A stretch of 64,000 bases of DNA from Rhizaria sp. SCN 62-66. Taxonomy: Eukaryota. Position numbers and translations under genes: made by a program. The notes under the pieces were generated by a model. It saw only the letters and a list, made by a program, of their open reading frames with translations, searched no databases and was not told the origin of the DNA. Positions within the stretch are counted from its first letter, which is position 1, and each line of letters begins with the position of its first letter. The stretch is from positions 62,001-126,000 of the forward strand of contig MEDY01000033.1 in assembly GCA_001724265.1 (NCBI GenBank). Direction: 5' to 3'. Of the stretch, positions 1-64,000 are shown in pieces.

Positions 1-9740: not shown

Positions 9741-11819
9741 ATGAGTGTCACTACTGTCACCGCACGGCCCGCCCCGTTTTCCTCTTTCTCCACGCACTGT
9801 GAAGCCTTTCTGGCCTGGCTGCGTTCGCTCCGCCGCTTCAGCGCCCAGCATGGCGCGACCGCTCTTCCCGCGAACGCGACCGTGATCGCGGTGCTGCCCA
9901 ACGAGGCCTGCGACCTGGACTCAGTCATTACCAGTATCGCGTACGCCTTTGCGCTGCACTGCGCCTACAACGGCACCACAGCTGCGACAGCCGAGCACGC
10001 GAGCGCATCGTCCATCGCCGCACTGCGTCCCGTCAAGCTCACCCCTGCATCGTCGCTGCACAGTGATGTCGCAAGCGGCGCCCCGCGCAGCGTGATCGTG
10101 ATGCCCGTGCTGCCCATCGCGCCGGAAGATCTAGCGCTGCGCGGGGACTCGCTGTGGGCGCTGCGCCGCGTGTTGGCCACCTACCACGCCGCCGCCTCTA
10201 ACGCTGCTAGCACGGCCGCCGCCAACACTGCCAGCACGGCCGCCGTTGTCGCTGACACTGATACGACTGACTGCGGAGATACTACTGATGATGATATGGG
10301 GGTTGTGTTGACCCCTGAGCTCCAGTTCCCGTTTCTGTACGTTCCAGCCCCCACTAATAGCTCGAGCAACGTTGTTACTGGAAGTGGCAACTCTTCGGCG
10401 AGTTGTGGATCCAGCAGTCGCAGCCCAATGTACGTTAACTGGCCACTCTGGGCTGCCTCGGCTCAGAGTGTTGACGCCAGTGGCGAGACGCCTGAGTCTC
10501 CAGCCGCCATGTTCCGCGTGTGTTTGACTGATCATAATCGCCCCACTGTCGCGCCGTTCACTTCGCTTCCATCCCACGCAGTTCTCAGCGTGATTGACCA
10601 CCATTTAGACGAGGGCATGTGGCCGCTTAGCCATGTAAGGGCCATCTCGACTGCAGGCAGTGCGAGCTCAGTGCTTGTCAGCACCATTGCGCAGCAGCTG
10701 CGTGTGAATGCGTATGATAGCGCTCTAAGTACCCCCTTAGATCTCGGCGACGCCTCTGGGATGAGTGCTGAGTCCGCGGTCATCAAGTCACTTTTCCCCT
10801 GTCTTTATCCCACAGCATCGGCTAGCAACGCCGCTGCTGGCGTCGCGACCAACGGAGACCTGCTCGACATCTCCCTTGCTCTCGGCGACGTCCTCGCCGC
10901 CGCTATCATCACGGACACGATTAACCTCAGCGTCTCCGCCGGTAAGGTGACCGTTGGCGACTGTGTCGCTCTGAGCTTGCTCGGCCTGCCGCAGTGGCCC
11001 CTGTTCACCTACCCTGCCGCTATCCCTGACAGTATCACAAACACAGATACCGCCATAAGCAGCTTGAGTCCTATTGTTGTTAACGGTGAGGGTGATGCCG
11101 TGCTCGCTGGTGCTGCTTCTTTGGACATCTTTGCTGCTGCAACAGTCGCTGCCACCGCTTCTGCCTCTTCCTCTACCAACGCATCTGCGTGCACTGATGC
11201 AAGCTCTGCCTGTGCCGGTGTTGCAGGCATTGGCGTCAATGTGAGCCTCCTCAGCGACATGAAGAACGGCAACGAGTACGACTGGCAGGGCGTGCGCGTC
11301 GGCGCTGCGTCGCAGGCCCTCGCACAGTCGCTCGCTTCCCTTAGTAGCAACAGCTGTTGCAACAACAGCAACGCGAGCGGCTCGAGCGCTCACGCAAACG
11401 ATCGTTGCAGCGCTGCGATTGCGAGTGCGAATGCGCTGTGGAGCGAGATATCTGCGTTGGGCTCCCCGATGGCCCCATTTATGTCGCCCTCGAACAATTC
11501 GAACAAGGCAAGTAGCATCTCCGCGTCTGCAGCCGCGTCTCCTAAGGCCCCACTGTCTTCAGTCAAGCCGCCTGGGTCCGTGGCGCTAACGCCCATCTCG
11601 CCGTTGCAGCCGAGTTCTGGTGCACAGCAGCTGTCCGCGTCAACTCCAACATCTGCAGTTCTCGCTGCGCCGAGCGCGCCCCCGGTCGTGGTGAAGGAGA
11701 GCGCGCGCGACGCGATGTTTAACTGGATTCAGCAACGGCGGCGCGACACGAGCCACTTGACGGTCGAACAGCTGTTGCGGCTCGACTTAAAGTGGGTTCG
11801 CGCTGCAATCACAAAGTGA
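9741..11819 (+). CDS. PRUNE/PPX1-like DHH-family exopolyphosphatase; C-terminal DHHA2 domain apparently missing
   Basis: Motifs NEACDLDS, LTDHN, VIDHH, GSASS, AIITDTINL and LLRLDLK occur in PRUNE order. TGA follows 8 codons after LDLK. Confidence 0.8.
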   Translation: MSVTTVTARPAPFSSFSTHCEAFLAWLRSLRRFSAQHGATALPANATVIAVLPNEACDLDSVITSIAYAFALHCAYNGTTAATAEHASASSIAALRPVKLTPASSLHSDVASGAPRSVIVMPVLPIAPEDLALRGDSLWALRRVLATYHAAASNAASTAAANTASTAAVVADTDTTDCGDTTDDDMGVVLTPELQFPFLYVPAPTNSSSNVVTGSGNSSASCGSSSRSPMYVNWPLWAASAQSVDASGETPESPAAMFRVCLTDHNRPTVAPFTSLPSHAVLSVIDHHLDEGMWPLSHVRAISTAGSASSVLVSTIAQQLRVNAYDSALSTPLDLGDASGMSAESAVIKSLFPCLYPTASASNAAAGVATNGDLLDISLALGDVLAAAIITDTINLSVSAGKVTVGDCVALSLLGLPQWPLFTYPAAIPDSITNTDTAISSLSPIVVNGEGDAVLAGAASLDIFAAATVAATASASSSTNASACTDASSACAGVAGIGVNVSLLSDMKNGNEYDWQGVRVGAASQALAQSLASLSSNSCCNNSNASGSSAHANDRCSAAIASANALWSEISALGSPMAPFMSPSNNSNKASSISASAAASPKAPLSSVKPPGSVALTPISPLQPSSGAQQLSASTPTSAVLAAPSAPPVVVKESARDAMFNWIQQRRRDTSHLTVEQLLRLDLKWVRAAITK

Positions 11820-12645
11820 TGCTGATTACGGCAAGTATCACGCTAGAACGAGCTGTTGTCGTCACTTGCTGCGTACGCGATCTCTTTTGTTCCTCGACGA
11901 GCCTTCTTGTTCTCACATATTCTCTTGATATATATCGTGTAAACAAAACCAACCGTGTATTTGCTAAATTCAACTTATTTAAAATGTTATTCTCAGATAT
12001 ATTATTTAATTTCATCGTTATCTACCCTGCATTTCAGTGTGGGAAAGTACAGTCGAGTCGAACTGCTTTCTCCTCTGGCCGTCATACAAACTCTCTCCGC
12101 CAATAGATATTAAACGCTTCTCATCACATTAATTCTCACTTAGCAAGCGAGTTAACCATGTTAACTAACTGGCAACCAAATTCCAGCTCAGTTTGTCACT
12201 GGTTCACGACTGGACAGTGTCTGGAAGAGCGAAGATCGAATTCTTGACGCAGTTTCGTTGGAGCCGTTGGATTTGGACGTGCCCCATCGCGGCCGCAAGT
12301 ATCAACCTTAGTCGGATTGAGCATGGCATTTTAATATGTCGATAAATGACAACTGTTAATCATTGTATTGGCGTGCAAACTTAGTATGTTCTTTAACACT
12401 AGCGGCTGATTTACGTCACTAAATTATGCTGCTTCAACTTGCAAATCAGCTTTGATATCTATCTTCCGATCCTACCTCCTATGAGGCGACCCTTTCCCTA
12501 CGACGCTCACAAAACTTCGTCATTTGCACCGCTTTTACAGCCCTCCTTTTCTAAACCAACACAATATCTGTTTGTGTGCTAGATTTGAGTATCTGTTTCT
12601 CTTGTTGCTGTTTTTACAGCCCTTTATCCAACCTTTCGGCTCCTT

Positions 12646-15600
12646 ATGGGAGGCAACGTCTCCTCATGCGGTTGCTCACAAACCAAAGTACGTCATCCCC
12701 TCACCACCCTAGCGTGTCCTAACATCATGCAGTCATCACATATGATGCTGAATCATGGAAATATTGAGCTTGTCAACAATCTACTGATGACTAAAATTCA
12801 CTATGCATTATTTACCCACCGATTTCTCCTCTTTGCTACAGCATGACATGATTGGCGTAACGCTGGCGTATGGCATTCGCGCCAGCTTCCAAGCTTACCC
12901 AGACCTCGCGCGATACGCTGTCTCTCGTGGTGAACGCAATGCTGTTGCCCGGCGCGCTCTTGAACTTGATCTCTAGCCAGGTGAAGCTGATCTCCCAGAA
13001 GGATTCGAGGATTTCAACGCTAATCAAGACTCCGCACAATCGTCATTCGGCACGACAACAGGAGCCGCCACAGGAGCAGCGCAAGGTGCAGGAGCAACGC
13101 CAGGAGCGAGAACAGTCGCGAGTCCTGTCGCCCCCGGTGGCGCAGCATCTCCGGTTGGTCTCTCTTCTCGCGGCGGCACAAAGCAGGGTTCCGGCGGCGC
13201 GGCTGCCGCGCTGTCTGTCGCTGCGACCGCAGGCAGCGGCAGCCACAGCCGCAGCGGCGGCGACAGCCAGGGTGAGGGCGACGACGTTGACGATGACGGC
13301 GATCGGCTGACCGAGGACTCGCTTTCGACGGTGCTTGTGCACACGCGCGATGGGCTCGACTACAGCGTATTTTCCCAGGACCACGACCACAACGACGACG
13401 ACGAAGACGAGGACGAGGATTACGACGATTACTACGACGATGATGACTACGATACCGATGCAAACGACGTTGTTGTGACCAGCACTGTTCCTGCGAACGC
13501 TGCTGGCAACGCCAGCGCTGACACTGCCGCTGGTGCTACAGGCGCCGGGACGGGTGATGCGGTTGGGGCGAGCACAAACAGCGCTGTCTCTGGTGCGACC
13601 AGTCCCGCCGTGTCCGAGCCCGCTGCGCGCACGCACCGCGCCCCGTCGATCTCGAAGAAGCAGCGCTCGTCGTTGGCGCTGCTGCAGCAGTCGCTGCCGC
13701 AGTCGCAGACGGCCTCACAGTCACAATCGCGGTCTCAGTCGCACCAGCCCTCGCCGTCGCCGCCCAAGACGCGGCCCTCGCAGCAGCAACAGCAAGTCGA
13801 CGAGCAGCAGTAGCAGGGCGACGACAAGCAGCAGATGCGCTCGCGCTCGCACTCGCGGTCACGGTCGCGCTCGCAGTCCGGCTCCGGCGTGACGCTCGCC
13901 GCGATGGGATCTGAGTCCGACGCCGCCGCTGGCGCTGCCAAGGACGGAAAGACGCGGACGCGGACCCGCTCTCGCGGCGACAGCATAGCGCGCCGCAACA
14001 GCGCCAGCCGTAGGTCGTCCACTGACGGCGACCGGGACATTGCCCGCGGCAGCGACGCCGGCCGGGAGCCAGACACCGCTGCGATCTTGGTCGACGAGAC
14101 CGAGGCTGCCGCGGAGGCCGCCGCTGTTGCTCGCCTTGCACTGGTGCCTGAAGAGGATGATTTCCTCAATAACAACAGCAACACTCATCACGATAACAGT
14201 AACAGTGATAACGCTACCGCGCAGAACACACGAGCTGACGACAGTAAAAAGGTCAGCACTAACGGCGATGCTGATAGCTGTGGCGATGATATCACAGCTT
14301 CTGCTGCTATGAACGCAAGTGCATCTAAGCCCACGGTCACGTTCTCGACCCCTTCTAAGGATTCGAAGCACCACCAGCAATCTCAGTCAGAGCACGTGTC
14401 CCCGCCGCACAAGTCTGGCGAGAGACGCAACCCTAAAGGGGTTCGCGTTAGCGCCTTGGACGAAGGCACGTTTATCCACATCACGACCGATGAGCCTAAC
14501 ACGTCGAAAACGACCACTGTCACCTTCACCAACAACAACAGCAACAGTAATAGTGTTACCGCCGATACCAACACCAACACTCTGTCGCCGCGCACAAGAG
14601 CTCGCACACTGGCTAACAGCTCTGCCGCTAACAGCAACAATAACAGCAGCGGCGGCAACGCGATGCAGACGGTCCCCAGTGCGCTGCTCGACGTTGACGA
14701 GCTCTTCGCGGACGCCGGTGCGCACACGCGCTTTCCGATCGAGTCCCTCTCCGTTACGCCGGTTGAGCTCGTCGTGCCGTCGCCGGACGACAGCGACAGC
14801 GGTGCCGGCGTGGGCTCAAAAACGACCGCGGACGCCGTTGGCAGCAACTCGAACCAGACCCCACACTTCGTCGGCGGCGCTAAGAAGTCCGCTCCGCCAG
14901 TAGACAGCAAGGACGTCGAGCTAGAGGTCGAAATGGTGCCCATGACGCGGCCTCCAGCGACCGGCGCCAAGCCTGCGAGGCCGATCACCAGCGGTAAGCA
15001 GAAGCAGCTTGTCGCTGTCGAGCGGCGCGCCCATACCACGGAGGTGTTGAGTTACCGCGGCGTGCTGAAGTCCTACGCGCCGCGGCTTATGCAGCGTATC
15101 CGCGGCCTCGAGGGCATCGCCGAGGCTGAGTACCGTCGGGCCCTGAGCGGCGATCCGGCCCCGTACATCTCGCTCAAGACAAACTCGCGGTCCGGAGAGC
15201 TCTTTTTTCTCACGGCGGATCGCAAGTACATCCTTAAGACGATCTCCGCGAGCGAGACGCGGCTGATGCTTCGGTACATCCTGGCGTACTACTTGCACCT
15301 GCGCACGTTTCCTTACTCGCTAGTGAACCGCGTCGTCGGCATGTACAAGCTCACGGTGCGGCATGACCGCAAGCAGTGTTGCGGTTACTCGCCCACCGAC
15401 GCCGCGGCCACGGCGGCCGAGCCGGGCAACGTCCGCGGCGGCCGCGGCAACGGCGCAGCGAGCAAGGCGCACTACATCGAGTGCTGCAACTGCTGCTGCG
15501 CGCAGTGCGGCGGCTGCGCGGGCGGGGGCTCGCGCAGTTCGCGCACGACTGTGTACCGCGTGATCGTGCTTAAGATGGCCTACCCGTCCGAGTGCAAGCT

Positions 15601-16837
15601 GAGTCTGCAGTTCGATCTCAAGGGCTCCACCGACAGGCGATTCGTACGTGCGACGAACCGAATTATAGCTATTTTCGTTCGTCCTTTATTAATATGTCAT
15701 GGATCTATTATTTGCTCATTTCTAACTGCTTTCCACTTGTTCATGTTTTTGTTTTAGGCATCCGCGAAAGAGCGTCTCAAGGCACTTCCGTGCTACAAAG
15801 ATCTCGACTTCGCCACCTGGGCGCATCGTGGTCTGTTCCCGATTCCCAACTACTCCATCCCGCGCCACATTAGCGCCCACAACAGCCACAGCAACGGCCA
15901 CACGCTCAGCCCGAGCGCCTCCCCGCTTCCTGCGCTCACCCACACTGCAGCCAACGCTAACGGCAACAGCTTCGCACAAACCGCGCCTGCCTTGGCAAAG
16001 CCAACCTCCGACGCTGCCGCGGTTGACGATGCCAACGGAGCGGCGACTGCTGTTGCGGTGACCGAGAGCGCGCTTTCTCCGGTCTCGCTTTCGTTAGTTC
16101 CTCCCAGCCCCCTGGTCCCGTTGTCCTCAGCCATCACGACCGCCGCCGGCACCGGTGCGGCAGCGGGCGCGCGCCAGCGCCGCCGCCGCAACTCGTCGAT
16201 CGCGCAGCCGCCGTCACACGCGGTGCCGCCGCTGCTGCCAGTGCCGCCCGCGCTGCCACTGCGCAAGCTCGTCAAGGCGCGGCGCGTGTGGGGACTGTCC
16301 GTCGCCGCCGCTATTGCGCGCGCGGCCGCGCTGCCCGGCCACCAGAGCGGCGGAGGTGCAATTACGTGCGCGTTGGCTGCGCGGCCGGAGGGCATCGTAC
16401 CGCATTTGACTCGTGAAGGCACGCTGTCGCGTGAGTACATCGCGTTCCTGTCGCTTTACTGCCCGCCGTACGTGTGGCCGGCGTCGCTGCTGTGGGCGCC
16501 CCCGGCCAATGGTAACGGCAACAACGGCGCTGGCGGCAGCAGCCCCACGCCCGCGGCCGCAAGACGGCTTGAGCTGGCCGTGCCCGCCGTTGTTGCAGCG
16601 TCTGCGGAGACCGAGTCCGTCGGCCCCAGGGACAACGGCGCTACGACCGGCGCTGATGACAGTACTGTGCGGGCCGGAGTGGGCTCCGGACTCGTGTCGT
16701 CGTCTGCTGTCGCGGCCGCGGTCGCTGTTGCGGCGGCCGCTGCCGCAGCTGAGCCCGAGTCTATTGCGCCTGAGAACGCAAGCAAAACCAGTAAGCCAGA
16801 TGCTGTTCCGACCAACACGACCTCAAAGCGCGGCGCG

Positions 16838-16872
<35 letters not shown>

Positions 16873-18728
16873 TGATGCTGCTGCTGACGGGAGCAACAGC
16901 AAGAGTGACAACAGTCGTGAGGCCACTGAAGAGTACAACTCGAACGAGCCTGCTGTCCCTGCGACCGCAGCTCAGGCCAACACGAATCAGACTGTCGCTG
17001 TCACAGTGACCACTGCGACCTTGCCTTCTGCCAACAGCAATAACAACAGCAATAACGCCTCGGTGGCTGCCGCCGCTGCAGCCGCTGCAGCTGCGGCTGC
17101 GGCGGCCAAGAGCAAGAAGGAGGACCGTCCGGGCACAGTGTATCGCACCACCGGCCTCGGTCCGCTCCCGCCCCCCAGCCAGGTACGATCAGAATCGCCG
17201 TTCTAACAAATCACTGATTATACACGTTATGGAATGCTACAAGTAATCTCAATCCTTTTATATGACCTCACTCTTCTTTATTGATATTCGCATGTGTTGT
17301 TCATTCTCTGTTCAGGCGCTGTACCGCGGCGGCATGAAGCTCATCGACGCGCCCCCGAACTTCCGCATCTACCTCGGCCCCGCCACGGCGGCCGTGATCC
17401 TGAAGCAGCTTGCGCGCGACGTCGAGCTTTTCCGACTGATGCGCGCGATGGACTACTCGCTGCTCGTGTGCATCGCGCGCGTGGAAGACGTACCCTCGTT
17501 TCCCGCCGCCAACACCGCTACCACCTTGCCATATGTCACCAATTCACTGCCTGGATCGGCCGCTGGGACGCGCGCTGGCACTGCTTCTGCTGTGAACAAC
17601 CAGAACAATCAGGGTAGCACGAACACGATCGGCAATTCGAGAGCGAACCACACCGCTAGTCGTGGAGCGACTGCCGAGAACGGCGTCATTGCGAGCGCGA
17701 GCGGCGTGCGCCTGGAGCTCATCAGCTCCACCTCGAACGCAAACACGAACATCAACGTAGGTGCCATGAGCAATAGCAATGCTGTCGACAGTGGCAAGAC
17801 CTCGAAGAAGCCACAGCAGCAGCAAGAGGAAGAGGAGGAGGAAGACATTGCGGTTGACAGCGACTATGCGGTCACGACCCCCGATGCTGATAACAACAAC
17901 ACCGCTGCGAAGAACGCTAATGGTGACAACCTCGACACTGCCAGAGAGGCTCCCCTTTCTGACCTGCGTTTGCACGCGCCCTCCCCCGCCCCGCTCGTTG
18001 CGGCTCATGTTAACGCCAGCAATGACGATGGCGTCACTCTGTCTGTAACTCCGACAACGACGGCCGGCGCAACTCCTGCTGACGGCAATGCTGCGACTGC
18101 GACTATTGCCGTTAATGCCGCTGCTCCTGCCGGCGACTCTCACAACGACGCTGTGAGCATCACCGTCACAAGCCCGGTCAACCCTGACAACAACGCTCCT
18201 GAGATCGTTGATGCCAACATGCCTGGTCGCCCTGCGAGTGTAGATGCGCCTGCTGTCAGCAACAACAGCAACAACAACAATAACTCCAGCTCTCTTACTC
18301 CTGCAGCCGCGCCAACGAACACGAACTCAAACACTCTCGCAGTCGCCGGGACTGTCGGTGCGACGCTGCCCCACGTCCGTTCGCGGTCCTCGATCGCCCA
18401 CTCTGCACACGATAGCGCCGCCAACGGCCACAGCCAGCACAGCAGCCACAGCGAGCAGCCCGCGTCGGCGGATGCGCGCGCGCGGCAGCTGCAGCAGAAG
18501 CGGCGCCGTCGCCTGTTTCGGCCCGATGGCGGCATCCAGTCCGAGGACGGGTCCTGCGTGTACTACCTCTCCATCATTGACTTCCTCAGCGAGTACGGAT
18601 TGCGCAAGAAGGCCGGGCAGTTCTTCAGCGTCGTGTTGCGCTGCGCATCGCTGTCTGAGATCTCGGCTACGGACCCCGACAAGTACGCGCAGCGCTTCCT
18701 CGAGTTCATGCACCAAGCCATCGGCTAA
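12646..18728 (+). CDS. Phosphatidylinositol-phosphate kinase (PIP5K family); join(12646..12687,12842..15643,15758..17182,17316..18728), ~1893 aa, needs two in-frame TAGs read as sense
   Basis: Motifs TLAYGIRASF, KSYAP, SRSGELFFLTADRKYILKTI, FDLKGS, YKDLDF, MDYSLLV, YYLSIIDFL and YAQRF. Three GTACG..AG introns. TAG at 12974-12976 and 13811-13813. Ends TAA. Confidence 0.88.
12974..12976 (+). other. In-frame TAG codon in PIP5K exon 2 (putative sense codon)
   Basis: Context GAT CTC TAG CCA GGT; the frame is open on both sides, 44 codons into the exon. Confidence 0.65.
13811..13813 (+). other. In-frame TAG codon within a Gln run in PIP5K (putative Gln)
   Basis: Context GAG CAG CAG TAG CAG GGC; joins ORFs 13331..13813 and 13835..15757 in frame. 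Confidence 0.8.
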
Positions 18729-19142
18729 CCGATGCTGTTGAAACGGTTTCGCAACGACGCTAGATGATTGGCGGTGACTTATTTCTCTTTTATTCTATCT
18801 TTGTGTTTTGTACACTTTTTATTGAATTCTCATCCTCTCTCTGTTTCATTACGCAAAATGATTTGACGAATAATACTTTGTTTATGTTTACGTCTGCCCC
18901 TCCGGTACATTTCGTTACACAGTTCTCTCTACTAGTCACTAAATTCGTGCGCGTATTATTACATGCACAAATACATACCTTTTTCTTTTTTTACATGAAG
19001 ACGTATGTTGCTCGCTGTCGAGCCATGCAGAAAATAGTCGTATGTCTTTTTGTATTCTAGATAACCTGGTGCGACCGCATCACGACGGAGTGTGACATCG
19101 ACACTTTGGCCACGCATCCACAATTCACTCATCCCATAACTC

Positions 19143-21077
19143 TCAATCCTGCTTCTTCGGTACTTGTCTCTTCACACGGCGCTTCACAAACGCAATTGCC
19201 GTAGGGGTGACAAAGGTGACCGCAATCACTGAGAGGGCGATATAGCACACTAGCACGGCAATCGCAGTGGAGTCACTCGTGTTCATCGTGTCGATCGCAA
19301 GGTTCACAGCACCAGTGAGCAAATTGGTGATCAAAAAGAATGATAACGGCGCGGAGTCGATCGCATTCACAGTCGCTCCAAGACCGGCGCCTCCAGCTTC
19401 CGCCATAGAAACCGTGTTTTCACGAAAGCCACGACTTGCGGCATCATTGCGGCTGCCTAACTTCGACTGGATCCAGCCGGGCACGTCGGCCGCCTCAACC
19501 GCAAGAGCAACTGTGAGCATGAGCGTTGCGAGCGCAATCTGCCACGCGACAAAGGCCGAATTTGCAAGCCTCCGTGAGACGTCTTGTGTTGTGTGCACAA
19601 GCACGGACGTTGCGAGCCAGGCAAGTGCACTGAAGCTGCCGATGATAATCGTGGCAGCAAGCGCGTTAGTCTTTGCAGAAGTCCGTTGTTGACTACAATT
19701 GTTAAGAGCAGCAGCCGCGTACAAAATACGACCAATTGGGACAGAGAGAAGCAAAATGGCAATATAGCCTGGTAACGATGCAATGCCTTCCTTGTTTGCA
19801 GTGAGCAAACCGACGCGTGGCGCGTTAAAGACCCAATCAGTCCCGTCAAAGGGGTTACTCAAACTGCTCGAGGAGAGTCTCAGAGGGTAAACAAGCCAGT
19901 ATTGATGCCCTGCCGTGATAGTGAGGCCAAGCAAAGCGCAGACCCACGCACGCGGGTGCGAGAGTGCCTGGGTGAGAACACGCTTCACGGCGCAACCAAG
20001 CGCTTTCGCGGACTGACAAGCCGTGTCGTTGCAACTGAGTTCAACCTCCTGGCAATACAAAGCAGCATCAAATTGGACGCTGCTTAACGCAGGGAGAAGC
20101 GCGTGCAAGAGCGCCGCGACGCCAAGGACAACGGCCAGCGTGAAAAAGAAGTTCCAGTGGACTCCGTATTCTGACGTGTGTACCTGGTAGTTGACGGAGG
20201 AGTTGCCGGCAATCCGCGCGAATCCGAGCACAGAGAGCAGGCCCGCGCTCTTGACGGCGGAGATTAGGCCGAGTGCAAGCCGGGACCGGAAAGAGGACGA
20301 GTTATTCGAGTCACCCGCAGCATGCTTGTGGTTGTTGTCGTTGTTGTTGGTGGTGGTGAACCCAGAGCGAGCTAATGGAGACACCAGCGCATTGACGACG
20401 ACAAACACGCCAACGCCGACGTCCATAAGTCCCGTGCCAAACGTCTCCGTCTTGGCAAAGCGGCGCGGGAAGGCATTGAAGTCGACGGCGAGGATGGCGA
20501 CGCCGGTGAGCAACAGAGCGCCCGCGCGGAGCCGGGTCGGCGCCAACAGCCTCCGCACGCCGGCGGCCGCGGGGGGCGGGGGGAGGCGCTCCGGGGCGAC
20601 GGGAAGCGCGGTGAGAAGGACCAGCGAGAGCAGAACGAGCCAAGCCTGGAGCGCGAGGAGCGCGGGAATGAAAGCAGGGTGCGTGCAAGCGAGGATGCCG
20701 GTGCCGGCGACTAGGGCGAAGTCGAACGCAGTCGCGAGCGCGGTCAGAAGCTTCCGAAGAGATGCACGAGAGGCAGAGGGATTAAGGTTCGCAAGAAATG
20801 CATTGATAAAAGTGGTAACTGCGTAGGAGAGAATCTGGCTAGTCCAGGTAGTCAGCTGAGAAGGGGGGGGGGGGGGGATTTATCTCTCTCTCTTTCTCTA
20901 AAAGGCCAGATATTAAGACATAGAGAGAACTGAAGAAAGAAAAAAGAACAAAAATCGATACTGCGCAAGACGTACAATAAAGGAAATTGCAACGAGAGTA
21001 ATCTCATGAATGCTTGTGCCGGAGTGGCCCGTCACAAATGCCTACTTGGCAGCCTTGACGGCATTGTTGTGCTGCAT
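19143..21077 (-). CDS. PIGW: GPI inositol acyltransferase PIG-W/GWT1; complement(join(19143..20855,20976..21077)), ~604 aa, one in-frame TAG
   Basis: N-terminus MQHNNAVKAAK*AFVTGHSGTSIHEI; motifs AILAVDFNAFPRRFAKTETFGTGLMDVGVG, SEYGVHWNFFFTL, ANKEGI, VSRRLAN and NLLTGAVN. One GTACGT intron. Ends TGA. Confidence 0.92.
20863..20877. repeat. G15 homopolymer (poly-C polypyrimidine tract of the PIG-W intron on the minus strand)
   Basis: 15 consecutive G, a few nt from the intron acceptor at 20856. Confidence 0.9.
21042..21044 (-). other. In-frame TAG at codon 12 of PIG-W (putative sense codon, Gln or Glu)
   Basis: Context AAG TAG GCA TTT GTG, at the E position of the KE(A/D)FV motif of PIG-W/Gwt1. 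Confidence 0.85.
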
Positions 21078-21641
21078 ACGCCGGTCTGTTAAGATGTTTT
21101 TTGAAGGCAAATGATCGTCAAATACCGTGAGATTTTGATATAATATGGAATAACTAAGTTTTTATATGTTCTGGTAATTATATCGTCGTATGGCATAGTT
21201 TTGTCCCTCTTGACATCTTGAGGTCATGCTGGGTCAAATCTGTTCACTTGCACTGTTTGTCTGTGTTGAGACTTGCACTGTTTGCATGTTTTCCGAGAAA
21301 CCCGATGATTTGTCACTCTGTACTATATGTGAGTGTATAGTTGAATATGACGTGATATCTATCGCGGTGTATATTGCTATAGAGCTATCTGTCGAGACTT
21401 GTTCCGCATCCAGTCCAAGATAACAAGCGTACTAGCTCAGTCCGGGCTTTCCTGAGACAGCGATACAAGGCATTAAGCGATTAGTGGCACTGCATTGTCA
21501 AAGCAACGAACGCAATCATCTTGATTTTAAGTTCAATCTGCGATAAAAACACATCTGATTGCATGGGCAGCTTCAAGAGTGACTTGGGCGATCACGAACG
21601 ATCAGTTCATCACGATGAATCTTGTTATTACCAGTTAGTCT

Positions 21642-22574
21642 TTAGATATCGCAGTACGAATTACTCACAAACGTCGTCAAAACATTAGGAAACCATTCTT
21701 TTTCAACAATAAGAGTCGCAACATCGTCCCTCACGCCCTCCCCAGTGCACTTAAAGTGCGAATATTCGTTTAACTGTTGCGGAACAACATAGCAATAGTC
21801 AACTTGCACGTCATTAATCTGCACGATCTTGTCATTCCAATCGAAACATGAATGCCCCGTGAATTTCGACACAAACTCATGCCCACGGTTCTCAACACGG
21901 CTCGCCGCGTTGACGGGTGGAACCGCAGTTGTAGCAAGCTTGAATCGCAAGAGATTAATTCGCAGACAATCGACAGGGGGAGACGCAGTTGCCCTGGTGT
22001 TACAGCTGGGGCTCACGTTATTGCTATCAACCTCTTTAACAAAGTTATACGCGCTAACAGCGACATGGCGTCTGTCAGTGGGGAGAGCGGAGATACAGTG
22101 ACGCTTCCTATCATTGAGAAGCCGAGGTACGAGCGCGTCCACCACATCAGCGACGTCTTCCACGACGTCGATAAACATCTGATTGTCAGACCACATTCCT
22201 AGTGACAAGCTCGGGCGCCCGTCTGCAAGACTTGTGGTGTCGATAACGGAGTGAAACCCCGAGAGAATCATAGGGTGAACCTGATTTACCTGGGCATGGA
22301 CAGACATCAGAGAAGTTGTTTTCATTGGGATAAAGCATCTCAAAGATAAAGCTATAGCTAATCCGAACGCACTACGGTAAAACAACCTATGAGATGACCA
22401 ATGCTCGCTCGCACATGAGTTTGCTTTGAATTCTGTGTTTGCCATGAGCAACCATGAGCAACTCAGCAACCCCTGTACACTGTCGAGAAGAAAAAGAAAT
22501 CTGTATAAACTTAAGCGACGTAAGAAAAATGATTTGTGGTCGATTTGGACCAGGACGCTGTCTAAACTGAACAT
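21642..22574 (-). CDS. Hypothetical orphan ORF (310 codons, lower GC than neighbouring genes)
   Basis: Long open frame in an otherwise intergenic-looking region. No motif, and composition unlike other genes here. Confidence 0.25.
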   Translation of the reverse strand: MFSLDSVLVQIDHKSFFLRRLSLYRFLFLLDSVQGLLSCSWLLMANTEFKANSCASEHWSSHRLFYRSAFGLAIALSLRCFIPMKTTSLMSVHAQVNQVHPMILSGFHSVIDTTSLADGRPSLSLGMWSDNQMFIDVVEDVADVVDALVPRLLNDRKRHCISALPTDRRHVAVSAYNFVKEVDSNNVSPSCNTRATASPPVDCLRINLLRFKLATTAVPPVNAASRVENRGHEFVSKFTGHSCFDWNDKIVQINDVQVDYCYVVPQQLNEYSHFKCTGEGVRDDVATLIVEKEWFPNVLTTFVSNSYCDI

Positions 22575-22946
22575 ACATAAATCAACACAGCAAAGATCTT
22601 GTTTGAATCAATTATGCTGCTCATTGATTGAACGCGATGTATTTTATATCAAAATCATATTTTTTTCTCTCCGGAAAACTGTCGGAGCTTGTGCGGAAGT
22701 GTCCGGCGTCGGATGTAGCCCCGTATGCACCTCCTCTCATGTTACGATATTCGCCAAGTTTTCTATGCATATATCGCATGTGTAACAAGCGTAGCACGTT
22801 TTACTTAAATGAAACTATCTTCATCTTTATAATTACTCTGTTTCTCCTCTCATAGGCTAGCTTCTGCAACGCTGTAGTGATTCTTGTATTTGTCGCGTGA
22901 GTTTGAGCAGTAACGTCGTCCACCTCCCGGCTCCTGTCCCCTGCCG

Positions 22947-25937
22947 ATGTCCGACATTCCCAGTGATCCTCCCACCGACGCGGGTTCCCCGACCCCCGCC
23001 GAGCCGGCTGCTGTGCCTGTCGTGTTTCACAACTCCCAGGCTGACCCGTCTTTCGCCGGCGACGTCAACATGAACACTCCTATGACCCCAGTGCCTCGGC
23101 CTGGCGACAGCGCTCCCAGCAGCAGCAGCACCGTCGTCGATGCCAAAAGCAACAACATCGCGGCCCGCAACACGGCCGACTCCGCGTCCCCCGATGTTGC
23201 CCTTTCTGGCACGAGCGACCGCGGCGATAATCAGCCGCGCCACAAGATCTCCTACTCTGCCTGCAACCAGTTCAAGGCACTCTTCATCAAGAACGCCATC
23301 ACCCAGCAGCGCCAGTACGGCACCAACATCTGCCAACTCGCGTTCCCGATCGTGCTAATCGTATTCCTGTACGTCATCCAGATCCTCGTGACCAACATCA
23401 TCCACAACGAGCTGGGCGCCTACTCGGACGTCGTGCTCAACCCGCCACTCGAGCCGGCGTGGTTCCGTCGTCACGCTGACCCCTGCGTGCCGGCCTCGAT
23501 GGCCAGCTACTCCGCGGATCCCTTCTCCAGCCGCTTTTTTGCCGCCGGCGACGCCGCCGCCCTCGGCACCATGCCCAACTTGACGACTCTCGCCCCGGGC
23601 ACCGGCGTTCTGGGTGCCATGACGCTCACTGCAGCCGGCGTATCGACTCTCCCCGGTTACAACCTGCAGTCGGGCAGCCGTGACTTTTCGACCGCGTCGT
23701 CGTCCTTCTCGATCGACCTTTGCCGGGACGGCAACTTCCTCGGCACCAACCCTGAGGCGTACGTCATGCCCGGCCCCACCACGGAGGCCGCGCAGCGCAG
23801 CATCGACGAGCACATCGTCTCGGTCTGGCGCAACCCTCTCGCCGATTACCTGGGCGGCTGGTCGTTCCGCGCGCTCGACCTCGCCGCGGGCAAGCTCGAC
23901 TTTGGCGTGTACTACAACAAGACGTTTACCGATGGGCAGGATGTGCCAGCGATTCTGAGTGCGCTCACCAACGGCGTGTATCGCACACTGCGCAACTCCC
24001 TCGTCGAGAGCTCTTTCTTCTCCTTCCTGGGCACCAAGGACTACCCCAGGGACCGCGAGGCCAACGACCTGGACATGATCTCGTTGGCGGGGCCTTACAT
24101 GTATCTGTACATGTTTCAGCTGCTGCTGCCCGTGTTCATGTCCAACGCAGTCGCGGAGAAGGAGACGAAGCTGCGCGAGATCGTGCGCATGATGGGGCTT
24201 AAGACGCACATCTACTGGATCGTGTCGTACATCTTCAACTACGTCCTCTACCTATGCATCATGTTCGTGATTATTATCATGTCCGTCATCTTCGGTTTCC
24301 GCCTCATGATGGACAACTCATTTGGCACGTATTTCTTGCTATTCTTCATTTGGGGCCACGTCATGGTCGCGCTCGCGTGGTGGTTCTCCGCCTTCTTCTC
24401 TTCCTCTAGCACGGCCACCGTAGTCGGGTACCTCTACGTGTTTGGCACCGGCATCCTCTCGATGACCCTGCTGTCGCAGACGTTCGAATCGCCCGACACG
24501 ACGCGCAGCACCATGATCGCGGTGCAGATCTGCCCCTCGTTCGTGCTCTACCGCGGCCTCATCGCGCTCAAGAACGGCGTCGCGTACGACATGCCCGGCC
24601 TGTCCTTTTCCATGGTCTCCGAGTCATGGGTGCCGCTCGCTGAGTGCTACCTCGTCATGTTTATCGAGTGGGTCGTGCTGATGCTGCTGGCCATGTACTG
24701 CGAGCTCGTCGTCCCCACTGAGTTCGGCGTGCCCAAACACCCGCTCTTCTTTCTCCGCGAGGGCAGCTACCTGCATGGACTCTGCTGCAAGAGTCAGGGC
24801 GACAAGACCTTTGACATGGACGACATTGCTAAGTCGCAGCACATCAGTGTCCACCTTGACGAAGCCAACCTGAACCGTGGCGACGGCAGCTACGACCTGC
24901 CCGAGGATCACCCTTTCCCCGACGACGTGGCACGGGCCCGCAAGGAGGCGCTTGAGTCGAACGCGCCCATCCGCATTGTCAATCTCGTCAAGACGTACCC
25001 GGCGCGCGACGGCGGCACGTTCCGCGCAGTCAACAACTTCTCGCTCGCCGTCAAGAAGGCCGAGTGCGTCGGGCTCATGGGGCCTAACGGCTCCGGTAAG
25101 TCGTCCACCATCAACACGCTGTCGGGCTACCAAGTCGCGACTGCCGGCACTGCATTCATCGCCGGCGTGGACATCAACCAGGACATGGACGCCGTGCACA
25201 TGATGATGGGCATCTGCCCGCAGGAGAACGTCATCTGGAACTCGCTGACTGCGGGCGAACACCTCACCTTCTACGGCCGCCTTAAGGGCCTCAGTGGAGA
25301 CGCGTTGGAGAACGACATCATCGAGAAGCTGGAGCAGGTGCAGCTGCTCGAGGTGCGGCACAAGAAGGCTGGCGAGTACTCTGGTGGCATGAAGCGCCGT
25401 CTCTGCGTCGCCATCTCGCTCATCGGCTCCCCCAAGATCATCCTGCTGGACGAGCCGACGACGGGGCTGGACATCGGCGCCAAGCGTAGTCTTTGGAGCG
25501 TGATCAAGAAGGTCAAGAACTCGGCCTCGGTGCTCATGGTGACGCACTCGATCGAGGAGGCCACTGAGTGCTGCGACCGGCTCTGCGTCATGGAGCAAGG
25601 CCAGGCCGTGACCATCGACACGCTCGCGCGCCTCGAGGAGCGGTACGTCAACAGCTACAAGCTGACCTTCTCCATCGACGACTATTCGCGCCAGCCCGAG
25701 ATTGAGGCCTTCGTTCACGAGAACCTTTCCCCCAACGCCGTGCTCACGGCGTTCCTCGGTGGTGTCGCCATGTTCGAAATCTCCAAGAAGGACGTGTCCA
25801 TCTCACAGGTCTTCGCCAAGGTCAGCGCCGCCAAGAAGCGCCTCGGCGTGACCGACTGGGGCGTGTCCAACACCACGCTCGAGGAGGCCATCATCCGCAT
25901 GCAGTCCGAGAAAGACCTTGACGCGCAACAGAAGTAA
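22947..25937 (+). CDS. ABC transporter subfamily A, half-size (one TMD plus one NBD), 996 aa, intronless CDS
   Basis: Q-FKALFIKN N-terminus, EKETKLREIVRMMGL, Walker A GPNGSGKS, signature YSGGMKRR, LLDEPTTGLD, VTHS and TTLEE. Ends TAA. Confidence 0.95.
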   Translation: MSDIPSDPPTDAGSPTPAEPAAVPVVFHNSQADPSFAGDVNMNTPMTPVPRPGDSAPSSSSTVVDAKSNNIAARNTADSASPDVALSGTSDRGDNQPRHKISYSACNQFKALFIKNAITQQRQYGTNICQLAFPIVLIVFLYVIQILVTNIIHNELGAYSDVVLNPPLEPAWFRRHADPCVPASMASYSADPFSSRFFAAGDAAALGTMPNLTTLAPGTGVLGAMTLTAAGVSTLPGYNLQSGSRDFSTASSSFSIDLCRDGNFLGTNPEAYVMPGPTTEAAQRSIDEHIVSVWRNPLADYLGGWSFRALDLAAGKLDFGVYYNKTFTDGQDVPAILSALTNGVYRTLRNSLVESSFFSFLGTKDYPRDREANDLDMISLAGPYMYLYMFQLLLPVFMSNAVAEKETKLREIVRMMGLKTHIYWIVSYIFNYVLYLCIMFVIIIMSVIFGFRLMMDNSFGTYFLLFFIWGHVMVALAWWFSAFFSSSSTATVVGYLYVFGTGILSMTLLSQTFESPDTTRSTMIAVQICPSFVLYRGLIALKNGVAYDMPGLSFSMVSESWVPLAECYLVMFIEWVVLMLLAMYCELVVPTEFGVPKHPLFFLREGSYLHGLCCKSQGDKTFDMDDIAKSQHISVHLDEANLNRGDGSYDLPEDHPFPDDVARARKEALESNAPIRIVNLVKTYPARDGGTFRAVNNFSLAVKKAECVGLMGPNGSGKSSTINTLSGYQVATAGTAFIAGVDINQDMDAVHMMMGICPQENVIWNSLTAGEHLTFYGRLKGLSGDALENDIIEKLEQVQLLEVRHKKAGEYSGGMKRRLCVAISLIGSPKIILLDEPTTGLDIGAKRSLWSVIKKVKNSASVLMVTHSIEEATECCDRLCVMEQGQAVTIDTLARLEERYVNSYKLTFSIDDYSRQPEIEAFVHENLSPNAVLTAFLGGVAMFEISKKDVSISQVFAKVSAAKKRLGVTDWGVSNTTLEEAIIRMQSEKDLDAQQK

Positions 25938-27549
25938 TCACTTAATCGCATCAGCGCTGTTGCAACTGCTGTTACAAGAAGCGGGTAGCTCGTCGTTGCT
26001 TCTTCTGGAAAGAGTTGCCGATTTTTTTCGCTTGATTTTAGCTCTGTTGTGTGGTTTTAAAAGCGTTAATGGCATGCCTTTTTTCTTTGTACGTCATTTC
26101 GTTAGGTAGATGTTTTTGAACTCGATGTTTCCATGAGGCTCTCTGTCTCTCTGTGATCCAAGACTTGTGATGTTTGGCGTTGCACCGCTTCACAAGGATG
26201 TAGGACATACTACAAGAAAGGGAATTTCATTTAATCAAACACACCGTGTTTTTGTTTGTTTGTTGTTTGTTTGTTGATTAGTTTCTTGGTTTGTTTGTCG
26301 ATTTATTTGATCTTAGTCATTGTACTCTGTGTCATATTTGTGATGAGTGTATTTTTATTATCGAGTGTGTGGTCAAATGTTGTTTATTGGATGTTATGTT
26401 TGTTATTTTGCGCACAATCGTTTATCCTTAAGTTGTGTTACAGAATACGATCAAAAATCATGTGTGTGTTAGTAATGTAGAATCTTTTCACAACGCCTGT
26501 TTTACGTGTGTAAAGGCTTTTGTTCTAAAGAAAACTAGATAACGAAAATGTTCTCTTGTGTGTTTGAACGTTGCGTATTTCAGCGTTCACACACTTGATG
26601 TCTTGTATCTTGTTGCTGATATGTGCTGTTCCTACATGTTCATTCTATTGTCAGTGCTCTCGCTAAGACTTTGTCATTTTGTCATCCTTGTTGCGCGCAC
26701 ATTCTCCGAAGAATACATCTCTCCAATTGCGAATCATATCGCTGTACGGCTTGTGTACGGCTTGTGTTCACACCCAAATATGGAAATGAAAAATATCATT
26801 ATTTCATTTGTATTAATCAAACTTGAACAATGAAACACAAGGCCGAGAGAGGCGTAGTAAAAGAAACAGGCTGGAGCAACGAAGAAGAAACAACGCGCAG
26901 CGCAGCATTCTCTAATAGTAAGCACAATAATCCCAAACACTGTAGTAATGAATTGGGTGATAAGTGGGACTGCGTTTGTGTTGCTGCTGTAAGTTAGCAA
27001 GAACATTACGGTCGGGATCGATTAAACAAAAAGAGCAGAGAGCGAAAAACATAATGGCAAAAGAATCGTAGATGAGCTCGCACTGGCAAGCGAGTTAAAC
27101 CAAACTCTCGTTTACAACTCAAGGTAGTGCAGCACTCATGGATAGCTGCAGCGGTGATATCATACGCAAATAAAACAGATGTAAAAAGAAATCAGGTGTG
27201 AATATGGATAAAACTGGCACTTCAAACTGTAGCCGAGAAGGGCGAACTTAACGAAAAGTGTTTTAACCGTTGCTTTAAAAAGTTACATGCACAGTACGAA
27301 ACAAACAGCTTTTGTAACAGTAGTGAACATAGAGACAACAGACAGACAGACAGACACACAGACAGAACAACTGACGATCGGAGCAGCAACAAAACAGGAA
27401 ACAACAACTGTGGTTTTTAATAATAAGATATCTCACATTCCAAACATAAGAAATATACAACCCGTTATGAAAAGGATCGACAAGGCAAAGGAGAATAAAA
27501 ACATCAGAGAAGTATTATAACATAAAAACATCAAATATACATGTAAAAA

Positions 27550-30500
27550 TTATTCCACAGTTTCCGTCGTAACTGTTGTAGCAACAGAATTGCCGTTGCC
27601 AGCAGTCACAGCGGCACTGTTGGTTCCGACAGAGTTTGACGGAAGTGAGTCACAGCGCACCCCTTTCTTTTTCCCTGCGGCTGCCGCCTCCGCATCAGCA
27701 GCAGCGACAGCGGCCGCCGCAGCCGCCTCCGTTTCTTCAAGCTCCACCGCGTGCCAAAACGCCCGGTTGAGCTCGACGTGCTTGCTGGCGAGCAAAGCGC
27801 CGGGGATCGCCTCGCCCAGCAGCTTGAACAGCGGCGCGACAAAAAAGTCAATGAAACCCTTCTGCGCTTTGGCCTTGACTGGCGCATCGCGGTTCATCAT
27901 CGGCGTCACTGGTAGCCCGAGAGCTTTTTCGCTGTCGCCCTGCAGATACCACTCGGCGATGATGCGGTCCGCCCACGCGCGGCACTGCGGCAGCCGCTTT
28001 GCCGGGTTCGAGACGTCTGCGGCGTGGATAATAGTCTGCACTGCCAGCGCGCGCGACGGTTTGTGCAGCGGGTCGATCCACGTCTTGTGCGTCAAGTGCG
28101 TGTCGAGCGACAGGCGCAGATCAGAGATTTGGCGCACATGCGCCTTCATATCAGTCGCCATGATTGCGTTGATAATGCACTCACGTGCCTCTTTGCGCTG
28201 CGCAAAGGTGAAATGCTCGAAGATATTCATATCACTCTGCCGCAACAGGCGGAACGTCTCTGCGCAGTGGTAGTTCTCAAGCACCGCATTGTCGTTGTAC
28301 TGCAGCGCAAGATCGGACTCGGAGTCGATCAGGAACTGGTTTGTCACGCCGGGATGGCCCACATCGTGCGCGGCCGCAGCGATGTACAGACAGAGGATGT
28401 CCATCGGCGTGAGTGCGTCAGAAATGGGCGGGATCACGGTCTCGCACTTGCAGCCAACGGAGACGCCTTTCGCCGCTGGCATAGCTGTATCGTCAGCGCC
28501 AGCGGCGCTCGCGCAGGTGCGCTCATCAGCCCTGGGGCTGCCGTGCTGACACAGAGCAACGTGGTGCCATGGCGACAGGTCAAGCGAATCTTCTTCAGCC
28601 GCAGCTGCGGTAGCTGCGGCGGCAGCCGCTGCAGCGGCCGCCGCCGCAGCAGCAGCCATGGTCGTGACCGTGTTCGCAGCCGCACCAGCACCGGGAAGCC
28701 CCGGTGTCGCAGTGCGAGAAAACGCTCCGCCCCAGCCGCGGCCGTGGCTGTTGGTGCTATAGCGTGGCGAGCGCGACAGCGGGGTGAACGCGGCCGAGGC
28801 GGCGGCGCTCGCGGCCGCTGCGCTGGTGGAAGAAAGTGGGAGGATGGGCGTTGCGCAGCGGGGAAGAGTCAGCACGCCCGGTTGGTGATGTTGCAGTTGA
28901 TGCTGTTGAGGAAGCTGGTGCGCGTGAAAGCCGGTCTGTGAACGCGACAGCGTTGGTGGAAGGCCAAAGGATGCCGCTCTTGTAAACATGACTGCGCCTG
29001 CCGACTCAGCCGTCGCCGCTACAACCCCGGGCGCGAACGCGTTGGCCGCGGCGATTCCGGAGCAAGTGCCGTTGCAGTTCGCGTTGTCAGTGCAGCCTTC
29101 AGAGCAGCACGCCCAGCCCATTTCGGCGGAGAGTGCGCGCCGGTGCAGAGCGTCGGCCTCGGCCAGGACGGTCTTCATTGCAGCCGCGGATTGCCTCGCG
29201 GTCGAGTGGATGAGCGTAAACACGGTCTGCACCACATCGGCGGCGTGGATCGAGTTGTGGTATGGGTTGTCCAAGTACTTATCCTCGAGTGCAGTTGCGA
29301 ATTTGATAAAGCGGGTCGGAGAAATGCTCCACTGCGTGTAAAGTCCCTGGCTGTGAGCAACGTGGGCCAACACCGCGGTCAGCGGACGGCCATGGGTTGC
29401 AGCTGCAATGGCAAAAACATCGAAGTCCCAGTCGTACATCGACCCCCAAATCGTGGAAAGTTCGGGGTGTTCAGAAACAAAAGCGGGAACTGTGAGCAGC
29501 GGGGAAAGTCCTGCTAAAACAGCGTTAGATGTAAGTGCAATGGGGAACTTAGAGCAGTTCTCAGTATTCACCTCGGTTTCTGCAGTAGCAGTTGCTGCAG
29601 CCGTCGTTGTTAAAGTCGTCGTATCGGTATCCAATGCCGACTATGAACTGCGACTGGAGTCAAGTGGTGACAACGCATGCGCGTGCGCGCTGAGCACGTC
29701 ATGCACCGACTCCTGAGGAGACAGCGTAGCCGGCGGCACTGTCGCTGCGCTCTCGGTCGGGCCCTTGGGGCTTGCAGCAGTAACCGCGGCGGAGTCTGTG
29801 CTTGACGCGACAGCGGCAAACTGCGTTTGTGACCGAAACAACAACAGAGTCGCAGGAGCTGGTAACTTCGCGGTCGACTCGAGTACCGGTGACTGGCCTG
29901 TAGACTGCGCGTACGCATTTGAACCTAGCACTCTCGCCCGTACCTGTTGGTGAGAGCCAGTGCCGCTGCTGTTAGCCCCCATGGCCGCGATGGATGAGAG
30001 AGCAGACCCAGGCAGCAGCGCGCGCGGCGGCGTCGCGTAGCTGGTCGAGGGCGAGTTGACTGTCGATGACGCCGCAGACGACGAGGCCGACACCGATGTC
30101 AGCGCGAGGACTGCGGCCGCCGCGGCGGAGGCTGAGGGCCGCGGCAACGGGTGGCGCGACGGCTGGTACGGGTGCAGCGGCGGAGGCAGCAGGCTCGGCA
30201 CGTGCACCGCATGCGCCGTGCCGACATTGTGAGTGTGCCCGGCAGGCGAGGTGTGCGCGGAGAGGACGCGACTGTTGACGGCAAACTGCACTGCGTTCGA
30301 TGGCGCAGAGGGGGAGAAGATCGGCGAGGGTGCGACGCTGCGCGAGTTCAGCGGCACGTGGACAGCTGTGTTAAGGGGCAACACCGCCCCGGGGCCGGGC
30401 CCGCTGTCAGCCACGTTTGCAGTCGACGGGTAGGACGATACGTTCGGAGACTGCGGCATTACCAGCCCGAGGCCAGTGGCGGAACCGCTGCTAACTCCGG

Positions 30501-33500
30501 TGTAGCCACGATTAGTACTCGCTGCAGAAAGCGCGGACTCAGGCATTGCGCTGTGGGAGCTCATTTTTACACCGTACCCGTTGCCGTGCAAATTTGCACC
30601 AGATCGGTAGCTGTAGTGGTGACCGAAGTTCCCGCTGCTGCGCCGCATGACCACCGACGGCCCCGCCGACTGCGGTGTAGTAAAAAAGGCGCCGCTAAAC
30701 GATGCGTTCGACTGCTGCTGAATCGGTTGCAGGGAGACACCGTTATTGTTAATGCTGTTCCGGGTACCAATCAAGGGTGATCCCGGACTGAAGTTTGACA
30801 CGGATGCGGTCGCCGCGGCGGATGCGGAGCCCGCTGTGGCCGACGCAATACTAGACCTCTGCGGCGTGCCATACGGCGCCGATGCACCGGCCTCATTGAC
30901 TGTAAGGGGCTCAGTGGGCGACTCGCAGTGCTGAGCGTTGCTGCCGCTGTCCGCAGACTCGGGGCTCGAGTTCGCATTACTGGTGGTGGTCACGTTTGCA
31001 AGGCTGGCGATGGCGGCGGCCGCGGGCGCCGCGCATGTCGGCGTCGGCGTGTCCAGACTGGACGTGACCTCCGTAGGAGACACGACGAGGCGGGATAGAG
31101 CCACCGGCGGCACGGGGCCGGCAGCGCTACTGCTAGCTGTGGTCCCGTTAGCGTCCGCACCTGCATTCGCAGGAGTGCTGGCAAGAGCAACGGACAAACC
31201 CGGGTCGCTGAGCCTGGCGGTGCTCATCGCAGCACTCCGCGGTCGCGCCGTGTCCTGCACCGTCACGCCAGCAAACCCCGCCGCAGACCCCGCAGCAGCG
31301 GCCGCAGCGGCAGCGGTGGCGGCGGCGGCAAACAACAACGCGTTATGCACGTTGGCGGTGTGGGTACTCGGCGCGGGGGTGGCGCCGCGGAGCTCTGTGG
31401 GCGTGAGCACGCGGTGGAACGGGGACAGCGCGTGTGGCGGCGGCGTGGGCGCGGCAGAGGGGACGCCGACCGCGTGGAGCCGGCTGGCGCTCGCCAGCTG
31501 CGCCCAGTGCAGCGCGTTGTGGAAATGCTGCTGCTGGTAGTGCATCTGGCTTGCAGCGGCGTTGGACGCGGCGGCAGAGGTTGGAGTGGTCGTTGCGGAC
31601 GTGGCTAAGGTGGACGCGCGCGGTAGCTGCTGGTCGAGTCTGGGCGCAGATCCAGCCGTGTTAAAGCTATTGCGGCTGCCTGTGTAAACCGGGTAGCCCT
31701 GACTCTGGCTTGGGTGCTGAGGCACAGTACCGGCGGCAGGCGCGGTAGAGCCACTCTGGCTCTTGCTGTGACTCAGTGCTAGTCCGCCTAGTCCAAGGCT
31801 GTGACCGTGGACGGGGCCAGAGCCCAGACCGACACCGAGCCCGTGAGCCTGCGCAAGCTGTCCTGGGCTAAAGCCAACGTTTGTAGACGGAGACATTGTG
31901 TTCGCCGCGAAAGTGTTTACGTTTGTTGTGTTCGATACGGCGGTCGGTGAACTCGATGGCGTGGCAGAGAAACCAGACGTTGCGTTCGCAAATGTCGGTG
32001 ACAAATGCTTCGGTGACAGCGATGAGTAAGGCAAAGCAGCAGCAGCAGCGGTGTGGAGGTGCAGGTGGAACGGCTTGTTTTGGGCAGCGGGCCCATAGGG
32101 CACAGCACTGCCCTCGTCTTGGTTGCCCATTGTGGTTGCGGATGCAGCAGTCGTTGCAGGCCCGGCAGCCACGCCAGTAGCGTTGAAGTCGTTGTAGCTC
32201 GCACCTACGTTGTTTACGTCCACTGCAACTGCTTGTTGCAACGCGGTAGGATTGAGCGGTGACACAACCGCATTGCGCGCTGCCACTACACTGCAAGCTG
32301 AGTGTGGCGGTGTGTTGACTGTCGAGCCCGGAGCAGTCGTCGTCTTGGACCTCAGCAAGCCAGCGCCGCCAGAGTACACAGCGACGCCGTCGTGCGGCCC
32401 TGTGCTCGTGGCGGTGCGGGGAATGTCGCTGCCACCGTTGTGCGCGAAGTCGGGCGGACTGCTGTCGCACGATCGCCGCTGCTGGTTCACTGCGGCCGGG
32501 TTGTAAGGCTTGTGGTCGGTGATGACGGCGTCGCCATGTCCGCTCTTGTTCAAGCTGGAGTGTGCCTGGACGCTCGATAGTGCAAGTTCATATCCGCTAT
32601 CGTAAACAAGCGGGTTCACCAGCTCGGGCGGTTCCAGCGCGGCCGCGACGGGGCCCGCGGTCACGAGGTGCAGCGCCATCGGCGACGGACTGAGGATCGG
32701 CGTCGCCGTGCCCACCAGAGCGTTCGCATTCGCACTCACGGTGAGCACAACGGCAGGCGGGCGGCTGGGGTCGTTGATGGCAACATTAGCGCTGATGCTG
32801 TTGCCGCTGCTGCTGGCAGAAGAGAAGCTCGAGTCTGCAACCGAGCAGCTGTCGACCGTGAGAGGATACGGCTGCCCGCCTGGCGGAAGCGACAACAAGT
32901 GCCGTGAGCTGTCGTCGGCAACGGCAACCGTCGCATTAGCACCCGAGTTATTGGCGTTGTTATGAGCGTTAAGGGCGTCAAGTGTGCCAGAAGGAAGCGA
33001 GGGCGAGGACACAAAGAGCAACGGGGTTAAAACAGGTGTACCCGTTACGACAGCTGTGGAAGCTACAGTTGTTGCTGCCGTCGGTGCGTTAATCACGTTG
33101 GTGGCGCTTTCATGGGTGTTCTTGCTAGAAATAGCGTTCGCAGCGTCGTTTAACTCGTGTGCAGTTGGGAATGTGAAGTGTTTTGGTCGCTGCGGTGGTA
33201 ACATCGCAAAACTAGAGCTCCGACTGTGCGATGTCTTAACATGTTCGTAGGGCTATGACGGTACCTGAGCCTGAGCCTGTGCTTGTGCCAACGCCTGCTG
33301 CTGCCGAATGTGCCTCCTCATAGCGTACGCGTTTGCGGCAGCTGTGATATCAGCCTCGGATAGAGCCATCGAAGCAATCCAGCCAGCGACGGCGCGCGAC
33401 TCCGCGTTGTTGCCCCGACGCACGCGGCTGCTGATAGCGGCGGCGAGGCGTTGCTGCTCAGTGAGGTCAACGCCATCAGCTGCGTTGCTAGCGGGATTGG

Positions 33501-36500
33501 CAGTAGACGCAACAGCACTGTCAAGGCTAGCATTAATAGCTTCGATGTTATTACTCGTGTCGCTCTCAATAAGAACGTCATCGTGGTTGCTACTAACAGC
33601 ATCATCATGCGTGTCGTTGTTGCCGTCGTCGTCGTCATCATCGTCAGGCGCAAAACACTGTTCAGCAAGCGTCTCGCTAACTTGCGAACGGAACAGCTCG
33701 TGTGGTGACTGCAGCAAGTACGGCACCGGTGCGGGGAGATAGGGCGAAGGTGAGACCTCTAAGAACCTCGGGTGCCGGTCAAAGTGTTCCGAATTCCTAC
33801 TTGCCATCATGGATGAGCTCAGCGAAACTGTGACATCAGGATGAGCAAAGTCCGCATTAGGGTACGAGATGTTGTTACTACTGACATTGCTCATGTTGTG
33901 ATCGTAATGGGGGTTTTCGGGACCCGAAAGAGACAGGCAAACGCTCGTATTCGCAGGAACCGCATCAACAACAACAGCGTCCTTTGTGCTCAACGTGGCG
34001 TCTGCGGCACTGCTATGTGTGTTCGAACTACCCGTACCAGTATTTCTCCGAGGACTGGTGTTGCGGCTATTGTTACTCAGGTTCGCTCTTGTGATGGTGG
34101 CGAGAATCGTCATTGGTTCAACCGGGGCAGCAGCGGCGGCGGCGTCTGTCTCGGAGTTGCCTGCAGTCATCATAGCCCCGCTGTCGCTCACGCTTGCGCC
34201 GCTGTCACCGCCGCTGACGTAGGCAGCGCTCACACTCCTCGCGCTGGCGTTGCTGCCGCTACTGCTGTTGCTGTTGCTGCTGCCGTGGGTGTGATTGCTC
34301 GCGGAAGATGAACTGTCAGCAGCAACAATCGGAGTAAGCCCGCCCCCGCGGCAGTTTGCACCGGCAGTCAAGACGACGGCGGGTGCGGGTGCAGGGCCGG
34401 GAGACATCAGCGACTCCAGCTGCATCCGCCGCGACATCGGCTCCTGTTGGCCGCGGCTGCTGTCGCTGTGTTCGTCCAACGTTGTCAGCGACAATACAGG
34501 CGATTGCGGCGAGTGCGACTGCTGCTGTTGAAACACACGGACACGCACAGGTACACCATTGCTCCGCTGTTGCGTGTCTGGCAGAAACAATGTCTGGTCG
34601 TTGCCGTCACCGTCCGTGGTGTTCGTATTTGCATCAATGTTGGAGTGAAGCTGCGCGTAATACTGCGGCGGCGACATCGCGGTGCGGCGGCGCAAATTAA
34701 GCTGCATTTGCAGCTGCGGCGGCGAGTAGCCAATCTCTTCTTCGCTGTCAATACCGACGCCGGACCCCGCCGTGCCAGGACTGGAGCCGGCGGCGGAGCT
34801 GACAACGCGACCGCTGTGGAACGGACACGGGGCCGCGTTAGCGGCGTTCGCCCGCAGACGGCTGTTGTCGAAGTCGACCGCGGGGGACGCAAGGATAGTC
34901 ATGTTCGCGCCGTTTAAGCTCGTCAAAGTCACCTGGTCGCCGGGGCTGTGCTCATCCTGCTCCAAGATGTAGTGTTGGTCGTCACCGAGGCTCGCAGCCA
35001 CCGTCAGGCCGACGCCGTCCGCCTGTGTCTTAGCGCCCGCGTCCGCGTTGCCCCCCACAGCCGCGGTTCCGCTGTCACAGTGGCTGTGCGGGTGGTGCGT
35101 GTAGGCGAGCGAGCGCACCGTCATCGTCGATGACAGCGGGCCGATGGTAGTCGCGCAGTCGCCGTCGCTGCCGATGGCGCTGTCGGCGCTACTCCCGGCG
35201 TTTCCGGCGTTGTTGCCGTGGTTGATGAGAGCAAGGGTGCGGCGGCATGTGCACGGGCAAGTGCACTGCAGCCCCGCGTTGTTGCTGCCGCCACCGGCGT
35301 TGCTAGCGCTGCCGGAGTTGGCGGACGTGCGGAGCGCTGCAAAAGGCGGTGACAGAGAGAGCACCGACGCAGGCGGCGCAATGCTAATCAGCGTGCGGTC
35401 GGAGCCAACGGGGCTGCTGCCGAACATTGACGGCGCGGGGCTGAAGCCCACGGTCACGCCGCCCTGGTGCGCCGCGGCGTCGCTGGTCGTCGCCGCGGGA
35501 CCGGGGGCAGTAGCGGGCACAGTCAGGCTCCCGGCGTTCGGGCGCAGGATGCCGCTGTTGCTACCACTGGCATTCGCGGTGATGTTGTCCGCGTTAGAGC
35601 CGATGAGTGCGTTGCTGGTGGGAATCAGCACCTGCAAGCCGGCCGTAATGGGGTTTGCAGTCGTGCGCGTGCGCGTCATTGGCGTTACACGCGGGGTCGT
35701 AGTCGCTGCAGCCGCGTCGGTGAACGTTGACGGAGAAGCGCCGTTGTTGTTAGCGCCGCAAGTCGCCGTGTCAGTGTCAGCAACATTGGTATTGTTTGAC
35801 GCGGATTTGTTGGGACTCGCACTCGCGCTTGCACTAGAGCTCGCGCCCGTGCTGAACTCGCTGTCTGCGGAGCTGCAGTTGTTATGGCTGTGAGACACAA
35901 ACCCTATGTTGCTCATAAAACTGCTCCGGTTGCTCCGGCTCTGCGTTTGGCTGCCGTGGCTCTGCCGAGCGTACGCCGTGTTCGAATTGGTTGCGCCGGT
36001 ATTGTGATTACTATTGCCATTGGTTGTGGCCGTCGGGGGACGGTAACCGTGACGAGGGCAGCTTGGACTGTACAGAAGGACCACCGCCGTCGTCCCCGCA
36101 CCAGCGCCAGCTGGCGCGCCGGCACCAGCGGCGGCAGCAGCTCCGGCGGCGTTGACGTCCGTGACCCCGGTGTTTTCGGCCGTCAATCCGGGGCGGTTGA
36201 GCGCAGGCGGGGAGACGCCGACCACGGAGGCGGGTCCCGGGGTTGACGCCGGCGCATGCAGGCGGCCGTGCGCGGAGGAGTAGTAGTGCGCGGACTGGCT
36301 ATGGGAAAATGGGGACGGGAAGCGCGCGCCTGAGGACGACGAAGACGAGAGTAGCGATGAGGACGATGATGAGAACGACGGCATGCGCGTGTGGTGGGGC
36401 AGGATGAGGTCGTTGCGGTACGAAACGTCGTCGCTCATCGCGTTGTTCGTGTTTTTGATGTTGACACGGTCCTCCACACCGCCATTGTCGTCGTCGTGAT

Positions 36501-39500
36501 GACCGTTGTTGTTGTTGCTCGTGTCGGGGGAACCGACAACGACGGTCTCAGCCTGGGCAGCGGCGGTGTTGACATTCGTGGTAATCACGTTGCTGTTGTA
36601 CATCACGTTGGTCCTGCTCCCGCTGCCACCGCTGTTGTTCAAGTAAGAGTCCGCGGTGTAGCGCTTGCTCCGGTTCCTGGTCAGAGTCGCGGCCGCAGTC
36701 AGCGTCGTCTTGGTCAGCGCGCCGTTCGCGGCCTCAGCACACGCAGTAGGCAGCGCGCCGATCGGCGGCGAAACCGCAACAGCAGGAATGTTAGCGTCCG
36801 GAGTGAGGGGACCAGGGTTGACCTGAGTCGCGTTGTCCCCGGCACCAACATCGCTAGCAAACCCCTGTCTTGGCGTCGCGCCGGCGCTGCCGGCAAAGTC
36901 CCCGCTGGCATTGAGACTGTTGCCGTTGGCACCCGCACTGTAGCCCTCGTCCTCGTCGTCCTCGGCCTCGCCAGTCGACCCCGTGCGCATGTACGGCGGC
37001 TGCAGGCGGCGCGGCTTGCCGACGTTGGCGACACTGAAGCTGCCGAGCTGCTGCAGCAACGCGTGTCGGTCCACGCTCCGCTTGCTCGAGCTCTTCTTGC
37101 CGGCGCCGCTGCTCTTGCCGCTGCCGCTATTGTTGCTGTTATTATCGAAGAGGTCCTGGGGCGGCGAGCTGAGCACGCTATCGGCGACTGTGCTGAAGCT
37201 GTTGCGCGGACTGCCCCGGTAAGGGGGATGCGCCCTCGACGGCACGACGATGATCGCGCTGTGTCGTGGCCGCGCGCTCATCGTGGCACCACCGCCAACA
37301 GTAGCCGTCCCTACATTTGTGGGAGAGGTCGGCGTCGCAGCTGCGGCGGTGGCTGTTCTCGGCAAGCCAGACGCAGTCACCGGTGACGCCGCCACACCGG
37401 CCAAGCTCACGGTAACGCCCTTGTCCGTGCCCGCAAGTGCGCTGATAACGACGCCCGACGTTGCAGCAGGTGAGACCAATGCGGCCGCGTTCTTCGCGTT
37501 GGCAGCACCAGCCCCATTCTGATTAAGCGCGTCAGCGGCGTAGCTGGGGTTATAACTGTGGTTATGCGACAGCTGAGTATGCGCCTGCATCATCGCGTGG
37601 TTGTGGCTGTGGCCGCGGTGGCCGTGGGCGGCCACGGGGGCGGAGCCGCAGCTTGCGTCAGAGTCACTGCAGCAGTCGCTCTCGTCATCGTCGTCATCTT
37701 CGTTGTCGAGCGCTCTATCGTCAGAGCTATCGCTTTCGCTGCCGCGGCGATACGTGCCGGCAACGCCCATACCGGTGTCAGCACAGAGGTTGAAACCAGC
37801 GCAGGCGCTGGCGCGAACAAGACCCGCAAGGGCGGCGCCGGTGGCCCCAGTGCCATCAGTGCCAATGCGAACGCGGTTGCGGGTGGCGCGCGGGTTTGCG
37901 TGCTCGCCGTCGCTGGCCCCCACCGCACTGGCCACGCAGCTGTGCAGCCCTCGGGCGCTGTGACCGCAGTCGCTGTGCAGCACGATGTCCCGCGCGCTGT
38001 CGAGGCCGCTGATGTATCCGCTGGCAAACCCGCTGTGAGAGCCGCCCGTGACATCCGGCGTGATGCCCGGTGTGATTCCCGGTGTGGTGCCAGGCGTGAT
38101 GTCGCTGGCCAGACCGAGGCTGCTCTGCGGCGCGTCGTGGTCGTGCGACGGGCCCGCCGCGTGTCTGCTCGGCTGCGTGCTGTGGGCGCCGCCGACGCTG
38201 CTGGCGGCGAGCGGCGCGACGCTGGCGCTGCCGCACACGGCGTCCACGCTGGGAACGGCGCCGGTGGTGGTGCTGGCAACGGCCCCGGCGATTGCGACTA
38301 CGCCGGGTGCCGCGCCTGCGCCGGTGAGAGCGTTCGCGCCGGTACGGCCGTCGGTGCCGGAGACTGTGACGATGCCGGTGGTGTAGCTGGAGTTGGTGCT
38401 CGTGGCACTGCTAACCGCGGGCTGTGCGAAGGCGGTGGGGCGGTGGAGGATCGCGAGGGAGACTGGCCCTGTCATGCTCAGGCCGCAGTGGGCGTCGCCG
38501 CTGTCGGTCGCGTTGTTGTTGTTGTTGTTGTTGGGAGTATTGTTGATGTGAGGATTAGCAATGAGTGTGCTGTTGTTGTGAGGAGTAGGAGTTGTGTCAT
38601 TCACGTCATCGTCCTCGTAATGCGTATCGTCCTCGTAATGCGTCCCGATGCGCGGTGCGAACGCCGTAAAGTGGCCGTGGAACGCGCCGAAACTGCCGAT
38701 ATTGTTCATGTAGCTACCATTAAAGCTGCTACCGTTACTGTAGTTGACGCAGTCCTGGGCGTTCATGCTCGTGTTAGCGGTGCTACTAGCCAGGTACTTG
38801 TTGATCGAGCTCAGAGACAGTGTCGACGCCGACATCGACACAAACGACATCATGCCGGTGACATCCGACTTGGTGCTCAGGTCGGCGGGCGTGCTCAGGA
38901 GGCCCCGGCTGTCGTCGTAGTCGAAGCCGCGCGCGCCGCCGCTGTCGTGCGCAGCACTAGCGCACCCGCTCGTAACGGCGTTGGGACCTGAGCGCAACGG
39001 GGAGTGCGCGTGCACCGACTCCGTGTCCGTCACTGCGGGCCCCGCGGACGAGTTATCGCCGGCTGCACTGGCACGTGACGCCGCCCCTGCTGTCGTCGTC
39101 GAGAGAGTGGGCGCGGGCGCGTTCGTGGATGCTGCAGTTATAGTGCCGGTCGTCGCTGTTGATGCGAGAGAAACGGCACCGCCGGAGGAGTCAGCGGGAA
39201 GTGACGGAAAGAGCTCGGTGGCGCCCGCAGATGAAGCATCAGCGCTAATAGACCCGGCTCCAGCGATGGACTTTCTGGTGCTTGATACGGTGCTATGGGA
39301 GTTGTCAGAGGCGACCATTGCGGCAGACCTGAGGAGCAACGGCCCCACAGTAGAGTCAGCGGCGCCCAAACCTTCATCAACGCCTGATAAGGCGGAACCT
39401 TTGTAGCAAACAGTGGCATGTGATGCGGTCAACACTGTGGTAGCTGCGTCGCAAGGGACAGAAATGGCCTGAGCGAGACGGGATGAAAAGGGGGGCACGT

Positions 39501-39660
39501 GTTTTCCTTGCCCCGAGATATCTTCCTGTAACTCGACATCCCTGGTCGACACATGACCTTCAGTTTGCGCTAAGGGACGTCCAAATGTAGCTGAAGATAG
39601 GTGGTGTCTTTCATGCGGATCTTGGAGAGACGCCAGGTGATTAGCGGCCGGGACTGACAT
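27550..39660 (-). CDS. Giant class I 3',5'-cyclic-nucleotide phosphodiesterase (~4036 aa if two TAGs are sense); catalytic domain at the C-terminus
   Basis: PDEase motifs WDFDVF, PYHNSIHAADV, HDVGHPG, LENYH, ATDM, HAADVSNP, EWYLQGD and QKGFIDF in 27550..29450. ORFs 33253..39660, 29641..33204 and 27550..29634 are in one frame, interrupted only by single TAGs. Ends TAA. Confidence 0.8.
29641..29643 (-). other. In-frame TAG in the PDE gene (putative sense codon)
   Basis: Context AGT TCA TAG TCG GCA TTG GAT; the frame continues directly into the catalytic-domain ORF. Confidence 0.75.
33253..33255 (-). other. In-frame TAG in the PDE gene (putative sense codon)
   Basis: Context QAQAQVPS*PYEHVKTSHSRSSSFAM; 16 open codons link it to the ATG at 33204. 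Confidence 0.75.
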
Positions 39661-40505
39661 TGGGAGTGTCGCGATTGGAAAAGTCGATCTCCAAGGCCAA
39701 CAACTCGAATTCTAATGACAGCGCAACGGCAACCGTGTTTTTGGCGTTTACCTACAATGTAAACGATAAAGAACAAAAACACCAATAGGAAAAGTGATGA
39801 CTTCAACAATGTTGGCGCATTTGACGTGGTAATCTCTAGAAAACTATTCTGCTGAGGCGTCCTTAAGAGAGTCCAACTCTAACTGCTCTGTGAGTTGTGA
39901 TCCAATAGAAATCTGTGCACATCCGACAGAGTCGCGTGTTAACATATGCAAACGTATAACACTTACGCACTCTAATTATAAGACATAATATAATCATGCT
40001 GCGTCCAGCTTATCCTCGTTAACTTGATAGATTCACTCAACCTCGATCAACCACTCCTTCTTGGCCCCTCTCTCTGGCTCAACGCCCGAACCCAAGCCGC
40101 AAGCCGCTCAAAAAGTGACGGCTGGTTGGGCTAACTCATGAGAGCTCACGGTCCTTCGGGCTGTCTCAATGAGCGGCCCGGTGTCTTTGAGGGCAACGTG
40201 TGAGACGTAGCAACAGAAAGACAATATTTGGGTAATTGTTACGCCATGTATAACTTGTTTAGTATTTGATGCCAAATCATCTTTTCTATTGACGTTGGTC
40301 CGACCTCAAAGTGCATGATCTTCGGTCGCAGCTTCACTCAGCTGCTAACACCACCCAGCGGGATACCTCCCATCGCACGCACAGCCACAGCTCAACTTCT
40401 TTGACAACTGACATCGGTCTTAGGCTAAACTTCATGATCTTACCTAACGAATTATGACTTCTTCTTTCTATTTTCCCTTGTCCTCCCCCCTTCACAGACC
40501 CTCTG

Positions 40506-40916
40506 ATGCTGCGCCGTTCCCTCACCGCCGTCCGCGTCGCGAGCAAGGCCCTCCCCATGCCTGCCGCCATGTCGCTCCCTTCCGTCGTCGCCGTCCCCAA
40601 GCGTTTCGGCGGCCACGGCCACCACGACTCGCCCGCGTTCGAGAAGCTGTACAAGCAGATGGCGATCAAGGCTGCCGTGGACCCCATTCAGGAGGGCCAG
40701 CGCCCCGACGACGCCTACACTCCCGGCGACAACCTCGACCGCATGTCCGGCCCCCAGTCCCTGCTCTTCGGTCTCCGCCTCACCGGCTCCACGCTCCTCG
40801 CCTTTGCGGCTACGTTTGGTGCCACGCTGCTGTACACCGTGATTGAGGGCGAGCAGGCAGAGCTCCCGACGGCGCTCAAGGGCGCTGAGAAGCTCCCCGC
40901 CTCCCCCATCGCGTAA
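40506..40916 (+). CDS. Small mitochondrion-targeted single-TM protein (possibly a respiratory-chain accessory subunit)
   Basis: Arg-rich, acid-free presequence ending KRFGGHGHH, one hydrophobic helix, strong GC3 bias. Ends TAA. Confidence 0.7.
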   Translation: MLRRSLTAVRVASKALPMPAAMSLPSVVAVPKRFGGHGHHDSPAFEKLYKQMAIKAAVDPIQEGQRPDDAYTPGDNLDRMSGPQSLLFGLRLTGSTLLAFAATFGATLLYTVIEGEQAELPTALKGAEKLPASPIA

Positions 40917-42437
40917 GTGCGCCTGTCGGGATACGATCTCGCTAAACACATCACTCTGCGCGCCTCTGGTGATATGCGCCCCGGACGCGTCTTGTCAGCG
41001 TGCGTTTTGGTGTGGTTAGATATGCTACGTAGTTTGCAATAGTCACGGTAGTCTGTGATGAAAAACACAAAAACAACAATTACACAAGCTGTTGCTTTAA
41101 CTCTCTCCAGCATGTGCTGTTGGCTAAGAGTGTAGAGCGCAGCTCTAGTCCTATTTACAATGCAGCATCAACGCAGACGCACAAGTTAAGACACAACAGC
41201 ATCGAACGCTTGCTGTTTCTGACCTCGCATGTGCGATCTCTTTGTTGGTCACTGATTCTATATTCGCTTTATTTTTTTCGTTTTGAATCGACCGTGATTG
41301 CCCGCTCGCATTTATCTCGTCTCTGCCACAGTCTCGCGTTGCGCGATACCCCTCGCAATGCAGCTCAACGGCCACACTGTGCTCTATGTGACTGGAACAA
41401 ATGCGCTGATGACAGCGCGTGCGAGCAGCCGTCAAGTCTATTTTGGAGAGGATTGTGCGCGGGTCTCGTTTGCTCGCCGCGCTCTCATGTTTACATATAA
41501 TACATCTACTTTATATAAAATTATCACTCTGATATATCTTATATTTCGATCCTGTTTCGAATGGCTTCATATACAGTCGCCCTAATAGCTGTTTTAACTC
41601 GGCTTCGAGTCGCCAGTCGAGACTCCCTGTGCCCACGGTCCGATCGCGAGTGGCTTAGAGCTGATGGCCAGCCAGTGAGGCTGACCTCGAGCTATCATTC
41701 GAGATCGACGCTGTTCGACTCCCTTGTTTGCGCTGCAATTATAGTTGGTGAAACTACGAGTTGTTTTTGAAATGTGGGTAAAGTCAGCAGGAGATGGTGC
41801 TGTGGGTTTTCGCTCATACCAAGATTCGATCGACGATCGCGAGACACCTCGCTTGAACGGTTGCTTCAACTGGCCAGCACTTCCCACGCACCCTCAATCT
41901 CATGCCCATCCTAAAACACGCTAATGGCAGTCTATTCAATGCGTATAACGAGTGTTCCGCGCCTTTTCAGCTCCGTTACCCCCGAGTCAGGCCCCAGGGG
42001 CTGGGCACGAGGTCTCCAGTGTGTGGGTCGATCTCGACCGCGCCAACCCGCCTCTTCAGCCCCAGCACGCGCTCCTGACGCTGTCCAGCGCTCGGATCCG
42101 TCTGTAAGGACGTTTTAGGACATTGGCAATGCACTGCATGGGGCGGCATTACTGCTCAAATGTGTCGTTAGGCGTTGGGGACGATCGGGGTTTGATGTCT
42201 CGCGACCCACCACCAGTCGATAACGGCATCTTTCTTTGCCTTCATAGGCACCTTTACTGAACGATCATCCTAACTCCCTACTATTTCTAACATCGTCATA
42301 TCTCGTCATACGTATTGTTTTTCTTTTTTTGCTGCTTCACGTCTATTTGCCTCGCAAACTCCGGCCCCCTCCTCTTGCACGCGCCCGCCCTCGGCTTGGG
42401 TTCCCTCTGCGTTCCCACACCCTCGCCTCTCTCCAGC

Positions 42438-43971
42438 ATGAGTCACATTGCTACCGAGCAAGGCACTCTGCTTGCCGGGCCTTCCGCCCCTAGCACTGCC
42501 CCTGTCTCAAGCTCTAACAACAACACTGCTCCGACGTCCACAGCGAGCTCGAGCTCCGCCGCGCCCGCCGCCGCCTCCGGCTCAACCTCGACCGCCGCGC
42601 CGTCGATGGCCCCGTTCCCCCCGCTTCCGGGCATCCCCGCCTACCCGGGCCCCACGGCCGCGCCCAGCCAGGCCCCGATCAACCTCGACTACAGCCGCGA
42701 GAAGGTCATCAGCCAGCCGCTGCCGCTCACGTCCTTCGGCTACCTCACAGTTACCGCTGCCACCCACATCGGCCGCCGCAAGAACCAGGTACGTCTCCAG
42801 TCGACGCAACAAAGACTCCACACATTAAATCTACTTGAATTGTTTGCCTTTAACTTACTGCTTCATTATATCACAGATATAGTAACAAACCCACTCATCT
42901 ATGTCTCCATATCTCTTCTAATACCGACGTCTCTCGCAGGAGGACCGCTTCATCGTCGCCCCGACTCTGATGAACGGCGAACTCTCCTTCTTCGGCGTTT
43001 TCGACGGCACTGTCCAGGAGCACGCCAGCGAGTGGGTGCATCGCAACATCATCCGCGTGCTCTACTCGTGCCCCAGCTTCATCGCCTTCGCGCAGCTCAC
43101 CCCCGAGGAGCGCTCCGAGTCCAAGGCGCGCGCGCTGCTGGCCCACGCCATCAAGGAGTGTTACGCCAGCACTGACGAGCAGCTGCTCGAGTTTTGCCGC
43201 GTCAACGACTATCACTACACGTCGTGCACGTCGATCACCGTGCTGCTGCACCACCCCTCGCAGACGCTGTATGTCGCGCACCTGGCCGACTCGCACGCCG
43301 TCGTGGGCATCCCCGCCGACCACTCGGGCCGCCTCGTCGGCCAGCTCCTCACGCTGCCGCACCGCCCCGACGACCCCGCCGAGCTGGAGCGCATCCGCAA
43401 CGCCGGCGGCTGCCTTGTCTACCTGCACACCAACAAGCCCTTCATCCGCGGCGGCGACTTCCACGCGCGCAAGCTCGCCATGCAGCTCAACTACTCGCGT
43501 GCCTTCGGCGGCAAGGACCTCAAGATGTACGGCCTCTCGGCCGAGCCCGACGTGCGCGTCATCGAGGCCAAGCTGCCCTCCAATGGCAATAAGCTCACCG
43601 CGCCCTCGGCGCGCTCCGGCGAGGACGTGCGCGCCCTCATCCTCGGCTCCGACGGTCTCTGGGACGTCGTCTTCCCGTCGGATGCCGTCAAGGCTGCCAG
43701 CTACCTCATGGCCGTGCACTGCGGCCGCCACCAGGCCATGGCCGAGGCCGAGGCCGCCGACGCCAACGCGGGCGCCGCGGGCACCAACGCGGCCGCCGGC
43801 GCGGGCGTTGAGACCGTGCGCGCTCGCGACGCAGAGTTCGCGCAGGCGGCGGAGCAGTTCGGCGACAAGCCATTGCTGACGCCGTCCGAGTACCTTGTGC
43901 AGCTGGCGCTGGAGAACCACGCCATCAAGGGCTCCAACGACAACGTCACCTCCATTGTCGTCTTCTTCTAA
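42438..43971 (+). CDS. Protein phosphatase 2C (PPM family); join(42438..42788,42940..43971), ~460 aa
   Basis: GRRKNQ|EDRF across the intron; FFGVFDGT, HLADS, YSRAFGG, GSDGLWD and DNVT. Ends TAA. Confidence 0.95.
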
Positions 43972-46503
43972 AGCTCTTGCGCGTATTATGCCTCGAAAGC
44001 ATCTCAAAAGCTTCGTGAAAGCTTTTTGGAAACTTCTCCAGTATCCAGTGTTCATATATCTCGCGCACTCGTGCTGCCAGTGAGTGCGTCACTCGTCGCG
44101 AAGTGCAACGAATGCGTTGTGAAGTGCCTCTGTTTATGTATGTGTGTGTATGTGTGTGTTAATGCGGCTCGTCAAATCGTCGTTGCTCTGCAGGCTAGTG
44201 AAACCTGTGTCGTGCGCTAGTTGTGAACGAGTGAACCCTGCCTTGATCTTTGGTGGGCCATCGTTTGGTTCCATGTGAGGAGCCACATGTGCGTGTGTAC
44301 GTTTCACGACTGCCACGACGATGCGACAAACGGCGCATCACGGTGAGACGCATCTTGCTTCTTAAGAGTGACTCCAGCAGTTTTAGACACAGCGTCCAGT
44401 CATATTCATCTGTGAACTCACCCTTGTGCCTCTGCCCCCAGTCGTTACTGTTGCTCTCAGCACTTACAGACACAGACACATCATGCAAAACCGTCTCATA
44501 GCACATCACATCCTACGACGCATGCACACGCACACAAGCGCAAGCACAAACCCATCCTCAGACCCCAACTCAGACGCAGACTCGGCTCATGAATCCGCAT
44601 CATGTATCCGCAGGCTCCCAGACTCGCAATCTCTCTCTCACACAAACCTCTCAAACTGATTGACTCTCACCCGTGCGCGCAGATGCACGTGCGCTCTTTT
44701 GTTTTTCATATGGGACTGTATACTTGCCTGTACTCGTTGTTCCGGTGTACGCACTGTTTTCTTATATTGTTTTAGTATACTCATCTGGGTCGTGTTTTAC
44801 GCTGCTCTCTTCACATTTTGTATGCACGTCTCTCGCAGGCAAACGCACGGCAGATAGACAGACATTACGGGCACAGATTGACCGGTATATTCGATATATT
44901 TGAATTGTTTGTTCGTCTTTTTTAATACTATGTTCTCTCAGTCGCAGTTTTATATGTCTTCGTATTCAGTTTCTCCCACGCATCACCACAGTCGATGGGT
45001 GGCGTACATTCTTTCTCTCGTGTCTTTTTTCCCCCTCGTGTTTTTATGTGTCTTCCTTTTTTCCTTTTTTTAAGTTTTAGTTTTTGTTTGATTGCCGTAA
45101 TGTCTTGTATGCGCATAGTGTATGCTTGAACAATTACGTCATTTGATGATGCGCGGCTGTCTCAAGTGTGTTGTTGTTGTTGTTGTTGTTGTTGTGGCTT
45201 TGGATATGTATGAGTGCTTTTTGTTCATTAATCAATCATCCTTCTCTCCCCCTCGTTGATGTTGCTGATATCTCTCTACGTGTCCTAGACGTAGCATTGT
45301 TGATGTTGTTGTTTATTGTTGTTTGTTTTTTAGTCATTGCAAGTTGCTTAGGTGAGCACCATCCAACCCAGCGCTGATCAGTTCCGCGTCTGTGTCCGCT
45401 GGTTGGTGCCGTTGCTTTCAATCGCTGCTCTTCTGTCTGTTCGTATGTCGCCTACTTGATCTTACATACTGCTGGACGTATTTAAGTAAAGTGAGTAAGT
45501 AGGCGGTTTATAACTTCACTTCTCCTTGTGTTTTGTGTGTCTTCTTTTAATGTCTATATCAATTGATCTTTTTGTTTTTCCCTTTAAGCATAACTTCTTC
45601 TTTTTGTCTCCGTCTCTCTACCATCCGTGCCACCTGGCCACGCACACACATATGCACTTTTTTCATCAGTGGTGTGTGGTGTCTTTGTGTCCACCATGCA
45701 TTTGTGTCTGTGATTTATGTTTGTGTGAATAATAATTATATTCATGGATCTTTTTTGCCTTTTTTCCCTTCACATACCTCGTCATGAAATATCCTCCAGT
45801 TACAGTGACAACAACTTCTGCATCATCTCCAATTCCAACTCGTCTTAACAACAATGTAGCAGCAACGAACAACTCCAATGTACTAATAACATCAACAATA
45901 CGTAAAAATAATCCCGCAACAACAAGAACAAAATGAAGTAAATAGCATTGCAGAATCTACCATAACAATCACAACAACAAAACGACGCGTGTTGTCCTGT
46001 CTAAACTCGTAACTTTTCTTTTTAAATACTATCTTTACTTTTCGTCTCACATTCATTACACTCAGCTACCGCCTCAGTCGCTATTAAGTCGCCAGCACCG
46101 TAAAATAACATTTGTCCTCCTAACATTTGTCCTCCTTCACTGGCTTCATTGCTCTCCCAGTTTACGCTCCCAGCCTAACTATGAGCGTGAGTGTGATGAA
46201 TCGCATCTGTCGACACCGAAACAAAACGATAAATTGTATCTTTATAATTCCTTCCGTCGTAATAAACCAAACAAAACGAAACAAAAACAAAGAGTATGTA
46301 CAGTTCCCCAAACGACAGTCAATGCTTGCTCATCACACAAAGTAATTCGAAGTAGGAATGGGACAGGCCCTTAAGGCGGTAAGCTTACCTGGGAATGTAA
46401 AACAGATGTTGTATTCATAAACCATCTCTCAATTGTGAACAGCTGGCCCTCTAAGCATGGCCATAGCAAGCAGTAAAATCATCGGGAATCTTCCTTGTTT
46501 CTC

Positions 46504-48986
46504 TCAACCCTTGATGACTGCGACAGGGCGCAGCTTGAAGGCCTTCTTGGAGATGCCCGCACCGTGCGCCGTCTCCACGACAGCGTCGACATCCTGAGGA
46601 ACAAACGTGAAAATCAACATAAAAAGAAAATGTAAGATGAGAGAGAATCTCGAATTGAAATTGTAAAGAAACACCGAGACGTGATGACAGAGATTGGGCA
46701 CGTGACAGAGCATTTTAGCGTACCTTGTAGCTTTCGGGCGCCTCCTCCATGACGAGCTTGGGCGACGCGACGCGGATCGAGATGCCGCGCTCGTCGAGCA
46801 TGTTCAGCACGTCGTCGTACTCGAGGGCGCGGCGCGACTTGTTGCGTGACAGCGCGCGGCCGGCGCCGTGGCACGTGCCTGCGCGACGACAAGCAAGACA
46901 CAAACAATATCAACAGCAGCATAACAAAAGTGAGACAAATAACAAAGAAATTTACCATATACTACTGTAGTGTTGATGTAAATGAATAAAAGAATGTCTA
47001 GTGTTCATGCAAATAGGTGTCTGTTGTTGAACGTACTGCCGAAGGTGTCGGCCATGCCCTTCTCCGTGCCCAGCAGCACGTAGCTCGCGGTGCCCATGGT
47101 GCCGCCGATCAGCACGGGCTGGCCGATGGACTGGTAGTCGACCGGGATCAGCGGGTGATGCGGGGGGAACGCGCGCGTGGCGCCCTTGCGGTGCACCAGA
47201 AGCGTGCGGGGCTTGCCGTCGACGAGGTGCTCCTCGACCTACACAGACACATACATCATTTTGAGCAGCATATGAGTTAGTCAGTGTTGCTTGAATGAAC
47301 AAATAGTACGTAAATGCACCTCGGTCATAATATATCAAGGTTAGGTGCGGCATATAAAATGGCAATGTGCCTCATATAAAAAATTTAGTTTAAATAGCTT
47401 GTTTCGTATATCGTGTTGATAGTTATTCGGACCTTGGCGATGTTGTGCGAGACGTCGTAGATGACGTGCATGTCCAGGTCATCGGGTGTGGTGTTGAACA
47501 CCTTGGCAAATGTTTGCCGCACGAGGAATGTCATCGCGGAGCGGTTCACCCAGGCGAAGTTGGCCGCGGCGGACATTGCCGAGAGGTAGTCCTGGCCCAG
47601 CTCGCTGTCGATGCGCGCACACGCGAGCTGGCGGTCCGCGGTCGGCACCGCGCCGCGGGCCTGCGCCGACTGGTCGTCCATGGCAATAAGCGCGTCCGTG
47701 GCCACCTGGTGGCCCAGGCCTCGGGAGCCGGAGTGGACCATGATGACGACCTGAGTTGTGTGCAGATTAGAAAAAGCAAGAGAATGCAATTAGTAGGGTG
47801 AGACTCAGAGAGCGACATGGGGCGACATTGACGGAATAATGGTCAATTTAAAGCTAATAAACATGCCGCTCGTGTGTTCCACAATAAAGCGCGATACATC
47901 TGAGTGAAATTGATGTGCATACCTGTCCGACGCGGTCGATGCCCATGCAGCGCGCAGCGCGGTCGTCAAAGATCTCCTCAACAACCTGAATCTCGCAGTA
48001 GTGGTTACCGGCGCCCAGCGTACCCATCTGTGTCACGCCGCGCTTCTTGGCCCGCTCGGAAACCTTACTGGGGTCGGCGTTGAGCATGCGACCGAACTCC
48101 TCACAGTGCTCCTTATCCTCGACCCAGGAGTAGCCCTCGCGAACCGTCCAGTCCATGCCCAGCCCCAGAGCCTCCTCGATCGACTCACCGTCGGCCGGGA
48201 TCACGCCCTTGGTGCCGACGCCGACGGGAATGTGGTTGAAGAGGGACTGGGCGAGCTGCTCCTGCACGTCCTTGATGTCGTCGTAGTCGAGGTTGGTACG
48301 GATCAGGCGGACGCCGCAGTTGATGTCGAAGCCGACGCCGCCGGGGGACACAACCGCAGTGGGGTCCTCCATGTCAACTGTGAACAGAAGAAAAAACAAG
48401 TGGCGTGCAAATAAAATTGCAAGTTACAAGTTAGTCGTTGGATATATGGCTGTGCTGATGTGATGATATCGAGGAGCAAGCAAGTCAAGAAGTCACTAGG
48501 CAAAAAAACGAAAGAACGTACAAGCAGCGACGTTGCCGATGGCGAAGCCGTAGCCAGAGTGCACGTCGGGCATGCCAAAGGAGCCCTTAACAATGCCAGG
48601 AAGCGTGGCAACGTTGGCAAGCTGCTTCATCGCGGGCAGGAAGGCGCCCGCGTGGTGGGTCGCGTATTGCTCCAGCTCCTGGAAGATGTTTGTCTCCAGG
48701 TCCTTGTTGACGTAGAAGTAGCCTGGGACGCGCATGTCGTCAACAAAGCCCTCGTCAATCCTAAAGAGATACTCGTTCTCGCGCGAGATAAACTCCTTCT
48801 CCTGTCTCGGGGGAAGCACAGCGATGCGGAGAAAGGAGGGAAACATGAGTGGTGGGAGAGAAAACGCTGGGTGGCTGCGGGAATTCCAAGACAGATTTAG
48901 CGCGTGATACGTACCTGCTCGTAAGTGCGATTTGACTTCTTTGCACGAACATCCTTAGTCCATGCGGGAGCACCGTCCTCAGCCAT
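46504..48986 (-). CDS. RTCB: tRNA-splicing ligase RtcB; complement(join(46504..46593,46724..46878,47037..47238,47433..47750,47923..48377,48522..48801,48915..48986)), ~523 aa
   Basis: Motifs [76 protein letters not shown] and LRPVAVIKG. Six GT..AG introns preserve the frame. Ends TGA. Confidence 0.96.
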
Positions 48987-49461
48987 TTTGATGAGCTAAA
49001 TCCAGTGATCAATTCACAAATCAAATCCAGCTTGATGCTCATGTCGCCCAGTTGCGGAACACGATTTTGCGTTTGTGGTGGAACAGAAGTTGCAGAATGT
49101 TTGTGGTGGACTGCAGGCCCACAGGCACGCTATGTCTCGCAATCGGTTTTATTATTTGTGGTTGGAATTACTATATTCAAATTTTTTTCATACAACATAC
49201 TCATATTAATCCTATATAAACTGAAATCAGTGGTGATGCTTTGGTTTTACTTCTTCAAGTGTAACACGCTCAATCAGTTTGAAAAGCGAGAAAATGTAAC
49301 TAGTACGCTCGCCCGTGTAATTAGTATACTCATAGTATACTGTAACTAGTTGTACAACAGCATTACCGCCATGCAGTGTTTGCTATATTAATGCTTCACT
49401 TTGGATGATGATGCTTCGGGCTTCTCGAGGACGTTGAGAATGTCGTGCCTGGAACATGGAA

Positions 49462-50196
49462 TTAAGGCTTCTGTAAGCGCTTCCACTTAATGGGGGTGCG
49501 CTGCTCGGACACGTAGCCCCACTGTGTCGGCCGCCACTTGACCGGTTTCCACTGCGTCGGGCGGCCGATGCGGTCGAACGCGATCGGCTTGTACTGGCTG
49601 GGCTTGTAGCTCACCGGCTTGTACCGGGGAGGGTCAAACCTCTCGTGTTTGAACTGTGTCGGGGTGTATGCACTGCGTTGTTTGTTGTACCTGCCGTAGT
49701 TTTGGCGACTACCGTAGCCGCGGCCGACATTTCCGCCGCTGTTGCGACCATTGAAGCCGCTGCCGCCGCCGTAGCCATGGCCGCCAGAGCTGCGGCGGCC
49801 AGAGCTGCGACCACCGCCGTAGCCGCGGCCACCGCCATAGCTGCGACCGCCACCGTAGCTGCGACCACCGCCGCCGTAGCCGCGGCCGCCACCAGAGCCG
49901 CGACCACCGCCACCGTAGCCGCGGCCACCGCCACCACGCCCTGCAACGCCTGTCTCGAGGAAAGAAACGGCATCGGGCACAGTCACAAGGTCGAGTCCTT
50001 CAATGTCCCTCGAGTCAGTGGCGACAAGTGCTGAGGAACTTGACTTGGTGACCAGCGAGTTGTCCCGAGGCCGCGCTGTCCCACGGCCAGTCCACGCGTC
50101 TCCCTGCTGCTCGCGTCGCGCAGCGTCGGATGCAACTGCGCAAAAGAGGAGAGAAAGGGCGGTCATCATGAGAACCAGCCTCGTGGCGCGCCTCAT
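49462..50196 (-). CDS. Secreted Gly/Arg/Tyr-rich repeat protein, 244 aa
   Basis: Hydrophobic signal peptide, SFLET motif, GGGR(G/S)YGGG repeats and C-terminal KP/PTQW repeats. Ends TAA. Confidence 0.7.
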   Translation of the reverse strand: MRRATRLVLMMTALSLLFCAVASDAARREQQGDAWTGRGTARPRDNSLVTKSSSSALVATDSRDIEGLDLVTVPDAVSFLETGVAGRGGGGRGYGGGGRGSGGGRGYGGGGRSYGGGRSYGGGRGYGGGRSSGRRSSGGHGYGGGSGFNGRNSGGNVGRGYGSRQNYGRYNKQRSAYTPTQFKHERFDPPRYKPVSYKPSQYKPIAFDRIGRPTQWKPVKWRPTQWGYVSEQRTPIKWKRLQKP

Positions 50197-50971
50197 GACT
50201 CGCTGTGGGATTAAATGGGAAGATAAAATGCAGATTGCGTGAGTGGGATTGATTGAGCTTTAACTTCGGACGTAGGTTGTTGTTGATAATGATGACGTTT
50301 TACAATGATTGACTGGATGATGTACTAAAAGTTGTGTTTCAGTGTGAAAATGTGGTATTTCAAATCGACATACAAGATACAAATATAAGACTATTGTTCG
50401 ACTAAAACAACACAAAATAATGCTATTTCTACACAAAGCACACTGCTGCAACCCAAGAAAGACCACCTTGGGATACGGAGGGTGCATGGTGGCGGGAGCT
50501 GCTTGAGGCGGGATTGTTGTGCTGATAAGGCGCAGTGGGGTGAAAGAGAGTAGAATAACAAACACTAGTGTAATGGCTTGCAGGATAGAGTCCCATATTC
50601 TCCGGCAGTTGATTAAGTCTGGCACTATGATGCCGAACGCCTTCTGTGCATCGCGCAGAACTGACCGTGAGCCAAGACGCTTGTTCGAGTCGAGTGGTGG
50701 GTGGTGCGGGGGTATGGGCTGCGCACTCTCCTTTGTTACGACCCAATACGATCGTCTTGTTGTTTTGTCGTTCACATATATGGTACTTGGCACAGTTTTT
50801 CGACTATTTTTTATTCTTAATTCTCATGAAAACACATTTCTTCTCTTCAACTACCCGTCCCCCCGCTGCAGCTTCCCCACTCTCTTCGCCCCCACTCTCG
50901 CCCCCGCCTTTCCCCACCTGCCGACCCGCCCGCAGCTCGGCTCCCCCTCTTACCCAGTTCCTCACACGGCC

Positions 50972-53923
50972 ATGTCCCGTTCTTCCTCCGCCGCTCGCCG
51001 CTTCGGCGGCCTCGTGATGACCATTGCGTCCGACGACGAGGTCGACGACCTGGACGCCCTGTCCGAGGAGGAGCAGTTCCTCGACGACAAGGACACCGCC
51101 AGCGCCAACAAGAGCGCCTCCAAGGGCGGCAAGAAGAAGCCGGCGAAGAAGCCGACGAAGAAGGACGTCGAGGAGGACGAACGCGAGGCCGAGGCTGCGA
51201 TGTCCTTCTTCGCCGAGATCGACTCCTCCGCGGCCGCGGCCGAGGCGGACAAGCTGCGCCGCAGCCAGGAGCAGCGCGTGTACTCGGCCAAGAACGAGAA
51301 CCTGCGCTCCGCGATTCAGAAGCAGATTGACGTGGTGTCGCAGCGCAAGGCCGCCGCGATGGCCGCGCTTGCCAAGGAGGTGGCCAAGAACGAGGAGGAG
51401 GCTGAGGCCGGCGACAACGACGACTCCGATGACGGCGACGACGATGCTGACTCTGGCAATGACGACGATGACGGTGAGCCCGACTCCGAGGACTCGGATG
51501 CCATGATTGACGCCGAACTCGAGGACGACGATGAGGAGGACGCCAAGCCCAAGACCAAGGCTGGCAAGGCTGCCCTCGCCTCCAAGCCCACCAAGACCGC
51601 CGCCGCCGCCGCTGTCAAGTCCTCTAAGACCGCGAAGTCCGCCGCTGCGGTCGCGGTGGACCCGAATGCGCTCAAGATCATCGACGCGGCCTCTGAGGGC
51701 CCCGAGTGGGGCAAGGACGCCGACGGTGAGGACGAGGACGGTGATGGCTCAAGCGACTCCGAGCTCGACAGCGCGCTCAACCGCGAGGTGTTCGAGGACC
51801 AGCAGACGTTTGATGCCAACGAAAACGCCGACTTCGCCGACCTTAAGCTCTCGCGCGCGACACTGCAAGGCATCCGCGCCATGGGATTCCTGAAGCCGAC
51901 GCCGATCCAGCGCGCCGCGATCCCCGTCGCGCTCTCGGGCGTCGACATCCTCGCCAACGCCGTCACGGGCTCCGGCAAGACGGTTGCCTTCGTGATCCCG
52001 ATCCTGGAGCGCTTGCTGCACGCGCCGCGCCGCGCCGCGCTGACCCGCGCCGTGATCATCACGCCGACGCGCGAGCTGGCAGAGCAGATCCACAAGGTAG
52101 CGCAGGGCCTCGGCCGCTCCACGGGCGCGCGGTCCACCTGCGTCGTCGGTGGGCTCAGCCTCTCTGCGCAGGAGATGGAGCTCCGCGCGCGGCCCGACAT
52201 CGTCGTCGCCACGCCCGGCCGCCTCATCGACCACCTGGCCAACTCCAAGTCGGTGCACCTGGACGACGTGGAGATGCTGGTGCTGGACGAGGCGGACCGG
52301 CTGCTCGAGATGGGCTTCGTCGACGCTGTGAAGCAGATCGTCGCGTGCTGCCCGCGCGGCCGTCAGACGATGCTCTTCTCGGCCACGCTGGGCGAGAACG
52401 TACTGGATCTCATCAACATGACGCTCCATAACCCCCAGCGCATCACCGTCGACAAGACGAGCTCGATCGTCGACACGCTCACGCAGGAGTTCGTGCGTCT
52501 GCGCAAGGACTCTGACCTGGTCCGTGAGGCCATTGTCATTGCGCTTTGCAAGCGCAAGTTCACCTCGCGCACCATCATCTTCTGCCGCACCAAGATCGAC
52601 GCGCACCGGCTCATGATTCTCTTCGGACTCTCGGGGCTCAAGGCGGCCGAGATGCACGGCGACCTCACCCAGGTGCAGCGCCAGGAGGCGCTCGAGGACT
52701 TCCGCAACCACAAGGTGGACTTCCTGATCTGCACGGACCTGGCATCGCGCGGTATCGACATCAAGGGTGTGCAGGTCGTCATCAACCTGCATATGCCCAA
52801 GGAGCTGCCACAGTACGTGCACCGCGTCGGCCGCACCGCGCGCGCCGGCTCCCGCGGTCTGGCCGTGTCGCTCATGGGCGAGAACGACCGTCGTCTGCTG
52901 CGCGACATCATGAAGCACGCGCGCAACGTTGTCCGCAAGCGCGAGGTGCCGCCCGCGGTGATCGTGCAGTACTCGCAGCACGTCGCCGCGCTCGAGGGCG
53001 ACGTCGAGAATGTGCTTAAGGAAGAGAAGTTCGAGCGTGAGATCGCCCGCAGCGAGATGGACCTGCGCCGCGCGACCAACGTGGTCGAGCACAAGGACGA
53101 GATCTACTCCCGCCCCGCCCGCGAGTGGTTCCAGTCCAACGCCGAGAAGCGCGCCGTCCGCGAGCGCTCTGGGCTCGTCTCGGGCGACCGCGTGACGGAC
53201 ACGAACAAGGCACGCGAGAAGGCACTCAAGGACGCCGCCAAGGAGCTCGAGGCCGACAGCAGCTCCAGCGAAGACATCGACAGCACGATTGGCGTGCACG
53301 GCAAGAAGAAGAAGTTCGCGGACCTCTCTCGCACGGAGCGCCGCAAGAAGACGCTGGGCGCCGAGCGCGAGCGCGAAGTCAAGTCGACGGCGGACCGTCT
53401 GCGCGCCGAGGCGGCGACGATGCCCGAGAAGGAGCGCAAGAAGCTGCTGCATACGGTGATGGTGATGACCAAGCCCGAGATCGCGGTGCGGCGCGCCAAG
53501 AAGGCAGAGCACCGTGAGAAGATGAAGGTGATCATGGGCCACGAAAACGACGGCGCCGGCCCCGAGGCGCTGGAGCGCCGCATGAAGCAGATGCGCCGCG
53601 ACAACGTCAACGTGGTGCGCGAGGCCAAGCGCACGGCCAAGGAGATGAAGCAGGCGGGCGAGGACGTCGACGTCAAGGAGTACATCGACAAGGCACTGGG
53701 CAGCAAGAAGGCCAAGATGGCGCCGCAGGAGCGCGACCGCAAGTACCTCGACCGCAACAGCGCAGAGATGCTTGGCCGCAGCGACCTCAGCGGCGAGAAG
53801 AAGCGCTACGCCGACGCCACCAAGCTGCACGCGCGCAATGCCAAGGCCGCCGACGCGCAGTTCCTCGAGAGCATCAAGCCCCGCAAGACCAACAAGTCCC
53901 TTTCGCGCCACCGCCGCCGCTAA
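50972..53923 (+). CDS. DDX27: DEAD-box RNA helicase DDX27/Drs1 (60S biogenesis), ~983 aa
   Basis: Acidic N-terminus, PTPIQ, AVTGSGKT, PTRELA, TPGRLIDH, DEAD, SAT, LTQEFVR, HRVGRTARAG and the Drs1-type IYSRPAREWF. ATG at 50972; ends TAA. Confidence 0.92.
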   Translation: MSRSSSAARRFGGLVMTIASDDEVDDLDALSEEEQFLDDKDTASANKSASKGGKKKPAKKPTKKDVEEDEREAEAAMSFFAEIDSSAAAAEADKLRRSQEQRVYSAKNENLRSAIQKQIDVVSQRKAAAMAALAKEVAKNEEEAEAGDNDDSDDGDDDADSGNDDDDGEPDSEDSDAMIDAELEDDDEEDAKPKTKAGKAALASKPTKTAAAAAVKSSKTAKSAAAVAVDPNALKIIDAASEGPEWGKDADGEDEDGDGSSDSELDSALNREVFEDQQTFDANENADFADLKLSRATLQGIRAMGFLKPTPIQRAAIPVALSGVDILANAVTGSGKTVAFVIPILERLLHAPRRAALTRAVIITPTRELAEQIHKVAQGLGRSTGARSTCVVGGLSLSAQEMELRARPDIVVATPGRLIDHLANSKSVHLDDVEMLVLDEADRLLEMGFVDAVKQIVACCPRGRQTMLFSATLGENVLDLINMTLHNPQRITVDKTSSIVDTLTQEFVRLRKDSDLVREAIVIALCKRKFTSRTIIFCRTKIDAHRLMILFGLSGLKAAEMHGDLTQVQRQEALEDFRNHKVDFLICTDLASRGIDIKGVQVVINLHMPKELPQYVHRVGRTARAGSRGLAVSLMGENDRRLLRDIMKHARNVVRKREVPPAVIVQYSQHVAALEGDVENVLKEEKFEREIARSEMDLRRATNVVEHKDEIYSRPAREWFQSNAEKRAVRERSGLVSGDRVTDTNKAREKALKDAAKELEADSSSSEDIDSTIGVHGKKKKFADLSRTERRKKTLGAEREREVKSTADRLRAEAATMPEKERKKLLHTVMVMTKPEIAVRRAKKAEHREKMKVIMGHENDGAGPEALERRMKQMRRDNVNVVREAKRTAKEMKQAGEDVDVKEYIDKALGSKKAKMAPQERDRKYLDRNSAEMLGRSDLSGEKKRYADATKLHARNAKAADAQFLESIKPRKTNKSLSRHRRR

Positions 53924-54194
53924 AGCAGTCGCCAGTAAAGCGAGGGTTTTCGTCGCTGGTGATTCTTTTAGATGTTATTTTAATAGTGCTAGTCTTAGAA
54001 ATCGTATTTTATCTTCTTTGAGACAATCAATCTCATGTAAACGTGTGTGCAACAATAAAGAGTATATTAAGTCCGTTCGTTGTGACTCTTTTCGATGTAC
54101 GTTGTTGACTCTTGATATAACATGTAAAATGTGTATTGCTATGTAAATGAATCAACTAAAGTAGTTTGAGTAATAGAGTTATGGGATTCTTGTG

Positions 54195-57100
54195 TTACCC
54201 CCTGCGCTGCTGCACTGCTGCGATGGTGGCCGCCGTGGCAGCCATCTGTTTCTGCTCCTTCTGCTGCAGCTGGATCACGCGCTGCTTCAACTGCTGCACA
54301 GCCGTCTGCAGCTGCTTCATGATCCCGCTCTGCTGCTTGTTGGCCTGCCGCAGCGTCGCCGCCTCCGACTGCACGGCCTGCCGCGCCGCAGTCACAGCCG
54401 CGAGTCCGCGCTCCGAGACCTCGAGCTTGTTCAGCGCCTCGGCCTTGTGCGCCTTCTCCTGGTTTAACAGCGTGTTGAGCGTCGTCGCCGACTTGAGCGC
54501 CATGGCGAGCTTGCCCTCGCAGACGACGAGTTTTTGCGACGTCTTGCGCTCTTTGACCTCGATGGGGCGGTAAATGAGGTCGATTTCGTCCTGCAGCCGC
54601 CCCGCGCGCGCCGTCTCCGCGGCCAGTTTGTCCGCCATCTCCTCCAGCCGCACCTGCAGCGCCGCCGCGGCCGCGCGCCGCTCTTCGAGCTGCGTCTCGG
54701 TGCGCTTATGCTCGCGCTCGGCCGCCTCGGCGCGCTCTTGCAGCCGGCCTTCGCGCACGGCGCTGGCCTCGAGCTTCTTGTGCAGCTCCTTGGCCTCGGC
54801 CTCGCCCTCCTTAACAGCGTCCGTGAGCGACGCAACCTCGCCCTCGAGCCGGATGCGCACGGCCTCAACCTCGCCTAGCTTGGCGTTGACGCTCTCAACC
54901 TGGTTCTCGAGCGAGCGCTCACGGTGACGGAACACCGCGCCCGCCTCCTGGTGCTCCGCGCGGAGCCCGTCGTTGGCCGCCTTGAGAGACGAGATCGTGC
55001 TATCGCGAGAGCGCATTGTCTCCTTGAGCGCGTCCAGGGCCGTGTTGACGGCAGAAAGTTCGGCCTCGATCGTCGCGCTGTGAGCCTTGAGAGCGGTCAG
55101 CTTCGCGTCGGTGTCGTGCAGCGTGGCAGAAGTCTCATTCAGCCGGGCGTCGGTGCTGCGCAGCGAGGAAGCCAGCGACGCGCGTTCCGTGTCGGCCGCG
55201 GCAAGCGCATGGCGCAGGGTTTCGCGTTCAGAGTCTAAACGCTCTGTGTCGGTGATGGCGGATGTCAGGCGGGACTCGAACTCAAGGCGCTAAAGTGTAC
55301 GCAACAATGAAAGAATATAGACACACACAATATCAAACAGGATGAGCGAAAACCAAGTGAAAACAATTTCGTCGCATACATGTGATGTTTAGAATCATTC
55401 AAATCTTACAAAAGCAATGTAACTTAGAAACGTACCGAAGTGTTGAGCTGCGTGCGGAGCCGCTCGAGCTCCGCATCGACGAGGTCGTTCTTGCTCACGG
55501 CCCGGCGCTCGCCGTCCTGCGCCGCCGTCAGCGCGGTCCGCAGCGAGTCGATCTCGGAGCTCAACGACGCCTTCTCGGCCAGCAGCGCCTTGGTCGCGGC
55601 CTCGAGCGTCGCCGTGGCCTCGGCGCGCGCCGCAGCTTCGGCCGTCAGGCGCGCGAGGGCGTCCTGGTGCACGGCCGAGGCGGACTGGACAGAGCTGAGC
55701 TTGGACAGCAGCGCGGTCAACGCGGCGCGGAGCTCGCCGTTGGAAGTGAAGAGGGCGTCATAGTCGGCTGTTTGTGACATCGCTGTGGATGAACAAGAAG
55801 GAACAAGGTACGAACAGAAATGCGTGAAAATAAGCATCACGGAATATGTTTTGAGTCATCTCAAAGCTTGAAAAAACACATCTCGTGTAGAAAAAAAAAA
55901 CATTGCCAAAAAAATATGCAACGAGAAGAAGAACGTACCTGAGCGCATATCGCCGGTCGCGACCGAGGCCAGCGGCGCCGCCGCGGCCACGGCGCCGGCC
56001 CTGGTACCGACACCGCTCTTGAGCCCGATCCCGGCCCCGTACGGCACGCCCAGCGGCGCCGTGCGCGCGGCGGCGATGATCGGGGCCAGCGCGGCGGCCG
56101 AGGCGGAGGGCCGCAGCAGCGCGAGCGAGCCTGCGTTGGTATTGTTGGCGTTGGCGACTGAGAGTTGGGACATCGACGGGACGAGCGAGAGCGTTGACTG
56201 CGCCGGGAGCAGCAGGGACGGCGACGACACGTTGCTCATCATAACCCCGTTGCCGTAGCTGCTGTGGGAGTTGTTGTTCACGAGCGGCGGCAGCAGCGCC
56301 GACTGAGACTGCACTGCGGCCAACGCAGAGCCCAGGCCAGTGCGCTCCAGCTCAACCATGCTCCCGTTGTACGGATTGTGACCGTGAGCAGAGTAACCGT
56401 GGGCAGGATACTGCTCGAAGACGCCGCTCGCGCTCGCAGCCAGCGCGCTGCCCACGGTCACACCGCTGATCACGGTCACGATCCCGCCGTGCTTGCCGCG
56501 CGCGCTCAGCGCACCAGCGCCCTTAAACGACGCCAGGTGACCGTGAGCACCACTGGGGACGCCACGCGCACTGTGACTCGCCACATTCGTGGTGTTGCCG
56601 AGATCGAGCGTGGAGAGGGCGTGAATTGACCGTGAGCTTGCGAGGTCTTTGCGAATCGCGGCCGCAGCAGCTGGAGTCAGCTGCAAGTCACCACCCGCAT
56701 TGCCCGGCATCGCAGCAGTGGTGCTACTACTGATGCTACTGCTATTGTTTTGGCGGGAAATTGAAGGCAGGATCACCTTGTCTTCGTCACCAATGACGCT
56801 CGCGGCGGCGGCGCGACGTCGGGCAGTGGCGGCGGCAGCAGCGGCGGCGGTAGCAGCGTCGGCCTCGGCAAACGACTCGAATCCGTCCGCACGCAGCGCC
56901 CGCTGCTGCTGCTGTTGATACTGCTGCTGTTGCTGTTGTTCGGTCAGCAAAGCCTGTGACTGCGAAGGGACGATGATGCGGTCGCCGAGCGTGGCCGCAT
57001 CCAGCGTGATATGGGACGTGTTGACGCGAGCAGCAGGCACAAAGCGGGAGCCAGAGCCAGGACTTGCGCCAAGCGCAGCAGTGCTGGTCCTGGAGCCAGT

Positions 57101-58561
57101 AGTGTTCGCCCCCGGACTCGCACCCATGTTTGCACTCTCGCTCATGTGATCATTCACGCGAGCAGCTGCAACGTTGCTGATCCCACTGTTCTTGCTTGGA
57201 GCAGGTACGAACGCACCGTCGCTCCCGCCGGCAGCGCCGGTGCTCGCCGCGGCGCTGTTGCTAGCGCCCGCAGTGCTGTGGCTGCTGCTAGTGCGCTCGA
57301 GCTGCGTGTACCGGCTGCTCATCGCGGCCAGCGACGTGGCGGACCGGTGGCGTGCGTGTGCTAGCGCCGTCACCAGCGCGCGCGCGGGGCCCAGCGGGTC
57401 CGCGCCGGGGGAGCCCATCGCGGCGCCCGCAGCTGCGGCGGCCGCGGCGCCCGCAGCGGCCGCGGCGCTAGCGCCAGGGGACAGGAGGCTCTCTTGTTGA
57501 CTGCCGTTGCCAGAGCCAGTGCCAGCGCCAGAGCCGTTATTCCCACTCGCTGCAGCGCCGTTGCCTGTGGCGGTAGAATGATGCGCGTCGTTGCTGCTGC
57601 TCTGATCCCGTGCGCTGCCACTGCCACTGTTGCTCTGATTAAACGGATTACCTCTGATGCCACCACTGAGCGACTTGGGGCTGCGCGGCGGGCTCCCTGG
57701 CGGCGCGTACCCACCGTGACTGTGACCGTGGGCGTGGCTGTGTGCGAGCGCGAGCATGTGCGCCTGCGACTGGCTGTGCGCAAGCCCGTATGCGTTGAGC
57801 GCGCTCGCGTGCGACGACAGTGTGAGCGGGAACAGCGGCGGCGCGGCCGACGTGGCTGCGGTCGGGGGCAGGCCCGCGGCCACGGCGGCGGCGGCAGCCG
57901 CGGCGACCGAGGCCGCGGAGGCCGAGGCGGCCGCGGAGGACGGGGCCGAGAGCGCCAGCGCGAGCGCGGGGCTCATGAGTCCGCCGTTCGCGGTCGCTGT
58001 GTCGTGGGCGAGGTGAGTGGAGCTTGAGGTGGGCGATGCGATGGCGAGCGAGAGACCTTGGGGATGCTGTTGTTGCTGCTGCTGTTGCTGCTGCTGTTGC
58101 TGCTGCTGTTGTTGATGCTGGTGATGGTGCTGAGCAAACACCGAGCTGCCGTTGCCGTTGCCGTTGCTGCCGTAGGGCTGAAGGCGCGGGGAGAGCGGGG
58201 GCCCGTAGGGAATGCCGGCCAGCCCGCTGCGCCCCTGCGTTCGCGGCGACAACTGCTGCTGTGTGCTCTGCGGCTGAGCGTGACTCGACGACGACGATGA
58301 GACTGAGAGCGAGGGGTTAAGAGCAGGCATAGGGGGAGGCTGTGCGTTGGCAAGCGACGGGGACAGAGACAGTGCTCTCAAGTTGTGGTGCGGCTGCTGT
58401 TGGTGGCCATTGTGGCCATTATTGTAGTTATGGTCATTGGAGGCTGAAACGCCAGTGGAGGCTGTGATGAAGGACTCAGCGTCCGCAGCTGCGACAGCGA
58501 GGGCCGAGTGGGAGAGAGACGCAAAGGCTGAAGATGATGCCGACTGCCGCTTCGACAGCAT
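54195..58561 (-). CDS. Low-complexity N-terminus plus long C-terminal coiled coil; complement(join(54195..55289,55436..55782,55939..58561)), ~1354 aa; start uncertain
   Basis: Two GTACGT..AG introns join three ORFs in frame. Heptad-like E/K/A/L C-terminus and poly-Gln tracts. Ends TAA. Confidence 0.75.
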
Positions 58562-59453
58562 AGCGACAGGAGCGGAGCAGCGGGTGCTGTGTTCTTCCTT
58601 GCTTGTTGTTGTGACTTGGGTGGTTTCGTGCGACTGAAACGAGAACAAAATAGGCAGTACCAAAATGAGACCTCCGTGCATAGAAAAGATAAATCTGCAA
58701 CAAACTACTCGCGGTTCGAATTAACAGAAAATTAAATAAAATATCAATAATGTTTTGAATCGATCGTGATGCACCCTCATTTCTACTTCGCGAGAGCTGT
58801 TTCTGTCTTGCTGTGGGTCGTGGGAGCGGTTCGTAAAAATGGTTGCTTTTTCGTGACCGGCCGGTGGCTGTTTTTGAAAGTAAGGGCCGCAGTTCGAACG
58901 AAAACGCCTCGAGGCGCGCTCGCGATTGCTCCCTGTGATCGACGCATCGATATATAACACTCCAGGGTTGGTGGTATAGCAAGTAGAGATCTTTAACTAT
59001 TTGGGAATTTATATGTGTGACCTAGATCGCCCAGGATCATGGCGCACCAGAGGCTGTGTATCTGGCAATGGTTCGCGAGCCAACAACGGTCTTCACGTAT
59101 CTCGATTTTGTCCAACACGGACTTCCTCAACCTCGTTATGAATTCGTACAGCCAGCATACTGAATAACTGTGCTTCTAGATTGCTCTGCGAAAGTTTTAT
59201 CCGCTCACTCGTTGATATTCCCTCTCCCTTTTTGCTTGCTTTGATTCGACCTCGTGCCAACTCCTCGGCCGCCCGGCATCCGAACAATTCCTCATATCTG
59301 CCCTCGATTTCGTCCACACTGCGTCTCAACAATAGACGCACTAAGAGCACGAGCGAGCGTAATAGCTGTCTGTTCCGACCCTTTGTGCAAATCCCCCCAC
59401 ATCTTCTCTTGTTGAACCCCAAGTCAGTAGAGAACCCCCAGTAAGACACCACC

Positions 59454-61201
59454 ATGTCTGCTTCCACCACCACCAAGGAAATGGCGTTCAACACCAACTC
59501 CAAGGGCGTCTCCGTGCGTGAGTCCAACATTCTCGCCGCGCGCGCCGTGGCCGACATCGTCCGCACCTCGCTCGGCCCCCGCGGCATGGACAAGATGATG
59601 ACTGGCCCCGACGGCCAGCACATCATCACCAACGACGGCGCCACCATCCTCGCCAAGATCGAGACCTCCCACCCCGCCGCCAAGATGGTACGTTCTTCCC
59701 TTTATCCCCTGCGCAAAAGACTTGCTATTCTTTGCTCTTCAAACCTGCTTGATTTTTGCTCTACCGCTTCCCTCTGACCGAACCTAGACTCATAGAGACT
59801 CACACACACTTGCTTTCCTCTTGCTTTCTCTCTCTCTCTCTCTTCTAGCTCGTGGACCTGTCCAAGGCGCAGGATGTCGAGGCCGGCGACGGCACGACCT
59901 CCGTTGTCGTCCTCGCGGGCGCGCTGCTGGGCGCGGCGCAGGAGCTGCTCGAGAAGGGCATCCACCCCGCCGTCATCTCCAACGCCTGGGCACTCGCGCT
60001 CGAGAAGTCGGAGGAGGTGCTCACGTCCATCGCCGTCCCCGTCAACCTCGCGGACAAGGAAGAGCTCATCAAGGCCGCTGTGACCTCGCTCAACTCCAAG
60101 GTCATCTCGGCCAACTCTGACATCCTGGCGCCGCTGGCCGTCGAGGCCGTGCTGCGCGTCATCGACCCCGCCACCGCGGTCAACGTCGACCTCAACCAGA
60201 TTAAGGTCGTGGGCAAGCTTGGCGGCACGCTCGAGGACACTGAGCTCGTCGACGGGCTCGTCTTCTCCCAGGGCGCCGTGCACGCCGCGGGCGGCCCGTC
60301 CCAGATCGAGAAGGCCAAGATCGGCCTCATCCAGTACCAGCTGTCGCCGCCCAAGACCAACATGGAGAACCAGGTCGTGGTCGAGGACTACACCCAGATC
60401 GACCGCATCCTCAAGGAGGAGCGCGCCTACATCCAGAAGCTGCTCAAGCCCATCATCAAGTCCGGCTGCAACGTGCTGCTGATCCAGAAGTCGATCCTGC
60501 GCGACGCCGTGTGCGACATGTCGCTGCACTACCTCGCCGCGCGCAAGATCATGGTCGTCAAGGACGTCGAGCGCCACGAGGTCGAGTTCATCGCCCAGTC
60601 GCTCGGCCTGCAGCCCGTGGCCGACCCCGACTCGTTCACCCCCGAGAAGCTTGGGCTCGCCGAGCTCATCACCGAGCAGTCCACGCCCTCGGGCAAGCTC
60701 ATCAAGGTCACCGGCGTGGCCAACCCCGGCAAGACGGTCTCGATCTTGTGCCGCGGGTCGAACCGCATGGTGATCGACGAGGCCGTCCGCTCCCTGCACG
60801 ACGCGCTCTGCGTCGTCCGCTGCCTCGTCAAGCACAAGTTCATGCTCGCCGGTGGCGGCGCGCCCGAGATGGCGCTGTCCGTGCACCTCTCGCGCTGGGC
60901 CGACACGCTCTCCGACGTCAATGGCTACTGCATCAAGACGTTCGCGCGCGCGCTGCAGACCGCGCCCAGCACGCTGGCCGAGAACGCGGGCATGCACCCC
61001 GTGACGATCATGACGGAGCTGTACAAGCAGCACGCCGCGGGCAACCACACGTTCGGCATCAACGTGCGCAAGAACAAGATCACGGACATCCGCGAGGAGA
61101 ACGTCATGCAGCCTCTGCTTGTGTCGCTGTCCGCCATCAAGCTCGCCGTCGAGACCTGCCGCATGATCCTCAAGATCGACGACATCGTCGGCGTCCGGTA
61201 A
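59454..61201 (+). CDS. CCT4: T-complex protein 1 subunit delta; join(59454..59687,59849..61201), ~528 aa
   Basis: [72 protein letters not shown] and LKIDDIV. Ends TAA. Confidence 0.97.
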
Positions 61202-61887
61202 AGCGACTGGCCAACGACGTTCTTGATCGGGCAAGCGACCAGCAATAACAGAAAAGAAAAGAAAAATGATGAAAAAAATGTAAAGTATGAAATGTGAGTG
61301 AGACGTTAGGTGTGCAACGCTTTGTTTCTTAGTCGGTGGCGGACTCCTCTCGCTGGGGAAGACCTGGCGAGCGGTTGCGTGCTGACGATGATGCTGCTGC
61401 GATGAGACACGCGCTGTGCGGCAACAATGGTTACGGGACAAACATTGTTTTGTTTGTTCGGTGTCATTGGTGTTAGTTTCACAAGGGATGGGTGGTGATG
61501 ATGAAAAAGAAAATGATATAAGAAGTGCGGGTTTCTCGCTGCCTCTAAAGGACAGAGGGTGCTCGTGGTAATAATATAATATTCTATATGTAAATACAAC
61601 GCAAAGATCACAAAATAACCTCCGATGTCCTCCGTATGTATGCTTTCTGGCTTCTCACTCAGCTCTCCCATCGAGCTCTCACCAGTCACTCGATCTCGAT
61701 CAGGCTCTGCTAAACGTGGAAAAGAAAGAATGATATCTCTGTCAAAGTTCCGTTACTGCATCCGTAACTCTAGGGCCGAATTAAATTGTTTATAATATGT
61801 TATCTTTCTTAATTCAGTGACCTTTTCGTTTAGTTTAGAAACTATAAACACTAGTGCGCATACGCACTCAGAGACCCGAGCGCTCTC

Positions 61888-64000
61888 ATGGTACGTATCT
61901 TCTATCATCACGCGCATGGCATCATAAATCGTTTCAACACTGGAGATGGCCTAACAACAGTGTGTATTTTGTGTTCCATTTGTGTTCCCAGTCTTCGCGC
62001 CCGCCAACCTTTAACGGTGATCCGCAGCCGCCTTCCGCAGCAGCAGCATTGCCCTCCGCTGCCAGCGTCAGCACCGCCAGCAACCCGACCGCCGCTGCCG
62101 CCGCCGCTGCATCCCTGGCCGCGTCAGTTGCTGCCGCCGCTGCGGCCCCTGCTCCTGCGACCCGCGCGGCGGCTTCTACGTACGGCTCGCGACTCTTTGG
62201 CCCCGCACTCCTCAGCAGCAGCGCCAGCAGCAGCAGCAGTCGCAATGGCAACGTCCCAACCTCCCTGCTTTCACAATCGACGAGCTCCAGCAGCCTCGGC
62301 GCGAGCGCGAGCTTCCCCTTCGGATCCGGCGCAAGCGCTGCTCCCGCGACGCGCGCCGCTGCCGTCGCCGCCGCCGCCGCCCCCATGAACCTGAACGGCA
62401 ACAACAGCTTTACCAGCAACACGAGAGCTCGCGATGACACCGCCAGCGCCAGCGCGGGGCCCGTGACCGCGGCGAGTATCGCGGCCGCCGCCGCCGCCGC
62501 CGCGAACGCCGCGCTCGACGGCGTGCGTCTGCAGGCCGTCATGAGCGACGCCGAGTACAACAACGCCGTCCGCAGCGGTGGCCCCGCAGATGGTCTCGAC
62601 GCCGCAGGCGCGGGCACGCCCGGCGTGAAGCGCGGCCGCGGCCGGCCCAAGGGCTCGGGGAGCAAGAACAAAGCGGTGCTGGACGCTAGCAGCGGCGACG
62701 GTGGTTTTGCTAACGCCCGCGCGCCGGCCGCGTTCGGGGCCGTCATCTCGGCTACACACAGCAACAGCAGCAGCAGCAGCGGCAGTCGCGGCGGCAGGGG
62801 CAGGGGCCGCGGGCGCGGACGCGGGCGCGGCAGTGCAGTCAGCGGACGCGGCGGCCGCGGTGGGAGTCCTGCCGCGGTGCGCGGCAACGTAAGTGTCAAG
62901 AACCTCAGTCTGACGACTGGCGCTGCAGGGGGCCAGAACAGCTCTGGTGGCTACAATGGTGATGACGGCGATGATGACGACGATGACTACTTTGCTAACT
63001 CCGGCAACAACAGCTTTGGCGGCTATGGCGCTGGCGACGACGGCGACGACAACGAGGACGATGACGACGACGACGGCTTTGCCTCGCTCTTTGCTCTCGG
63101 TCAGAAGTACAGCGGGGGCGCCGCGGCGGGCAACACTCCCGGCGCTGCCGCCGGCGACGCTGAAGACGACGACGCCGCCGCGATCGCGGAGTACCGTGCG
63201 TTCCTCCGCGCTCACGGCCCCGCCAAGCCCGCTCTTACCGCGTCTGCGCCCGCGCCGTCGGGTAGGCGAAGCGCGGCGGCCAGCCTGCGGAGCCCGCTCT
63301 CCGCCCCCGGCGGCAGCGCCTTGGGTGGCGGCTCGTTCGACGCCGACGACGAATATGTCGATGACGACGGCGACGACGCGGCTGTGGGTGCGGTGTTCGA
63401 CGCCGACGCGTCGATGAACTGGCGCAAGAAGTGCCGCCACAGCGTGCGGCGCGCGCCCATGCCATACACATTACACCGCGTGCTGCTCATCGCCGACGTG
63501 GCCATCTCGGCCGGGCAGCTGGTGTCGGCCGCGGCGCTACTGCTGCTGCTCATCCGCAGCGGCCCGCACGTCGAGGCCTTCTACGAGCGGCTTGCGCGGG
63601 TGCAAACGCGCCAGGGACTCGCCGCCGCCGCCGTGGGGAGCCGGCTGCTCGCGCTCAGTCTGCAGCGCACCGTCGTGCTGCTGAAGCCGGACAAGCAGGA
63701 GCGCGCGCGCCTCTTCGCCGCGGGCGCCGCGGGCGGCATGAGCACGGCGCTAGAGCACGCGCAAGAACTGGAGCTGCTCGCTGGACAGTTTCAGCAGCAC
63801 GTGCGACTGCTGCAGCAGCTGTTACTTACCCCGCTGCCGGCCATCCCGTGGACTGAGACGCCAGCGTTGCAGTCACAGACACAGGCACAGGTGCAGCAGT
63901 CGCCGAGTGTGAAGGTCGAGCTGTTAAGCTTTGACGGCAGCAGCAACACCAGCAGCAGCAATAGTGTGAGCGCGAACGCCATCTCGAGCTTCGATGCCCA
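61888..64000 (+). CDS. AT-hook protein with acidic region and TPR-like helix pair (possibly TFIIIC Tfc4/GTF3C3-like); join(61888..61890,61992..>64000), 3'-truncated
   Basis: The ATG is followed immediately by a GTACGT intron, and the frame from 61992 is open to the window end. KRGRGRPKGS at 62628-62657, RG repeats, then LHRVLLIADVAISAGQLVSAAALLLLLIRSGPHVEAFYERLARV. Confidence 0.65.

What the first reader, a model, noticed from the sequence alone, without database searches (positions are those of the whole stretch)
12646..39660. Non-standard nuclear genetic code: TAG reassigned to a sense codon (probably Gln) while TAA and TGA stay stops
Seen: five isolated in-frame TAGs (12974+, 13811+, 21042-, 29641-, 33253-) interrupt continuous coding frames in three unrelated genes. 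There is no frameshift and no AT-rich spacer or intron at these sites, and no in-frame TAA/TGA interrupts any gene model. All 15 visible gene ends are TAA (11) or TGA (4). Known: UAA and UAG are nearly always reassigned together in nuclear codes; uncoupled cases are rare (as I recall, UAG=Gln in the fornicate Iotanema and UAG=Leu in an uncultured rhizarian). Inference: the contexts (inside CAG CAG TAG CAG, after a QAQAQ run, at a conserved Glu position in PIG-W) favour Gln, then Glu, and argue against Leu. This would imply a tRNA with a CUA anticodon and an eRF1 that discriminates UAG from UAA. Neither gene is in this window.
Basis: partly seen in the sequence, partly recalled or inferred. Interest (0 to 1): 0.95.

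Follow-up and report, generated by a model that had tools for sequence, protein, structure and literature searches.

The report
TAG read as an amino acid
An unnamed, GC-rich single-celled eukaryote from wastewater seems to read the stop codon TAG as an amino acid (probably glutamate) and still stops at TAA and TGA, which is a rare kind of change to the genetic code.

Summary
All five TAGs lie at the stated coordinates, in frame, inside three unrelated intron-poor nuclear genes: a PIP5K, GWT1/PIG-W and a 4036-codon phosphodiesterase (PDE).

They are not assembly errors. Contigs from three other studies carry the same letters at the four sites I could lay, and a polyA-RNA-library contig carries one TAG unspliced.

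The strongest site is GWT1 codon 12. It sits inside the conserved N-terminal motif K-x-x-K-E-A-F-V, 11 codons after the ATG, and the next Met is residue 178 of 604. In PIP5K an acylation-type start (MGGNVSS…) precedes two TAGs, and the 278 codons between them hold no Met.

No exon holds an in-frame TAA or TGA in about 14,700 codons. The 15 gene ends are 11 TAA, 4 TGA and 0 TAG. This genome's introns are AT-rich and begin GTACG, and none fits the TAG sites.

I support TAG as a sense codon at about 0.82. I disagree on the amino acid. At the only conserved site, 65 of 74 homologues have Glu and 1 has Gln, so Glu is favoured, though on one column only.

No tRNA(CUA), eRF1 or whole genome could be examined. 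The DDX27 and CCT4 proteins have no close named relatives.

The parts
12646..12687 (+). PIP5K exon 1. ATG at 12646, 14 codons, with an N-terminal MG..S..C.C acylation-type motif.
   Evidence: It ends in phase 0 at a GTACGT donor (12688).
12688..12841 (+). PIP5K intron 1, AT-rich, from a GTACGT donor to a ..CTACAG acceptor.
   Evidence: GC is 0.35-0.37 inside the intron.
12842..15643 (+). PIP5K exon 2 (934 codons). It holds in-frame TAG 12974-12976 (protein residue 59) and TAG 13811-13813 (residue 338). The start of the PIP5K catalytic domain lies near its 3' end.
   Evidence: There is no Met in the 278 codons between the two TAGs. An X3 contig covering 13700-15151 has 0 differences.
15644..15757 (+). 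PIP5K intron 2 (GTACGT ... CTAAC ... TTTTAG). The TAG at 15755 is its 3' end, not a codon.
15758..18728 (+). PIP5K exon 3 (15758-17182), intron 3 (17183-17315) and exon 4 (17316-18728, ending in TAA). The Pfam PIP5K profile runs to position 287 of 288, 3 residues before the stop.
19143..20855 (-). GWT1/PIG-W exon 2. It ends in TGA at 19143-19145.
   Evidence: GWT1, 302 bits, match from profile position 26.
20856..20975 (-). GWT1 intron (GTACGT donor, poly-C tract, ..TTCTCAG acceptor).
   Evidence: An X6 contig has 59 letters in place of 22 here. That length change is not a multiple of 3, as expected for non-coding DNA.
20976..21077 (-). GWT1 exon 1 (34 codons). ATG at 21077-21075; TAG 21042-21044 is codon 12, inside the conserved K-x-x-K-[E]-A-F-V-[ST]-G motif.
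   Evidence: Pfam GWT1 profile positions 2-25, E = 0.006. (E in 65 of 74 homologues). An X6 contig keeps the TAG.
27550..39660 (-). Phosphodiesterase gene, a single 4036-codon ORF from ATG 39660 to TAA 27550. In-frame TAG 33253-33255 is residue 2136 and TAG 29641-29643 is residue 3340. The PDEase_I catalytic domain lies at the C-terminus.
   Evidence: PF00233, 241 bits; contigs from X3, X4, X6 and X7 span 29641, and an X4 contig spans 33253. None of them differs at the TAG.

Best explanation
In this organism's nuclear code UAG is a sense codon, while UAA (preferred) and UGA terminate. The window is intron-poor, GC-rich (about 60%) nuclear DNA. Its DDX27 and CCT4 proteins have no close named relatives. 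It recurs in bioreactor and wastewater metagenomes.

Five UAG codons are translated inside three ordinary genes: PIP5K residues 59 and 338, GWT1 residue 12, and PDE residues 2136 and 3340. The codon is rare (5 in about 14,700 codons). It is found only in three genes, two of which are long and rich in low-complexity sequence; as a set they have lower GC3 than the other genes. That is the pattern expected for a codon that vanished as a stop and is slowly re-entering genes.

The inserted residue is most likely glutamate and less likely glutamine.

Shown here: the TAGs are real, they recur in other samples, and they sit in frame within coding sequence, once inside a conserved motif. No TAA or TGA does this, and no gene ends in TAG.

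Inferred, not shown: a tRNA with anticodon CUA charged with Glu (or Gln), and an eRF1 that no longer recognises UAG but still recognises UAA and UGA.
For: 1. GWT1 exon structure. The exon 1 peptide matches Pfam GWT1 profile positions 2-25, and exon 2 continues from position 26.
2. GWT1 motif. The TAG is codon 12. Of 150 homologues, 74 align over it, and they show E 65, I 3, V 3, N 1, L 1, Q 1. The Lys residues upstream of the TAG are also conserved (K in 49 of 59 and in 49 of 73). The first Met after the TAG is residue 178 of 604.
3. PIP5K. An ATG with an acylation-type start sits in exon 1 and splices in phase into exon 2. TAGs follow at residues 59 and 338. There is no Met in the 278 codons between them. 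The catalytic domain lies downstream in the same frame.
4. PDE. The 4036-codon ORF has 0 TAA, 0 TGA and 2 TAG in frame. The other two frames hold 102 and 162 stops.
5. Gene ends are 11 TAA, 4 TGA and 0 TAG of 15. There is no in-frame TAA or TGA in about 14,700 exon codons.
6. Introns. Seven introns read in detail are AT-rich (about GC 0.3-0.45): six start GTACG, the RtcB one starts GTATGC, and a CTAAC branch motif was seen in some. In the scan, 13811 has no GTAYG donor within 600 nt upstream and none of the five TAG sites has a CTAAY within 150 nt upstream; 29641 and 33253 do have GTACG-like strings upstream, and one in-frame GTAYG..AG candidate (420 nt, GC 0.54) encloses 33253; there is no drop to intron-like GC at 13811, and GC stays at 0.45-0.53 after 29641 and 33253.
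7. Independent contigs. X3 pieces with 0 differences span 13811 and 29641. X4 pieces span 29641 and 33253. An X6 piece, a strain variant with 2 SNPs elsewhere, spans 21042, and another X6 piece spans 29641. The polyA-RNA-library run X7 has a 402-nt piece with 0 differences across 29641. None of the 12 variant places listed falls in a TAG.
8. An in-frame 6-nt insertion variant lies 41 nt downstream of TAG 13811 in X6. This fits coding constraint beyond that TAG.
Against: - Only one of the five sites lies in conserved sequence. The other four are in low-complexity regions with no homologues (one search found only the same organism).
- All five stops being TAG is expected with P = 0.06-0.09 under random nonsense mutation, because CAG, GAG and similar codons are common.
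- The sample is one 64-kb window with 15 gene ends.
- No tRNA gene is in the window and no eRF1, and no genome is held.
- The RNA evidence is a single Logan contig at one site, from a library that may also contain DNA. No contig shows a spliced intron, so RNA origin is unproven.
- Relatives' DNA could not be obtained, so conservation of the code in the clade is untested.
- The Glu assignment rests on one alignment column.
Confidence: 0.82

Rival explanations
1. The code is standard and the TAGs are true stops. The three genes are then pseudogenes or give truncated products, or the long ORFs are separate tandem genes that happen to share a frame.
For: Under random nonsense mutation TAG is the most likely stop to arise (share 0.57-0.61), so 5 of 5 TAG has P = 0.06-0.09. 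The PDE middle ORF has a Met 17 codons after TAG 33253, so a separate gene cannot be excluded there on ORF grounds alone. The region has no homologues.
Against: - About 6,500 codons in the three genes carry no frameshift and no TAA or TGA.
- GWT1 would make an 11-residue peptide. Its next Met removes 177 of 604 residues, including conserved domain.
- The 278-codon ORF between the PIP5K TAGs has no Met.
- After 14 true gene ends (and one intronic TGA first counted as an end) the frame closes after a median of 13 codons and GC drops. After the TAGs neither happens.
- No variant was reported at the four laid TAG sites in the runs that cover them, from three other studies, including one strain variant.
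Confidence: 0.06
2. TAG is ambiguous or leaky. It still terminates at some gene ends and is read through elsewhere. This could be context-dependent stop/sense as in Condylostoma and karyorelict ciliates, or programmed readthrough by a near-cognate tRNA.
For: Three of the five TAGs are followed by C, recalled as a poor termination context in eukaryotes. Only 15 gene ends were seen, so a low share of TAG terminators cannot be excluded.
Against: 0 of 15 gene ends use TAG. The downstream contexts share no motif: CCAGGT, CAGGGC, GCATTT, TCGGCA, CCCTAC. GWT1 needs efficient decoding at codon 12 to yield any functional protein.
Confidence: 0.08
3. The TAGs never reach the ribosome. They are removed by unconventional in-frame introns, or changed by RNA editing, before translation.
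For: Two introns in this window happen to keep the frame open (15644-15757 and the one holding TGA 55856). So in-frame introns that stay invisible in ORF maps do occur here.
Against: The introns read in detail start GTACG (one GTATGC) and are AT-rich. At 13811 the scan finds no GTAYG donor upstream, no CTAAY and no AT-rich dip. At 29641 and 33253 it finds no CTAAY within 150 nt upstream and no drop to intron-like GC, although GTACG-like strings lie upstream and one in-frame 420-nt candidate (GC 0.54) encloses 33253. The polyA-library contig 29576-29977 carries TAG 29641 unchanged and unspliced. In GWT1, removing the TAG region would delete the conserved motif that surrounds it.
Confidence: 0.03

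Closest known systems
Iotanema spirale (Fornicata): UAG = Gln, UAA and UGA stops. Read as passages of the Discussion of PMC11687900; the primary paper was not read.
   Same: A nuclear code in which only UAG is reassigned, in a non-ciliate protist.
   Different: The only conserved site here points to Glu, not Gln. The CCT4 protein here is 62-64% identical to those of animals, fungi, Balamuthia and Spongospora. No fornicate or other metamonad sequence was compared, so whether this organism is related to Iotanema is untested.
Uncultured rhizarian (exLh): UAG = Leu. From the same passages of PMC11687900.
   Same: UAG is uncoupled from UAA in an uncultured protist known only from environmental data.
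   Different: Leu is opposite the TAG in only 1 of 74 homologues. The relationship to Rhizaria is unknown.
Oligohymenophorean ciliate PL0344: UAA = Lys, UAG = Glu. PMC10553269 seen as title and abstract listing, plus the passage in PMC11687900.
   Same: UAG is probably read as Glu and differs in meaning from UAA.
   Different: Here UAA is the main terminator (11 of 15 gene ends). The organism also does not look like a ciliate: it is GC-rich and has GTACG/CTAAC-type introns.
Phyllopharyngean ciliates: UAG = Leu or Gln, with UAA the preferred stop. PMC11687900, abstract and Discussion passages.
   Same: Only UAG is reassigned, and UAA is fixed as the preferred stop. Here TAA accounts for 11 of 15 ends despite a GC3 of 0.7-0.8.
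   Different: A different lineage and a different probable amino acid. UAG usage here is very low (about 0.34 per 1000 codons).
Blastocrithidia nonstop: UAR = Glu, UGA = Trp, with UAA also a stop. Abstract listings of PMC12153298 and PMC12152300.
   Same: UAG is read as Glu.
   Different: There all three stop codons are reassigned. Here UAA and UGA show no in-frame use.
Scotinosphaera (green alga): UAG = Ser, UAA a stop. Passage in PMC11687900.
   Same: UAG-only reassignment outside the ciliates.
   Different: Ser does not occur opposite the TAG in any of the 74 homologues.

Membership tests
Nuclear codes with UAG alone reassigned to sense (UAA and UGA stay stops) | In-frame UAG inside conserved coding sequence, aligned to a consistent amino acid | tested here: met
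   GWT1 codon 12 lies inside the K-x-x-K-E-A-F-V motif, with E in 65 of 74 homologues. There is only one such site. The other four TAGs are in unconserved low-complexity sequence.
Nuclear codes with UAG alone reassigned to sense (UAA and UGA stay stops) | UAG is not used as a terminator | tested here: met
   0 of 15 gene ends use TAG. The sample is small.
Nuclear codes with UAG alone reassigned to sense (UAA and UGA stay stops) | UAA and UGA terminate and do not occur in frame | tested here: met
   There are 11 TAA and 4 TGA ends. Several are fixed by homology: the PIP5K profile reaches 287 of 288, CCT4 reaches 486 of 490, and the DDX27 C-terminus aligns with 4 relatives. There are 0 in-frame TAA or TGA in about 14,700 exon codons.
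Nuclear codes with UAG alone reassigned to sense (UAA and UGA stay stops) | A tRNA gene with anticodon CUA | not testable with these tools
   The window holds 0 tRNA genes and gives no Rfam hit. No genome is held.
Nuclear codes with UAG alone reassigned to sense (UAA and UGA stay stops) | eRF1 altered in its stop-codon recognition motifs | not testable with these tools
   eRF1 is not in the window, and no further contigs of the organism could be reached.
Nuclear codes with UAG alone reassigned to sense (UAA and UGA stay stops) | UAG retained in mature mRNA | tested here: inconclusive
   One contig from the polyA-RNA library (X7, 29576-29977) keeps TAG 29641 with 0 differences. Contigs cannot prove RNA origin, and no spliced junction was seen.
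UAG = Gln codes (the NCBI table 15 pattern, recalled; Iotanema, some ciliates) | UAG aligns with Gln in conserved columns | tested here: not met
   Gln occurs in 1 of 74 homologues at the only conserved column, against 65 with Glu. This is a single column, so Gln is disfavoured but not excluded. The CAG-run context at 13811 fits Gln.
Ambiguous stop/sense codes (Condylostoma, karyorelicts) | The same codon also terminates at gene ends | tested here: not met
   0 of 15 gene ends use TAG. The sample is small.
Programmed stop-codon readthrough | A shared downstream readthrough signal, limited to C-terminal extensions | tested here: not met
   The five downstream hexamers share no motif. The TAGs lie 11 to 3339 codons from the start, with the catalytic domains downstream.
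Pyrrolysine decoding of UAG | pylT and pylS genes | not testable with these tools
   No genome is held. It is unknown in eukaryotes (recalled), and I consider it very unlikely.

The most novel reading that the evidence does not exclude
A nuclear genetic code in which UAG alone means glutamate while UAA and UGA terminate. This combination is absent from the list of known UAG-uncoupled codes in the Discussion of PMC11687900. My three code-change literature searches and one for wastewater protists did not find it either. It would be carried by a previously unsampled GC-rich protist clade (the window plus at least four unnamed metagenome relatives in the DDX27 tree) that recurs in wastewater and bioreactor samples from 2015 to 2025. 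The very low UAG usage would make it a young or slowly filling reassignment.
Probability: 0.5. Interest if true: 0.85.

Novelty: new variant of a known kind. Interest (0 to 1): 0.8.

Why it matters
UAA and UAG almost always change meaning together. Each uncoupled case tests how eRF1 and tRNAs can tell the two codons apart.

A non-ciliate, GC-rich lineage with UAG as sense, possibly as Glu, and with a strong TAA preference would add an independent origin. It may also add a new codon-meaning combination.

The organism recurs in wastewater reactors, so DNA, RNA and protein samples are within reach. That makes the tRNA, the eRF1 and the peptide evidence directly testable.

There is also a practical point. 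Standard-code gene callers cut this organism's long genes at every TAG. One example is the 698-residue fragment P0276 in a public protein set. Its proteome in public databases is therefore fragmented.

Tried and rejected
- Whole genome: none is held, so no genome-wide codon inference, BUSCO stop tally, tRNA scan or eRF1 check was possible.
- The window has 0 tRNA genes and no Rfam match.
- Relatives' DNA, metagenome scan: using DDX27, the scan chose low-complexity peptide patterns. It returned only 10 distant loci at 25-55% identity (L001-L010), which I did not use.
- Relatives' DNA, genome scans: two scans of prokaryote genome contigs with CCT4 (single protein, then alignment A2) found nothing.
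- Homologue search with the PDE ORF between the two TAGs found 1 protein, from the same organism (P0276, 100% identity). There is thus no comparative test of continuity.
- Nonsense-mutation null: P(5 of 5 TAG) = 0.06-0.09, not decisive alone.
- Codon-usage log-odds in 50-codon windows: at 13811, 29641 and 33253 frame 0 scores above frames 1 and 2 on both sides, but the scores are near zero (0.0-0.5). The test is weak because these genes have lower GC3 (0.70) than the training genes (0.81).
- Strain SNPs: 2 synonymous and 2 non-synonymous between the PDE TAGs, which is uninformative.
- Lineage: in the DDX27 tree the window and 4 unnamed proteins form a clade (support 100). It lies outside the sampled fungi, oomycetes plus a labyrinthulid, plants and a haptophyte. 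Few groups were sampled and the root is arbitrary. The best named CCT4 hits reach only 62-69%. Placement stays open.
- Uncovered parts of run X7, and bins without listed pieces, are not evidence either way.
The five sites span 20,282 bases and the limit is 20,000.
- Papers' supplementary files were not consulted.
Full report
WHAT THE WINDOW IS

The window is 64 kb of nuclear DNA from a eukaryote. GC is 0.43-0.73 in 2-kb windows and about 0.6 overall. Pfam finds these genes:
- a DTW-domain gene
- a PIP5K
- GWT1/PIG-W
- an ABCA transporter
- a class I phosphodiesterase (PDE)
- PP2C
- RtcB
- DDX27/Drs1
- CCT4

Introns are few. Seven were read in detail: three in PIP5K, one in GWT1, one in RtcB and two in the coiled-coil gene. 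A 3' end was also seen in CCT4. They are AT-rich (about GC 0.3-0.45). Six of the seven start GTACG and the RtcB intron starts GTATGC; a CTAAC branch motif was seen in some; they end YAG.

No genome is held for the window. It has no tRNA gene and no Rfam match.

The DNA recurs in bioreactor and wastewater metagenomes. Ten run rows from six studies, dated 2015-2025, hold the queried 10-kb stretch or part of it, and six rows hold at least half of its words.

CHECKING THE OBSERVATION

All five TAGs are at the stated coordinates and in frame. Read with TAG open, PIP5K exons 2 and 3 together with intron 2 form one 1471-codon frame. The PDE forms one 4065-codon frame.

Six other TAGs inside such frames lie in intron ends or 5' leaders: 9663+, 15755+, 39712-, 47854-, 55290- and 59846+.

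Gene ends are 11 TAA, 4 TGA and 0 TAG of 15. One apparent end, TGA 55856, is inside an intron: ORF 55856-58720 and the coiled-coil ORF 54195-55388 are one gene with two GTACGT introns. The long minus-strand ORFs 59093-61654 and 42895-44088 are antisense artefacts of CCT4 and PP2C.

In about 14,700 exon codons there are 5 TAG, 0 TAA and 0 TGA in frame (exon limits partly approximate).

ARE THE TAGs REAL?

I laid four runs on 13700-33400. Site 12974 fell outside the 20-kb limit.

None of the 12 variant places reported lies in a TAG codon. Listed contig pieces across the sites:

| Site | Run and piece | Differences |
|---|---|---|
| 13811 | X3, 13700-15151 | 0 |
| 21042 | X6, 20900-21853 | 2 SNPs elsewhere, so a different strain |
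| 29641 | X3, 24504-30629 | 0 |
| 29641 | X4, 28747-31367 | 1, at 31222 |
| 29641 | X6, 29014-30109 | 0 |
| 29641 | X7 (polyA-RNA library), 29576-29977 | 0 |
| 33253 | X4, 32967-33400 | 0 |

Assembly error and rare polymorphism are therefore excluded for four sites.

The X7 piece shows the TAG unspliced and unedited in an RNA library. But contigs cannot prove RNA origin, and no spliced junction was captured. I count this as weak support.

GENE ANATOMY

GWT1
- Exon 1 (20976-21077, minus strand) encodes 34 residues that match Pfam GWT1 profile positions 2-25.
- Exon 2 matches from position 26.
- The TAG is codon 12.
- I searched 1.84 billion representative proteins and aligned the N-terminus against the best 150 homologues. 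In 74 of them an N-terminal stretch aligned; in the other 76 none did.
- Opposite the TAG these 74 have E 65, I 3, V 3, N 1, L 1 and Q 1.
- The two lysines upstream of the TAG are also conserved (K in 49 of 59 and in 49 of 73). Conservation therefore runs through the TAG.
- The next Met is residue 178 of 604.

PIP5K
- Exon 1 (12646-12687) starts with ATG and an MG..S..C.C acylation-type N-terminus.
- It splices in phase 0 to exon 2 at 12842.
- The TAGs are residues 59 and 338.
- The 278 codons between them contain no Met.
- The catalytic domain follows in the same frame and continues in exons 3 and 4.

PDE
- The gene is 4036 codons from ATG 39660 to TAA 27550.
- It has 2 TAG and no TAA or TGA in frame, against 102 and 162 stops in the other two frames.
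- The catalytic domain lies after the second TAG.

What follows each kind of stop
- After 14 true TAA/TGA gene ends (and the intronic TGA 55856, then counted as an end) the frame closes after a median of 13 codons, and GC falls to 0.27-0.52.
- After the TAGs the frame runs on for 278-1203 codons.

RIVALS

Nonsense mutations or pseudogenes
- TAG is the most likely nonsense codon here, so 5 of 5 has P = 0.06-0.09.
- This rival would also need three genes to be broken by substitutions alone, with no frameshift in about 6,500 codons.
- The TAGs would also have to persist unchanged in the other samples and studies laid.
- It also leaves GWT1 without a start.

Hidden introns or editing
- At 13811 the scan finds no GTAYG donor within 600 nt upstream, no CTAAY and no AT-rich dip.
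- At 29641 and 33253 there are GTACG-like strings upstream and one in-frame 420-nt candidate (GC 0.54) around 33253, but no CTAAY within 150 nt upstream and no drop to intron-like GC.
- Removing the GWT1 TAG region would delete the conserved motif around it.

Leaky or ambiguous TAG
- No gene end uses TAG.
- The five downstream contexts share no signal.
- Fifteen gene ends cannot exclude a low share of TAG terminators.

WHICH AMINO ACID?

The only conserved column says Glu (65 of 74) rather than Gln (1 of 74). The acidic context at 12974 (..LELDL-TAG-PGEADLPEGFEDF) fits Glu, and the CAG run around 13811 fits Gln. The other two sites are neutral.

Given that TAG is a sense codon, I put Glu at about 0.6-0.65, Gln at about 0.25 and anything else at about 0.1.

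WHO IS IT?

- DDX27's nearest relatives are unnamed metagenome proteins at 84, 67, 66 and 62% identity in the helicase core. Named eukaryotes reach at most 57%. No names could be retrieved for the unnamed ones.
- In a DDX27 tree the window and these four form a clade (support 100). It lies outside the sampled fungi, oomycetes plus a labyrinthulid, plants and a haptophyte. Sampling was narrow and the root arbitrary.
- CCT4 gives unnamed relatives at 84-74% and named taxa at 62-69%.
- All four DDX27 relatives have full-length proteins that align end to end with the window's. That gene therefore says nothing about their code.

COMPARISON WITH WHAT IS KNOWN

According to the Discussion of PMC11687900 (passages; abstract), the reported UAG-only nuclear reassignments are:

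| Organism | Meaning of UAG |
|---|---|
| Uncultured rhizarian | Leu |
| Iotanema spirale | Gln |
| Scotinosphaera | Ser |
| Protocruzia tuzeti, Hartmannula, Trochilia | Gln |
| Three phyllopharyngean MAGs | Leu |

In addition, ciliate PL0344 has UAA = Lys and UAG = Glu. Blastocrithidia reads UAR as Glu (abstract listing).

That paper also reports UAA as the fixed preferred stop. The window parallels this with 11 of 15 TAA ends, despite a GC3 of 0.7-0.8.

Three literature searches on code changes found no report of a UAG = Glu-only nuclear code, and one on wastewater protists found no report of a protist with a changed code. Supplementary files were not consulted.

VERDICT

TAG as a sense codon, with TAA and TGA as stops, is the best explanation (0.82). 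Glutamate is the more likely meaning.

The finding is a new lineage for a known kind of code change. If Glu holds, it is also a new codon-meaning combination. Confirmation needs the organism's full contig set, its tRNA(CUA), its eRF1, raw RNA reads and peptides.

Noticed in passing
window 54195-58720 (- strand): ORF 55856-58720 and the coiled-coil ORF 54195-55388 are one gene joined by two GTACGT introns. The TGA at 55856 and the TAG at 55290 are intronic. The first intron happens to keep the frame open, so it looks like an in-frame TGA on an ORF map.
   Followed up: yes
window 59093-61654 (-) and 42895-44088 (-): These long minus-strand ORFs are antisense artefacts of the GC-rich CCT4 and PP2C genes on the plus strand. 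GC-rich coding DNA here gives long open frames on the wrong strand.
   Followed up: yes
all gene ends in the window: There is a strong TAA preference (11 of 15 ends) although GC3 is 0.7-0.8. GC-rich genomes with the standard code usually favour TGA (recalled). This may reflect altered release-factor specificity.
   Followed up: partly
window 12646-12687 (+): The PIP5K begins with a short exon encoding MGGNVSSCGCSQTK. This is a myristoylation/palmitoylation-type N-terminus (motif recalled, not tested).
   Followed up: no
window 20877-20900 (GWT1 intron) and 13852 (PIP5K exon 2): Two strain length variants appear in run X6. The poly-C tract in the GWT1 intron has 59 letters in place of 22. A 6-nt in-frame insertion (depth 4.5 of 19.5) lies 41 nt downstream of TAG 13811.
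   Followed up: partly
window 27550-39660 (-): The phosphodiesterase carries an N-terminal extension of about 3400 residues, rich in Ala, Ser, Thr and Asn. It has no detectable homologue outside the same organism. Long low-complexity extensions are common in the window's genes.
   Followed up: partly
proteins P0003, P0005, P0006, P0009 (DDX27) and P0278-P0284 (CCT4): A set of unnamed relatives at graded distances exists in public metagenome and transcriptome assemblies. Nearby hits include arthropod transcriptome entries that are probably contaminants. This points to an unsampled protist clade.
   Followed up: partly
window 21642-22607 (-), 4788-5864 (+), 61848-63998 (+), 3-3992 (+): Several long ORFs have no Pfam match. 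Their status as genes rests on ORF length alone.
   Followed up: no

What the first reader, a model, noticed from the sequence alone, without database searches (positions are those of the whole stretch)
20976..21077. TAG at codon 12 of PIG-W, inside the conserved N-terminal motif
Exon 1 reads MQHNNAVKAAK*AFVTGHSGTSIHEI, matching the PIG-W/Gwt1 N-terminus as I recall it (KEAFVS..NGT...EI; KEDFVTGLNGGSITEI). Under the standard code the next in-frame ATG comes only at GLMDVGVG, which would delete the N-terminal helices and the AILAVDF-FPRRFAKTE motif from an otherwise intact GPI-pathway gene. This is the only TAG at an alignable position, and it points to Glu or Gln.
Basis: partly seen in the sequence, partly recalled or inferred. 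Interest (0 to 1): 0.85.

Follow-up and report, generated by a model that had tools for sequence, protein, structure and literature searches.

The report
In-frame TAG read as sense codon
An essential GPI-anchor gene of an uncultured wastewater protist carries a TAG "stop" at a position where nearly all other organisms have glutamate, and the surrounding genes show that this organism most likely reads TAG as an amino acid rather than as a stop.

Summary
On the minus strand, exon 1 (21077..20976) of a PIG-W/GWT1 gene has TAG as codon 12 (21044..21042). A 120-nt GTACGT...AG intron joins it to exon 2 (20855..19143, stop TGA).

An intronless metagenomic relative (L001) has the same start position and a colinear N-terminus. 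It has GAG (Glu) where the window has TAG. This rules out an upstream exon spliced onto the AG of the TAG.

In 203 orthologues with a residue at that column, 183 have Glu, 5 Gln and 2 Leu.

Three further in-frame TAGs lie in two other genes. One is a 4053-codon phosphodiesterase frame with 0 TAA, 0 TGA and 2 TAG. Of 13 apparent gene ends, 10 are TAA, 3 TGA and 0 TAG.

DNA contigs from three other public runs, two of which may be one data set, show the same TAG. No RNA contig spans it.

A CCT4 tree puts the organism in one clade with a protist sequence from the Lygus hesperus transcriptome. That sequence is presumably the rhizarian exLh, which is known to read UAG as Leu.

Best reading: UAG is a rare sense codon and UAA/UGA are stops. 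The residue is probably Glu, resting on one alignable site. Gln and Leu remain possible. No tRNA or eRF1 could be examined.

The parts
21042..21044 (-). In-frame TAG, codon 12 of PIG-W/GWT1, at the near-invariant Glu of the N-terminal K-E-x-F-V motif
   Evidence: column count; relative L001 has GAG here; same letters in DNA contigs of X2/X3 and X4
20976..21077 (-). Exon 1 of PIG-W (34 codons; ATG at 21077..21075, which is the first in-frame ATG after an upstream stop)
   Evidence: colinear with the N-terminus of the intronless relative L001
20856..20975 (-). Intron of 120 nt, GTACGT...ctcAG, holding a (GA)n run and a C15 run. It differs in length between samples.
   Evidence: the frame is closed by TAA if unspliced; junction SFI|LTTWTSQ is colinear with L001 SFIVSAWTAQ; X4 has 59 letters in place of 22 at 20877..20900
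19143..20855 (-). Exon 2 of PIG-W (570 codons plus TGA stop), with the GWT1 domain and the AILAVDFNAFPRRFAKTE motif
   Evidence: polyA-RNA contigs of X5 lie on 19740-19972, 20039-20293 and 20438-20838
13811..13813 (+). In-frame TAG inside a CAG-rich run (QQQQQVDEQQ#QGDDKQQ) of the PIP5K gene's N-terminal region
   Evidence: GC3 in frame is 0.92 around it; no ATG in the 278 codons upstream (translation); no donor-like site within 600 nt upstream
33253..33255 (-). In-frame TAG in the giant phosphodiesterase ORF (AQAQAQVPS#PYEHVK)
29641..29643 (-). In-frame TAG in the giant phosphodiesterase ORF (DSSRSS#SALDTD), about 70 codons before the catalytic domain region
27550..39711 (-). Phosphodiesterase ORF of 4053 codons, ending in TAA, with 0 TAA, 0 TGA and 2 TAG in frame. 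PDEase_I lies at the C-terminus.
   Evidence: the other five frames hold 71-174 stops each; Pfam PF00233 at 240.8 bits
59849..61201 (+). Main exon of CCT4 (TCP-1 delta), used to place the organism. The TAG at 59846 just before it is an intron acceptor, not a sense codon.

Best explanation
The window comes from an uncultured, GC-rich protist found in wastewater and bioreactor metagenomes. This organism reads UAG as a rare sense codon and keeps UAA (preferred) and UGA as terminators. The PIG-W mRNA starts at the ATG at 21077 and is translated through codon 12 (UAG) into a full-length GlcN-PI acyltransferase. The residue inserted is most likely Glu. That would make the GAG-to-TAG change relative to its nearest relative a silent one. 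The inferred mechanism, not shown here, is a tRNA with anticodon CUA (for Glu, one anticodon change from tRNA-Glu CUC) together with an eRF1 that no longer recognises UAG. I put 'UAG is translated' at about 0.85. I put the whole statement including Glu at about 0.55.
For: Shown:
(1) The TAG lies in coding sequence. L001, an intronless relative (44% identity over exon 2), has the same start position and reads MSLSDAAKAAKEAFVTGHAGTSINEIT against the window's MQHNNAVKAAK#AFVTGHSGTSIHEIT. There are synonymous differences on both sides, and the two are colinear across the window's intron.
(2) Under the standard code the next Met would remove 177 residues. These residues are conserved with L001 and carry the FPRRFAKTE motif.
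(3) The column is Glu in 183 of 203 orthologues, with Q 5, K 4, I 4 and L 2.
(4) Three more in-frame TAGs sit in two other genes. The phosphodiesterase frame has 0 TAA, 0 TGA and 2 TAG in 4053 codons, against 71-174 stops in each other frame.
(5) Of 13 apparent gene ends, 10 are TAA, 3 TGA and 0 TAG.
(6) The TAG is present in DNA contigs of other runs dated 2016/2017 and 2025.
(7) The organism groups (SH-aLRT 100) with a Lygus hesperus transcriptome protein that is not insect-like. That transcriptome holds the rhizarian exLh, which uses UAG as a sense codon with UAA/UGA as stops (PMC5304391, sections 5 and 6 read).
Against: The Glu assignment rests on one alignable site. A local-context score over the four TAG sites slightly favours Gln (Q +3.8, E +1.9, L +0.8 bits), driven by the TAG inside a CAG run. 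The nearest lineage with a known code, exLh, reads UAG as Leu.

UAG is very rare here: 4 in 14,893 scored codons, and none in CCT4, DDX27, ABCA or the RtcB exons. In exLh there were 384 in 71 genes.

No RNA contig covers the TAG or the exon junction. No tRNA gene or Rfam family is in the window. No genome is held, so tRNA-CUA, eRF1 and a possible second PIG-W copy are untested. Zero TAG among 13 gene ends is weak on its own, given the strong TAA preference. The other three TAGs were not checked in other samples.
Confidence: 0.55

Rival explanations
1. UAG is a sense codon but encodes Gln, the commonest outcome of UAG or UAR reassignment. The PIG-W site would then be a tolerated Glu-to-Gln replacement.
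For: The TAG at 13811 sits inside a CAG/CAA run, one transition away from CAG. The context score is highest for Q. Q occurs at the PIG-W column in 5 of 203 orthologues, two of them with a KAAKQ motif. UAG-only-to-Gln codes are known in Iotanema, Protocruzia, Hartmannula and Trochilia (PMC5304391 abstract; PMC11687900 abstract and passages).
Against: The column is Glu in 183 of 203 orthologues, and the closest relative has GAG.
Confidence: 0.2
2. UAG encodes Leu, inherited from a common ancestor shared with the rhizarian exLh. The PIG-W TAG would then be a Glu-to-Leu missense change that happens to be tolerated.
For: In the CCT4 tree the window, three unnamed relatives and the Lygus-TSA protein with three further unnamed relatives form one clade with SH-aLRT 100. 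The pattern of UAG as sense with UAA much more common than UGA as stops is the same as in exLh, which had 56 UAA and 15 UGA.
Against: Leu is found at the column in 2 of 203 orthologues. In exLh, 82 of 86 hyperconserved UAG positions were Leu, so a hyperconserved Glu site is unexpected. None of the roughly 1,200 Leu positions scored uses TAG. The identity of P0249 with exLh is an inference, because the supplementary gene list is closed.
Confidence: 0.08
3. UAG has no dedicated tRNA. A weakened eRF1 lets near-cognate tRNAs read it at low efficiency, giving a mixed or leaky product.
For: UAG is very rare and is absent from the highly biased genes. K and Q occur at the column at low frequency.
Against: An essential single-copy pathway gene and a 4053-codon ORF with two TAGs would be made very inefficiently. 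No direct evidence bears on this either way.
Confidence: 0.08
4. The standard code applies. The TAG is a nonsense mutation, so this is a pseudogene or a null allele, or the protein starts downstream.
For: No second copy could be excluded. The public gene model P0001 avoids the TAG.
Against: The rest of the 604-codon frame is intact and conserved. The TAG persists in samples dated 2016/2017 and 2025. Three other in-frame stops in two other genes are also all TAG, with no TAA, TGA or frameshift. P0001's start is not in the window. It lacks the conserved motif and presumably lies in a variant intron allele.
Confidence: 0.07
5. The TAG is removed from the mRNA, either by an upstream exon spliced to its AG or by a small intron.
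For: Five of six other ORF-edge TAGs looked at are acceptors behind pyrimidine tracts.
Against: The 11 codons before the TAG are homologous to the N-terminus of L001, including the start codon and KAAK. There is no pyrimidine tract (45%) and no donor-like site within 600 nt upstream.
Confidence: 0.02

Closest known systems
Rhizarian exLh (Sainouroidea) nuclear code: UAG=Leu, UAA/UGA stops (Panek et al. 2017, PMC5304391)
   Same: Only UAG is a sense codon. UAA is the main terminator and UGA the minor one. The window's CCT4 falls in one clade with the non-insect CCT4 from the Lygus hesperus transcriptome.
   Different: The one alignable TAG here sits at a Glu column (183/203), not a Leu column (2/203). 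UAG is about 0.27 per 1000 codons here, against several per gene in exLh. This is genomic DNA at about 60% GC with spliceosomal introns, whereas exLh is known from transcripts only.
UAG-only-to-Gln codes (Iotanema spirale, Protocruzia tuzeti, Hartmannula sinica, Trochilia petrani)
   Same: UAG is sense and UAA is retained as a stop. Usage of UAG is low (about 8% of Gln codons in Iotanema). One TAG here lies in a CAG run.
   Different: The lineages are unrelated (a fornicate and ciliates). The conserved site here points to Glu rather than Gln.
Glu-decoding stop codons: UAR=Glu in peritrich ciliates and Blastocrithidia; UAG=Glu with UAA=Lys in an uncultured ciliate (PMC11687900 passages, PMC12153298 abstract listing)
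   Same: UAG is read as Glu, if the PIG-W site is representative.
   Different: In those codes UAA is also reassigned. Here UAA ends 10 of 13 genes. In the passages read, no code with UAG=Glu and both UAA and UGA kept as stops is listed.
PIG-W / Gwt1 (GlcN-PI inositol acyltransferase; Pfam PF06423; yeast structure 8xij)
   Same: Full-length domain match, the N-terminal K-E-x-F-V-(S/T)-G/N motif and the FPRRFAKTE motif.
   Different: The Glu codon of the motif is TAG. There are long low-complexity inserts. The public model of this protein (P0001) has a wrong N-terminus.

Membership tests
PIG-W / GWT1 (PF06423) | Pfam GWT1 match above the gathering score | tested here: met
   302.2 bits against a cut-off of 29.6 for exon 2. 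Exon 1 matches profile positions 2-25.
PIG-W / GWT1 (PF06423) | Conserved N-terminal K-E-x-F-V motif and the (A)VDF..FPRRxAKTE motif | tested here: met
   Alignments. The Glu position is the TAG.
PIG-W / GWT1 (PF06423) | Acyltransferase activity on GlcN-PI | not testable with these tools
   No assay is possible. A sequence relative has a solved structure, 8xij.
Nuclear code with UAG as sense and UAA/UGA as stops | In-frame UAG inside otherwise intact, conserved coding sequence of several genes | tested here: met
   4 TAGs in 3 genes. TAGs that are intron acceptors were set aside.
Nuclear code with UAG as sense and UAA/UGA as stops | UAG not used as a terminator; UAA and UGA are used | tested here: met
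   10 TAA, 3 TGA and 0 TAG of 13 apparent gene ends. The sample is small.
Nuclear code with UAG as sense and UAA/UGA as stops | UAG present in the mature mRNA | tested here: inconclusive
   PolyA-RNA contigs of X5 cover only parts of exon 2 and none reaches the TAG.
Nuclear code with UAG as sense and UAA/UGA as stops | Cognate tRNA with anticodon CUA; altered eRF1 | not testable with these tools
   No tRNA and no Rfam match in the window. No genome is held.
exLh code (UAG=Leu) | UAG falls at conserved Leu positions | tested here: not met
   At the single alignable site, Leu is 2/203 and Glu 183/203. Only one site could be tested.
exLh code (UAG=Leu) | Phylogenetic membership of the exLh lineage | tested here: inconclusive
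   A CCT4 clade with SH-aLRT 100 includes the Lygus-TSA protein P0249. That P0249 is exLh is inferred. There is no 18S in the window, and the supplements are closed.
UAG=Gln codes | UAG falls at conserved Gln positions | tested here: not met
   Gln is 5/203 at the alignable site. The CAG-run context of the TAG at 13811 is compatible with Gln.
UAG=Glu | UAG falls at conserved Glu positions | tested here: met
   Glu is 183/203, and the closest relative has GAG. Only one site could be tested.

The most novel reading that the evidence does not exclude
Within one small clade of uncultured rhizarians (the exLh relatives), UAG stopped being a terminator once and was then captured by different amino acids: Leu in the insect-dwelling exLh and Glu in this wastewater organism. 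This would be the first nuclear code with UAG=Glu while both UAA and UGA stay stops. It would also be the first case outside ciliates of close relatives giving the same freed stop codon different meanings.
Probability: 0.35. Interest if true: 0.85.

Novelty: new variant of a known kind. Interest (0 to 1): 0.65.

Why it matters
Nuclear codes in which UAG and UAA have different fates are few. In the papers read here they are one rhizarian, one fornicate, a green alga and some ciliates.

A genomic contig from a relative of the rhizarian exLh gives what the 2017 authors said was missing: DNA in which the tRNA-CUA and eRF1 genes could be found once the rest of the bin is examined.

If the residue is Glu, the same freed codon has taken two meanings in one clade. 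That bears directly on how stop codons are captured.

Practically, standard-code gene calling on this organism's contigs gives wrong proteins. The public PIG-W model lacks the true N-terminus, and the 4053-codon phosphodiesterase would be cut in three.

Tried and rejected
- Amoeboaphelidium idea. My first guess was the aphelid. The papers read cite it as UAR=Gln, but TAA ends most genes here, so I dropped it.
- Whole genome. None is held, so there was no search for tRNA-CUA, eRF1 or a second PIG-W copy.
- RNA evidence. The polyA run X5 has contigs on exon 2 only, and none bridges the intron or the TAG. This says nothing for or against the TAG being in the mRNA.
- Codon-bias scoring of TAG flanks. 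It was weak in the low-complexity regions. It was useful only for showing that most of the 103 stop-free TAG contexts lie in non-coding frames of real genes.
- TAGs rejected as sense codons. 15755, 59846, 55292, 47241, 4294 and 4657 are intron acceptors. 39714 and 9663 lie upstream of starts. 12974 is uncertain, with GC3 of 0.36 just downstream.
- A GTGCGT 168 nt before the TAG at 33255. I considered it as a donor and rejected it, because it lies in GC-rich, protein-like text.
- Taxonomy from DDX27. This gave only unnamed relatives and a position outside the sampled stramenopiles, fungi and plants.
- Rosculus vilicus, a sainouroid with a genome, has 37.7% GC against about 60% here, so the window is not that species.
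- Rfam found nothing in the window.
- Literature searches for other rhizarian or wastewater code variants found none in the held library.
- The representative search with the L001 protein found no closer relative with an N-terminus. It only widened the column count.

Full report
**1. The observation**

The gene lies on the minus strand. Window 21077..20976 translates as MQHNNAVKAAK*AFVTGHSGTSIHEITLVAISFI, and the stop is TAG at 21044..21042.

The ATG at 21077 is the first in-frame ATG after an upstream stop. Exon 1 ends at 20976 and is followed by GTACGT. If the frame is read on unspliced, it closes at a TAA.

The 120-nt intron ends ...ctcAG at 20856. Exon 2 (20855..19143) is a 570-codon frame ending in TGA. 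It matches Pfam GWT1 at 302 bits. Exon 1, with the TAG read as a residue, matches positions 2-25 of the same profile.

The first Met after the TAG is in GLMDVGVG, residue 144 of exon 2.

**2. Is the gene model right?**

A scan of metagenome contigs with an alignment of exon 2 and its best relative gave locus L001. This is a 2063-nt contig with 44% identity over query residues 1-543.

L001 encodes an intronless PIG-W whose product begins MSLSDAAKAAKEAFVTGHAGTSINEITGVACSFIVSAWTAQL. Three things follow:
- The start codon is at the same distance from the motif as in the window.
- The residues before the TAG (K-A-A-K) are conserved, with synonymous third-position differences.
- The junction SFI|LTTWTSQ of the window is colinear with SFIVSAWTAQ.

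The 33 bases before the TAG are therefore coding sequence, not the end of an intron. The TAG also has no pyrimidine tract (45% against 70-100% at five of six acceptor TAGs; the sixth, at 47241, is also 45%). It has no donor-like hexamer within 600 nt upstream.

Where the window has TAG, L001 has GAG.

The public protein for this gene (P0001, 589 aa) starts with a peptide that is not encoded in the window. Run X4 carries 59 letters in place of 22 inside the intron. P0001 is therefore probably a standard-code ORF that starts inside a variant intron allele. It lacks the conserved motif.

**3. Is the TAG real DNA?**

Logan contigs of X2/X3 (possibly one data set filed twice) and of X4 (a different study, 2025) cover the TAG with no difference.

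RNA contigs of a polyA metatranscriptome (X5) lie on three parts of exon 2 but do not reach the intron or exon 1. Expression across the TAG is therefore not shown.

**4. The column**

The first set was 118 database proteins plus L001. Glu stands at the TAG column in 94, Lys in 2 and Gln in 1. The other 22 have no N-terminus. P0001 (self) and P0002 (the same gene as L001) were left out.

After adding the representatives found with the L001 protein, there were 252 proteins plus L001. The count is:

| Residue | Count |
|---|---|
| Glu | 183 |
| Gln | 5 |
| Lys | 4 |
| Ile | 4 |
| Leu | 2 |
| Asn, Trp, Val, Ala, Asp | 1 each |
| Gap, or motif not aligned | 50 |

A few of the odd rows look misaligned. 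Glu is therefore 183 of 203.

**5. The rest of the window**

With TAG read as sense, the frame 27550..39747 (minus) opens to 4066 codons and ends in TAA.

From 39711 down it has 0 TAA, 0 TGA and 2 TAG in 4053 codons, while each of the other five frames has 71-174 stops. Its C-terminus is a PDEase_I domain. Read by the standard code, it would be three abutting same-frame ORFs. The last would start inside the catalytic region.

A third TAG, at 13811, lies in a stretch with in-frame GC3 of 0.92. It follows 278 codons without any ATG, in the N-terminal part of a PIP5K gene.

Other TAGs at ORF edges are not sense codons. 15755, 59846, 55292, 47241, 4294 and 4657 are intron acceptors. 39714 and 9663 lie upstream of starts. 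12974 is left open.

In 14,893 codons of 18 ORF segments there are 4 TAGs. None is in CCT4, DDX27, ABCA or the RtcB exons.

Apparent gene ends are 10 TAA, 3 TGA and 0 TAG of 13. ORFs 55856..58720 and 55424..55855 turned out to be exons of one gene.

**6. Which organism?**

The runs that hold the stretch are labelled bioreactor, wastewater and activated-sludge metagenomes.

DDX27 has only unnamed close relatives (87, 74, 69 and 65% identity). It falls outside the sampled stramenopiles, fungi and plants.

CCT4 also has unnamed relatives at 84-74% identity. Its best named hit, at 69%, is a UniRef entry from Lygus hesperus. A true insect (Ladona) scores 59% and Spongospora 64%.

In a quick ML tree, the window, three unnamed proteins and the Lygus entry with three more unnamed proteins form a clade with SH-aLRT 100. 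This clade is far from the animals.

The Lygus transcriptome is where Panek et al. found the sainouroid rhizarian exLh (PMC5304391; abstract and sections 5, 6, 8 and 9 read). That organism reads UAG as Leu and ends genes with UAA (56) or UGA (15).

The link between P0249 and exLh is my inference. The supplementary gene list is closed.

**7. Which residue?**

- The PIG-W column favours Glu over Gln by about 37 to 1, and over Leu by about 90 to 1.
- A naive context score over the four sites gives Q +3.8, K +2.5, E +1.9 and L +0.8 bits. The Gln signal comes entirely from the CAG run at 13811.
- Prior knowledge favours Gln, the most frequent reassignment. Because of the exLh relation, it also favours Leu.

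I weighed these together and allowed for the chance that one site misleads. My estimates, given that UAG is translated, are Glu about 0.6-0.65, Gln about 0.2-0.25 and Leu about 0.1.

**8. Mechanism**

Shown: in-frame TAGs in intact genes, no TAG terminators, and TAA/TGA terminators.

Inferred from what is established for such codes (PMC5304391, section 9): a tRNA with anticodon CUA, which cannot read UAA, and an eRF1 with weakened UAG recognition. Neither could be looked for here.

The rarity of UAG and its absence from strongly biased genes fits either a recent or an inefficiently decoded codon. The same was noted for ribosomal protein genes of exLh.

**9. Novelty**

According to the passages read in PMC11687900, UAG-only reassignments are known to three amino acids:
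- Leu in exLh and in TARA ciliates.
- Gln in Iotanema, Protocruzia, Hartmannula and Trochilia.
- Ser in Scotinosphaera.

UAG=Glu is reported only together with UAA=Lys in one ciliate, or as UAR=Glu. My searches of the held library found no further rhizarian variant and none from wastewater eukaryotes.

At the least, this is a new genomic member of the exLh-type code. If the residue is Glu, it is a new variant.

Noticed in passing
window 27550-39747 (-): A single 4066-codon frame. Most of it is Ala/Ser/Thr/Asn-rich low-complexity sequence, with a cyclic-nucleotide phosphodiesterase domain only in the last ~300 residues. Standard-code gene calling would cut it into three proteins.
   Followed up: partly
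window 12977-18728 (+): A PIP5K gene spread over two long ORFs. The kinase domain is split (Pfam positions 7-112 and 184-287) by long low-complexity inserts. At least one intron ends at the TAG at 15755. Where the gene starts, and whether the TAG at 12974 is coding, was not settled.
   Followed up: partly
window 20856-20975 (-): The PIG-W intron holds a (GA)n run and a C15 run, and it differs in length between samples. X4 has 59 letters in place of 22. The public protein model P0001 seems to start inside that variant intron.
   Followed up: partly
window 54195-58720 (-): ORFs 55856..58720, 55424..55855 and 54195..55289 are exons of one long coiled-coil gene. One intron is 55938..55782, GTACGT...ccacAG. 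A second intron ends at the TAG at 55292. An in-frame TGA lies inside the first intron.
   Followed up: partly
window 47005-48954 (-) and 59445-61201 (+): RtcB tRNA ligase and CCT4 genes, both with short introns. Three of the introns read (PIG-W, CCT4 and the coiled-coil gene) begin GTACGT and RtcB has a like site, and most of the other ORF-edge TAGs are acceptors. Acceptor TAGs must be kept apart from sense TAGs in this genome.
   Followed up: partly
window 21642-22607 (-): A 321-codon ORF ending in TAA, with no Pfam match and no coding bias above the other frames, in a region of about 50% GC next to PIG-W. Its nature is unknown.
   Followed up: no
window 26001-28000 and 44001-46000: Two AT-rich stretches (GC 0.43-0.44 against about 0.6 elsewhere) without long ORFs. 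They were not examined.
   Followed up: no
P0121, P0123, P0124, P0127 and P0242-P0248 (database proteins): DDX27 and CCT4 both have a series of unnamed metagenomic relatives at 65-87% identity. The organism therefore belongs to a clade with several uncultured members in public metagenomes. Their codon usage could not be seen because their contigs could not be fetched.
   Followed up: no
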